Assembly: GCA_905178155.1 (NCBI GenBank)
Contig: CAJINV010000023.1
Coordinates: forward strand, 129,038 to 170,416
DNA length: 41,379 nucleotides
Direction of reading: 5' to 3'
Source: Amoebophrya sp. A120
Lineage: Eukaryota > Protista > Dinoflagellata
Shown: one piece after another, positions 1 through 41,379 of the stretch
Position numbering within the stretch: the stretch's first letter is position 1
How the letters are laid out: each line of letters opens with the position of its first letter
Translations under genes and position numbers: made by a program
The notes under the pieces: generated by a model
Database searches by the model: none
Told to the model about the DNA's origin: nothing
The model's input: only the letters and a program-made list of their open reading frames with translations

Positions 1-96
1 CTTTTGCTTTTGCTTTTGCTTTTGCTTTTGCTTTTGCTTTTGCTTTTGCTTTTGCTTTTGCTTTTGCTTTTGCTTTTGCTTTTGCTTTTGCTTTTG
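1..96. repeat. (CTTTTG)16 hexanucleotide microsatellite
   Basis: 16 perfect CTTTTG units from the window start, then decaying copies to ~130. Confidence 0.97.
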
Positions 97-159
97 CTTT
101 GCTAGCTTTGCGCTTTGCCAGCTTTGCGCCCCCTAGAAAGCTCTGCGCCCGCTCCCTCG

Positions 160-428
160 TTCCCGCTTAAGGGAGCTCCTTAGGAAGCTCCTTAGGAAGC
201 TCCTAAGGAACCCTTAGGACGCTCCTTAGGAAGCTCTTAAGGAACCCTTAGGGCGCTCCTTAGGAAGCTCCTAAGGAGCCCTTAGGAGCTCCCTTAAGGA
301 CCTAGCCCTTAAGGCGTACCTTCTTAAGCGAAGACGCCTTAAGATAATTTTCCTTAAGGCTTTTCCTTAGCAAGCCCTCTTAAGGGACAACTTCCGTAAG
401 GAAGCTTCCTTAGGAGCTTCCTTAGGAG
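160..428. repeat. Degenerate CCTTAGG/CCTAAGG/CCTTAAGG low-complexity repeat
   Basis: Repeated GCTCCTTAGGAA-like units in both orientations; no CA or TG dinucleotide seen from 146 to 370. Confidence 0.8.
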
Positions 429-1007
429 TGAAAAAACCTTTGCCGCTATTATTATATTACTAGCCCTCCAACGCGGGCGTACAGGGCGCCCGCTGGGCTA
501 GAAGATTTAAAGACTAACAGTACAATACTGGCCGAAAAGGAGCCCGGAAATCTGGACCGGACAAAAAAAAGGGAACGTCGCGCCGCCGTGCATCGCTCCA
601 ACGTCACAGGATCGCAGCACTCAGATCACGAGTCGCTCCCCCTTCTGTGTCTCGAGATTATATCTAGCGCAGGGCTCCTTGATAAACTTTCGCCCTAGGA
701 TGTGTGGTCTTTCAAGATCAGCCTGATCGATGCCGCAGCGCCCTGCTTTGGGTTTGTTTCTTTTCTCTAGGACGTCCGTCCGGGGCAGAGTTTTCATCTA
801 GGACGCCGGTCCTAAGTAAAATCTTAACCAAGGGCGCACAGTTCGGGAGGACAAAACGCAAAACGCCCCCCACAGATCCTGATCCGGTGAGCTCGTCGCT
901 TGAATTTGGAGAGCAGAGGGCATGTCGGGACCTCATAGAAGCCTCAGGCCTGCGCGGAGGCAGGGCTATGATCACGCGACCAACAGGAAACCAGTGCAGT
1001 CTTCCCG

Positions 1008-2505
1008 GAAAATCATGGCGGGCCGGGGAGGTCTCGCCCAGCCATCACTTTTGCCCGACCGGGAAACGGTGGCCGCCCAAAGTGATGGCCGGGGAGCTCT
1101 TGGCCCGCCATTACCTCTGCCCGACCGGAAAGTGATGGCCGGCGGGCTCTTGGCCATGACTTTTGCCCGAACGCAGGTAGGAAAGCGGTAGCCGGGGAGC
1201 CCTTGGCCATCACTTTTGCCCGACCGGGAAGCGATGGCCCAGGAGCCCTTGGCCATCATTTTGCCCAACCGGAAAGCGATGGCCCCAGAGGGGCTCTTGG
1301 CCATCACTTTTGCCCGGCTCGAAAGTATTGGCCAAGCAATGTCCCGACCGGAAAGCGATGGCCCAGGCGGAGCTCCTGCCCTTGGCCATCACTTTTGCTC
1401 GGCCGGAAAATGATGGCCGAAATTGATGGCCAGGGGGCTCGTGGCCATCATTTTTGCCCGACGGACGGGCCGGAAAGCGATGGCCGAGGGGCGCTCGGCC
1501 ATGACTTTTGCCCGTCCGAACGCAAAGCGATGGCCAAGGGGCTCTCGGCCATGACTTTTCTTCGGACGGAAAGTGATGGCCCCGGAGGAGCTCTTGGCCA
1601 TCACTTTTGCCCGTCCGACCGGAAAGGGAAGGCCAAAAGTGACGCATTGCCAGGAAGCTCTTGGCCTTCACAGTGGCCCGACCTCAAAGTGGTGGCCGCG
1701 GACCGGAAAGCGGCGGCCAAGGTGCTGGCCATCACCCTTGCCCGACCGGAAAGCGATGGCCAAAACAAAGCGACCCCTGCCCGGCCGGAAAGTGATGGCC
1801 AGCCCGGGAGCTCTTGGCCACCACCTTTGCCGGGCGGATCCATCCAGGGGAAAGCGATGGCCACGGGGCTCCTGGCCATCATTTTCCGGCCCCCGATGCG
1901 CCCTGCTATGGTCAGGGTATTGCCACGAGGGTCCTCGTGACTGACAGCACACTGGCCATAGCATTCGGCCCGGGCCATGAGATTCGTTATCTCCGAAGCG
2001 AAGCAACCAACTCTGGGCGCGAAGGCTTGGGGGGTCTAGCGGATTTCTAGAATTTCAAGTCCAAGGCTTCGGGCTATGGTTGGCCAGAGATGACGTGTGC
2101 CAGGCCGGGAAATGATGGCCGGGGACCTCTTGGCCACGCGTCATCTTTGCCCGACGGACCCGCCGGAAAGTGATGGCCAGGGTGCTCTCGGCCATCGCTT
2201 GGCCTCACCGGAAAGCGGTGGCTAAGAGTGGTGGCCAAGGGGTCTGTGGCCATCACTTTTGCCCGGGCGAAAAGGGGTGGACAGAAGTGATGGCCAAGGC
2301 GCTCTCGGCCATCACTTTTGCCCGACCGGAAAGCGATGGCCGAGTGAGAGGGCCTTGGCCATCACATTTGCCCGGCCGGAGGGCGGTGCGTGGCTAAAAG
2401 TAATCGCCGCGGTGGTCTTGGCCATCACTTTTGCCCGGGCGAAAAGGGGCGGCCAGTGAGCTCTTGGCCAGCCATCACTTTTGCCATGCCGGAAAGTGAT
2501 GGCCG
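1008..2505. repeat. Tandem array of ~50-60 bp palindromic units (about 24 copies)
   Basis: Consensus GGAAAG(C/T)GATGGCC-[8-20 nt, e.g. GGGGCTCTT]-GGCCATCACTTTTGCCCGACC. AAAGTGATGGCC/GGCCATCACTTT gives a 12-bp stem per unit. Confidence 0.92.
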
Positions 2506-2861
2506 AGGATTGGGGCCTTCTTTCGGGCGGGAAAACAGGGGCACTCGGGCTGGTCGGCGTTTTCTGTATCAGAATCCGCCTGAGGCTGATGCGTGGCTTT
2601 GTTCTGCTCGCGGTGTTTAGATATAGATGCTCACCAGGGCGTGCAGCGTAGGTAAGACGTTGCGCGGCTGTATGGTGTACAGAAGAAGGCGAGGCGCCGA
2701 ATCTGTTACGCGAAGCTTCTGTACAAAAACCGCCGCAGCGCATATGCACTCGCTTAGAAATACTTTGCTAAGTGCCTCCTATAGATTACAGCAAAGGCGG
2801 CAGCAAAAGCCCCGTCGCTATTATTGTGGTTGTAGGGTAAACGCCGGGGCCGGAGTAAACT

Positions 2862-5339
2862 CCGGGGCCGGAGAGGGTGCGGCAGAGGTTGGGGAGAGGT
2901 TTCGTAGAGGTCAGACAGAGGATCGGGGAGGTAAAGTAGAAGGCCAGGTAAGGCGAGAGTCTCGGAGAGAGGTAGGGCGAGAGGATGAGGAGGGGGTAGG
3001 GAGAGGCTGCGCCGTATATCAGCCCGTATAGTGGCGCTGGGCGCACGCAGAGGGTGCGTGGAGGTTGAGTAGAGACCTAGTAGAGGGCAGGGGGAGAGGG
3101 TGCAGAGGGTCGCAGAGGTTCCACAACATAGGCGGACCCCCTAGGCGGCCCTCTGCATGCTCGACGCTCTCCGGGAGCACGCTTCTATTTTACCTCCCGG
3201 CGGACTCTCTCGAACCCTCTTCCCGACCCTCTTCCCGACGCCCTTCCCGACCCTCTTCCCGACGCCCTTCCCGACCCTCTTCCCGACCCTCTTCCCGACC
3301 CTCTTCCCGATCCTCTTCCCGATCCTCTTCCCGACCCTCTTCCCGACCCTCTTCCCGGCCCTCTTCCCGACCCTCTTCCCGACCCTCTTCCCGACCCTCT
3401 TCCCGACCCTCTTCCCGACCCTCTACCCGGATCCTCTACGCTACCGCTTGGGAACCTCTCGCGGACCCCCTCCCGGATTCTCTCCGGGAACCTCTCACCC
3501 CAGGAGCTAGGCCCGTTCTGCTGCACGCGGCACCCCCTCAAGAAGAACAGAGGGCGCACAAGCCGGCAGGCATTGCCTGCCCTCTCTGTCTCAGATCAGG
3601 GCGGCCGTTCAAAGTGCGCGCGCCGCTCTGCGTCCCCCAGAGTGAGGGCGCGCGGCGCCCGGCCTTAACCTGGTCGGCCACCTAGGGCGGCCGCAACTTC
3701 ACACAACGCCCGCGCGTGCGCGGGCAGAGGGTGCGTCGTCCTTGTGGCGTCTTGAGCCTTGGCGCCCAAAAGTAGTCTCCTGCGCGCGATTTCCCACGGC
3801 GCGCAGCTACTGAGGCCGGGCATGCGGCAGCAGGTGGAAGCGCAGGACGCGCCCCGCCCGCGCCGTCTATTAGTAATGCTTACAGGCAGGGCCCTAGAGG
3901 CGCGCCCCTCAGGGTGCCCGCCCATGCCGAATCATGGGCCGGGCTCTTTCTGTCTGACTGGTGGCGAAGCGGCGCGCGGCGATTCACTGCTGGCGCCACC
4001 TTCCCAACCGGAACACCCCCACCGAGCAGCCCCCTCTCCGGCGGCCTTCGCCGGTGGGTTGCTGGTTTGTATATTATAAGTGCACTGAATATGCCGCGCG
4101 GCGCTCGTATTTTATCAATCCACTTCACAGAGCGAGAGTTTTCGTTAGCAATTGTCTTTCTATAATATTAACCAGCCACCCCCCGGCGGAGGCCGCAGGG
4201 GAGGGAGGCTGACTGTTCGGGGGAGGTGTTCCAACGGGGAAGGCAGTGCCAAGGGTGGCGCGCCGCTGCACAGCCAAAAAAGCAGGCGGGGCCGCGCCGG
4301 TCTGACGGGGTTGGCCCAGAAAGCGCAGCGCACACACGCAGCGATACCGCCGCGGCCTGCGTTCTTTGTTTCCGAAAAAAGCAGCGCCCGGGGCCGGAGG
4401 TTGTTGGCCTTTCTTGGTGGGGGAGTTTGTTGCAGGTGTGCACCCTGAACAGGAGGAATGCCGGTGCTAAAAGGTGGCGAGCTGGAATCCTGTTAGGCAG
4501 CGAGCACGCGGCGGGGCCTGCATGTGCTTGCGAAGGCTAATGCGCTATGCTTGCGCTGAGAGACAACGGGCAGAGAAAGACGCTCGCTACTTTGGTCGCA
4601 ACCGCTTGCACGACGCTACAAAGACGCAACACCTGTTGCCCGCGCGCGGGCACTGCGTGAAGTTGCGGCCACCCTAGGTGGCCGCCTACGTTAAGGCGTG
4701 GCGCCGCGCCCCCCCCCCGGGGGACGCAGAGCGGCGCATGCACTTTGAACAGCCGCCCTGGTGTGGTCTGCCCTGGAGTCAAAAAAGAAAAACTTGCAGA
4801 GGAGACCCGAGCTTTTAGGTCCTAGCGTTGTTTATTCTTACTCTAAGACACAGGCACTACGCGCAGGCGGGCGAGCTTCACTGTGCGGGCGGTTCTGGTA
4901 GAGGGTCCGGGAGAGGGTCCCGGAGAGGGTCCGGGAGAGGTTCGGAGAGGGTCTGGGAGAGGTTCGGAGAGGGTCGCGGAGAGGTTCCGGGAGAGGGTCC
5001 AAGAGGTCCCGAGAGGGTCCGCAGAGAGCTAAAGTAGAGGTCCCCGGAGAGGGTCGCTTAGAGGGTCGCCCTATACTGTGGAACCCCTCCGCCCCTCTAC
5101 ACCCTCTCCCCCCACCCTCTACTTGGCCTCTACTCAACCCCTACCCACCCTCTGCGCGCGTATAGCGCCGCTATAAGGGTCCCTATACGGCGCACCCTCT
5201 CCCGACCCTCTCCGTACCCTCTCACCTATACCTCTCCCCGACCCTCTTGCTTTGGTCGACCCTCTACTTTACCTCTCCGACCCTCTGTCTAACCTCTACG
5301 AAACCTCTCCCCAACCTCTACCGTACCCTCTCCGGCCCC
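2862..5339. repeat. Large imperfect inverted repeat (foldback), centre ~4080-4160
   Basis: Reverse-complement matches: 2862-3177 with 5041-5339, 3597-3750 with 4612-4760, 3968-4079 with 4160-4267; the 12-mer tract at 3214-3420 mirrors the GAGAGGGTCCG tract at 4899-5035. Confidence 0.9.
3214..3420. repeat. 12-bp minisatellite (ACCCTCTTCCCG) about 17 copies
   Basis: Near-perfect tandem units inside the left foldback arm. Confidence 0.95.
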
Positions 5340-6459
5340 AAAGTTTGCCTTATGTGAGTATATTAATTCGAAAACTCTGGCGGACGCGGGGGCGCAAGCT
5401 ACTAGCAGGAGTCCTACTATTAGAACGCTGCTAGTAGAAAAATGGCCACTAGTAGAAATCCTGCTAGCTCTTTTAGCGTCACAAAAAGGCGCGACGGGTA
5501 CGAGTGAAAGGCGCCACTAGTGAAGGCGCCCACTAGTGGGGTCACTAGTGACAAAAAGCCCGACTTTCATTTTGGGGAAAGCGAAAACATTGTTGAGAAA
5601 ACCCGCGAACTTGGGAAACTCGCTCGACGGAGGGACCGCGACGCGCGCTGCCCGGCCCCCGGGTGGCCTTCGGACCTGCCTGCCGTGGTCTGGGCCCTTG
5701 GCCTTGGCTTAGATGCCTGGCGGGTCGCGCTTGGCTGCCCCGGGCTGAAGCCGATCTGCATTCTGGCGCCCCTTCCCCTTCCCCCCCTGTTGCGAGGGAT
5801 GTGGCACCAGTTTGCGCCTTTCTCCGCCGCCTGTGGCTCTGCAGGCCGGGCTTGATCGCGTGCGCACTGCCGACCATGGGGGCTCCTCGGGCGCGCCGGG
5901 GCTGCCTGATTTTGCTTTGTTTCCTTGCTTTGGACTGTCGAGCAGCGTGCTTGCGGTTTCTTTGCGGCCCGCCTCCTTCTCCTTTCGCTTCCGAAGTTTT
6001 TTGCCTCGCCCCCGGCAGTGGGTGGGCTTTCACTTGGGCGGCCCTGCCTGCTGTGCTCTATTTTTTTTTTGCCTGGTGCTGGTGCCGCCCGGGTTTCTTG
6101 TCTTTCGGCCGCCGGCGCGCTCTTTTCGTTCTGCTTCGTGTGGCTAGGCCCCCGAGCCTTCGCAAAGGGTCTGCGCACGCTCTCCGCCGGGCCTGCTTGT
6201 GGAGGCTTGGAGAGGGGCCGCGTTGTGCTCCCCTACCGCCCCTCGCGCCTCGTGGCCTTCTCCCTACCTACGCTTCGTTCGCTCCCGCCGACGGGGAAGA
6301 TCGGGGGCGCTGTCGTTTCCTTTTTTCGTTTATCGCACTGATCTGGTAACCAAATGCGTGCGCGCGCGCGCGCAGAGCGCGCGCTCTGCGCGCTTGCGAT
6401 ATTGCTTAGCAAACGCAGCGCGAAGGCAGTTGCCGTTACCATATAGGGCAACCGCCGGG

Positions 6460-7433
6460 NNNNNNNNNNNNNNNNNNNNNNNNNNNNNNNNNNNNNNNNN
6501 NNNNNNNNNNNNNNNNNNNNNNNNNNNNNNNNNNNNNNNNNNNNNNNNNNNNNNNNNNNNNNNNNNNNNNNNNNNNNNNNNNNNNNNNNNNNNNNNNNNN
6601 NNNNNNNNNNNNNNNNNNNNNNNNNNNNNNNNNNNNNNNNNNNNNNNNNNNNNNNNNNNNNNNNNNNNNNNNNNNNNNNNNNNNNNNNNNNNNNNNNNNN
6701 NNNNNNNNNNNNNNNNNNNNNNNNNNNNNNNNNNNNNNNNNNNNNNNNNNNNNNNNNNNNNNNNNNNNNNNNNNNNNNNNNNNNNNNNNNNNNNNNNNNN
6801 NNNNNNNNNNNNNNNNNNNNNNNNNNNNNNNNNNNNNNNNNNNNNNNNNNNNNNNNNNNNNNNNNNNNNNNNNNNNNNNNNNNNNNNNNNNNNNNNNNNN
6901 NNNNNNNNNNNNNNNNNNNNNNNNNNNNNNNNNNNNNNNNNNNNNNNNNNNNNNNNNNNNNNNNNNNNNNNNNNNNNNNNNNNNNNNNNNNNNNNNNNNN
7001 NNNNNNNNNNNNNNNNNNNNNNNNNNNNNNNNNNNNNNNNNNNNNNNNNNNNNNNNNNNNNNNNNNNNNNNNNNNNNNNNNNNNNNNNNNNNNNNNNNNN
7101 NNNNNNNNNNNNNNNNNNNNNNNNNNNNNNNNNNNNNNNNNNNNNNNNNNNNNNNNNNNNNNNNNNNNNNNNNNNNNNNNNNNNNNNNNNNNNNNNNNNN
7201 NNNNNNNNNNNNNNNNNNNNNNNNNNNNNNNNNNNNNNNNNNNNNNNNNNNNNNNNNNNNNNNNNNNNNNNNNNNNNNNNNNNNNNNNNNNNNNNNNNNN
7301 NNNNNNNNNNNNNNNNNNNNNNNNNNNNNNNNNNNNNNNNNNNNNNNNNNNNNNNNNNNNNNNNNNNNNNNNNNNNNNNNNNNNNNNNNNNNNNNNNNNN
7401 NNNNNNNNNNNNNNNNNNNNNNNNNNNNNNNNN
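6460..7433. other. Assembly gap (974 N)
   Basis: Run of N. Confidence 1.
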
Positions 7434-8249
7434 GGCTTTCCGCATACCTTCCGGGCCAGGTGGCCAGTTTGTCACGCAGGGGGCTAGAAAGGATGCCCCG
7501 CTGCGAAATAGCAGACCGGATTTCGCCTTCAATGCTTATCGCAGGAGCCTGCGGGCCGCCGCGGGCGACAGTAGTTGTCCGCGGCCTTTTAGGAGCCGCG
7601 ACCGCAAACTGCGGCCCGCGGCTCAAGAAGAAGAAGTGGGATTCTAATTAAAAGAAATGGCGGCGCGGGCCGCGCTTTCGCCGCGCGGCTGGTTTGGCTT
7701 TCGCGCTGGTTAGATTTTCGCGCACGCATTTGGTTACCAATATCGCCCTCCGGGCGCGATCTTCATATAGTCTGAGCATGCGGAGGCGTTAGCCATTGGC
7801 AGCCTGGCTCTGTTCCCCTCGCTCCCCCGTGCGCCCCCACGTCGCCGGGCCGGCGGGCGCGGAGCGCACGCCCGTTTTAGATACTAACTAGTAGAGCAAA
7901 AACTTTGCGGCTTCGCTGCGATTGGGCATGTTGATGCTCCAATTACTTTCTTATGCGCCACTCAGCGTCATTCGTTTCCATTTCCAATCGTAGACACGTT
8001 TGCAGCCGATGCCCCAATGTCCATGGATGGCGACCTGTATGCTTTGATCAGCCGATTTCACGCTGAAGCAACAATTGCCGCCCACCAAAAATCCGGAGCC
8101 GCTGTGGGTGGCGGGGCGATGGGTTCGACTACGTCGGCTACAGCCACACAGCGCGACGATCTTGAGCGTGCGGTCGCAGAGGAGGAGGAACGATTGAAGC
8201 AAATTCGGGGTATCATCCGCTTAGAGTTTCGCGAAATTTTCACTGACCT

Positions 8250-8478
8250 TATGGGGGCGTCAGGATCGAAATCGACAAAACCGAAAAAAAATATATGGAA
8301 GTCCTTGGCGGGGACCCTCCGGGACCCCTTTCGATTCTGGCACACTCAAGCATACCGTCGCGGCTAGCTCGAAGGGGTCCGAGTGTGTCAGAATCAAAAA
8401 GCGAAAGCCCGGCACCCCTCCAGGGGGCCCCAGGATTTTTTATTCGGTTTTGCGAATTTCGATCCTGGCGCCCCCATA
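8250..8478. mobile_element. Introner K1 (family I), 229 bp
   Basis: TIR TATGGGGGCGTCAGGATCGAAAT / ATTTCGATCCTGGCGCCCCCATA; perfect TSD GACCT; contains the TAG at 8365. Confidence 0.93.
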
Positions 8479-8589
8479 GACCTCATTGACCAGACAACTC
8501 GCGCACTTTTCGAGCTCCATGAAATTTGCAAAGTGTTTCACATGGACATCAAGCCCGCAAATATTCTTTGGGAGGAGGTCTACACAACA

Positions 8590-8879
8590 TACGAAGTCAC
8601 AAAATGCAGTCAAGTCCCTAGGCCGCAGCGCAGCTGCCGCGAGAATGAGAAACACCCGAGAGCGAGTTTTGTGAGGGCTGTCGGGCGTGTGGTGTTCACA
8701 CACGTATGACCTGGCCGCAGGGGTGGCCAAAGGGAGGCACGGTTGCGCGAGTATCATAGAAGCTTCGCAGGGCATCCTCGGCGCCAGTGGTTTTGGTTCT
8801 GCCACCATTGGTCGTCTTCTTGGAGGATATGCATAAGCTAGCTGCGGCCTGGGTCCTGTTTGCATTTTTCCAATTGATA
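8590..8879. mobile_element. Introner K2 (degenerate singleton), 290 bp
   Basis: Degenerate TIR ...AAAATGCA...AGGCCGCAGC / GCTGCGGCCT...TGCATTTT...GATA; TSD not preserved; removing 295 nt joins catalytic-loop and DFG frames. Confidence 0.65.
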
Positions 8880-9949
8880 TCTGCGTCAAAGGAGCCGCCG
8901 GTGGGTCCGAGTATCGTTTTTCTTTTGGCGACTTCGGTTCTTCGTGCATGTACCAGAAGGTGGGAGGCGAAGACGACGAGGACGCGTCTGACTGTAAAAG
9001 CGTCGGCGTGTTGGACGGTGGAACCGCTGAGTACATGGCTCCCGAACATACCGACGTGCGACGCACGGCAGCGAAAATGGCTGAAGAGGGCCGCGGTGCT
9101 TCCGGCGCGAGCATGTCACTTTTGCGAGCAGACTTCTATAGCCTCAGCGTTGCTTTAATCGAAGTCATGTGGAAGCTCTGCAAGCCGCCAGGAATTGATA
9201 AGTCAGATGAGCCTGCTTCTGAAGGCTATCAGCCAGGGTTGCAAGCTACAGGAGACAGATGCGGCATTCTCAAATGTTGCGTGGGCATCTGTTGCGCAGT
9301 TTCTCGAGGCGCTGGGGCACAAACCATCATGGTCGGGCGGGGTCATGCCGTCACCGTCTGCCGCCGCAGCGCCTACAATTGGCCTGCTAACGGCATGGGG
9401 CACAGCAGGGGCGAAAGCGCCCAGGGGCGAAAGGCGCCCAGGGCACTTTATAGGGCCAGGCCAACAGTGCTCCCTTCTCCTTGCTGGCTGCTGCGTTCCA
9501 TTCGCCAGCCTGGGCCTTTGCAAGGGGCAGGGCGCAGCTGGGCCGGTGTAGTCAAGTAACACTCGCACGGCGGACGCCGGCAAGGGGCTCCGCGCCTTCC
9601 TCACTGTCGTCCTGCGCTGCTATTGCTTCGGCGCGCGCACTCGCGCCGCCCCTTAATTCCGCGAGCCCTTTCGGGGCCGTATGTCCCGCGCCCTTCTTCT
9701 TGTTCTTTGCCCCCCCGGCCATGTCTGCGCGGCTCGGCGGGGCGGCTGCAAGCCACAGCCTGTCTGTGCCTGAGACGGGTCCACCCTTCGCCGGCTAGCT
9801 AAGCCGCTTCGGGTCGCTTGGGGTGCTCGCCCCCGCCCCCCCCTCAGGTCCAACGCTTTGGGGCTTGGGATGCAAGTAAATCGCCCCCCCTTCCTGGTTT
9901 CCGACCACTGACGCCGCAGGGCCGCCGGGCTGCCTACCGTTGTGCACCG

Positions 9950-11700
9950 AGACACAGACCCACCCCCTGCCGGCGCCCCGCCTTTTTGATCTATCAGGGC
10001 CGGCGAACGGCACGCGGGAGACAGAGTAGCGCTCCACTAGGTAGGGCCGCGGCCGTTCCGCGCCCGACTTTTCGTAGATTGATGGGGGGCCTTTCGAGTC
10101 AAGGGCGACCGAGGTCGCCACATTTCTTGACAAGGCAGGCACCCCACGCGGGCTTTGCCTTCAGTGGCGGAATATTCCGCCCAACAATGTCCCGCGGCCG
10201 TGCCGTTGGTGTGGTGGGCGTTGCTTGCGGTGCCAATGGAATGGAATCCGAATGGCGTCAAGGTGGGGGCGTGGGTGTCTGCACATGAATCGGCCGCGCG
10301 CGCCTCGTCGTTGGCAAGCGCAATGAAACGGCTAGAAGAATCCGCAGCAAGCCGCCGGGGGTTCTCGGTTGGGAGTCAGCACGCCGCTAGTAGCACACTC
10401 CGAGATATAGGCGACCCCCCATCTAGTCAGGCCGGTCCTTGCCAGGCCCGGCCGTTTTGTTTTCATTCCGCCGGCCGGCTCCGTGCGCTTCCTTCGTTCT
10501 GGTTGTATGTTCGTCTGGTTCTGGTTTGCCGGCGGACACCACAGCTGCGCGCTGTTGGTTCCCCCAAACACCACCCCCCGGGCCTTTTCCTTGCCCTTTG
10601 ATTGTCAGGATTCCAGCGGCCTGGGGCGGCCTTATGGCTTTCCTTGCGCGCCTTGGCTCGGTCCCTAGTGTTGTGGTGGGCGTTCTGGCTCCGGCCGGTC
10701 TTACCTACCGCCGCACTTCTGGCCGCCTCTGCCCTTCGCGTTAGACTTCGGGGGAAGGCCACGGGCGGCGGGGGCACTCGCTGCGGTCTGCTTGCGCCGT
10801 TTGGCTCTCTTGCGTTGGTTTCAAGGCGTTCGCCGCGGGCACTTTGCCAGAGGCAGCACGTTGCCCACCACCAGCGGGGCCCGGCTCCTCATCGTCGTCA
10901 TTTCTCTGGCCTCGTCACCGTTTTTCCGTCTTCTTCTTCGGCCCCTTGCCCTCAATGGCCGGCAAAGTCTTGCCGAACGAAGTACGGAGGGGCCCTCGGT
11001 CTTGTGTGCGCCCTCGCCCCCCTGACCAGTTGCGCGCGCTTCTTCTCGAAGCGGTTCGCCGCCGGCCTCCTGGAGCGAGGGTCGGTTGCCGATGCGTTCG
11101 GGCCCTTCCCCGCAAATGTCGACGGCCTGGCGGAGGGCCGGCGCGAACATCTTGGGCACCTCGCCCAGGATGTGGGTGGCATGCACATCCTCGGCCGGGC
11201 GCCCGGCTTCCGGGGCGTAGACATTGGGCGCAATCTCCGTCAGCTCGTGGACCTGGGCCAGGAACGCCTGCGCACCCTGCGGCTCGCCGCGGTTGCCAAA
11301 GTCAGTGGGTGGACTCGGCCGAGGGTGTCTCGGGTCCGTCGTTGCTGACCATGGGGGGCAACATTGAAACGGCCAGCGCCGCGAATACGCGCGAACAAAT
11401 GCGCAGCGCCCTCGGTGGTGTGGTGCTGGTTGTTGACCCATGTGAACACGGACCCGATGGCGCCCGTCCGCGTGCGCCGCCCATTTCTCCCGGGCCGCGT
11501 TGCTGGCGGTATTGTTCGCCTGCGGAATCCCCGGAGCGCGCGAGGGCCACCGGGAAGACGCTTGCCCCGGCACTCCCGGGGCCCGAGGCGCGCGGGCCAC
11601 CTCGTTCGCGACTGTGTGACACCAGAGGCGCCAGCTCTGCCCGCACGCTGGGCAGTTTGTCCGCCAATTTCGCCGCCGGGCCCATGTTCACTCACAGGCA
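9950..11700 (-). mobile_element. Probable decayed Ty1/copia-type LTR retrotransposon fragment (gag-protease region)
   Basis: Minus-strand frames give AADSCADTH (10271-10297, cf. copia protease DSGA-x-H), then IGTASNAHHTNGTAAG, then in a shifted frame MPALSRNVATSVALDSKG (cf. copia VPxLxxNLLSVxxLxxxG). Upstream helical ORF could be gag. No LTR, RT or integrase recognised; boundaries approximate. Confidence 0.4.
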
Positions 11701-13420
11701 GCCCAACCGATTAGAAGGGCCGGCGGGGGTCTCCAGGCGTGGCGCAGTTCCCGCGGACCTGAGAACACCCGCGCACGCCTACACGCCTCGGCCCCCCCCC
11801 CTGAGCTCTCTACCAGCAGCAGCGCCGCAGTGCCCTCGGTTGCAACTGGGACGGGCTTCCGTCATCTCTATCATGTCTTGGCCCCCTGGGTTCTCTAGGT
11901 TCTCGCCCCGAACTTGCTGGGGGGGCGCCCTCAGTGTCTAGACCAATCCTGAGCGCCTTCGTGGCTGATCGGCCACGGCGGCCCTAGCAGCATTCAGCCT
12001 CCTGGTGGGTTCCATTGGTGGCACCCACATCATGGCGACGCCCATAGGTGGCGACGTTGCTTGCTAATCTCGCCGCGATTGCTCTAAGCTAATCCAGGCA
12101 CCCGCTGCATGGCTGTCGGGGAACAGGATGAGGGGCCTTGCTATTTCGCGCCATTCTGGTCGACCGCCTTGCGTCATTTGTTCCGTGCGGGGCTTGCAGC
12201 ATTTGGGGCGATCGTGTTGCGTGTTGTGTGGGATCGATTTCCATGAGCAACAAGAAGGAAGCGTAGGCATGGGGCAAAATGGAAAGCACTCCGCGACGTG
12301 TGTGCCGCCTGCCAGGGGCCTGAGCACATCCAAAGGCACACGCGGGGGGCGCCGAGGTCGCGTCGTTTCGTTGAAGATGGTCCAGGGCCTCGCACTGATT
12401 TGCGTCTGCGTTGGCGTCGTGTTTCGGGGTGGCCTGACTCGCTCTGTTCGGTGAGCGGGACGACAAAGACGACGAGGCGACTAAGGGGTGGCTAGGGTCG
12501 TTACGGTGCTTGTGATCAAGATCGACGGAGCCACGCGGGGGGGTTGAGGCGCGTGCGATGTGCGTAGCGCTCTAGCCAACAGCAGGCAAGACAGAGGCGC
12601 GGAAATTTGGAAACGAAAATAGCTGGCGACTAACTTAGAAGCAAAAGTAGGACGCTCTTCCTACATTCTTGCTCCTCGATCGTAGTCTCCGGCTGTTGGG
12701 CTGGGTTTTGTGTGGGGGAATTCTTCAAGGGCTTTGGCTTTGGGTATTGGGTGTCGTTGCCCTGGGCGCGTGGGTGGTAGCCCTTGCCGAGGCGCATAGC
12801 CGGTGCCAAGACCTTGGCCCCGGTGCCGCCCGTGGTTCAGCTTCGCCGCCCGCTTCTGTGTTTTCGGGGATTTCGGGACCGGGCCGCGAGCTGCTTTGCC
12901 GTTAGCTGTCCTGTATTCCGGGTCCCGTGGGTGTTGTCCATGGACGCCGGCGCTCCGGCACTCCATTCGCCTGCGCCCCTCCTTCTTTTCAAACAACCGT
13001 CCCGGGCTTGTGTTTTTTAAAACATCAGACAAAGAAAGCAGAAACGTAGAGCCCCCCCTCCGGAGCGCGCAGGTTGCAGCTGATGTTTCTGCGTTGGCCT
13101 GGCTGCCCTTGCCTCTTGTCGCCCGCGCCACACCGTCGCCCGTCCGGCGTGGAGTGTCGCCTACCAGCTCCCAGACGGCAAGCAAGCAAGCAGCGCAAAC
13201 AACAGGCGACACGTGTGCAACGGGTGCCCAAGTAGTGTCTGAGAGTGTCATAGCAGACCGGTTAGCGCGGGGCTAGATAACCCCATAGCCTTCATTGGCG
13301 CCATTTACCAGGGAAAGAAGTTGGCCACCAGCCTGCCGATGCGTTTCCAGAAGCACTTTCTATACCGAAGAGAAATAAGGCGGGCCCATACCCATTATAA
13401 ATATTATTAAACTATATATA

Positions 13421-13620
13421 AAGCTGCTTAGCTAGTTGAAGCGCGTTCGCGTCTACGTTTTTGCACTCAAAGCCTCATCGTTGAACGAGGTAGCTCAGCA
13501 GGCTTCTCCTTCTGGCATCTTGGGGATGCGTGGAGCCTGTTGAGCTGCCTAGCTTAAGCATCAACCCAATTCGAGTTAATTTGAGCAAAGAACGCGCTTC
13601 AACCGGCTAAAGCAAAGCTT
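13421..13620. repeat. MITE-like inverted repeat, ~200 bp
   Basis: AAGCTGCTTAGCTAGTTGAAGCGCGTTC (13421-13448) versus GAACGCGCTTCAACCGGCTAAAGCAAAGCTT (13590-13620), AT-rich flanks. Confidence 0.65.
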
Positions 13621-13802
13621 TAAAATTTAATTTCTGAGCCTGTTATACCCAAACCTATGATTTTCGTGCGTTGTGTAATGCGAAGGGGCAGCCTTCATCG
13701 GCACAAAAAGCGCGGCTTGTTTTTGTTCGTCCTCATCGGCACAAAAAGCTTTCGCTCCGGCACTCTTCTCGCCTCTATTTTGTGTGAAGGTCCTCGCTTT
13801 GC

Positions 13803-14219
13803 ATGCAGAAAAGCGCAGTAGAAAGCCATGCTCTGAATTACAGGAACTATCTAAGACGGCAAAGCGCCGCCGCGCTTTTACTTTTTCGGTATGGGGATGG
13901 GTCTGCCTCTGCTTTTCGCTTCAAAACGAAGGAGCGTCTTCAGAAGATAGACCCGGAGCTATTGAAGTTGCTTGATGCGCCGGAGTGCTTCTTCATTTTC
14001 GACGAGGGCTGGAAGGCGCGTGCCGATGAGCATTGGACCAAGGCGGAGACCTGGGACGGCGCTGCCGTGTCAACGTCTGACGTTGACGAAACAGACGACA
14101 ACGCGAAAGAGGCGCGCCGCCTCCGCATGTTTGGGCGCCTTGCGCGCGCTTTCCTCGGACTTCCTGTCTTTACGACAAAGGAGGGGCCAGCAGAGCCCTA
14201 CCGCGCTTATAATTTATAG
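13803..14219 (+). CDS. Hypothetical protein, 138 aa (may be a fragment)
   Basis: ATG-initiated ORF with protein-like composition in otherwise non-coding DNA; no recognised motif. Confidence 0.35.
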   Translation: MQKSAVESHALNYRNYLRRQSAAALLLFRYGDGSASAFRFKTKERLQKIDPELLKLLDAPECFFIFDEGWKARADEHWTKAETWDGAAVSTSDVDETDDNAKEARRLRMFGRLARAFLGLPVFTTKEGPAEPYRAYNL

Positions 14220-14558
14220 CTTGGACGGCCATTAGATTTTTAGATGGTGAATTTCAAACGATCTCAGGGATCTTCAGAATATGATGAGTGGCGCTGCGCG
14301 TATTTCTTCGGGGAAATAGCGAAACTCACTTGATGCAAAAGCCCAAGCGACGCAAACGCCAAAACTTCCCGGCACCGGCGAAAATTTTCAAGCAAAAAAA
14401 AACGCGCGGTGAGGCACCAAGGTGCGTCGCTGCATTGCCTGCGCGTTGCGCCTTGCCCGATGGGCTGCGCAGTAGCCTCGCGCGGCTCCTCTTGTTTTCT
14501 GGGTGCTTTGGATGGTTGGCCAGCCTCTGACTTCTCAATCTGTCCGGCGCCTTCTGCT

Positions 14559-14781
14559 TGCGATCGGTGAGTTTAGTGGTGAATTTAAAAACGGCAGGCC
14601 GGTGAATTTAGTAAATTGCGTCCGGTGAATTTAACTTCCCCCTACCTGTTTCTCGATTCTGGGTCGCCACAAAACTGGCGCCAGTTTTGCCATTTATTTC
14701 TAAACCCACCGCCACCGGACGCAATTTACTAAATTCACCGGCCTGCCGTTTCTAAATTCACCACTAAGCCCACCGATCGCA
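14559..14781. repeat. Near-perfect hairpin/MITE-like element, 69-bp arms
   Basis: 14559-14627 versus 14713-14781 with 3 mismatches; GGTGAATTTA sub-repeats; loop holds perfect 20-bp palindrome CAAAACTGGCGCCAGTTTTG (14670-14689). Confidence 0.93.
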
Positions 14782-16804
14782 GCATACCATCCGCAAAGGG
14801 GGTGCTTTTAGGCCGCTTTTTGGCGCCAAAAAGCACGGCACTCCGCGTCGATGATTTTTAGCAAAAAAACCATCCTCGTCATACCATGAGGAATGGCGTT
14901 CGAGTAGACGCTTTTCCATATGGAAGCGCTGTTTTTTTGCGATTTTCGTTGCCCAAAGTTGGAACATGGAAGTGGAAGTGTTGAGAAGGAATGGAGAAAG
15001 TCAGGAAGCTTCCAAAAGGCGCACTTCGCGAAAAAAGACGCAGACAAAAGTGGTAGGTTGAACGATGTTGGGAGGGGGGTTGCCATCAATGTGGGGGAGC
15101 CTTGGCGACGAGCACAGTGCCGCCGTTGCCTCTATTTGTGCTAGCCCTAGCCTCGCGAGCCATAACCGCCCGAAAGACCAGCCCCGCGATTCTCCGCTCC
15201 CTCTAAAATCACTCGAAATCCACCGCCCCTATATCCAATGGGCGTCCAAGCTGTAGCGTATAACTGGAAAGAAAGACAATGACTGCCAACTGGATAACTC
15301 GCTGAAGCTAGTGCGTTGCGAATGAAAGCCGGGGCCCCAGTTCGCGGACACATGAAAACACGAAGCCACCAGTAGGCAGCTGGCCTATCGTCACCCAAGC
15401 AAAGCCAAAAGCCTTGCCCGAGAGTCGTGGCGGGCGCTTTGGATGATGAATCTCGGCGGGGCTTCTCAGAACGAAGAAAAGGCCCCTGGTGTTCTAGATT
15501 TTGGCTCTTTGGGGTCTGTTTCGATTGTGTGCCCCCATCTCTTTTCGCATATGTTGCGCGCCTGCCCCCCGTTTGCGCTTGCCGAACTGCGTCGCATGGA
15601 TGGGCGTCACGGAAAACCCGGCCCAGCTTGGATTGGTCCACACTGCGCAAGCCAACCCGTCGCCCGCAGGGTTTTTTTCTAAGCTTCGCCCAGGCGACAA
15701 AGTGCCTGCGCGAGAAGAGCCGCCGCCGCTGGCCCGTTCTGGGCGGGCTGTGCCCGCACGGGAGCGGGGCGGATCAGATGCTAGGCCCCGGCGCCTTGGT
15801 GGCCCCCCGCGCCCGGTGCGGGCCGGCTTGTGCCCTCGCAGGTGCTGCTGCCGTGAGCATAAACACGGGCGACGCAGCTCGGCGCGCAGATGTACAACAG
15901 CAGCGGCGGCGACGGGGCTGCAGGAAAGGGCAGCTCGCCCCGTGTAAAAAGAGAAAAGGCGGAGGGCCCCTATTTCGTCTTTGCTGGCGCTGTGTCTCAT
16001 TGTGGCGCGCCTGAGAGAGAGAATGCGCGCGCGCGATTTAGCGCACGGAGGCCTGGGTCTGGCGCACTTGAGAAAAAGCCCCGGGGTTGTGTTGCACGTG
16101 ATAAACCCGCCACCAGCCCGCTGCGCAGGAGCTCGTATCTTTTTTTTTGTGGCGCCGCACTTGGCCTCTGCCTCCGCTTCGCCGCAACTAAGATCAGTGA
16201 AAAAAACGCGCGGCCGCCTGCTGGGTCCGCGGGAGAGGTAGGCGCCAGCGCGGATATAGGCCTTCGAAGGAGGCGACGACCGTAGCCCGCATCGTTGGAA
16301 CGTCGCTCGCGCACGCTCTAAAGGACGCACGCACGGCGGGCGTGAATGTGGATAACAGTGATACATAGCACAACCTGCCACCGCAGGGGGCGTTGGCGGT
16401 TTCTGTTCACCTTGGCGCCGAACTGGTCGCGCCGGCCTTCGTCGGTGGCCGCTATGAAACAAACACGCCGGCCAGGCTGACGCCGAGCGACCTTGGGGGC
16501 GCTTTTTCGTGGCGGCCCTCCGCCGGCCCACGCCTTTCCGGCCTTGACAGAAAACAGACCGGACAGCCCCCGGGGGTCAGTGCGTCTCTCACGGGGTTAG
16601 AGAGCACGCTTGCGCTTGATGGGAAGCGCGCGCGCAATAACTAAAAGTAAGGGCGAGCGCGTGGCCCCTCGCCTTCTTCGTGTTATGTAGCCTGCCCGAG
16701 TATTAGTTTCTAGAACCGTCGAAGAGGAACAACACACCGGTCGATGTGTACACAAAAAAAGACAAAAAAAGCAAAAGGCGCGCTGTTTTGCAGAATATAA
16801 GGGG

Positions 16805-16957
16805 CCCAGAAAGTCGACAGATTTTGTCCAGTGCCCAAAAGCCGATGGACATCCAAAAAAAAGGAAAAGAAGCCCACTTTTTTGCAGAGGATAAGCGGCC
16901 CACAAAATCAACCGATTTTGTCCAGTGCGGAAAAGCCGACGGACATCCGAAAAGCGC
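16805..16957. repeat. Two imperfect ~55-bp direct repeats
   Basis: GATTTTGTCCAGTGC..AAAAGCCGA(T/C)GGACATCC at ~16820 and ~16914. Confidence 0.8.
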
Positions 16958-18819
16958 TTTTTTTTTGAAAAATCTGCCGCCCGATCTGACATCGCCGGTA
17001 AAAGATGGATTTTAAATTTGTCACGCGCTCCATTTCATCGCGATTGAAGGAGCGATCGCGTGTAGATCCTGCGGAGGCGTGTCCACCCCACACGGCTTTC
17101 GACCTCTGTGAGGGTCGCAATTTGGCACCCTTGCCCCGATTGGAAAGGACCGACTGGGGTGGCCCAAAAGGGCTGCCAGAAATGACGAGAACTGTGTAAG
17201 TTTTTGAAGTTTGTGCATTTTCCCGGGCAGGCGGGCCCCCGTGCCTAACGCTATGCGCGACGAAGTGCCTCCCGCCAAAAAGCGCAGTCGTCTGCGCGCC
17301 CTTGCTTCCTGGTTAATAAAGGATGAAAGCGCGGCCTGAAGCGGGCTGCAGTGTTGGACCGCGGTCCAAAAGTGGCGCCCGCGAGGGCCGCGCATTCATC
17401 CTCTTCTAACCAGGAGGTCAAGGGATGCGCGGCAGCCTTCGCACTGACTGGGGCGGCTCGCACCCTTTTGGTTACCAGTATCGCCCTCCGGGCGCGAGCT
17501 TCATACTGCAGCGCGAATCGCGCTGCCGTCTCGCTTTGGCTCCGTCCGCGTGGCGGAGGGGATGGCGGACCCACTTGAACTGAATAAGCCGGATATGGGT
17601 TTTTTTCGCCAGTTCGCCTACCGTTACCACCTGAGAACCAAAGGGCGCGCAGGCACTCGCCCGTCCGAGGTGCCCCCCGATCGCAAGCGGGGCGCGAAGG
17701 CGTTGCCGTTGCCATGTGGAAGCTCTTCGGGGGACTGCAGCCAGTTGCAAGGCCGGCCATTTCTGGCTCGGTTTCTTTTGCCGCCGGAAAGTGGGCCCAT
17801 TCAAATGCTTAAAGCTTTGGCCTCTATTTTAAAAAGCTGGCAGGCGCAGGCCTGCTCAAATTGGTCAGGGAAAAGGGTAGGCAGAGGACTTCTCCAGCAC
17901 CGCCCGACCAGTTTCCAAAGAAAGAAGCCCGGAGCCTCGACTACTCCCGATGGCGTGGCGCGCCTTGCGGCGGAAATTTTGCCAACCGCCGGCTGCCCCG
18001 GCCGGTTGGAATTCTAGAAACAGTAAAAACGAATAGGCCCAAGGTTTTGCAAAAGGTAACGCGCTCGAGAAAAGCCTGGACTTCGCCCGCGGCCCGAGGG
18101 CCGACAATTTTCCGAAAAAGAAAAACAAAAAGCAGAAGCCGCGAAATATTTTGGAGAATGAACGTTGCCTAAAATAAAGGTCCGGACTTTATCCGCGGTC
18201 CGAACAAGGCTGACGAGGTTCCAAAGGGCATCGCTTTGGTGCAAACCCCGGCCCCCGCAACCTATGAATTGACAAAATAGGGCTGAGGACATATCCCGGA
18301 GGAGAAAGCGCTGGCACCTTTAGAAGTGGGCGCGGGGCCGCGCTCCTTGCCTCTTGCCAAAAAGCCAAGGGAGGCGCGGCCGCCTTCGCGCTGGCTGTCT
18401 GGGCTGGCTCGCGCGCTCTGGGTTACCCCGAAAGGGGCCTGCGTGCCTGAAGTGAGTGGAGTGACTGTGTCTTGTTGAGAGCTCGCCAGCCATTCGTGTT
18501 TGCGCCGTTCCGGTCGCAACGCTGCGGACTTTTGACATTGACCAAGAAGTTTTTTTCCGTATCGCCCTTATTTTTTCTTTTTCATCGAAAGACCGTAGCT
18601 AGCGCGTAAGAAGTATGTGTGTGTCCTTTTGCGATAGGGGGGCTGTTGTGCCCTGCGTTTTTACGGGTCGCGGGCCTTCGCCCACTGCAACATGACGAAA
18701 ACTAATTTTGCGTCGATCCAGTAAAGGCGGTGACGGTAAGCGGCAAGCGCGTGCAGGGGGACAGCAAGAAGACGGCCTGTCGTGGTTCTGTTGCTCGTTT
18801 TCGTTGCGAATCCGCTGAG

Positions 18820-21303
18820 ATGGCCAGCGGCGGCGCACGCAGTCCCAGTCGAGACGGCCAGGCCTGGCGTTGTTGCTTTCCGTGTTCGGCCTGGTGGTTT
18901 TGCCGTTGGATGTCTTGGATTCACTTCGCCAACCTTGTCGCCCTGGCATGTTGCCGAGAAGCAGAATCCGGCACGACGGCAGCCGTTGTTGCAGACGGTG
19001 CGGCGGAGCCGCGTCGCCAGGAAGGGCCCGCGAAGAAGTCTCAATCCTCTACCCCGGTTGCCCCCGGCGGACCTCTTCCTGCCTTTCCTGGGAGTCACAG
19101 CAACGGCGCTGCGTCTGTTGTTCAAGAACATGCCGGGTACGAATGGGCGCATGACGGGCACGAATTGGCTCAACTAGTAAAGAGCAAATCGGAAGAGTTT
19201 GGAATGGTAGATCTTTTTGAGCTTCCGGGCAAGCCGTCATTGCCCATACAATATCTGGGCGCTCTTGCGGTATTTAACCTGGGCTTTCTCGGTGGACAGA
19301 GTAACGACGGCATTGCCCGCGTGCTCTTCTTCAAATACCATCAGAAGCTGCAGCCGAGCCAGAGCGCAAGCAGTCCGAGTGGAAGTGGATACGGTTATCG
19401 TCACAATGATAATAAAGCTGTTGACCGAGCAGACACCATCTGCAAGTTTTTTGTGAGCCTTCCTGACGAGCGCGAGTCTTCTGTCTTTACGAAGCAGACA
19501 GTACGGGTTGAGCGGGAGTATGAGATGGCGCGCACTGGTGGCATTCGCGGTGGAGACGGGAACGAAGCCGGGGGCTTGGCGTTTGGTTGTCGCTACTTCC
19601 CAAACGGTGGCGGCGTGAACGCGGGTAAGACCGCGGAGGGCTCGCGGCCTTCATCGCGCATCACCGCAGCCGGAGCTGGGACACCAGCAAGGCCTGCGCA
19701 TGCAGATGCAGGTGAGCCCGAGCATTATTTGTTTGCGATCGAGCGCCTTATTTGCCGGGGTTTGAACAAGCTTGCTGCAGAGAAAAGAAGTCCGGTGCCA
19801 AAACCGACGAAGGAGGGCGAACTTTATGCAACGTGCTCCGCTAAGATGGACGGCGACGCGATGACAGAGGCGGGGTTGCTCGCAGTGGGCCCTCAAGACT
19901 CACACCTGGCGAAGCTTTGCACAAACCTGGCAACCACCTCTCCCCCGGCGGCTGCCGGCACGCCACCTGCTCCGGCTTCTTCTACTAAATCTGTAAGCAG
20001 TTCCGAAGTCGCTGGGCCCGACGCGACCGGGCTGGTCAACGAGATTTTACGTAAGCTGTTGGGCGACACAAAAGGAAGCGCAGAGGAGCTGCCACGGGAA
20101 GGCGGCTCGGGTGGAAGTTTGGTGGCAACCGCCGCGGGCGAGGGCGCGCTCAGGAAGCCAGCGCAACCGCCTGCCCCACTCGACGGCGACGGCCTCGAGA
20201 TTTCTCATGACCAGGCTAGCGACTGGCGAAGAGCAACAGCGGCGTGCCAGATACTTCTGGATGATTTTCAACGAAAGTGGCCATTGGCAAAGTCGTTCGC
20301 CCGGGAGATGGTTGAACAGGGCGCAAAAGAAGTTGCGCTGCTTCACAGCATCGGGATCGAGCACGGGGACGTGAAGCTGGAGAACATGCTGGTCGCGAGA
20401 GAGGCCGCGGTTGCTCACATTGACACTACCAGCGCAAAGACAGACGCCGGCGGTGGGGTACAACCAGAGTACAGGATCAAGCTTGGGGACTTGGACGGCG
20501 CTTGCCGCACGCAGAGGGAGGGCGAGGTCCGTTCCGGCGAGGAAGGGCCGGCGGCTGGCGCCTCGATGCTAACTACAAGCGACCCCCTTTTTGAGGGCGA
20601 GGGCGCAAGCGTCCCGGTGTGCCGGTCTGGCACTACCTGGACCTCATGGACGCCCCGATATGCGTCACCGGACCACTTCTTATTCACCAGCGAGGGCCCA
20701 GCCCCAGGCCGCAACGCGCTGCGCGGGGATCTGCACTCTTTGGGCCTGGCGCTTGTCAAGCTCACCCAGGTATTGTGTTTGACCGGGAAAAGCATCTCCG
20801 AGGCACTTCATGAGGCCGGGCCGAATGATTTTTTTCGAAGGAATATGAAAGAAACGGCGCGGAAGGAAAAGTTCGATATGGGTATTGCGGTGTTCCTCTC
20901 GGTGCACCTTCCAAACTTCGAGCGGCCACCGGGCACTTCGTCTTCGCTATTGGTCCAGGCTTTTGAACAAAGGAAGAACGCCAGCGCGTTGCGGGCCAAG
21001 GCAACTTCACCATCACCGGACGCCGAGACGCTCGCCCAGGGGGATGAAACCTCGGCAGCGTGGCTAGCAGACAGAATCAACTGCGAGAGTGGTGGTGAAA
21101 ATCTATTCGAGACGACACACGCGCGAAAAATTGCAAAAATGCTACTGGGAATCCCCCTCGACCAACCCGAAACCAGTAAAGGTAGATCTTCTACTAGCAG
21201 TAACGCCTATCAAGCGTACCCATGGACAGAGTTAGTGTCGATGACAAGTCCAGCTGCGCCTACGGCGGCGAAAGAAGCTGTAAGACGCCAAGTGCGTGTA
21301 TGA
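18820..21303 (+). CDS. Intronless divergent non-RD Ser/Thr protein kinase, 827 aa from first ATG
   Basis: Uninterrupted ORF; HGDVKLENML (catalytic loop), KLGDLDG (DFG equivalent), WTPRYASPD (APE equivalent), RGDLHSLGL (subdomain IX); hydrophobic Cys/Trp-rich N-terminus. Confidence 0.88.
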   Translation: MASGGARSPSRDGQAWRCCFPCSAWWFCRWMSWIHFANLVALACCREAESGTTAAVVADGAAEPRRQEGPAKKSQSSTPVAPGGPLPAFPGSHSNGAASVVQEHAGYEWAHDGHELAQLVKSKSEEFGMVDLFELPGKPSLPIQYLGALAVFNLGFLGGQSNDGIARVLFFKYHQKLQPSQSASSPSGSGYGYRHNDNKAVDRADTICKFFVSLPDERESSVFTKQTVRVEREYEMARTGGIRGGDGNEAGGLAFGCRYFPNGGGVNAGKTAEGSRPSSRITAAGAGTPARPAHADAGEPEHYLFAIERLICRGLNKLAAEKRSPVPKPTKEGELYATCSAKMDGDAMTEAGLLAVGPQDSHLAKLCTNLATTSPPAAAGTPPAPASSTKSVSSSEVAGPDATGLVNEILRKLLGDTKGSAEELPREGGSGGSLVATAAGEGALRKPAQPPAPLDGDGLEISHDQASDWRRATAACQILLDDFQRKWPLAKSFAREMVEQGAKEVALLHSIGIEHGDVKLENMLVAREAAVAHIDTTSAKTDAGGGVQPEYRIKLGDLDGACRTQREGEVRSGEEGPAAGASMLTTSDPLFEGEGASVPVCRSGTTWTSWTPRYASPDHFLFTSEGPAPGRNALRGDLHSLGLALVKLTQVLCLTGKSISEALHEAGPNDFFRRNMKETARKEKFDMGIAVFLSVHLPNFERPPGTSSSLLVQAFEQRKNASALRAKATSPSPDAETLAQGDETSAAWLADRINCESGGENLFETTHARKIAKMLLGIPLDQPETSKGRSSTSSNAYQAYPWTELVSMTSPAAPTAAKEAVRRQVRV

Positions 21304-21851
21304 GAACGACAAAGAAAGTCCCAATTTGCACTGCACCAAGACGCATGTAAGCTACGAGCACGGACAACCCAAGAGTTACACTTGCATTGTATACTAGCGG
21401 CTGCGGCCAGGCCATTGTTTATTAATATTAACTTGCGCGGCAAATGTGAAAGTGTTCCGTTGTGGAATCGTGTACGGGTATCAGGACCAAGATCATGATT
21501 TGATCAAGATCTTCTGGAACTTCAAGGCTTTATCCGTAGTTTTCATTTTCGCTGTCTTGCATTGGCATTGCTCCGCTTAGGCACCACTTACGTATTACTT
21601 GAGAAAGCAATCCCTCTCAGTTAGACGACAAAACACAAGCACTGCGCCCGTTTTCTTTCGATTCCAAATTTTTTCGTGCCAGTTTTTGTCTTCATTTCAC
21701 AAGAACAATAAGGCTCCCCGGTCGTTCGCCGTCTCCGCACCGTTCAGGTTCTTCTCCTCGTTGCAGCAGTGGAGGAGGTGGTGGAGGCGAGCGTCCCTTC
21801 TGCTGATCGATGTACCTATGAAAAGAAACGAATTACGCTCCTTCGAAGAAG

Positions 21852-24800
21852 ATGCAGCTGAAAAGTTTTGCACTTCTGACCGCGGCCTACCTGGTGCCGA
21901 CCTGCGTTCTGTATCACACGTGCTCCTACCGCCGGGAGGAAGTGCAACTGCTGCGGGACGAGAAGCAAAACCCAAGGTTCCTGTTGTACCGAGTAATATC
22001 GTCCTCGGACGGCAAAAACAGTTTGTCTTTGTCACCAGCAGCTGCGCGTTCCGCCGCCACTAGGAAAAAAAGGAGACGCAAGGAGGATGTCAGCAAGGGC
22101 GTGCGAGTCCCTCAGGAGGAAGCGGCGGTCGCAAAAGGAGGCGACGCACCAGGCAGGACAACAACTGACGGCGAGGCAGTTTCGCATAGCCATAAACACG
22201 CAGTCGTCGAGCAAAAATCAGAACAACTAGACACGGAGTCAGCCCGCCGGCTTCTTCTCAAAGAAGCCGCCCGGGAGTTTTCTCAGCTGCGCGAAGTGTG
22301 GAGACCATTGGGCGAGGTACGAGAGTGCACAATCTGCCCTCGTTTGTACCCCTCAAATTAGAGGAGCATATCTACTAGCAAAACGAAGAAACAACTTGCA
22401 GAATGGAGCACTTGCAGGACAAATCCACGGTCGGACGACTTCAATGTGGTTTCCTTGGACATGATCCAGAACTTGTCATGCAAATACCGCCCAAGTGCCC
22501 AGACAGCATTTGGCGTTTTGCATGACAAAAACAGGGGAAGGAGCTTGTGTACTTCCATACGAAAGCCGCGAAGTGCCGAAAGCAGAGCTGGCAAAGACGG
22601 GGAGGCTATTATAAGTAAAAATGTCCCCGCCCCAGAGCTGTCTTCAGGCGGGTTTGCAATTAGTACAGGAACAGTTGTAATGCGCATTCCCATGAGCATG
22701 ATCGTGATGAGAAGCAAAAGCATAAGCATTTTCAGTTGTGTTTTGGAAAAGTTTGTAATTCTGTAAAAAGGATGAAGAGCCATTTTTGTGATCCGGCTGT
22801 GCTTGCTAAGCTGCACTGGAATCTCGAGAGAGGAACTTGTAATACGTAAACTCCCACCAAAACTTCTGCATTTTTTGTGTCGCAAAGTTACCAAGAAAAC
22901 TTTACTCTGCGCCGGGGATGGTTTTTCCCCAGGATAAGAGCTGGAACTTCTGCCCACCACGTCGCCCGCCCGGCTCGGGGCGATCCGTCAGCAAGCCGAA
23001 CAAGAAGACACGGTGCACTCCACCGCCTTATGGTGTTCTCAAACGTTACACTCTCACGTGTTACATGGATTTGTTACGCAAATATACCATCAAGATCCAC
23101 CCGATCAAGCTGCTTCGCATGACAAATTTGCGAAGGGCTAAACAGCCCCTAAATCTGTGTGGAATTTGTAATGCTAGATGCGCAACCTCCTCCCTTTAGC
23201 TTTTGCTTTTTGCGCATTACAAATTCGTGTAACAGTAGTTGAGAATGTAACAGTTGAGAATCCCATACGCCTACCTGGCGAAGTTTTCCAAGCGAGGACA
23301 GGCCTATCGCCGGCTCCTATACCACGAGGTAGTGGTCAAGCTGACCAAGCACCAGAGCACCGAGTTATGGGAGTCTCAAATCGGTTACCTTCTCAACTGT
23401 TACATGAATTTGTCATGCAAAATTGGCACCGACATCTAGTACATGATCAAGCTGCTTCGCATGACAAGTTCTCGATGCCGCGCTAGATAGAATTGCATTA
23501 ATCTGCTCCAAACCTGTAATGCAAAAGGCGCAACCTTCCCCCTTTCACTTATGCCATTCTTGCATTACAAATCCACCATGTAACAGCTGAGAATGTAACA
23601 CGACTTGAGAACTCGTCCATACGAGTATTCCTTAAATTGGAATCGCGTCTTCACGGCAGAAGACACCAAGCCAGAAAGCGGTTCACTGGACCAGCGCGAC
23701 AGAGATGCGGCACTTATCCAGTGCAAAAAAATCGTACTCGTATAGCGATCATGCATTACTTTAGGTAAATCAGCATTACAGATTGTATTCGTCATGCTGA
23801 AGAAATTTGTATATGCATTTGTACGAGGAGTGCGAGTGCGACACTTTTGCACTGGATAGCACTCCTGAGCCAGCAAATCTCGTCGTCCACTTCGAATATG
23901 CCCTGAAAATTAACCATCCCCATCCAATTTGTCATGCAAAGCACGCATAAAGTCCTTTGTTTGTCATGCAAAAAATCGATGGGGATGGGTATTAATTTTC
24001 ACGGAATATCGAACGCAGAAAGCGAAGAGCCTCCTCCTGCCCCCGCTTCCGCGGGCTCTATAAGTATATCCAAGAAAAAAACTGTGTTAGTGTGACTTTC
24101 TTGGAAGAATAGCATCACAAATTTGCTCTGCACGACAGAGAGAGCCTGTCATGCGCGCCTAGTACGTGAAAACACGTACGAAAAGAGCTTCTGATGCATG
24201 TCCAGCATGACAAGTGTAACTGTTTTGCACTTTCTGCATCACAGACTTACACTTACACAGTTTTTTTTTTGCATAAAGTAGGACGCCAGTGGAGTACTTT
24301 GTTCAGAGCAACGTCTTTGCGGTTGCGGATGAAAGCGTGCGGTATATCGCGAGGAGAAATCCCCCCTCTCCATATTGACAAGGTACGTTTTCGAAAATTT
24401 GCGTTGCTGATTTGTGACCGCAAATCGTCTCTGTGTTGCATGAAGGCAATTCCACAGACAGCCGCCGCATTCTACAGGCGGTTTGTCATGCTGTGGCTCC
24501 TACAGCGTAGAGGTCTGCCAAGCTAAGCGCATAGGCAAAAGTAAACCTGTCAGCTGAGGCTTGCTATGGGCCTGCAGTCCTCGCAAGCAAGACAACTTTG
24601 ATTCGTGCACACAAATCCAGCATCAGAAACTTCGTTTTGATACGGGGAGGGGGGGCTTTTCATTCTGATACAGTACATGTACGCGAACATGGCGATGGAC
24701 CTGCAGAAGCGGTGGTATGCACTGCAAAAGTATCGCACTCGTACTAATTGCAGTTATGCATATACAAATTTCTTTTTCAAGCCAAATGAGCATGACAAAT

Positions 24801-27800
24801 TCCATTTGTCATGCTGAGCTAATTTGTATTGCAATACTACGACTAGGACTACGATACTTTTGCAGTGCATAGGCGGAAGGCAAAGGTGAAAGTGAGCAAC
24901 CTGGACACGGCCCGGATGACGCTCTGTCCCTACTTGAAACTGTATCCTGTGCAAAAGTACCGCAAGTCGTCTTGCAGTCATGCATTACAAGTCTTTTTCT
25001 TAAGCTAAATCCGCATTACAAATTTTCTTTCTCATGCTGAGGCAATTTGTCATGCATTTACACGCGTGCGATACTTCTTTTGCAATTCATAAACTGGCTG
25101 CGGCATTGAGAAGTAGCGGAGGACGTAGTGGATCTGCAGGAGCATCACCGCCTTCACCCGCCGCCCCATCAGCAACGGCTCTTTCCTCCTCGGAGGACAT
25201 AAAGCCTCTTCCTCCTGCTGCTGTCGTGAGTGACTTTGAGGCCGAACGGGAAGAGATCGAGAGGCTGGCGCGAATCGTTTTGCAGGACGGGAAATCGCAA
25301 GGAGACGAGGCTTATGCGTCGCAAATATGTCTGGGTCTGGAAACATGTAAACTTCTGATGCGCATTTGAGAGCAGAAAAAAATCTGTCATGCATGGACCG
25401 CAAAAGTTGCTCATTTCTTGTCACCCAAAGAGGGAACTTGTCATGCGGATTACTTGGGCCTCGCCTAACCTGCTCAAAACCTGTGTTGCTAGGACTTGCA
25501 TGCTAGACCTTCCGTGTCATGCACAAACAGCATCGCACTCATTCAGACCCAGACATATTTGCATTTGATAAGGCTTCTAATATCAAGAGGACTTCATCTT
25601 CTGGAGGCTCCACGAACATCAAAATGCACGCCGCCTCTGCTCCACCCCCCTCGGTATCATCTGCAAAAGCATCGCGCCGCTCATAGAAGTACTTGACTGC
25701 ATGACAGAGCTGACTTCTTAGTAAATTTGGCACGACAAGTTCCACTTGTCGTGGTGCTGAGATGAAAATTTGTATTGCAATAATTTCTTCCGCTTCTATT
25801 TCTATACCGCGATCATGCTTTTGCAAGGCATAGTCGGTCTCGGTGAACAGGGCCAAATCTGCGGGCTGCCTCTGGGTCACGGTTTGTGGTCACTTTCGCT
25901 CCTTCCTGTTTAACGCGTGGAACCTGAAGTCTTTTTTCGAGCTAGCGAACACCAACATGCACTGCGTGTATTTCTCCGTCGTCGTGCGGTCCGACGCGGA
26001 AGCGCCCGGCAAGGTGTGGTGGGGCAATCGGGGCGCGGAAAAAATGAATCAACTGTTTGACGTGACCGTGTGGCTCCAGAGGATCCAGAACGCCGTATTA
26101 TGGATTGCAAATATGTCTGGGTCTGAAAGGTTGGAACTTGTAATGCTGTCTCTAGATTCCAAAAAAATCTGTATTACATGAGCAGCAAGAGGAGTCAGCT
26201 CTTGGCACGCAGAGAGGGCATTTCTCATGCATAATTAGCATCAAGAAGCTCTCAAAAAATCTGTGATGCTAGCACCAGCATCACAGACCTCACGGGTCAT
26301 GCAAAATGTGCATAACAAGACCCAGCTCTTCCACACCCAGACATTTTTGCAGTTGATACGTATTTTCCAACACCAATTTCTTCTACGTTGTCGTCGACCT
26401 CGAGAATCTATCCTGTGCAAAAGTATCGTACTCGTACGAATTGCAATTAAGCATGACAAGTCTTGTCCTGAAGGTAAAACAGCATGACAAATTCCATTTG
26501 TCGAGCTGAGGTAATTTGTAATGCAATTACTACTAGTACAATGCTTTTGCAATTCATAGAATCCGACCGTCCGGTCCCAAGACGGCGAACACGTTAGCTA
26601 CCTGGTGGCCAAGCGACTGCGAAAATTCCACGACACGTTTGCCCACGTCCTCGCGAAGATGACAGTGACAGGAGGAACCGGAACGCCTCGTGCTGGTAGA
26701 AGTGCCGAAGACAGCACCAAGACGCGTCAAAATCAAAATGAAGTGGATCCTGCTCATCATGATGATCTTCAAGAAGACCGCTCGTTTCCCGACCTGTACC
26801 AGCAAACGCACCTGATCACGAACGGCAAGAAGTCTTTCTACATTCTCGGAGAGAATGCGGATAGCCGACAGGAAAAATTACGGTTGAAAGTTTTCGACAC
26901 TGTGAAGCAAGAGTACGAAAGTTTCGTGAAACTCCAGAAGGGCGCCGACAACTACAACCACTACCTCCGTACCGGAGATGAAAATAGCCGGGTACTGCAC
27001 CGACGAAACGCGGACGGGAGCAGAACGGTTCGGAAGGATAGAAGCGTCGGTGGTGCTGGAGCGGGACAAAGTCAAAGTAGTAGTGGTGGAGACCACTATG
27101 ACGGCACAGTGGAAGATCTTGCTGGTGATCCGCTGCTGTTCCCAACGGACACACCGTTCGAGCACTCGCTGTATGCAATGCAAAAGCATCGTACTAGTAT
27201 GAATTGCATATACAAAATAGCCCAGCATTACAAATTCAATTTGTAATGCTCATTTACCTTGGAAAAAAGATTTGTAATGCATAAATGCAATTTTTTACTA
27301 CGAGTGCGATACTTTTGCACAGGATACGCTGGAACGATGGCTCCCCGGTCCGTTCCCGCCCGACTGGCCGGTCTCGGCGAGCAGAACCTTCGGCGACTCC
27401 TCAGTGGAGCACGTCTTCTTGCTATCGCAAGAAAAAAGTGTTACAGTTACACACTTGTTGGAGTTTCTGCAGCACAAAGTTGCTCGACATGGCCAAGAAA
27501 ACCTGTGATGCAGCCCACCAGACTATGTATAAGGCAAAACACGAATGAAATGAGGTTAGCAAGCATTTCCTGCATGACAGAGGTTGTCTGTCTTGCTTGT
27601 CTCCCATCAGAATGTGTAACTGTAACACTTTTTTCTCACGATACTTGCGCACGCGCCCCGATCTGGTCTACGACTTATGGCGTTCTCAACTGTTACATTC
27701 TCCACTGTTACATGTTGAATTCGTGATGCAAGAATGGGAAGAGTGAAAGGGGGAAGGTTGCACCTGTAGCATTACAAATTCCACCGCGCAGTTATTTTAG

Positions 27801-30800
27801 GCGCGGCTGATACCATTCGCAAACTTGTCATGCGGAGCAGCTTGATCGTGAGGATGATGGTGGCGCTTTTGCATGACAAATTCATGTAAATACGGTTGAG
27901 AGTGTAACGATTGAGAACCCCATACGACTCACAAATTGATTGGGGGCAGGTCTTCCTGGCGGCCCAGGTCACACGGCGCAAATGGTTCCTGCAGCGAGCC
28001 CAGCAACTGGAACAACTGCAGGACGAAGCAGAGGAGCGACACGCAGTTGCGGAGAGCAGCGGAAGTGGCACAGCTGCAAGTAGCACAGGTGCAACTTCGT
28101 CCCTCACCGCAGAAGCAGCTGCCGGCTTAAAGGCGGACTTAGAGTCCCCGCGGGCACTGCAAACCGGTCTGCGCGCTTTGCTGCGGAAGAGGCTGCAAAG
28201 CTTCCACCCAAATGTCCTCCTGGGCTGGGTGGCGCTGCATCAGGAGGCCGCGCTCACCATGAACGACCCCAATGAAATATTCTACTTCGGTACCGAGGCC
28301 CTGATGGACATCGCAAACAGCATCTGCCTCGACCACGGTGCATTCAACGGGCGGTGGCCTTTGGTCATAGTGCCGAACACGCTTCTCGGGATCATCCCTG
28401 GTCGCAAAATGTCCCTCGTCGCGCCGGGAGACGAAACTGCAACGGGCAGTATGTTGAGCAAGCACAAGCAGGGGAGCACAAGCACTTTCATCGCCGCTCC
28501 TACTTTATCTTCTTTGTCCAAAAAGACCGAAATAAGAACCTCTTCCGCGGTCGGGGGCACGACGTCGAGTGCGTCTGCGAATGGTGCGAAAATTCTGTCC
28601 GCGACAGAGCGAGAAGAAGCAGAGTTTTTTCAACGCCACAAGATCGAAGCGGACGAAAATATGCCCAAGATGGGGCTCGAGCTCATTGGCCTGTGGAATG
28701 CCGCCAAGGGGGCCATGGAAACGAAAATGCAGTCCGCGGAGGTATCAACTGCAAACACGTCTGGGTCTGGAAAGGTTGAACCTGTATTGCGTGTTTCGCA
28801 TATCTATGGAAATCTGTATTGCATAAGCAGCAAAAAATGATAAAGCAACACACTTGCGGCATGCAAAAGCACAATTTGTAATGCGTTCTGTGCATGAGAA
28901 AGCGTTTGAAAAAAAAATTGTAATGCTGCACTGCACTTAAAGGCACAGCCAATCATGACCACTCAGCATTTCAAGTTTCAGACCCAGACTGACATACTTG
29001 CACTTGATAGGAGGATGACTTTTACCAGAGTGACCTAGTCGCGAAGCTGTTGGAGTATGCTGTTCCATATCGTGTGCAAAAGTATCGTACTCGTATTGCA
29101 ATCATGCATTACAAATCATCTTGCCAAGGCAAATCAGCATTACAAATGTTATTTCTCATGCTCAGGAAATTTGTAAATGCATTTATACGAGTGCGATACT
29201 TTTGCAATGCATACTCCAGCTACTTCTTCGGACGGAACGAGGAAAGTGTCGGCATTGCAGAAACTCTTACAGGAGGAAAAACGACAGGCACGGTCACAGA
29301 ACCAAGCAACTAGTCCAGTACGCATTGCAAAAGTAGTTAGTAGTACCGGTGGAATTGTGTTCATGATTAGATAGGAGTTGTAGCTGCACTAGGATCGAAG
29401 CGAAGCTGGCATAAATACAATTCTTGGCAAGGAAAAAATGTGAATTTGCAATGCTGAGTGAAAAAGGCAAAGTATGAAGCCAGATCTTCCTCTGTATCTG
29501 AAATTTAAATGTGACCACACCTCAAGAACAATTCCACTTCAAACGCGATTCACTTTTGCACAGCATAACCATCAAACGTCGTGCACAGCGATGTAATGAA
29601 ATCGGGTCAGCTGCTCCTCACCGCGGTGCGGCGGTTTTTTCAGAAATTTTTCGCTATCTATTGTGAGGCAAAATCCCCAATCCCCATATCGAACAGGCGT
29701 GCTTTTCAAAATTTGTGATGCTGATTTGTGGCCACAGGCACAGCTCAAGTCTGTCTTGCAAGAGAACAAAGCCAGGGCTTCCGCTGCATTTCGCAGGCGA
29801 TTTGTAGTAAGGCTGCTATGCTACTAGGGCAGACGTCTGCCGTGCTAATTACCTACCCCAAGCCACCCCGACCCCTTTCCGGGCTTTGTATCTGTCTGCA
29901 GTCCTCCACCGCAAGACAAATCCGATCTGTGTACGCAAATCCTGCGTCACAGATTTCCATTTCGATATGGAGAGGGGCGATTTTTCCATTTAATACTATC
30001 GGCGCCGTCTACATGCTGCCCGGAACGCAGAGTGGGGTTCAAAACCGGGTGAGGCTATCCTGCGCGCGTTTGCTAAACGGCAACCACCAGTGCGCCGTTG
30101 GTTGCATGATCCCCGGCCAGGCGCAGGCGTCGGGCGCCAGCAACCTGAGTCACAACTTCGGGCTCTTCTACGACCTCATACAGACGACACAGCCGTCGTC
30201 TGGCTCCCGGGATCAACATCATGAGGAAGCGCATTACAATATCCTGAGTAAAAACGTACCCACAGCAGAGTCAAGATGGAAAATCTGCTAGACAAATCGG
30301 CCAACTTTGCTTGTTTCGCATGACAAATTTGGACGCGTAGTGTAGTGCTGTTTGAGCTAGTTAAGCAGCATTACAGATCTAGTCTCTCATGCTGATTGGA
30401 GCATGACAAATTTCAAAACACCCTTAGAAAATGCTTCTCATGGGGCTCCGCATGACAAACATTTTAAGCATGCAGATTTGCATGACAACTATGGTGTGGG
30501 TACGTTTTTACTCAGGATATACAAATACAAATTCGAGTTTCCGCTAGTTGACGTCACGATAGGGTCGACCATGTGGACGCGGCAGAAGGTATGACAGTGC
30601 ACAACTCCCCCTCCCCCTCATTTGTATTGCATCCACAGCAACACAAGCATCAGCAAGCATGCCGGTTCTGCATGACAGATTTGTATTGGAGTATAGTGCT
30701 ATTTGGGCTACCAGAACTTGTCATGCAAACAGTGCCAGGAGGCAATGGCTGAATTAGGTATTTTGCGTGACAAAGAGGGGGAGGGGGAGTTGTGCACTGT

Positions 30801-30859
30801 CATAGAAGGAGCCCATGGGCAACCCCGCGAACGGCAATGTGTTTCAGCTGGTGGGGTGA
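21852..30859 (+). CDS. Putative glycosyltransferase-like membrane-anchored/secreted protein, 1254 aa, 24 exons
   Basis: Exons (left TSD kept): 21852-22317, 22565-22606, 22942-23028, 23273-23365, 23627-23714, 23864-23896, 24014-24066, 24281-24344, 24676-24715, 24877-24942, 25097-25312, 25576-25654, 25838-26098, 26364-26408, 26564-27171, 27332-27422, 27649-27675, 27930-28742, 29015-29067, 29219-29318, 29573-29658, 30001-30239, 30525-30589, 30810-30859 = 3765 nt, open to TGA. N-terminal hydrophobic segment; motifs VTVCGHFRSF, FLRTRPDL, NDPNEIFYFG recall uncharacterised GT-A-like proteins (function is inference). Confidence 0.85.
22318..22559. mobile_element. Introner 1 (family J, degenerate), 242 bp
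   Basis: TACGAGAGTGCACAA...TTGTGTACTTCCATA; TSD CGAGG/CGAAA; interior resembles introner 23. Confidence 0.72.
22607..22936. mobile_element. Introner 2 (family B, degenerate), 330 bp
   Basis: TATTATAAGTAAAAATGTCCCCG...CGGGGATGGTTTTTCCCCAGGATA; TSD GAGGC/AGAGC. Confidence 0.7.
23029..23267. mobile_element. Introner 3 (family C), 239 bp
   Basis: TATGGTGTTCTCAA...TTGAGAATCCCATA; perfect TSD CGCCT. Confidence 0.93.
23366..23621. mobile_element. Introner 4 (family C), 256 bp
   Basis: TATGGGAGTCTCAA...TTGAGAACTCGTCCATA; perfect TSD CGAGT. Confidence 0.93.
23715..23858. mobile_element. Introner 5 (family D), 144 bp
   Basis: TATCCAGTGCAAAA...TTTTGCACTGGATA; perfect TSD GCACT. Confidence 0.94.
23897..24008. 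mobile_element. Introner 6 (family E), 112 bp
   Basis: TATGCCCTGAAAATTAA..CCATCCCCATC / GATGGGGATGG..TTAATTTTCACGGAATA; perfect TSD TCGAA. Confidence 0.93.
24067..24275. mobile_element. Introner 7 (family F-like), 209 bp
   Basis: TATCCAAGAAAAAAACTGTGT...ACACAGTTTTTTTTTTGCATA; perfect TSD AAGTA. Confidence 0.92.
24345..24670. mobile_element. Introner 8 (family G), 326 bp
   Basis: TATCGCGAGGAGAAATCCCCCCTC...GAGGGGGGGCTTTTCATTCTGATA; TSD CGGTA/CAGTA. Confidence 0.9.
24716..24871. mobile_element. Introner 9 (family D), 156 bp
   Basis: Perfect 20-bp TIR TATGCACTGCAAAAGTATCG; TSD GGTGG/GGCGG. Confidence 0.93.
24943..25091. mobile_element. Introner 10 (family D), 149 bp
   Basis: TATCCTGTGCAAAAG...TTTTGCAATTCATA; perfect TSD AACTG. 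Confidence 0.93.
25313..25570. mobile_element. Introner 11 (family A), 258 bp
   Basis: TATGCGTCGCAAATATGTCTGGGTCTG...CAGACCCAGACATATTTGCATTTGATA; perfect TSD AGGCT. Confidence 0.94.
25655..25832. mobile_element. Introner 12 (family D), 178 bp
   Basis: TATCATCTGCAAAAGCAT...ATGCTTTTGCAAGGCATA; TSD CTCGG/GTCGG. Confidence 0.9.
26099..26358. mobile_element. Introner 13 (family A), 260 bp
   Basis: TATGGATTGCAAATATGTCTGGGT...ACCCAGACATTTTTGCAGTTGATA; perfect TSD CGTAT. Confidence 0.94.
26409..26558. mobile_element. Introner 14 (family D), 150 bp
   Basis: TATCCTGTGCAAAAGTAT...ATGCTTTTGCAATTCATA; perfect TSD GAATC. Confidence 0.93.
27172..27326. mobile_element. Introner 15 (family D, inverted relative to 19), 155 bp
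   Basis: TATGCAATGCAAAAGCATCG...CGATACTTTTGCACAGGATA; perfect TSD CGCTG. Confidence 0.93.
27423..27643. mobile_element. Introner 16 (family F), 221 bp
   Basis: TATCGCAAGAAAAAAGTGTTACAGTTACAC...GTGTAACTGTAACACTTTTTTCTCACGATA; perfect TSD CTTGC. Confidence 0.95.
27676..27924. mobile_element. Introner 17 (family C, inverted relative to 3 and 4), 249 bp
   Basis: TATGGCGTTCTCAA...TTGAGAACCCCATA; perfect TSD CGACT. Confidence 0.94.
28743..29009. mobile_element. Introner 18 (family A), 267 bp
   Basis: TATCAACTGCAAACACGTCTGGGTCTG...CAGACCCAGAC..TTGCACTTGATA; perfect TSD GGAGG (GT-AG compatible). Confidence 0.93.
29068..29213. mobile_element. Introner 19 (family D), 146 bp
   Basis: TATCGTGTGCAAAAGTATCG...CGATACTTTTGCAATGCATA; TSD TTCCA/CTCCA. 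Confidence 0.92.
29319..29567. mobile_element. Introner 20 (family D-like, degenerate), 249 bp
   Basis: TACGCATTGCAAAAGT...ACTTTTGCACAGCATA; TSD TCCAG/ACCAT. Confidence 0.8.
29659..29995. mobile_element. Introner 21 (family G), 337 bp
   Basis: TATTGTGAGGCAAAATC...GATTTTTCCATTTAATA; perfect TSD CTATC. Confidence 0.92.
30240..30519. mobile_element. Introner 22 (family B), 280 bp
   Basis: Perfect TIR TATCCTGAGTAAAAACGTACCCACA; perfect TSD TACAA. Confidence 0.96.
30590..30804. mobile_element. Introner 23 (family J), 215 bp
   Basis: Perfect TIR TATGACAGTGCACAACTCCCCCTCCCCCTC; perfect TSD GAAGG (GT-AG compatible). Confidence 0.96.
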
Positions 30860-31845
30860 AGTTGCAGTTGCTCAGACGTGGTATTCGGAGCACTACTTCG
30901 GAATAATATGCAGGTTCTTCCGGGTAGTACATCCATGTGGTCGTCGTCGATTTCGTGCTGCGGAAATAAGTTCTTCGTCGATATGGACCACCAACATTTC
31001 CGTCGTTTATGTAAGTAGCAAGCTCTAGTAGATCTACGTTCTTCTTTTTCATCTTCTCTCCTTTGCGGACGCCAGCGCGGACGTGGAAGTTGTGGTATGC
31101 AAAATGCGCAACCGCATCCAGCTAACTCGTACGCAACTGTACTGCAATTATACTGAAGTGGTTGTAGTTCATGTGCTTATGCATACGCATCGTTCTTCAA
31201 TTTGAATCATGTTCTGCACACGGCGCACAACGTTTCCTGCATCCTGACTACATGATACGTCTATCTTCAAAACGAACGTGACAGCACTAAAGCGGCTGCG
31301 TGATATGAGGATAAAAAATAATGCCTGCTAGCTAATATGACGCTGGCTCTTGCGGTTCGAACCAGATGCGGACTGGTTGCTCAATTGCAATGTGTTTTCT
31401 TCATCTGTCTGTAATTAATACTACAAGAAAGGCTCGAGCTCGACACACGCGCGGAGCCGGAGTTGCTTTGCATAAAGACAAGAAAAGCATCGCAGCTCTC
31501 CTTGTTGATCACAATTGCAACTTTTTCCGGTCCACCTCCAAGCGACTTTTTTATTTTTTTCTTGCTTTCGAAGACGCAATGGATCACGATCACCAGGACA
31601 GCCTCGTCCTTGCAGCTGGATCTGCTCCTGCTTAGCAAACTTGATTAGCTTGCAGAATTATCGCAACCGTCATATTTATAAAGACGAAAAAACCTAGCGC
31701 TACTTCATCCTTCGTTTGCCATCTACTTTTTTGTTGGATATTTCCAGGGCGATGGCGCCACAAAAATTTTCATAAAGCACCAAGGCTAGAGCCGGCGACA
31801 AGAAGAGGCAGATAGTACTTTCTTCACCTTGCGCAACTTCACCTC

Positions 31846-34800
31846 ATGGAGGCGGGGAGCGGCAGTCCCGGCCAAGGCCTAATATGGGCCCCTCTGGACC
31901 AGAACGGCAAACATTTCATGCTCGAGGTTGTCACTTTCGTGCGCTTCGAGCTCGTTCCCTTCGTCTGCAGCGCGATCGTCGTGCTGATTTCAATTCTAGC
32001 ACTCTGCTGCACAACAACCGATGGTGGAGGAGATGGTACGACTAGAGGTTGCTCGTTTTTCATCTTTTCCTTGTGCAGGAGAAGCGCAAGAAGCGCAGCA
32101 CCGGTTCGCGGGGGCGAAAGCCCGCAGAAAAATACCTCGGCAACATCGTCCTCCTGCAGCGACTTTTTTCTAGCGACGATTTTCTCTTTCAAATCTTCGA
32201 GAGTCTACGAAGAGGTACCTGACGCAGTGGCGCTCGTCGGAAAGCCTGCGGGTGATGTTGATCATGCTGCACATCATCAAGAGCCGCAGGCAAGCGGAGC
32301 ACGACTTGTAGACCACAGCAAGAACCGGCGGAACCGTGAGGACATCGAACTGACACATCAGAGCGAAATAGCGAAGGAACAGGACGACGACGACGACGTC
32401 GATAGTGGCGGGCGGAGTCGAAGCGGGGACGTCGAGGCAGATGAAGTAGCACGACTGCAGCGAGAGCGACCCCAGCAGCACAACTACTACTGCACGCAAA
32501 CTACTTCTATCAAGCGACGAAAGCTTCTCAAAGTGACGCTTACCCTGTCCGTACTCGCATTTGCCTGCTACGTCGTCTTCTCTTCCACCGAGCTCATGTT
32601 CCTCCTATGCATGGCAAATTATATGTCTGGGTCTGGAAGAGGACAAGTTTGTCATGCACATTTTCCCTGAGTCGTGATGTCTGTGATGTATGCCTTAGCA
32701 TCTTCACATATTTTTTGAGTGCTTGTCGATGCGCATCCCGCATGACAAGTGTTCTCTGCGCGTAGCCAATACAATATATTGACTCCCCTTGCTGCCCATG
32801 CAATACAGGTTTTTCTAGCATCCCAATGCAGCATCACAAGTTCTTGCACTCTTCCAGACATCCAGGGATTTTTGCAGATGATACCTCCCGCGGGTGTACA
32901 AGGTTCGCTTCGGGGACGCGGAAACTTTTCCCACCGTGCCGGAGCGCTGGCGGGAGTGTACGGCTATCAAATGTAAAAATGTCTGGGTCTGGAAGATTGC
33001 AACTTGTGACGCTGTCTCTGCATTCTAAAAAAATCTGTATTGCATGATAGATCAGCTAGCAAGAGGGGTCCAGCTCCAGTTTGTGCTACACGGAAAGGGC
33101 ATTTCTCATGCGGGATAGCATCAGAAAGCCCACTAAAAATCTGTGATGCCAGGTTATGCATTACAGGCGTCATGGGTCATGTAAAATCTGCATGACAAGT
33201 CTGGCATTCTTCCAGACCCAGACACTTTTGCATTTGATAACGGCAGTGGAAGAGCAAGAACGCACCAGCAGGAGCACAGGAGGAATTTTGGATAGTGGAA
33301 GCAGGCGACACAGTCCCAGCAGCACAAAGAAATGGCGGTGGGATCCCGAGACCGTCGTGGGCCCGCTCGGGAAGCTTATGGATAGTAAAAATGTCTGGGT
33401 CTCCTGGAAGATTAGCACTTGTAATGCCAGCTTCCCATGCCTAGAGCTAGAAAATCTGTATTGCATAATCAACAAAAGTCGCAGCCGCTTTTGTCATGCA
33501 AAAACGCAGTTTCTCATGCGGATTGCCCATGGGAAAGCGATTTGGGAAGGTGTCATGCCGGACTGCATTCGGAAGTGTTTTCATCATGCACATTTTAGCA
33601 TCACAAGTTTCCAGACCCAGACATTTTTGCATTTGATAAAGTTGAAGAAGCCACCATTGTGGATCTTCGTAAACGACAGCAACTACGGCATCGGAAAGAA
33701 GATATGCAAGCAAACGGCGCCCGGTGTGAACCTGATAGTCAAGAAGTGTCTCGAAAGCTTCGAGCGGCACCTCCGGCCGCATTTCGAATTTGTGTACCTG
33801 AACGAGAAAAACATCACCAAGTTTCTCGATTTCGGAGACGGCCCGGGACTGCTGCCCCGGTGGCACGAGAGCCTCCCCGAGGGAGCGCAATACGCGGACT
33901 TTGCCTCGCTCTCGTTGCAGTACCGGTACGGGGGTGCCTACGTGGACTGGGACGTGCTGCTACTGAACAATATCAACCCGTATTGGGATCTGTTAGAGCA
34001 CTTCGAAACAGTGTTGATCGGCCCCACCAGCGTGCGTGGGTACGGCACAGCCTACGACGAGCACGGGCTGATCCTTTCCCTATTGTGAGGAAAAATCCCC
34101 CCTCCCCACGTTACCAAAGCGGGACACTTTTGAAAATTTGTAATGCTGATTCGTGACCGCAATCGTCTCTGTATTGCAAGAAGGCAAATCAACAAACCCT
34201 GCCGCGTTCTCCCAGCAATTTGCAGTGCTGTATGGCCTACAGAGGACGCGCCTGCCTCGCTAGGTGCCTACACCGAAACGCCCTTACTCAGGTTCTGTAT
34301 CTACCTGCAGTCCTCCATTGCATGACAAAGCAGATCTGTGTACACAAATTCCGCATCACAGATTTCCATTTCGATGTGGGGAGGGGGGATTTTTCCTTTT
34401 GATATTCCCGCCCCCGGAGTCTGTGGGCGGAGTCCAGCTTGCGGCTGATATCAACTGGAAAAGTGTCTGGGTCTGGAAACTTGTAATGCTTGGCTGGGAA
34501 TAGTGAATGCTGATGCTCTGTAATGCACAACCTTGCATGAGAAAGGTCTGCGCCGCTTAGTGTTGCGCTTCACGCATGACGAACTGCGTTTTTGCATGAC
34601 AGGCAAGAGGCCCTTTTCCTGCTCATGCATCACAGATTTGAGAGTCATGCCAGAGAAGCATGACAAACGTGCACTCTTCCAGACCCTGACCCAGACTACA
34701 TTTTTGCAATGCATAGCTGATGCTCCAATCCTACGCGGACTATGTGAAGATATCAAATGTAAAAATGTCTGGGTCTGGAAACTTGTACTGCTAAAAGTGA

Positions 34801-36737
34801 ATGATAGACGCACTGCAATACGCAGCTATGCATGACAAATTTTTTGGCTGCTATGTCTTACGTATTCCGCATGGCAGACTGCGTTTTTGCATGACAGGCA
34901 AGAGAACCTTTTCGTGCCTATGCAACACAGATTCTCGAGTCATGCCAGACAAGCATGGCAAACTTGCATTCTTCCAGACCCAGACACTTTTACAATCCAT
35001 AGAAGAGCCACCCCGACAATCTGCGCAGGTTCTCGAGGCAGGAAGTCATGGACAGCTTGGCAACGCCAACGTCGAGGGGAGCATCGGTGGCAGCTTCGTC
35101 CTCATCTGCGACGAGTGCTAGTAGTAAGATCCCTAGCGGTAGTACTAGTACGATGGAGAAAAAACACGATGCTGATGATCCCACCAAGGTTTTGAAGCAA
35201 CTCGGGCAACATTTCACGCTGTCCAAATACTGGGAAGTCACGCACAACGGTGTTGTTGCCAGACAAAACCACTGCAGCTTCGTCCGACTGTTATCGCAAG
35301 AAAAAAGTGTTACAGTTACACATTGTGTTGCAGAACACGCATGAGAGGCAACCTCTGTCATGCACGAAATGCTTTCAAACCTTATTTCACACGTGTTTTC
35401 CCGTAGGATTTCTGCAATGCAAGTTTTCTCTCTCATGCAGAGAAATTTGTGTTGCTGGATTGACAACAAATGTGTAACTGTAACACTTTTTTCGTGGGAT
35501 AACTGTACATGGGAAGTCAGTACACACCGGGAGGTTTCGCGAAGAACCTGTGCGTACCCACTGCAAAAATGTCTGGGTCTGTAAGAATGCCAGACTTGTC
35601 AACATGCAGGTTTTCCATGACCCATGAGGTCTGGTATGTAGGACAGAGCATGGCAGATTCTGTGAAATGAGTTCTACCATGCCTATCCTGCATGAAGAGA
35701 AGCTGCCTCTTGGTTAGGTCAAAAGTGGGCAGCTTTCGGCATCATGCGTCGCAGATTTTTACAGATTCAGATTTAGCATGACAACTTGCTTTGTTCCAGA
35801 CCCAGACACTTTTGCATTTGATAGTGCGAAATCGACGTCGCGACCGACTTCGACCTGGTTCGCCGAATCTATGCTAGCGCGATGCTGAATGACCTGCGAC
35901 TAGTGCATTTGTCGTATGCGAAGTTTTATCAACTGCAAACATGTCTGGGTCTGGAAACTTGTCAACATGCAAGTCTGTCAGTAATGAGTGCACTTTAATA
36001 GTTGGCCAATCATGACAAGTTTTTGAGCTCCTGCCTGTTGCGTACTTGTTACGCTTACGCATGGGGGGATCCGCATTTTCGTGACAGACAAAAGTATCTC
36101 ACTCTCCCCGTGCCTAAGCGTCAACACATAGTTAAGAGTCATGCCAGACACAGACTAGCAAGACAGATTTCGCACTCTTCCGGACCCAGACATATTTGCA
36201 ACGCATAGCTTCGCGTTTTATGACGAGCCGAAACGGAACCGGTGCGCCATCCCCAGTCTGCAACAATGTCCACTGGTCGATATGTTGCGGGCGTTTTCCC
36301 GAAACGAAATTGTGGACGCAAAGAGGATCTTCGATACGATGTTGAGAAGCAGTAGTACAAAAAAGGAGCTTTCGTCTCCAGATACATCAACAACTGGCGC
36401 TGATGTCTCAAGGACCACTGGAGCTGCTATTTCAACATCTGCTGTTGCTGACGAAGTGGTCCAGATTGAGCTTGCGGGCGAAGTAGACGAGAAGCGGTGG
36501 CTCTTCGACGGCAAAGACAACGCCGGCGTCCGAACCTGGCTGGTGCAGTACAACGGGCAGGCACGACCTGGAAGTGCTGCTGTATCAGAAGGGACAGCAG
36601 CAACATCAAGCGGAAATATCAAGTTTTCCCGAGAGGCCAAGCACGCAACTAGCGATATCAGCGCCGGCATCCTAGCCCCGAGTGCAGCGCAAATCGCCAA
36701 GAAAAAACTGCAAGAAGAAATTTGCCAGTTGAAGTAA
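31846..36737 (+). CDS. GT32-like / capsular-polysaccharide-synthesis-type DxD glycosyltransferase, membrane-anchored, 809 aa, 10 exons
   Basis: Exons 31846-32605, 32889-32964, 33245-33376, 33644-34080, 34410-34448, 34721-34750, 35007-35291, 35507-35554, 35829-35926, 36213-36737 = 2430 nt, open. Signature KKCLESF...VYLNEKNI...ADFASLSLQYRYGGAYVDWD; two N-terminal hydrophobic segments. Confidence 0.88.
32606..32883. mobile_element. Introner 24 (family A), 278 bp
   Basis: TATGCATGGCAAAT..GTCTGGAAGA / TCTTCCAGAC..TTTTGCAGATGATA; perfect TSD CCTCC. Confidence 0.92.
32965..33239. mobile_element. Introner 25 (family A), 275 bp
   Basis: TATCAAATGTAAAAATGTCTGGGTCTGGAAG...CTTCCAGACCCAGACACTTTTGCATTTGATA; perfect TSD ACGGC. 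Confidence 0.95.
33377..33638. mobile_element. Introner 26 (family A), 262 bp
   Basis: TATGGATAGTAAAAATGTCTGGGTC...GACCCAGACATTTTTGCATTTGATA; TSD AAGCT/AAGTT; in frame and stop-free. Confidence 0.92.
34081..34404. mobile_element. Introner 27 (family G), 324 bp
   Basis: TATTGTGAGGAAAAATCCCCCCTCCCCAC...GTGGGGAGGGGGGATTTTTCCTTTTGATA; perfect TSD TTCCC. Confidence 0.95.
34449..34715. mobile_element. Introner 28 (family A), 267 bp
   Basis: TATCAACTGGAAAAGTGTCTGGGTC...TTTTTGCAATGCATA; perfect TSD GCTGA. Confidence 0.93.
34751..35001. mobile_element. Introner 29 (family A), 251 bp
   Basis: TATCAAATGTAAAAATGTCTGGGTCTGGAA...TTCCAGACCCAGACACTTTTACAATCCATA; perfect TSD GAAGA; interior similar to adjacent introner 28. 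Confidence 0.94.
35292..35501. mobile_element. Introner 30 (family F, inverted relative to 16), 210 bp
   Basis: TATCGCAAGAAAAAAGTGTTACAGTTACAC...GTGTAACTGTAACACTTTTTTCGTGGGATA; perfect TSD ACTGT. Confidence 0.95.
35555..35823. mobile_element. Introner 31 (family A), 269 bp
   Basis: TACCCACTGCAAAAATGTCTGGGTCTG...CAGACCCAGACACTTTTGCATTTGATA; perfect TSD GTGCG. Confidence 0.93.
35927..36207. mobile_element. Introner 32 (family A), 281 bp
   Basis: TATCAACTGCAAACATGTCTGGGTC...GACCCAGACATATTTGCAACGCATA; TSD decayed (AGTTT/GCTTC) but removing 286 nt restores frame. Confidence 0.88.
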
Positions 36738-37205
36738 GGCGAAAACCGAGTGAGCAAATAGAGGACCAAAAACTAGAAGATTACCACCATGCAATAGAAG
36801 GATGACATTCATATTCAATTTTTGGAACAGACGAGAAGCAGTCTCGTCGGTCTCTGTGCTGCCCCATGTTCATTATTGGACACTTCTGCTCAGTATTACC
36901 ATGATCCGCTTTTGCAAGCGTCTCATCGTTTCCGGTGCGGTGTGGGCAAATGAGAGCAAGATCGGCATGCGGAAGTTTTGTTTATACGGATGCAATTCTC
37001 TTTGTCCTCATGCAGTTTTTATGTACACACAGGTACTTCTATCGGCATGGCTTTTTTTTGGAGGGATTCTTAAGTGCTATCCTTTGTTGCGGTGGCTCCA
37101 TATCTATTGATGGGAACTACAGCTGCGTAGCATGTCACAAAACTAGCAAGTACTTAATTAATACTACAGTGACAAGATGAAGGCCCATGCAAACCGTGGG
37201 AGGTC

Positions 37206-37519
37206 ATGAGGTCCTCGTGGACGACGTCTCGAGTGCCGTTTTCCCTGTTATCACAGGAAAAAACTGCTTCACTGTGATGATCTTGCAAGATCTGCGTCAC
37301 AAGTTTGTTACACATGAGCCAGAAAATTTACCATGCGCGCTTCCAAAGGGAAAACACCGTTAAAAAGTCAAGGACAAGGTCTTGCAGGTGTGGCAAGACA
37401 AATTAGTTCTGTGCTTCATTCTATGCACCACAAGTCCACAGTGAAACAGTTTTTTTTTGCGATACCTGTTCTGCTTTCTCTACTACGTCGTGGCGGGGTC
37501 GACGCACTTACTTTTCTGA
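37206..37519 (+). pseudogene. Truncated duplicate of the transporter's first exon, interrupted by introner 33
   Basis: Reads MRSSWTTSRVPFSL|FCFLYYVVAGSTHLLF* versus MRSFSWTTSGAVPFSLFCFLYYVVAGSTHLLL at 38171. Confidence 0.85.
37249..37464. mobile_element. Introner 33 (family H), 216 bp
   Basis: TATCACAGGAAAAAACTG...CAGTTTTTTTTTGCGATA; perfect TSD CCTGT; empty homologous site at 38215-38219. Confidence 0.96.
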
Positions 37520-38170
37520 TCCCGGTTTACGCACCTGGCTGCTGCGCTGATCCCCGTTAGCGCGACGGAGTCACGTTCCCGCCTCCTGTCGTGTTGTATC
37601 CTAAGAGAAGATGAATTTCATTCATCGTCGTCGTATTTAGTAAATAAGACGACAATCATGAAGGTGTTCTACCTCTTGGGAGTTGCGTTGGCACCGCTGA
37701 GGGCAACTGTCCCCCCCCACCCCAGACGGGGACTTCGGGGCTCGAGATCGAGGAAAAGCCTACTTTAACTGCGAACACTGTCGTTTCTGGGGCGCAAGAT
37801 GCTCCTGCTGATTCATCACCTTTGCGCGCGGCGGACGCCGCAACGCCGAGCGCGGCAGCCGTGGCGTCTTCTTCAGGCACGGCGTCTTCAGTCTTCTTCT
37901 CGTGTTTCAATTGAGACACGGCATGTTCGTGACAGGACGAAGAACCCGAGAGATTTACAGATCGAAAAAATGTTCTCTAGATCTTTTGTTTTTCGAAGAA
38001 GATGAAGATTAAGGTGTAGTTTTTTTTCCTTTTGAGAAGTTCCATCTGCTTTCACTAGTCCGCCTCGAGAAAAGCCCAGTTGTTGCTAGAATCTTGACAG
38101 ACCGCGTCGCACTCCTCGAGATCCGAGTTGCTCGAATTTTGACAGCCCCCCGTGCAAACCTTGGGAGGTC

Positions 38171-40753
38171 ATGAGGTCCTTCTCGTGGACGACGTCTGGA
38201 GCAGTGCCGTTTTCCCTGTTCTGCTTTCTCTATTACGTCGTTGCGGGGTCGACGCACTTACTTCTCACAAAGGCGACGGAAAACAAGAATGCGAGCGTAT
38301 GGACGTGCCAGGATCGAAATCGTCAAAGTTGAAATAGTTTGCCATGCATAAAACCGACACCAGTGGGAAGCCCACTTTTCAAGCGGCGCATGACAAATTT
38401 GCCGACCACCGGAATCCAATTTGTCATGCTGTTTGGGCACAGAAGACTGTTTTTGTCGTGCTAGTTTAGTAGCTCTATTTCAAACCCTAAACAGGCTTGC
38501 AATCGGCCTCACTTGCCATCCCGGCAAGACAGGCACTTCATGCCTTGCATTTTATGCATGACAAAGCATTTCAACTTTGTCGATTTCAAACCTGACGCTT
38601 CCATAGAGCGGGCGGCTGGAGTACGATACCACTGTGGTCTATCCCACGAAAAAACTGTTTCACTGTGACGATTTTGCAAGATCTGCATCACAAGTTTGTT
38701 ACACATGACAAAGAAAACTTGGCATGCGTGCTTCCTAAGGGAAAACACAGCTAAAAATCCAATGTCTTGCATGTGTAGCAAGACAAACACACTTGCGTTC
38801 CGTTCTATGCATCACAAGTTCACAGTGAAACAGTTTTTTCTTGCGATATGGTCGTCTCGCTGGTGGAGGTTTTCAAAGCCATTTTTGCGATTAATATGGT
38901 TCTGCTGTTATCCTGAGTAAAAACGTACCCACACCAGAGTCAGGATGGGGATTTTGCAACACAAACCTAGGAGCTTTGTGAGTCACGCATGACAAGTTGC
39001 ACTATGCAGTGTAGTGCAGGTTAGCAAGTGCAGCCGCATCACAGATTCATCTGCTCATCCTGTTCACAGCATCACAAATTCCAAAACACGACTGGAAATG
39101 GCTCTCATGGGGATGCGCGTCGCAAGTCTTCCTGTCTTTGCAAATCTGCATTACAACTCTGGTGTGGGTACGTTTTTACTCAGGATTGCTGTTCGGTAAA
39201 AAAAACAACGGAACGACAAAGTCCGAGATAGCGGAGCTGTGCAAGCTTGGAGAGCCTCGGTATGCCCTCCCCGGGCTCTTTTACGCGGTGCAAAACAACT
39301 GCATCATCCTTGCGGTGCCGCTCCTACACCCCCACGTATTCGGGCTTTTCAACAATTTGAAGATCGTGTCCGCCGCTGTGTTTTCGTCCCTCTTTTTGCG
39401 GAAGCGCTTTCGGGTACGGGAAAAAGTCGGCCTCCTGCTGCTCATCCTTAGCTTATCAAATGTAAAAATGTCTGGGTCTGGAAAAGTGGAGCTTGTAATG
39501 CGTGTCATGCATTCCTGGAAAATCTGTGTCCCATGAGCAGCAAAAGACAGGCTTTCTTTCTTGTCATGCAAAAACGCATTTTGTAATGCGTGCTAGGCAT
39601 CAGCAGGCCTCTCAAAAACTTGTCATGCTTGGCTGCCATTGGAGGCGTTTCAATCATGCGAAATTCAGCACCACAAGTTTCCAGACCCAGACATTTTTAC
39701 ATTTGATATAGCTGCGTCGTCAGCAAGTGGGAGATGGCCACTTCGGCCGTGCGTCAATTGATGATCCGGCCGAACAATGCTGCTCCGGACGAGCGGCGGC
39801 AATCGGCAACAATGAAGAACGCTAAAGGAGAAGCTGAAGACCAGCGGTTTCTCCTAGGTCTGTCCCTGACGCTGTTTGCAACCAGTGTTTCCGGTCTCGC
39901 GGGGGTCATCAACGAACACGTGCTGATATCCAGTGCAAAAGTACCGTGCAGCTCGAATGAATTGCAAATCTAAATCTTTGTGCATTGCAAATCCAGTTGT
40001 GCATTGCAAATCCAAATCTTTTTCTCATACGTAAGTCGAAGTCCGTGTCCAGACTACAAATTTTCATTGCGCAAATTTGCGATAAGCTTTCTGCTAATAC
40101 GATACTTTTGCACAGGATAGCTGAAGGTAGGGGGCAAAGTGGGTCATAGTTTCTGGATAAAAAACTACTACACCTACCAGTATGGGATTCTCTTCAATCT
40201 GTGTGGCAACGCCGTCAGTTATCTTTTGCAGAATTACCATCCCGGAATGACGAGTGGTGTGTTAAATACGTCAAATGCTAGTTCTTTTTCTAATACCACA
40301 AAAAATTCTTCTGATCTTTTTCTCAAGAAAACTAGCCCTTCTCTACTTCTCACGGGCTTCACCCCCCTGGTTTGGGCCCTGGTTTTTGTGTGGGTTCTCC
40401 TCGGCGTATCCGTGTCGTTGGTCTTCAAGTATCTGGACAACACGGCAAAATCCTTCGGAAATCCGCTGATAGTGTTTGTCACCTCGATTTTTTCGCATTT
40501 TCTCTTCGCGGACACAAACTTAGATGTGTACTTTTTCCAAGCTCTGGCATTGTATTTTTGCTCCGTCGCGGTGTATTCAGGAACTACTGCACCGTTCTTT
40601 CAGGTCACAGGTCTTGCTCCTCCTGGAGGTAGTTTTAGTTCTTCTAGTTCTGTTGCTACATCATCAACAAGGAACTTTATTTCGCTCGTGACAGAAAGTA
40701 GAACAGATACAGATGCAGATACCAGTACCATAAGGGAGAAAAAAAATGCCTGA
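38171..40753 (+). CDS. Nucleotide-sugar transporter (SLC35A, CMP-sialic acid/UDP-galactose transporter-like), 437 aa, 6 exons
   Basis: Exons 38171-38297, 38611-38639, 38854-38908, 39193-39453, 39714-39926, 40125-40753 = 1314 nt. Family motifs YDTTVVVSLVEVFK, YALPGLFYAVQNN, NLKIVSAAVFS, SGLAGVINEHVLK, SFWIKN, VFKYLDNTAKSF; multiple TM segments. Confidence 0.93.
38298..38605. mobile_element. Introner 34 (family I), 308 bp
   Basis: TATGGACGTGCCAGGATCGAAATCGTCAAAGTTGAAAT...ATTTCAACTTTGTCGATTTCAAACCTGACGCTTCCATA; perfect TSD GAGCG. Confidence 0.94.
38640..38848. mobile_element. Introner 35 (family H), 209 bp
   Basis: TATCCCACGAAAAAACTGTTTCACTGTG...CACAGTGAAACAGTTTTTTCTTGCGATA; perfect TSD TGGTC. 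Confidence 0.95.
38909..39187. mobile_element. Introner 36 (family B), 279 bp
   Basis: TATCCTGAGTAAAAACGTACCCACACCAGAGT...ACTCTGGTGTGGGTACGTTTTTACTCAGGATT (last base T); perfect TSD GCTGT. Confidence 0.95.
39454..39708. mobile_element. Introner 37 (family A), 255 bp
   Basis: Perfect 31-bp TIR TATCAAATGTAAAAATGTCTGGGTCTGGAAA; perfect TSD TAGCT. Confidence 0.96.
39927..40119. mobile_element. Introner 38 (family D), 193 bp
   Basis: TATCCAGTGCAAAAGTA...TACTTTTGCACAGGATA; perfect TSD GCTGA; internal ATTGCAAATC x3. Confidence 0.94.
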
Positions 40754-41062
40754 AGTGAACCAGCAAAAAGCATCAGCGTGACCGCTCGATGCGAAAGAAG
40801 TTTCCTATCGCAGTGCGTTAAGGACGCTAAAACGGAAACGCATTGTTTGGGCTTTGGCCCCGTGTTCTCCTCGTCTAGAGGGCTTTATGCTGCTTTGCTA
40901 TTTGTTTTTGTACTTGGGATATTTCAAAACGAGAGTTCCAGAGCAAAAATAGCACCAACAAGACAGAGGGGGCCTGAGAGCAGCTGCCGGTTGAAGAGGT
41001 CAGTGCAGATCTTCATTGAGAAGATAGCGGAGGGAGATATCCACTGAGAAGATGCCTGATGA

Positions 41063-41366
41063 AGCATACCGCCGGAAACACGGAGGCACTTCCGCGCTTT
41101 TTTGATAAAAACAAGCGAGCTTCTTGCTTGACGGCGCTTTTCGCTCCGGAGTCTGCACAAAGACTTTGCACCTGTAGCAGAAAGCTGTTACTTCGTTCTC
41201 ATCCTCGTCAAACATTGTCTCCTTGCCTTTCGGGGGTCATTTTTGAAGCAAAAACGAAAACGAGCATACCGTCGGAAACACGGAATCACTTTTGCAATTT
41301 TTCAATAAAAATAGGCGAACTTGTTTTCCGGCGCTTTCCGATGTGGGGTCTAGGCAAAGACTTTGC
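41063..41366. repeat. Two imperfect ~105-bp direct repeats, 200-bp period
   Basis: AGCATACCG(C/T)CGGAAACACGGA...CAAAGACTTTGC at 41063-41169 and 41263-41366. Confidence 0.8.
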
Positions 41367-41379
41367 GAAACAGCATCTG

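Follow-up and report, generated by a model that had tools for sequence, protein, structure and literature searches.

Thirty-seven transposon-like elements that interrupt three plus-strand genes of Amoebophrya sp. A120 are cut out of transcripts in one register wherever that register can be read, and they are probably removed by a modified U2-type spliceosome that has no need for GT-AG. The window, i.e., the whole stretch analysed, comprises 41,379 nucleotides of contig CAJINV010000023.1, and its host is A120, exon queries matching A120 proteins at 100%. A recount bore out the sequence-only reading in its 37 TAT...ATA elements of 112-337 bp, with 23 in gene A, 9 in gene B and 5 in gene C. That reading had also given every element terminal inverted repeats (TIRs) and a 5-bp direct repeat (TSD); the repeat is exact in 28 of 37, while the other nine pairs of copies share only 2-4 of their 5 bases. 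Five elements also deviate at their termini, with TAC or ATT in place of the usual triplet or with weak TIRs. Between 21.8 and 40.8 kb, exact TAT..ATA ends with an exact 5-bp repeat occur 27 times, compared with 1-7 times in 20 shuffles and only 0-1 times in shuffles with a TIR score of at least 14. The TSDs lack a consensus, as had been claimed (at most 0.12 bit per position, 37 elements). In a position table the TIRs of the window elements read TAT, 7 nt and at least three A, the pattern of A120 introners, and a TIR with a fixed TSD arising at insertion is the anatomy of MITE/TIR DNA transposons. Six families account for 30 of 39 elements, with copies up to 96% alike among the elements of other loci, where the TSD is exact in 247 of 337. 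Rfam gave zero matches in the window.

The existing annotation already includes these introns in two of the three genes, so the elements are the published A120 non-canonical introner class and not a new case; what is new here is the single fixed cut register. The text of Farhat 2021 calls the A120 intron border variable or unknown and states the removal mechanism as open (PMC7789003), in agreement with the earlier assignment to Amoebophrya-type introners. In the literature searched, which covered the text of Farhat 2021, no fixed register was described.

The features are listed below, where c is the cut position in the left TSD copy (c=4, four bases into it). Joints and sums refer to RNA-like contigs, which come from one sample, as contigs only, and are presumed to be RNA.

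Gene A, 21852..30859, plus strand, 24 exons, 1254 aa
A1, 22318..22559, plus, TAC..ATA, TSD CGAGG/CGAAA, GT..AA intron with set bounds 22317-22563, c=4 exactly
A2, 22607..22936, plus, TSD GAGGC/AGAGC, CT..AG at c=4, RNA gives c of at least 3 (loose end 22940)
A3, 23029..23267, plus, TSD CGCCT, joint skips 244
A4, 23366..23621, plus, TSD CGAGT, joint skips 261
A5, 23715..23858, plus, TSD GCACT, joint skips 149
A6, 23897..24008, plus, TSD TCGAA, joint skips 117
A7, 24067..24275, plus, TSD AAGTA, joint skips 214
A8, 24345..24670, plus, TSD CGGTA/CAGTA, c at least 2, joint 24341->24673
A9, 24716..24871, plus, TSD GGTGG/GGCGG, c at least 3, joint 24713->24875
A10, 24943..25091, plus, TSD AACTG, ends pair weakly (z -2.2), joint skips 154
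A11, 25313..25570, plus, TSD AGGCT, joint skips 263
A12, 25655..25832, plus, TSD CTCGG/GTCGG, c at least 1, joint 25650->25834
A13, 26099..26358, plus, TSD CGTAT, sum 420 with A14
A14, 26409..26558, plus, TSD GAATC, sum 420 with A13
A15, 27172..27326, plus, TSD CGCTG, sum 640 for A15-A17 (386+254)
A16, 27423..27643, plus, TSD CTTGC, sum 640 for A15-A17
A17, 27676..27924, plus, TSD CGACT, sum 640 for A15-A17
A18, 28743..29009, plus, TSD GGAGG, GT-AG at c=4, sum 1524 for A18-A23
A19, 29068..29213, plus, TSD TTCCA/CTCCA, c at least 1 (annotated protein)
A20, 29319..29567, plus, TAC..ATA, TSD TCCAG/ACCAT, c 1-4 (annotated protein), GT at c=4
A21, 29659..29995, plus, TSD CTATC, sum 1524 for A18-A23
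A22, 30240..30519, plus, TSD TACAA, sum 1524 for A18-A23
A23, 30590..30804, plus, TSD GAAGG, GT-AG at c=4, sum 1524 for A18-A23
Gene B, 31846..36737, plus strand, 10 exons, 809 aa, identical to GSA120T00020547001
B1, 32606..32883, plus, TSD CCTCC, from the annotated protein only
B2, 32965..33239, plus, TSD ACGGC, from the annotated protein only
B3, 33377..33638, plus, TSD AAGCT/AAGTT, c at least 4, contig piece begins 33643
B4, 34081..34404, plus, TSD TTCCC, sum 1632 for B4-B9
B5, 34449..34715, plus, TSD GCTGA, sum 1632 for B4-B9
B6, 34751..35001, plus, TSD GAAGA, sum 1632 for B4-B9
B7, 35292..35501, plus, TSD ACTGT, sum 1632 for B4-B9
B8, 35555..35823, plus, TAC..ATA, TSD GTGCG, GT at c=4, sum 1632 for B4-B9
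B9, 35927..36207, plus, TSD AGTTT/GCTTC, c 2-4, contig piece begins 36210
Gene C, 38170..40753, plus strand, 6 exons, 437 aa from the ATG at 38170
C1, 38298..38605, plus, TSD GAGCG, sum 1269 for C1-C5
C2, 38640..38848, plus, TSD TGGTC, sum 1269 for C1-C5
C3, 38909..39187, plus, TAT..ATT, TSD GCTGT, sum 1269 for C1-C5
C4, 39454..39708, plus, TSD TAGCT, sum 1269 for C1-C5
C5, 39927..40119, plus, TSD GCTGA, sum 1269 for C1-C5
38th element, 37249..37464, plus, TSD CCTGT, inside a stray copy of gene C exon 1 (~37190-37515)
39th element, 8250..8478, plus, TSD GACCT, without it a kinase-like frame reads through as far as HMDIKPANIL

A17 runs opposite in orientation to the related A3 and A4. Gene C exon 1 holds a single CCTGT near 38215-38219, an empty site whose filled counterpart is the copy carrying the 38th element; this pair shows that insertion duplicates 5 bp.

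Removal of each element with one TSD copy reproduced the proposed proteins of 1254, 809 and 437 aa, even though 30 of 37 removals shift the frame (length+5 not divisible by 3). For gene A, the other lengths in the range +0 to +8 all stop by aa 301. Residues 310-1254 of the gene A protein, for which no Pfam family was found, are the annotated A120 protein GSA120T00020546001; that model is 309 aa short, and RNA-like contigs also span its 5' part. Gene B carries a DXD glycosyltransferase domain (PF04488), and gene C encodes a nucleotide-sugar transporter (PF04142) whose profile, at 86-147, 159-200 and 206-315, falls on three successive exons. For 34 of the 37 elements, what RNA-like contigs lack is precisely element+5, seen either at individual joints or in summed lengths: in 21700-26090 all 11 listed joints and one loose end correspond to element+5, and 22 more elements are covered by summed length, that of C1-C5 equalling the model. 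Raw reads left the genes uncovered; runs X9 and X10 contributed 9 and 4 partial reads, all of them falling on repeats. The contigs thus support the claim that the elements leave the transcript at the TSD junction, as introns without GT-AG, for which transcript mapping had been called for.

The imperfect TSDs allowed us to read the register. All nine are compatible with c=4, seven from contigs and two from the annotated protein P0001, with the tightest limits at 22318 (exactly c=4; contig joint 22316->22564, both=0, with a concordant X2 loose end), at 33377 (c at least 4) and at 35927 and 29319 (c at most 4). The chance of any common cut across the nine is 0.026, and that of c=4 is 0.002. This shows that the transcript retains bases 1-4 of the left copy and base 5 of the right copy, and that the intron is N-UA(U)...AUA-NNNN. 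At other loci, an in-frame stop test on 50 imperfect TSDs yielded three informative cases. Two are incompatible with c=5 and c=1, and one that apparently contradicted c=4 was rejected because its reading frame was wrong. A lookup of 10 exon ORFs found no further annotated A120 proteins.

At c=4, 35 of 37 elements are non-GT-AG, and GT/GC-AG termini, the mark of U2 introns, occur in only 2 of 37 here and 7 of 177 at other loci. One could suppose that an ordinary spliceosome uses nearby GT-AG sites and that the non-canonical borders arise from misalignment, since an in-frame GT-AG pair lies within ~12 nt of the ends in 22 of 37 elements. However, every one of the 12 readable junctions falls on the TSD, including the 9 with such a pair close by, the termini of 22318 are settled as GT..AA, and the annotated proteins fit the TSD model without difference at c=3-4. 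For the dominant transcript form this explanation is already contradicted, minor use being compatible with the contigs, and we regard it as extremely improbable. The earlier statement that only GGAGG and GAAGG permit GT-AG holds for those two, but the imperfect repeats at 24716 and 35927 also offer same-length GT-AG options (24712-24872 and 35923-36208), which the contigs leave unused, as do the annotated proteins (W322 in P0001, K634 in P0002).

Precise, transposase-like excision from DNA in expressing cells would suit the transposon anatomy and the empty site at gene C exon 1 beside its filled copy. Yet in X5 contigs (records 5, 11 and 12) elements are present together with the sequence on either side, no empty-site joint is among the 15 X5 joints listed, end conservation tracks the ORF strand and not the element, and a cut keeping four left bases and one right base is polar with transcription. 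We consider this route very unlikely; the three routes offered earlier are not equally open.

We then compared base conservation in 214 oriented elements, the 37 of the window and 177 ORF-oriented ones from other loci; among 180 oriented calls, three lay one base out of register and were dropped, and 87 weakly oriented elements were kept separate. The end detector needs good TIRs and missed 3 of 37 window elements and a TATGGG-type family. The donor has U+2 and a purine at +3 in 37 of 37 and 177 of 177, as in U2 introns. TIR positions 1-2 (+2U, +3A) show 0 deviations at the donor versus 6 at the mirror end (p 0.03), or 0 versus 11 with weakly oriented elements included (p 0.001). For position 3 the bias is reversed, with 9 deviations at the donor and 2 at the 3' end (Fisher p 0.002). 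G at +1 accompanies 7 of 9 changed +4 bases versus 63 of 205 others (p 0.006), which suggests that a GU donor helps removal. No relation was seen between the bases at +1 and -1 (p 0.83), nor any enrichment of AG at -2/-1 (16 of 177), so a spliceosome acting here would have to do without normal second-step docking. A is found at -7 in 212 of 214 elements and G in two, in a context that matches U2 poorly (U at -9 in 14 of 37; A-7 predicted paired in the stem). TIR strength shows no difference between GT and non-GT elements (p 0.27), and among 177 elements from a detector that needs good TIRs, weak TIRs did not accompany GT or AG termini. Two candidates were discarded: an internal GCAT(G/T/C)AC motif as branch point or splice signal, 30-fold enriched but 311 versus 342 by strand and lacking on the sense strand in 23 of 177 elements, and a second assembly (JACKZZ01 contigs, L001-L145) as an independent lineage, L048 matching A120 protein P0123 at 95-100%.

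The polarity of +2U/+3A points to a modified U2 spliceosome rather than to a hairpin-measuring nuclease and ligase. The latter, a non-spliceosomal machine, would recognise the UA-ended TIR hairpin, cleave 1 nt upstream and 4 nt downstream of the stem, and ligate the exons, a scheme already suggested for nonconventional introns of euglenids. Several observations speak for it: the predicted end-to-end stem has z below -2 in 35 of 37 elements (12 rough shuffles each) and most ends pair, canonical GT-AG alternatives are ignored, there is no acceptor or branch consensus, U1 snRNA was not detected in A120 (PMC7789003), and the Euglena authors favour distinct factors and report circles (PMC12501133). 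Against it, G+1 compensates a changed +4, the conserved +2U and +3A are the bases a spliceosome reads, and 22607 (z -0.72, ends not predicted to pair, AG at -2/-1) and 24943 leave in register even though little end pairing is predicted for them. In addition, Farhat Table S4, with classes that may reflect the aligner, has 9 of 9 leading A120 non-canonical classes beginning NT and all listed A25 classes beginning TT, and A25 TIRs begin TTA (PMC7789003); under the same caveat, A25 introns appear to start at the TIR and A120 introns one base earlier, giving U+2 in both strains. We therefore hold the nuclease and ligase to be possible but rather unlikely. Purely stem-guided joining of the TSD copies, as first proposed, fails to explain the single register, the polarised +2U/+3A and the removal of 22607.

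For the modified U2 spliceosome, the element hairpin and shared internal motifs probably replace U1/U2AF in intron definition, and U+2 and A+3 would be recognised in the U6 active site like those of GUA donors, with G+1 now optional. The acceptor would be set by distance, 4 nt past the 3' TIR and 7 nt past the near-invariant A, with no AG, and this A at -7 is a candidate branch point. Because the element ends are near mirror images, splicing could proceed in either orientation, which would render insertion into exons harmless. A120 is reported to hold 83 of 89 spliceosome proteins plus U2, U4, U5 and U6 (PMC7789003), and in Fritillaria a U2 spliceosome deals with TIR-derived introns that are not GT-AG. 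Several observations count against this reading: besides the unrelated +1 and -1 bases, the unenriched AG, the poor context of A-7 and its two G exceptions, the internal motif without strand bias and the like TIR strength of GT and non-GT elements, the ignored same-length GT-AG options are odd for a machine still splicing 35% canonical introns, and TAT/ATA conservation is expected from transposase selection too.

How A120 disposes of some 30,000 such introns has been a question since 2021, in part for the reason that the two TSD copies mask where the cut falls. One common register, N|UA ... AUA-NNNN|, predicts the exact position of branch or cut ends and would permit uniform re-cutting of the A120 annotation. 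If removal is spliceosomal, the catalytic core can work without any acceptor dinucleotide; if not, there is a second mRNA splicing route beyond Euglenozoa. The more radical outcome, which we think doubtful, is a non-spliceosomal cut-and-join route reading a UA-capped hairpin with a fixed 1+4 stagger at tens of thousands of introns. The milder alternative would be a spliceosome that dispenses with G+1 and the entire AG acceptor and locates its 3' site by measurement, also without described precedent in the literature searched.

Among known systems, the closest are the A120 introners themselves (PMC7789003), from the same organism (P0001 and P0002, 100% A120), which share TAT + 7 nt + AAA inverted repeats, repeated families and RNA-supported removal, measure ~240 nt and have 3-5 nt direct repeats at their borders, 5 bp here. 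The elements resemble MITEs in being short and non-coding, with TIRs, a fixed TSD and dispersed families in both orientations, but unlike MITEs they sit in exons and are taken out of the RNA; dataset rows of PMC12130899 class A120 families as TIR DNA with superfamily label unknown. The TIR-derived introns of Fritillaria borealis have a common transposon origin, with TIR/TSD, and are removed by an adapted U2 spliceosome, but keep fixed dinucleotides (AG-AC, AG-AT) and U1, whereas in the A120 elements neither +1 nor any of the four final intron bases is constrained (PMC13326754, PMC11282704). Euglenid nonconventional introns likewise have an end-to-end stem, junction-blurring direct repeats and no GT-AG, but carry CAG/CTG at +3/-8, are released as circles with separate factors presumed, and belong to an unrelated lineage (PMC12501133); the window elements end in TAT/ATA, not in CAG near +3 and CTG near -8. 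In Entamoeba invadens, with its branch point at -8, a conserved A is followed, as here, by the 3' splice site at a constant short spacing, but these branch-point-anchored introns keep GT-AG and AYURAY, neither of which is present here (bioRxiv 2022.06.08.495308).

We searched the window for 5-bp direct repeats (TSDs) flanking TAT...ATA inverted ends (TIRs), with shuffled sequence (20 shuffles) as control. The region 21.8-40.8 kb contains 27 exact elements, compared with 1-7 per shuffle and 0-1 in shuffles with real TIR, and relaxed searches brought the total to 37 within three genes:

21852..30859, forward strand, gene A, 23 elements
31846..36737, forward strand, gene B, 9 elements
38170..40753, forward strand, gene C, 5 elements

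The elements are 112-337 bp long and 30 of the 37 removals shift the frame. Removing each element plus 5 bases gives 1254 aa for gene A, 809 aa for gene B and 437 aa for gene C; in gene A, removing 0-8 extra bases other than 5 always gives a stop by aa 301. The element count, frame shifts, single deletion rule and protein lengths of the sequence-only reading were all recovered by our own search and translation, whereas the 5-bp direct repeat it had placed at every element is exact at 28 and imperfect at nine. In protein searches, all hits of the exon queries were proteins of Amoebophrya sp. A120, at 100%: GSA120T00020547001 is the gene B model (809/809 aa identical) and GSA120T00020546001 covers gene A aa 310-1254. 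Pfam assigns a DXD glycosyltransferase domain to gene B and identifies gene C as a nucleotide-sugar transporter; no Pfam family was found for GSA120T00020546001. The annotated gene A model starts 309 codons downstream of the RNA-supported frame (21852-24675), whose first eight introns are joined in contigs.

Element plus 5 bases is removed from transcripts. This was read from contigs of public sequencing runs X1-X4, which represent one sample of RNA status guessed by tool, have zero depth across several element bins and report the main transcript form only. All 11 contig joints in 21700-26090 skip exactly element plus 5 bases (the twelfth element there shows a loose end), and 22 further elements are explained by summed lengths in three X1 contigs (420, 640, 1524, 1632, 1269). 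Contig support thereby covers 34/37 elements. Of the other three, element 33377 (named, like the others, by its start coordinate) is supported by contigs on its acceptor side, and removal of 32606 and 32965 is backed by the annotated protein alone. In this one sample, presumed to be RNA, the elements are thus skipped at the TSD junction and not retained in the main transcript form, as had been proposed. Contigs of a further run, X5, retain elements with both flanks, and excision from the DNA itself is very unlikely.

The number of left-TSD bases kept in the transcript (c) could be read at the nine elements with imperfect TSDs.

Cut register at readable elements in the forward-strand genes
22318..22559: c exactly 4; joint 22316 to 22564, intron GT..AA; contigs
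22607: c at least 3; contigs
24345: c at least 2; contigs
24716: c at least 3; contigs
25655: c at least 1; contigs
33377: c at least 4; start of contig piece
35927: c 2-4; start of contig piece
29068: c at least 1; annotated protein GSA120T00020546001
29319: c 1-4; annotated protein GSA120T00020546001

All nine (9/9) are compatible with c=4, which puts the 5' end of the intron one base outside the TIR and the 3' end four bases outside it, as N|UA(U)...AUA-NNNN. The readable elements share this single register, for which the random-cut probability is 0.002 (0.026 for any common c; 0.049 for the seven contig-read elements). GT-AG had been thought possible only at the TSDs GGAGG and GAAGG. Both fully canonical introns (28742-29013 and 30589-30808) do sit at c=4, but 24716 and 35927 also permit a same-length GT-AG intron at c=1. 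This option is unused in the contigs, and ordinary splicing at nearby GT-AG sites, an outcome the sequence-only reading had set against its own proposal, is scarcely credible.

Insertion generates the 5-bp duplication: a 38th element (37249-37464) lies between two CCTGT copies inside a stray duplicate of the first exon of gene C, and gene C itself has a single CCTGT at the matching, empty site. The partial duplicate (37190-37515 versus 38140-38265) also carries two 3-base deletions, and the pair reflects either later insertion or precise loss. Six element families have members in both orientations. A pattern scan of JACKZZ01 contigs, from a second public assembly, gave 337 elements at 145 loci; the 5-bp repeat is exact in 247/337, and other repeat lengths are few. 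Because this assembly belongs to A120 or to a very closely related organism, its loci are extra copies and no second lineage. The interior motif GCAT(G/T/C)ACA is found on either strand in families unrelated to one another (52 and 49 versus ~2 by shuffle), and is a candidate binding site for a shared mobiliser or splicing helper. Among second-assembly elements with unlike ends, donor TATC paired with TATG at the opposite end is commoner than the converse arrangement (45 versus 21, p 0.004), a skew that may come from biased orientation within the largest family (32 versus 14).

The first 21 kb of the window has higher GC and is nearly introner-free. It begins with a (CTTTTG)n run (1-100), and short palindromic and tandem repeat arrays lie at 165-425, 1000-2500, 3200-3430 and 4900-5000. 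In a kinase-like gene (8020-9559), removal of element 8250-8478 restores the frame up to HMDIKPANIL; a second interruption near 8578-8911, without TAT/ATA ends and with several GT-AG readings, may be an ordinary intron or mark a broken gene. An unbroken 865-codon frame at 18706-21303 has a weak kinase match (PF00069, E 0.002) and no element.

At c=4, the window elements have donor U+2 and A+3 in 37/37, U+4 in 34/37, and A-7 and U-6 in 37/37. For the second assembly we used a detector that ignores the terminal triplets (267 elements, 180 oriented by reading frame, three off-register calls dropped) and pooled the remaining 177 with the 37. Conservation of the ends is polar: TIR positions 1-2 deviate in 0 donors and 6 mirror ends, and position 3 in 9 donors and 2 3' ends (n=214; Fisher p 0.002), in a sample with few deviant ends, multiple tests and weight on one TIR family. 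G+1 occurs in 7/9 elements with altered +4 versus 63/205 of the rest (p 0.006). Neither a symmetric transposase nor a stem constraint predicts this polarity. Both oriented elements whose 3' end is GTA, with G replacing A at -7 (L001 and L056 in the second assembly), carry G+1. In Farhat Table S4 (PMC7789003), the nine leading A120 classes are all NT- and the A25 classes all TT-, which agrees with U+2 in A120 and A25 alike, in a list possibly shaped by aligner choice. For A25, a donor beginning at the TIR (TTA) would be expected. GT-AG introns have been reported for other strains, AT5 and ex Karlodinium. Folding is strong (z below -2) in 35/37 elements; element 22607 has z -0.72, yet is removed in register.

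We consider it somewhat probable that a modified U2-type spliceosome removes the elements: its U6 centre would read U+2/A+3, the hairpin would define the intron and the 3' site would be placed by distance. A role of U+2/A+3 at the U6 centre is known from spliceosome structure work. Several results count against this explanation. AG is not enriched at the intron end (16/177 oriented second-assembly elements), no association was found between +1 and -1 base identity, the A-7 surroundings match U2 poorly, two oriented elements have G at -7, and we found neither strand bias of the internal motif nor a relation between TIR strength and GT. Removal by a nuclease/ligase, which would follow the analogy with Euglena (PMC12501133), is a tentative alternative that we regard as rather unlikely.

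The introner class and two of the gene models are already known; the fixed cut register is a new, directly testable rule on this class. No statement of it was found in the sections and supplement text of PMC7789003, where Farhat's 'four nucleotides upstream' wording on repeats and figures S19-S23 may partly anticipate it, or in the accessible parts of PMC12130899, PMC11282704, PMC9860276, PMC12787238 and PMC12005148; Roy 2023 may also partly anticipate it. The 21 of 58 A120 dataset rows covered from PMC12130899 list splice sites of mixed type, with TSD calls ranging over 2-5. The distance-set 3' site proposed for the modified U2-type spliceosome resembles the fixed short branch-to-acceptor distance (-8) reported for Entamoeba invadens (bioRxiv 2022.06.08.495308), and the modification itself resembles the adapted spliceosomes reported in Fritillaria (PMC13326754, PMC11282704).

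What the first reader, a model, noticed from the sequence alone, without database searches (positions are those of the whole stretch)
23029..35501. Same introner families occur in both orientations on the sense strand
Seen: all host genes are on +, yet introner 17 is the reverse complement of 3/4 (GATCAAGCTGCT.CGCATGACAA reversed), 15 is reversed relative to 19, and 30 relative to 16 (GCATGACAGAGGTTG versus CAACCTCTGTCATGC). All restore frame by the same rule. Established: spliceosomal introns are polar (donor, branch point, acceptor). Inference: removal is orientation-independent and depends on symmetric ends or structure; symmetric insertion favours DNA transposition over reverse splicing.
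Basis: partly seen in the sequence, partly recalled or inferred. Interest (0 to 1): 0.82.

Follow-up and report, generated by a model that had tools for sequence, protein, structure and literature searches.

The report
Transposon introns removed in either orientation
In a marine parasite of algae, small hairpin-ended jumping elements sit inside genes facing either way about equally often, and assembled transcripts lack them exactly whichever way they face, likely cut at one fixed distance from their mirror-image ends, which gives a testable rule for a splicing process whose mechanism is still unknown.

Summary
Confirmed. The window holds 36 elements (TAT...ATA inverted ends, 5-bp target duplication) of the published Amoebophrya A120 introner class. 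Four of six families here occur in both orientations, and the interiors are not palindromic. RNA-like contigs lack element plus one duplication copy exactly for 24 of 36, including all 8 minority-orientation copies. Pooled with a related assembly, 201 elements in 13 families fit 50:50 (P=0.38). Mismatched duplications place the cut: only one position fits all 5 informative sites here, 1 nt before the 5' arm and 4 nt after the 3' arm, in either orientation. Orthologue tests agreed at 2 sites and disagreed at 1. Introns then read N-TAT...ATA-NNNN, with no GT/AG need. The published top nine A120 non-canonical sites all start NT. Both-orientation introners are known elsewhere (Polarella, Aureococcus) but use GT/GC-AG-type sites. 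I found neither this orientation balance nor the fixed cut reported for Amoebophrya. DNA transposition is well supported. The splicing catalyst (likely a U1-less spliceosome) is inferred. The scan earlier noted similar signal-less hairpin introns in other dinoflagellate DNA.

The parts
22938..30859 (+). Host gene 1, unknown function, 21 elements; public model starts at the ATG at 24677
   Evidence: no Pfam hit
31816..36737 (+). Host gene 2, DXD-type glycosyltransferase region, 9 elements
38090..40753 (+). Host gene 3, nucleotide-sugar transporter, 5 elements
23029..23267 (+). Element 1, family A majority orientation
   Evidence: removal inferred from reading frame only
23366..23621 (+). Element 2, family A majority
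   Evidence: reading frame only
23715..23858 (+). Element 3, family B majority
   Evidence: reading frame only
23897..24008 (.). Element 4, no family partner in the window
   Evidence: reading frame only
24067..24275 (+). Element 5, family C majority
   Evidence: reading frame only
24345..24670 (+). Element 6, family E; duplication differs at position 2 (not read out)
24716..24871 (+). Element 7, family B majority; duplication differs at position 3, gene model uses the left copy
24943..25091 (+). Element 8, family B majority
25313..25570 (+). Element 9, family D majority
25655..25832 (+). Element 10, family B majority (weak assignment)
26099..26358 (+). Element 11, family D majority
26409..26558 (+). 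Element 12, family B majority
27172..27326 (-). Element 13, family B reversed; removed from RNA-like contig
   Evidence: 116 nt predicted = 116 observed
27423..27643 (+). Element 14, family C majority; removed
27676..27924 (-). Element 15, family A reversed; removed
28743..29009 (+). Element 16, family D majority; removed
   Evidence: 542 = 542
29068..29213 (+). Element 17, family B majority; removed; duplication position 1 from left copy
29319..29567 (.). Element 18, unassigned, starts TAC; removed; position 1 left, position 5 right
29659..29995 (+). Element 19, family E; removed
30240..30519 (+). Element 20, family F; removed
30590..30804 (.). Element 21, partners only in the second assembly; removed
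32606..32883 (-). Element 22, family D reversed; joint seen
32965..33239 (+). Element 23, family D majority; joint seen
33377..33638 (+). Element 24, family D majority; joint 33375 to 33643: duplication position 4 comes from the left copy
   Evidence: runs X1, X2, X3 (one sample)
34081..34404 (+). Element 25, family E; removed
   Evidence: 857 = 857 for 25-27
34449..34715 (-). Element 26, family D reversed; removed
34751..35001 (-). Element 27, family D reversed; removed
35292..35501 (-). Element 28, family C reversed; joint seen
35555..35823 (-). Element 29, family D reversed, starts TAC; joint seen
35927..36207 (-). Element 30, family D reversed; joint 35923 to 36210: position 2 left, position 5 right
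   Evidence: runs X1, X2, X3
37249..37464 (+). Element 31, family C majority, upstream of gene 3; joint seen; an empty copy of its site lies near 38215
38298..38605 (.). Element 32; joint seen
38640..38848 (+). Element 33, family C majority; joint seen
38909..39187 (+). Element 34, family F, last base T instead of A; joint seen
39454..39708 (+). Element 35, family D majority; joint seen
39927..40119 (.). Element 36, unassigned; joint seen

Best explanation
These are short non-coding elements with inverted ends and a 5-bp target duplication that lie in exons in either orientation about equally often and are missing exactly from RNA-like contigs either way, likely spread as DNA transposons and likely cut out by a relaxed, U1-less spliceosome at a fixed offset from their end hairpin. 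Steps: (1) inferred: a transposase or integrase acting in trans inserts the element as double-stranded DNA with a 5-nt staggered cut and no strand preference. (2) Shown: both ends read TAT-N7-AAA inward, so either orientation gives the transcript the same two ends. (3) Predicted: arm positions 8-30 pair and bring the ends together, while positions 1-7 stay loosely paired. (4) Shown at 5 of 5 informative sites in this genome, if one rule holds for all: the cut falls between positions 4 and 5 of the duplication, so the intron is N-TAT[C/G]...[C/G]ATA-NNNN and the original exon is restored. (5) Inferred: N-U-A stands in for the host's G-U-A donor, with the hairpin doing the bridging that U1 and the AG-reading factors normally do.
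For: Orientation: majority count 119 of 201 against 117.5 expected at 50:50, P=0.38; pair edges 711 same, 709 opposite, 0 inconsistent; opposite-orientation pairs up to 94% identical over 208 nt. Removal: 24 of 36 elements, including 8 of 8 reversed, are absent by exact length or direct joint; element + 5 nt gives a median frame of 301 codons against 188-193 for +0, +3, +4, +6. Run X5 behaves as DNA and runs across element borders. Cut position: element 24 needs 4|5 or later, element 30 needs 4|5 or earlier; elements 7, 17, 18 agree through the public gene model; orthologue residues at L052 site 1 (3|4 or 4|5) and L011 (4|5 or later) agree. PMC7789003 Table S4 lists nine predominant A120 non-canonical sites, all starting NT. 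Intron +2 is T in 221 of 222 and +3 is A in 222 of 222; five canonical donors printed from L011 start GTA. No consensus in duplication or flanks. Arm mismatches on the sense strand favour G.U over A.C: 70 against 44 of 177 elements, sign P=0.019, with no G+T skew in interiors. The paper reports most spliceosomal proteins present and U1 not detected.
Against: Nothing here shows a lariat, a branch point or snRNA pairing; the catalyst is inferred. One orthologue site (L052 site 2) has K where the 4|5 cut gives R, which fits 3|4 or earlier unless the exon changed (the proteins differ at 29 of 275 columns). Only two sites have direct contig read-out, from one sample, and contigs hide minor junctions. 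PMC7789003 calls the sites variable relative to the hairpin (Fig. 3 legend). The invariant T and A are also transposon termini, so their conservation need not reflect splicing. The G.U excess depends on the span chosen (positions 8-25: 54 against 40, P=0.18) and whole-element folding energy does not differ by strand (P=0.13). Terminal pairs can be broken without loss of removal (elements 18, 29, 34). Family D leans 57:38 (P=0.064).
Confidence: 0.6

Rival explanations
1. Same DNA transposition, but removal is by a dedicated non-spliceosomal nuclease and ligase that recognises the end hairpin and cuts 1 nt before and 4 nt after it, as proposed for euglenid nonconventional introns.
For: No GT or AG at the inferred cut in 34 of 36 window elements; U1 not detected; the arm stem forms in 217 of 222 sense-strand folds; Euglena introns follow a like rule of paired triplets at fixed, unequal distances from the two junctions (PMC12501133 abstract).
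Against: The 5' end keeps U at +2 and A at +3 like the host's own donors; canonical and element introns share genes (L011); a tunicate precedent has non-GT/AG transposon introns handled by the U2 spliceosome. A bulge-helix-bulge geometry (recalled: 1 and 6 nt overhangs plus a 4-bp helix) does not fit 1 and 4 with a direct repeat.
Confidence: 0.22
2. Removal is orientation-independent but the cut slides within the 5-bp duplication; the apparent single register is an accident of few sites.
For: L052 site 2; the paper's 'variable' sites, 1-5 nt from the repeats; annotated A120 families show some GC and GA starts.
Against: Aligners cannot place a junction inside a perfect duplication, which would by itself give 'variable' sites; 7 of 8 informative sites fit 4|5; nine of nine top published sites start NT.
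Confidence: 0.13
3. The elements spread through RNA (reverse splicing of the excised intron, then reverse transcription).
For: The paper suggests the stem-loops may serve mobilisation and found no transposase in A120.
Against: Reverse splicing into mRNA keeps orientation and makes no staggered-cut duplication (established knowledge); observed 50:50 orientation and 5-bp duplications (perfect at 31 of 36 sites or differing as listed).
Confidence: 0.03
4. The elements are excised from DNA in some cells, so contigs lacking them are DNA.
For: X1-X3 are only guessed to be RNA.
Against: X1-X3 have zero depth in four interior bins that X5 covers; X5 contigs cross borders and none of its 15 shown joints (of 65) is a clean excision.
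Confidence: 0.02

Closest known systems
Amoebophrya A120 introner elements (Farhat et al. 2021, PMC7789003; read: abstract, sections 10, 11, 12, 16, passages, supplement part 2 and table rows; figures not visible)
   Same: TAT start, seven variable bases, then an A run; 3-5 nt direct repeats at the borders; non-canonical sites; the window's gene 1 is the public A120 model. These are members of that class.
   Different: The text seen gives no element orientation ('orientation' occurs only for genes) and leaves the border position unknown or variable. It doubts transposase mobilisation; the 50:50 orientation argues for it.
Polarella glacialis and Aureococcus introners (bioRxiv 10.1101/2020.10.14.339549, passages read; the Aureococcus paper itself was not held)
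   Same: Inverted-repeat DNA elements with target duplications that make introns in either orientation.
   Different: Those carry or recruit GT/GC/GA and AG sites, need specific target sequences, and the simple both-orientation classes are biased to one orientation. Here there is no target consensus, no AG and no detectable bias overall.
Euglena nonconventional introns (PMC12501133; abstract and passages read)
   Same: No GT-AG; paired ends at fixed, unequal distances from the junctions; MITE origin proposed.
   Different: Motif CDG/CHG at 3 and 5-6 nt with a purine after the 3' junction; here TAT/ATA at 1 and 4 nt with no exon preference. Unrelated lineage; 'orientation' does not occur in that text.
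Fritillaria borealis non-canonical introns (seen through review PMC11282704 and PMC13326754 passages)
   Same: Transposon-derived non-GT/AG introns on a genomic scale.
   Different: Preferred AG-AC/AG-AT ends and conserved U1; here both ends are free apart from +2 T, and U1 is reported missing.
A120 introner families of Gozashti et al. 2025 (PMC12130899; passages and 21 of 58 A120 rows of Dataset S7 read)
   Same: Mostly classed as TIR DNA elements; one family has integrase-like frames between inverted repeats.
   Different: Duplication lengths (2-5) and splice-site origin vary from row to row; no orientation counts in what was searched (supplement files 13 and 14 not searched).

Membership tests
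Amoebophrya A120-type introner element | Inverted repeat starting TAT, 7 variable nt, then an A run | tested here: met
   against the description
Amoebophrya A120-type introner element | 3-5 nt direct repeat at the borders | tested here: met
   5-bp repeat at all 36, seven with mismatches
Amoebophrya A120-type introner element | Repeated families, removed from transcripts, non-canonical ends | tested here: met
Non-autonomous TIR DNA transposon (MITE-like) | Inverted ends, fixed-length target duplication, no coding frame | tested here: met
   lengths 112-337 nt in the window
Non-autonomous TIR DNA transposon (MITE-like) | Insertion without strand preference | tested here: met
   P=0.38
Non-autonomous TIR DNA transposon (MITE-like) | Cognate transposase with the same ends | not testable with these tools
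   no genome held
Canonical U2 spliceosomal intron | GT/GC...AG ends | tested here: not met
   2 of 36 at the inferred cut; 5 of 36 in any register tried
Canonical U2 spliceosomal intron | Branch point and lariat | not testable with these tools
   contigs only; no branch consensus apart from the end motif
Aureococcus/Polarella-type both-orientation introner | Splice sites carried or recruited as GT/GC/GA and AG from a constrained target | tested here: not met
   flat target composition
Euglenid nonconventional intron | N3-CDG...CHG-N5-6 then purine | tested here: not met
   ends are N-TAT...ATA-N4, first exon base unbiased

The most novel reading that the evidence does not exclude
Amoebophrya has a second, non-spliceosomal splicing machine that reads a transposon's end hairpin as a ruler, cutting 1 nt before and 4 nt after it whatever the flanking sequence or the element's orientation, so that any exonic insertion of these transposons is silently undone in RNA.
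Probability: 0.22. Interest if true: 0.9.

Novelty: new variant of a known kind. Interest (0 to 1): 0.58.

Why it matters
How tens of thousands of non-GT-AG introns are removed in a eukaryote with no detected U1 snRNA is an open question (PMC7789003). Two simple rules narrow it: the interior does not matter, and the cut lies at a fixed offset from the inverted ends. They can be tested at once on public RNA reads at mismatched duplications, they would fix gene models, and they explain why these transposons can land anywhere in an exon at little cost. The element class itself is already described; the new parts are the orientation balance and the cut rule.

Tried and rejected
No whole genome was held, so genome-wide counts came from 80 loci of a related assembly; 51 short loci (L081-L131) were not used, and 134 of 320 detected elements were dropped for lack of a strand call. 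The detector found 31 of 36 window elements, 32 with a second pass, so diverged copies are under-counted. Raw-read runs X9 and X10 laid only 12 and 8 reads: no information on strand, level or minor junctions. Joint tables were cut (15 of 67 rows, 15 of 65), so elements 1-12 have no shown joint; this is not evidence of retention. Depth of X5 on the inverted ends is very high but is not a copy number. The L047 orthologue test was uninformative because the site lies in an unaligned stretch. A stop-codon test of registers gave one exclusion only (register 1|2 at L024). Folding energy by strand showed nothing. The internal motif GCAYNACR is enriched in elements (108 in 8.4 kb against 8 in 9.9 kb of exon) and lies on both strands with mirror-like placement, which fits DNA-binding repeats better than an RNA signal; not pursued. 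Palindromic interiors were rejected. Huff et al. 2016 was not held. Searches for a report of element orientation or cut position in Amoebophrya: and text searches; none found one, but subscription papers and figure images were not visible.
Full report
What is there. Between 23029 and 40119 lie 36 elements of 112-337 nt, each bounded by TAT...ATA (three carry one changed base) and by a 5-bp direct repeat. Removing each element with one repeat copy opens three + strand frames of 1086, 819 and 464 codons. The first equals a public protein labelled Amoebophrya sp. A120 at 944 of 945 residues; the others carry a glycosyltransferase region and a nucleotide-sugar transporter domain. The end motif matches the published description of A120 introner elements (PMC7789003 section 11). 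A duplicated stretch near 38215 lacks element 31 and has a single copy of its 5-mer, as expected if the repeat is a target duplication; that copy could also descend from a spliced cDNA.

Orientation. With 35 nt trimmed from each end, interiors fall into families A-F. Reversed copies are 15 (A), 13 (B), 28 (C) and 22, 26, 27, 29, 30 (D); E and F are one-way in the window. Interiors are not palindromes. In the window alone the majority count is 23 of 31 against 20.9 expected, P=0.15. A search with one end motif found a second assembly with the same families; its proteins are related but not identical to A120 (246 of 275 columns in one gene; 91-100% in nine of ten aligned pieces of another). From 80 loci I detected 320 distinct elements, called the host strand for 186 from exon frames alone, and clustered them with the 36 window elements: 201 in 13 families, 21 singletons. 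Majority count 119 against 117.5 expected, P=0.38; 711 same-way and 709 opposite edges, none inconsistent. Family D leans 57:38 (P=0.064). Both classes sit inside long frames alike (83 of 98 and 65 of 72 with 30 codons on each side; partly circular, since the strand call needs a frame).

Removal. Contigs of runs X1 and X2 join across 31-36 directly. Length balance shows 13-15 (116 nt predicted and observed) and 16-21 (542 and 542) removed, and no other subset fits. One 2096-nt contig skips 22-30 with exact lengths. That is 24 of 36, with all 8 reversed copies. Elements 7-12 rest on the public gene model and 1-6 on the reading frame only. X1-X3 are guessed RNA from one sample; they have no depth in four interior bins that X5 covers, and X5 contigs run across borders like DNA. 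Contigs cannot give splicing efficiency.

Where the cut falls. A perfect duplication hides the junction; a mismatched one shows it. Element 24 (majority orientation, copies differ at position 4) takes position 4 from the left copy; element 30 (reversed) takes position 2 from the left and 5 from the right, in three runs. The gene model takes position 3 left at element 7, position 1 left at 17, and 1 left with 5 right at 18. Only a cut between positions 4 and 5 satisfies all five. In the second assembly, orthologue residues agree at L052 site 1 and at L011, disagree at L052 site 2 (K in A120, R under 4|5) and say nothing at L047. So 7 of 8 informative sites fit. The intron then begins N-T-A-T and ends A-T-A-N4. 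Independent support: the nine predominant non-canonical A120 sites in Table S4 of PMC7789003 all begin with NT, although the authors saw no signature and aligner preferences may contribute. Targets and flanks show no consensus, and phases are 63, 56 and 42 of 161.

Mechanism. Insertion: inverted ends, a fixed duplication and no strand preference are what a DNA transposase or integrase leaves; reverse splicing would keep orientation (established knowledge). No enzyme was identified here; PMC12130899 describes an A120 family with integrase-like frames between inverted repeats, a lead only. Removal: the element is symmetric but the cut is not, so polarity comes from the RNA and the machine. Arm positions 1-3 and 8-14 match between ends in 78-100% of window elements, positions 4-7 in 36-58%, and two folded examples, one of each orientation, close a long end stem (z -3.8 and -5.2). 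Mismatches in the arms lean to G.U on the sense strand (205 against 151; 70 against 44 elements), which suggests selection for RNA pairing but weakens over positions 8-25. T at +2 and A at +3 mirror the GTA donors printed for a gene that holds both intron types. I favour a spliceosome without U1 in which the stem bridges the ends (0.6 for the whole account) over a separate nuclease-ligase as proposed for Euglena (0.22). No lariat or snRNA evidence was obtainable.

Known and new. The class is published. Introners that work in both orientations are reported for Polarella and, by citation there, Aureococcus, and a 2022 survey allowed for opposite-orientation copies in its method. Those use ordinary splice signals. 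For Amoebophrya I found no report of element orientation or of a fixed cut (searches listed under Tried and rejected; figures, two supplement files and subscription papers unseen). Two earlier notes of this scan describe signal-less hairpin introns in other dinoflagellate DNA; I did not check them.

Verdict. Observation confirmed, interpretation supported with two corrections. New variant of a known kind; interest 0.58.

Noticed in passing
window 1-100 and 160-310: The window starts with a long CTTTTG tandem run followed by 12-nt degenerate repeats, then further repeat arrays to about 5350; it looks like a chromosome end, but the unit differs from the TTTAGGG-type telomere reported for A120.
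   Followed up: no
window 8250-8478: A 37th element with a perfect 5-bp duplication and ends like element 32, inside what looks like a kinase-like fragment in the repeat-rich end region.
   Followed up: partly
window 18706-21303: An 865-codon + strand frame, kinase-like by eye, with no element in it, next to genes holding one every 370 nt or so.
   Followed up: no
window 37180-37530 and 38145-38275: A local duplication of the 5' part of gene 3; one copy holds element 31, the other is empty, and the filled copy is spliced in RNA-like contigs.
   Followed up: yes
window 14559-14781: A 69-nt, 96% inverted repeat with an 85-nt loop that lacks the TAT...ATA ends; likely a different MITE.
   Followed up: no
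window 2857-5346: Nested long inverted repeats around a 12-nt tandem array.
   Followed up: no
L001-L080: Element lengths cluster near 140-160, 200-230 and 240-280 nt.
   Followed up: no
sense-oriented set of 222 elements: Changes in the terminal triplet differ by end: 5' ends tolerate TAC (7) but rarely lose the first T (1); 3' ends lose the last A (6) more than the inner one (2); Fisher P=0.04, post hoc.
   Followed up: partly
window 22938-24676: The frame of gene 1 stays open for 141 codons, across six elements, upstream of the public model's start, so the model may be short at its 5' end.
   Followed up: no

Follow-up and report, generated by a model that had tools for sequence, protein, structure and literature searches.

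Subterminal arrays or internal enhancers, in which a short motif is iterated in both orientations just inside the terminal inverted repeats (TIRs), are found in Ac/Ds, En/Spm and phage Mu; in such systems the motif is bound or acts in trans and tunes mobility. The MITE Emigrant/Lemi1 carries subterminal repeats that are bound by the transposase (PMC1636448), internal sequences of mPing tune its transposition (PMC9921582), and the BED sites of Hermes are a further example of a subterminal array (PMC10368747). Each of these known motifs is tied to a single family that has a transposase of its own.

In Amoebophrya sp. A120, Farhat et al. (2021, PMC7789003) counted 29,850 repeated introns, which fall into 1,954 families. 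These introner elements are described as having inverted repeats that begin with TAT, followed by seven variable bases and three or more A; they are bordered by short direct repeats, are spliced non-canonically, fall into many families and contain no transposase; no transposase was found in A120, and mobilization and splicing were left open there. The text of that paper, supplementary figures excepted, describes only ends and direct repeats and says nothing of a motif in the interior, of spacing or of phasing. A '5-bp TSD, TA/TA Termini', as observed here, is listed by Gozashti et al. (2025, PMC12130899) for introner family 38 of A120, which shows homology to Copia/Gypsy elements reminiscent of Ginger; among 41 of the 58 A120 rows of that listing, the superfamily of the others is mostly 'Unknown'. 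Unlike the non-coding elements described below, family 38 is about 808 bp long with ORF fragments, and the text of its description is silent on the motif. IS3EU and GingerRoot elements share TA..TA termini and TIRs with the elements studied here, for which an integrase-related DDE enzyme like theirs would be the likely type of mobilizer; in contrast, their duplications are usually 6 bp rather than 5 bp, and the word 'subterminal' does not occur in the text of the GingerRoot paper (PMC10045372, PMC6839031).

We analyzed a 41,379-nucleotide stretch of the A120 genome (the window). Its features are given below, elements without strand; numbers are site centres within the element, > and < indicate forward and reverse sites, ' indicates one mismatch, and F a family cluster.

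22318..40119, region with 38 TAY..RTA introners
21822..30859, plus strand, host gene A; 1264-codon frame after removal of 23 elements and one 5-bp duplication each; RNA-type contigs
31816..36737, plus strand, host gene B, DXD glycosyltransferase (PF04488); 819-codon frame minus 9 elements and 5 bp each
38091..40753, plus strand, host gene C, nucleotide-sugar transporter (PF04142), start approximate (stop-to-stop frame); 464-codon frame minus 5 elements and 5 bp each; RNA-type contigs
8250..8478, control element with F7-type TIR, 5-bp duplication exact, interior a long fold-back with no motif site; removed (+5) in RNA-type contigs but retained in DNA-like run
8590..8879, control element, decayed TAC..ATA, duplication gone, zero sites; removed as 8589-8883 in RNA-type contigs
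22318..22559, singleton, duplication decayed (2 mismatches); 100>' 161< 206>
22607..22936, singleton, duplication decayed (3 mismatches); 74< 152<' 185<' 236<'
23029..23267, F5; 92> 143< 189>
23366..23621, F5; 50< 97> 154< 200>
23715..23858, F1; 62> 80<'
23897..24008, F8 (112 bp), minimal unit with a single tandem pair, 32 bp apart; 38< 70<
24067..24275, F2; 49> 67>' 85< 128<' 142> 173>
24345..24670, F4; 92<' 144< 246>' 279>'
24716..24871, F1 (introner 9 of the first-pass annotation); 78> 96< 114<'
24943..25091, F1; 38<' 43> 74> 92<' 110<
25313..25570, F0; 46<' 77< 131< 174<' 207<'
25655..25832, singleton; 48> 79>' 121<'
26099..26358, F0; 45< 129<' 168< 183> 215>'
26409..26558, F1; 46> 77> 113<
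27172..27326, F1, inverted relative to the five remaining F1 copies of the window; 57> 75< 106<; removed in RNA-type contig
27423..27643, F2; 50>' 86< 153> 171<'; removed in RNA-type contig
27676..27924, F5; 51<' 97> 155< 199>; removed in RNA-type contig
28743..29009, singleton with F0-type TIR; 45<' 77<' 139< 153>' 181< 227>'
29068..29213, F1; 42> 73> 91<'
29319..29567, old, with a decayed duplication and a lone 1-mismatch site, core motif absent; nonetheless removed in RNA-type contig
29659..29995, F4; 60< 98<' 256>' 289>'
30240..30519, F3; 82> 132> 150<' 165> 214> 244>
30590..30804, F6; 38<' 52>' 84> 134< 179>'
32606..32883, F0; 49< 81<' 138> 198>' 216>' 229>
32965..33239, F0; 45<' 76<' 81>' 144<' 157>' 182< 197> 229>
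33377..33638, F0; 48< 85<' 120< 140<' 179<' 225>
34081..34404, F4; 63< 94<' 243> 276>
34449..34715, F0; 38< 75< 90>' 129>' 149> 182> 213>
34751..35001, F0; 38<' 83> 122>' 142> 175>' 206>'
35292..35501, F2; 37<' 51>' 69< 126<' 144<' 161<'
35555..35823, F0; 97>' 225>
35927..36207, old, with a decayed duplication (3 mismatches), core motif absent; 87>' 235>'
37249..37464, F2, exact core absent; 29<' 49>' 148>' 180>'; removed in RNA-type contigs
38298..38605, F7; 47<' 94> 129< 161<' 230>' 262> 272>'; removed in RNA-type contigs
38640..38848, F2; 49> 67>' 85<' 142>' 173>; removed in RNA-type contigs
38909..39187, F3; 51>' 82> 131> 164> 243>; removed in RNA-type contigs
39454..39708, F0; 45< 54<' 113< 133< 172< 218>'; removed in RNA-type contigs
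39927..40119, singleton, exact core absent; 59>' 78>'; removed in RNA-type contigs

Host gene A had no Pfam match in the two exon frames scanned. Besides the 38 elements delimited between 22318 and 40119, one further element was delimited at 8250-8478. TAY..RTA termini were present in 38 of these 39 elements (38909-39187 ends in ATT), and 30/39 retained an exact 5-bp target duplication. All features of A120-type introners were found, namely an inverted repeat starting with TAT-N7-AAA, a short direct repeat at the borders and removal from mRNA mostly without GT-AG, and the elements are therefore introners of this type. The first-pass annotation had described their TIRs as unrelated between families. 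This was overstated: with families weighted, the TIRs read TAT at positions 1-3 (0.99-1.00) and A at positions 11-14 (0.70-0.88), and only positions ~15-30 and the interiors are family-specific. Since the TAT-N7-AAA ends and the 5-bp duplication are common to the families, these likely form a single superfamily. An extended set of 395 elements was obtained by adding 356 copies from a second assembly, 188 of the 395 belonging to one family because loci were fetched with the F0 TIR. The second-assembly set comprises 15 multi-copy families whose interiors are not alignable with one another, large-family interiors aligning only over short matches of roughly 20-60 bp. A deep common ancestry of the families is possible, so they are not fully independent.

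The elements share an internal motif with the consensus (T)GCA(T>A)(G/T/C)ACA(A/G)(A/G)T. The strict 10-mer occurs 39 times within the elements (9,005 bases; 22 hits forward and 17 reverse) and 0 times in the 8,797 other bases of 22318-40119, compared to a mean of 0.28 (maximum 3) in 300 dinucleotide shuffles of the elements; the earlier observation is confirmed. The 8-mer core was found 89 times inside elements and once outside (shuffles 2.4, maximum 8), and window positions 1-21500 hold 14 relaxed sites in 20.5 kb. The claim that most elements carry the motif several times is true of the 8-mer (at least two in 27/38, at least one in 34/38) and fails for the strict 10-mer (at least two in 12/38). 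Both examples quoted earlier were recovered: introner 9 has its hairpin pair at 24790, and the 112-bp element contains TTTGTCATGCAAA in two places (23928 and 23960). A site with at most one mismatch was present in 394/395 elements, and first sites lie 37-52 bp from the element ends. As in subterminal arrays, the motif is short, conserved and iterated inside the TIRs in both orientations. Unlike those systems, a single motif is common to at least 15 families whose TIR cores differ and whose interiors cannot be aligned; it obeys a 31-33-bp pairing rule and a 10.5-bp phasing, and lies in elements that double as introns. The octamer TGCATGCA, an ApiAP2 site, is not itself enriched (1 occurrence in 95,697 element bases).

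The first-pass annotation had proposed comparing the motif with its neighbouring interior and examining its spacing, and both checks were positive. Motif columns are more conserved than other interior columns in 11/11 families (mean excess 0.106, against -0.008 and a maximum of 0.031 for a shifted-mask null). Within the core, conservation is lowest at the degenerate middle base (0.74) and reaches 0.85-0.96 at the other seven positions. Same-orientation pairs at 31-33 bp numbered 27.1 (family-weighted) versus 4.15 +/- 1.5 expected, with a maximum of 8.2 in 200 randomizations, and such a tandem pair occurs in at least half of the members of 14/15 multi-copy families, its spacer not being conserved. 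Furthermore, divergent pairs are phased at 10.4-10.5 bp, with a Rayleigh R of 0.42 versus 0.15 +/- 0.08 for a null that keeps tandem pairs rigid; the observed R was reached in 0-1/400 randomizations, and the 99th percentile of the best of all periods was 0.418. R was 0.27 at 11 bp, 0.64 on family consensuses and 0.48 without F0-type clusters. There was no peak at 63-66 bp as for a continuous lattice of sites, same-orientation phasing past 31-33 bp was weak (z 1.2, block null), phasing of convergent pairs was not significant (p about 0.08), and the 18-bp convergent spacing lost significance once families were weighted. Site number, order and orientation vary by family while the spacing rules hold.

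The elements are removed from RNA together with one copy of the duplication, the joints corresponding to element+5 in 7/7 listed cases in RNA-type contigs. The motif could in principle mark them for this removal, either bound by a protein on the pre-mRNA or through pairing of inverted copies, as the RNA-binding option of the first-pass annotation had it. In favour of this, only 18/256 of the oriented elements whose duplication is exact allow a GT-AG reading, and the genomes analyzed by Farhat et al. did not yield U1 (PMC7789003). Motif bases are also predicted to be paired more often than the other interior (0.74 vs 0.57), and the contigs, which show removal, do not gauge splicing efficiency. 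Yet the motif is not needed for removal, as the motif-free elements 8250-8478 and 8590-8879 are removed precisely in contigs X3/X4 (one sample; X1 keeps both), nor is it strand-specific in the transcript: we counted 430 vs 468 sites on the two strands of 305 oriented genic elements (p=0.22), of which 55 lack a sense forward core, 56 a reverse core and 12 both. F8 sites all point one way, yet F8 elements lie in genes in both orientations (4:2). The variable base of hairpin pairs shows no covariation (15 vs 15.2, 18 vs 18.3, 54 vs 47.7 and 3 vs 4.4 expected), and the period is that of B-DNA, 10.4-10.5 and not 11. A role as an RNA mark is thus refuted as a requirement and very improbable otherwise.

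Two other explanations act at the DNA level or by descent. The motif may be a phased site for a host chromatin or transcription protein by which the cell tolerates, packages or transcribes through the insertions, with selection acting on the host after insertion and no contribution to jumping. All DNA-level signs fit this equally well, and divergence at conserved motif columns hardly tracks divergence elsewhere in F0 copies (slope 0.02). The left half of the window, which is GC-rich and repeat-rich, contains a cluster of TAY..RTA-like elements, at least five in number, that have no motif or almost none, which this explanation would accommodate. However, the motif is nearly absent from other non-coding DNA, and transcribed genes tolerate old elements from which it has largely disappeared. 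Five old elements, with at least two mismatches in the duplication, have 0.23 cores/100 bp, whereas the 35 others have 1.10 (p=0.003 in a post hoc test), a difference that also speaks for the transposition reading given below. We regard the host-tolerance explanation as unlikely. Still less probable is a neutral relic of one internally repetitive fold-back ancestor, in which descent and inverted-repeat conversion would have kept motif and spacing. The shared ends and duplication length, the rough dyad symmetry of the elements and the transposition of a few motif-free relatives agree with such an origin. The poor alignability of large-family interiors and the family-dependent arrangement of sites under constant spacing rules argue against it, as do the conservation of the motif above its surroundings around a freely varying middle base and the somewhat rarer length changes of at least 3 bp within tandem pairs (47/424 vs 58/350).

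Repeats on both strands, helix-turn spacings and absence from some spliced copies suggest that the motif is likely a landing pad for a DNA-binding protein and not a splicing signal. We therefore consider it probable that the motif copies are phased double-stranded-DNA sites for one putative trans-acting protein, either a transposase domain or a host cofactor, that boosts transposition. The motif is not strictly required for transposition, because one motif-free element of the left half has an intact TIR and duplication. A further point against this reading is that a test of post-insertion decay gave no difference for any class between copies with exact and 1-mismatch duplications (361 copies). 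The array, set on what would be one helix face, would be bound by a single protein that may help the introner transposons to assemble their ends and jump; the motif would then act as a transposition enhancer, and copies retaining it would spread more. The sites could be bound by an integrase-like DDE transposase, through a second DNA-binding domain, or by an architectural protein of the host that serves all the families. Of the earlier proposal, iterated, conserved and spaced sites for a shared factor remain; a transposase fits, and a host DNA-binding cofactor fits equally. As TIR positions ~15-30 differ between families and the motif does not, we lean slightly toward a shared or host factor. 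In a bolder and rather doubtful version, one enzyme complex would mobilize all families, reading only TAY-N7-AAA ends and a helically phased array and wrapping the element in the manner of a recombinational enhancer. TIR positions ~15-30 would need no more than self-complementarity, which would clamp the intron ends in RNA. If so, a DNA code inside and an RNA clamp at the ends would explain ~2,000 families without family-specific transposases.

This conserved, phased, cross-family motif is a shared internal signal that we did not find in the text of either A120 introner account (PMC7789003, PMC12130899). It separates mobilization from splicing as problems: removal from RNA needs no motif, so splicing signals are to be sought at the ends. 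Together with its spacing rule, the motif provides a defined double-stranded bait for finding the mobilizing protein, and a family-independent means of detecting A120-type introners.

Transposase or integrase domains gave 0 matches in 40 window frames (20 from the 4-kb element), and no long coding, autonomous element was found among TIR pairs in the fetched loci. Like MITEs, the elements are short, non-coding and multi-copy, with TIRs and a target duplication, and an empty paralogous site for the element at 37249-37464 lies near 38220.

The window is eukaryotic and carries, from 21.8 kb onward, three plus-strand genes interrupted by short AT-richer inserts. We delimited 38 such elements in 22318-40119, plus one at 8250-8478. 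All but one of these 39 start with TAY and end with RTA, and the flanking 5-bp duplication is exact in 30, has one mismatch in 5 and two or three mismatches in 4. Excision of each element with one duplication copy yielded frames of 1264, 819 and 464 codons, the second matching a DXD glycosyltransferase and the third a nucleotide-sugar transporter in Pfam. Element plus 5 bp is exactly the stretch skipped at seven of seven listed element joints in RNA-type contigs, and contig gaps of 116 and 542 letters correspond to excision of three and six consecutive elements, respectively. The RNA status of these runs (X3, X4 and X5) is a guess; they were taken as RNA since introns skipped there are covered at flat depth in a DNA-like run, X1. 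Raw-read runs X9 and X10 contributed just 12 and 8 reads and were uninformative. An empty paralogous copy of the 37249-37464 insertion site lies near 38220, and the start of the transporter gene is locally duplicated (37170-37520 and 38140-38290), the first copy carrying 37249-37464 and the second being the empty site. The element ends match the A120 introner signature described in PMC7789003 (TAT, then seven variable positions and a run of at least three A). Therefore, the window elements belong to already known A120 introners, and the novelty question concerns their internal motif.

That motif, with consensus (T)GCA(T>A)(G/T/C)ACA(A/G)(A/G)T, is confined to the elements. All 39 matches to its strict 10-mer version lie within elements and none in the other 8,797 bases of 22318-40119, compared to a mean of 0.28 (maximum 3) in composition-keeping shuffles, while the 8-mer core has 89 matches within elements and one outside (shuffles 2.4, maximum 8). 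The core occurs in 34 of the 38 elements and at least twice in 27, bearing out the first-pass annotation, which had described a motif repeated in most elements and rare in exons. Its further claim that the motif spans families with unrelated TIRs holds for TIR positions ~15-30 only, as the ends, TAT and the A-run are common across families. An unconstrained EM search ended on a loose palindrome, TG-N5-CA, that had 66 matches outside elements and was rejected; a fixed pattern was therefore adopted. Any resemblance of the motif to the Sox2-Oct4 composite site or the RBFOX GCAUG element would probably be fortuitous.

A metagenome scan using the commonest TIR, that of family F0, returned at least 184 stretches, of which 176 loci were used. 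These gave 362 elements, and the 356 under 400 bp were retained, making 395 with the window's 39. These elements, from the window and the matches listed, fall into 38 clusters, of which 15 contain more than one copy. Because the loci were fetched with the F0 TIR, one family accounts for 188 of the 395 copies, and tests were therefore weighted by family. The interiors of large families have only short matches in common. At least one site with up to one mismatch is found in 394 of the 395 elements from the window and the matches listed. In listed loci at least 2 kb long, called elements contain 688 of the 960 exact 9-mer matches; 194 of the remaining 272 are clustered within 120 bp, as expected for uncalled or cut elements. 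The F0 TIR had no match in the viral contigs searched.

In all 11 of the families aligned (F0 represented by 79 of its 188 copies), conservation is higher in motif columns than in the rest of the interior, a comparison that the first-pass annotation had proposed as a check. The mean difference is 0.106, compared to -0.008 (maximum 0.031) for a shifted-mask null. Within the core, conservation is lowest at the degenerate fifth base (0.74 vs 0.85-0.96 elsewhere), and this profile, judged from the alignments, is what binding specificity would leave rather than simple descent. Motif density in the five elements whose duplications have decayed is one fifth of that in the other 35 (p = 0.003, post hoc); a larger old-versus-young comparison in the loci, using one-mismatch duplications, was flat.

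Positional spacing, also proposed for checking by the first-pass annotation, proved structured. Sites in the same orientation are paired 31-33 bp apart (27.1 weighted pairs vs 4.15 ± 1.5, maximum 8.2, in 200 randomisations); in 14 of the 15 multi-copy families at least half of the members have such a pair, and its spacer is not conserved. Divergent pairs form a ladder near 15, 36, 46, 57, 67, 88 and 98 bp. Their R reaches 0.42 at 10.4-10.5 bp, compared to 0.15 ± 0.08 for a null keeping tandem pairs rigid, and 0.27 at 11 bp; it is 0.64 on consensuses and 0.48 without F0-type clusters. The repeat of B-DNA is 10.5 bp and that of A-form RNA ~11. Same-orientation phasing beyond the main 31-33-bp peak is weak (z 1.2), that of convergent pairs is not significant, and no 63-66-bp peak was found in the site spacings. 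The sites are organised as phased pairs or small clusters rather than as a filament-like lattice. A 32-bp lattice (14+18), hinted at by the window alone, was lost after family weighting.

Such sites had been attributed to either a transposase or an RNA-binding factor marking elements for removal, and the latter finds no support here. The motif is two-stranded relative to the host: in the 305 of 395 elements with a callable host strand, 430 cores are forward and 468 reverse (p = 0.22), and families are inserted in either orientation, including F8, whose sites all point one way. An F0 orientation bias (60:87, p = 0.03) was not significant over 10 families. The variable motif base shows no covariation in would-be hairpins. 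Furthermore, the site-free element 8250-8478, with TIR and duplication intact, and the site-free, decayed 8590-8879 are removed in X3 and X4 (one sample) and covered uninterrupted in X1. Motif-poor 29319-29567, 37249-37464 and 39927-40119 are also removed from RNA-type contigs. Because motif-free and motif-poor elements are removed, splicing does not need the motif; the contigs show removal, not efficiency. X1 depth around 8250-8478 hints at few copies of the interior, which was discounted since depth is not copy number.

Cut placement, which can be read where the duplication has decayed, suggests that splice sites are measured from TIR ends: in 8590-8879 the removed stretch (8589-8883) includes the single base preceding the left TIR and the 4 bases following the right one, and in the decayed 35927-36207 a contig start at 36210 is compatible with -1/+4, -2/+3 and -3/+2 and rules out 0/+5. 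Arm covariation at TIR positions 16-30 is mildly positive, confounded by subfamilies. In all families, positions 4-8 often differ between the arms of one element and do not covary, with the same small set of variants reappearing from family to family.

We propose that a protein binds the sites along one face of duplex DNA and that copies retaining them would spread more. The motif may thus be a transposition enhancer rather than a requirement, because motif-free elements have transposed too. MITEs are already known to carry repeated internal sites to which transposase binds or which modulate mobility (PMC1636448 and PMC9921582). In the accessible literature searched we found no prior report of one helically phased motif spanning many TIR families in intron-elements, nor is one mentioned in the accessible text of the A120 introner papers. 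The motif is real, and its cross-family, phased form in introns appears to be new.

Pfam gave no transposase match in 40 window frames, and the longer elements found in the loci showed no sign of one. IS3EU/GingerRoot elements, as described in the parts available of PMC10045372 and PMC6839031, share TA..TA ends but make 6-bp rather than 5-bp duplications, and the window elements are therefore not filed there. As a source of the enzyme, the most promising candidate is family 38 of Gozashti et al. (PMC12130899), which is integrase-like and is listed there with a 5-bp TSD and TA/TA termini.

Longer relatives and kinase-like frames in the window are as follows.

3015-5187 and 14215-15260: TA..TA elements with near-exact 5-bp duplications and GC-rich repeated interiors, motif-free
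9260-13257: intron of ~4 kb, skipped in an RNA-type contig that passes directly from 9259 to 13258
7888-9559 and 18706-21303: a pair of divergent kinase-like frames

The 9260-13257 intron has a degenerate TIR like that of family F5, a 4-of-5 duplication, no exact motif and no Pfam match in 20 frames; it may be a long element, now decayed, that belongs to the same superfamily. Three TAY..RTA-type introns break up the kinase-like frame 7888-9559, which resumes at 13258. The TIRs of 3015-5187 are long and internally repetitive. At 1041-2507, an 11-12-bp word repeated in alternating orientation makes up another field of subterminal-like repeats, whose motif is a different one. In metagenome locus L026, the motif cluster of a 1104-bp F7-type element (505-1608) is confined to its initial ~215 bp, with GC-rich repeats beyond, and is an asymmetric subterminal array. 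In metagenome locus L036, 632-1465 is an F0 element with ~570 bp of foreign sequence and no long frame; Rfam gave no match on this locus or on the window. At window position 35466, a single X5 contig links the end of an element to sequence including plant-type telomere repeats.
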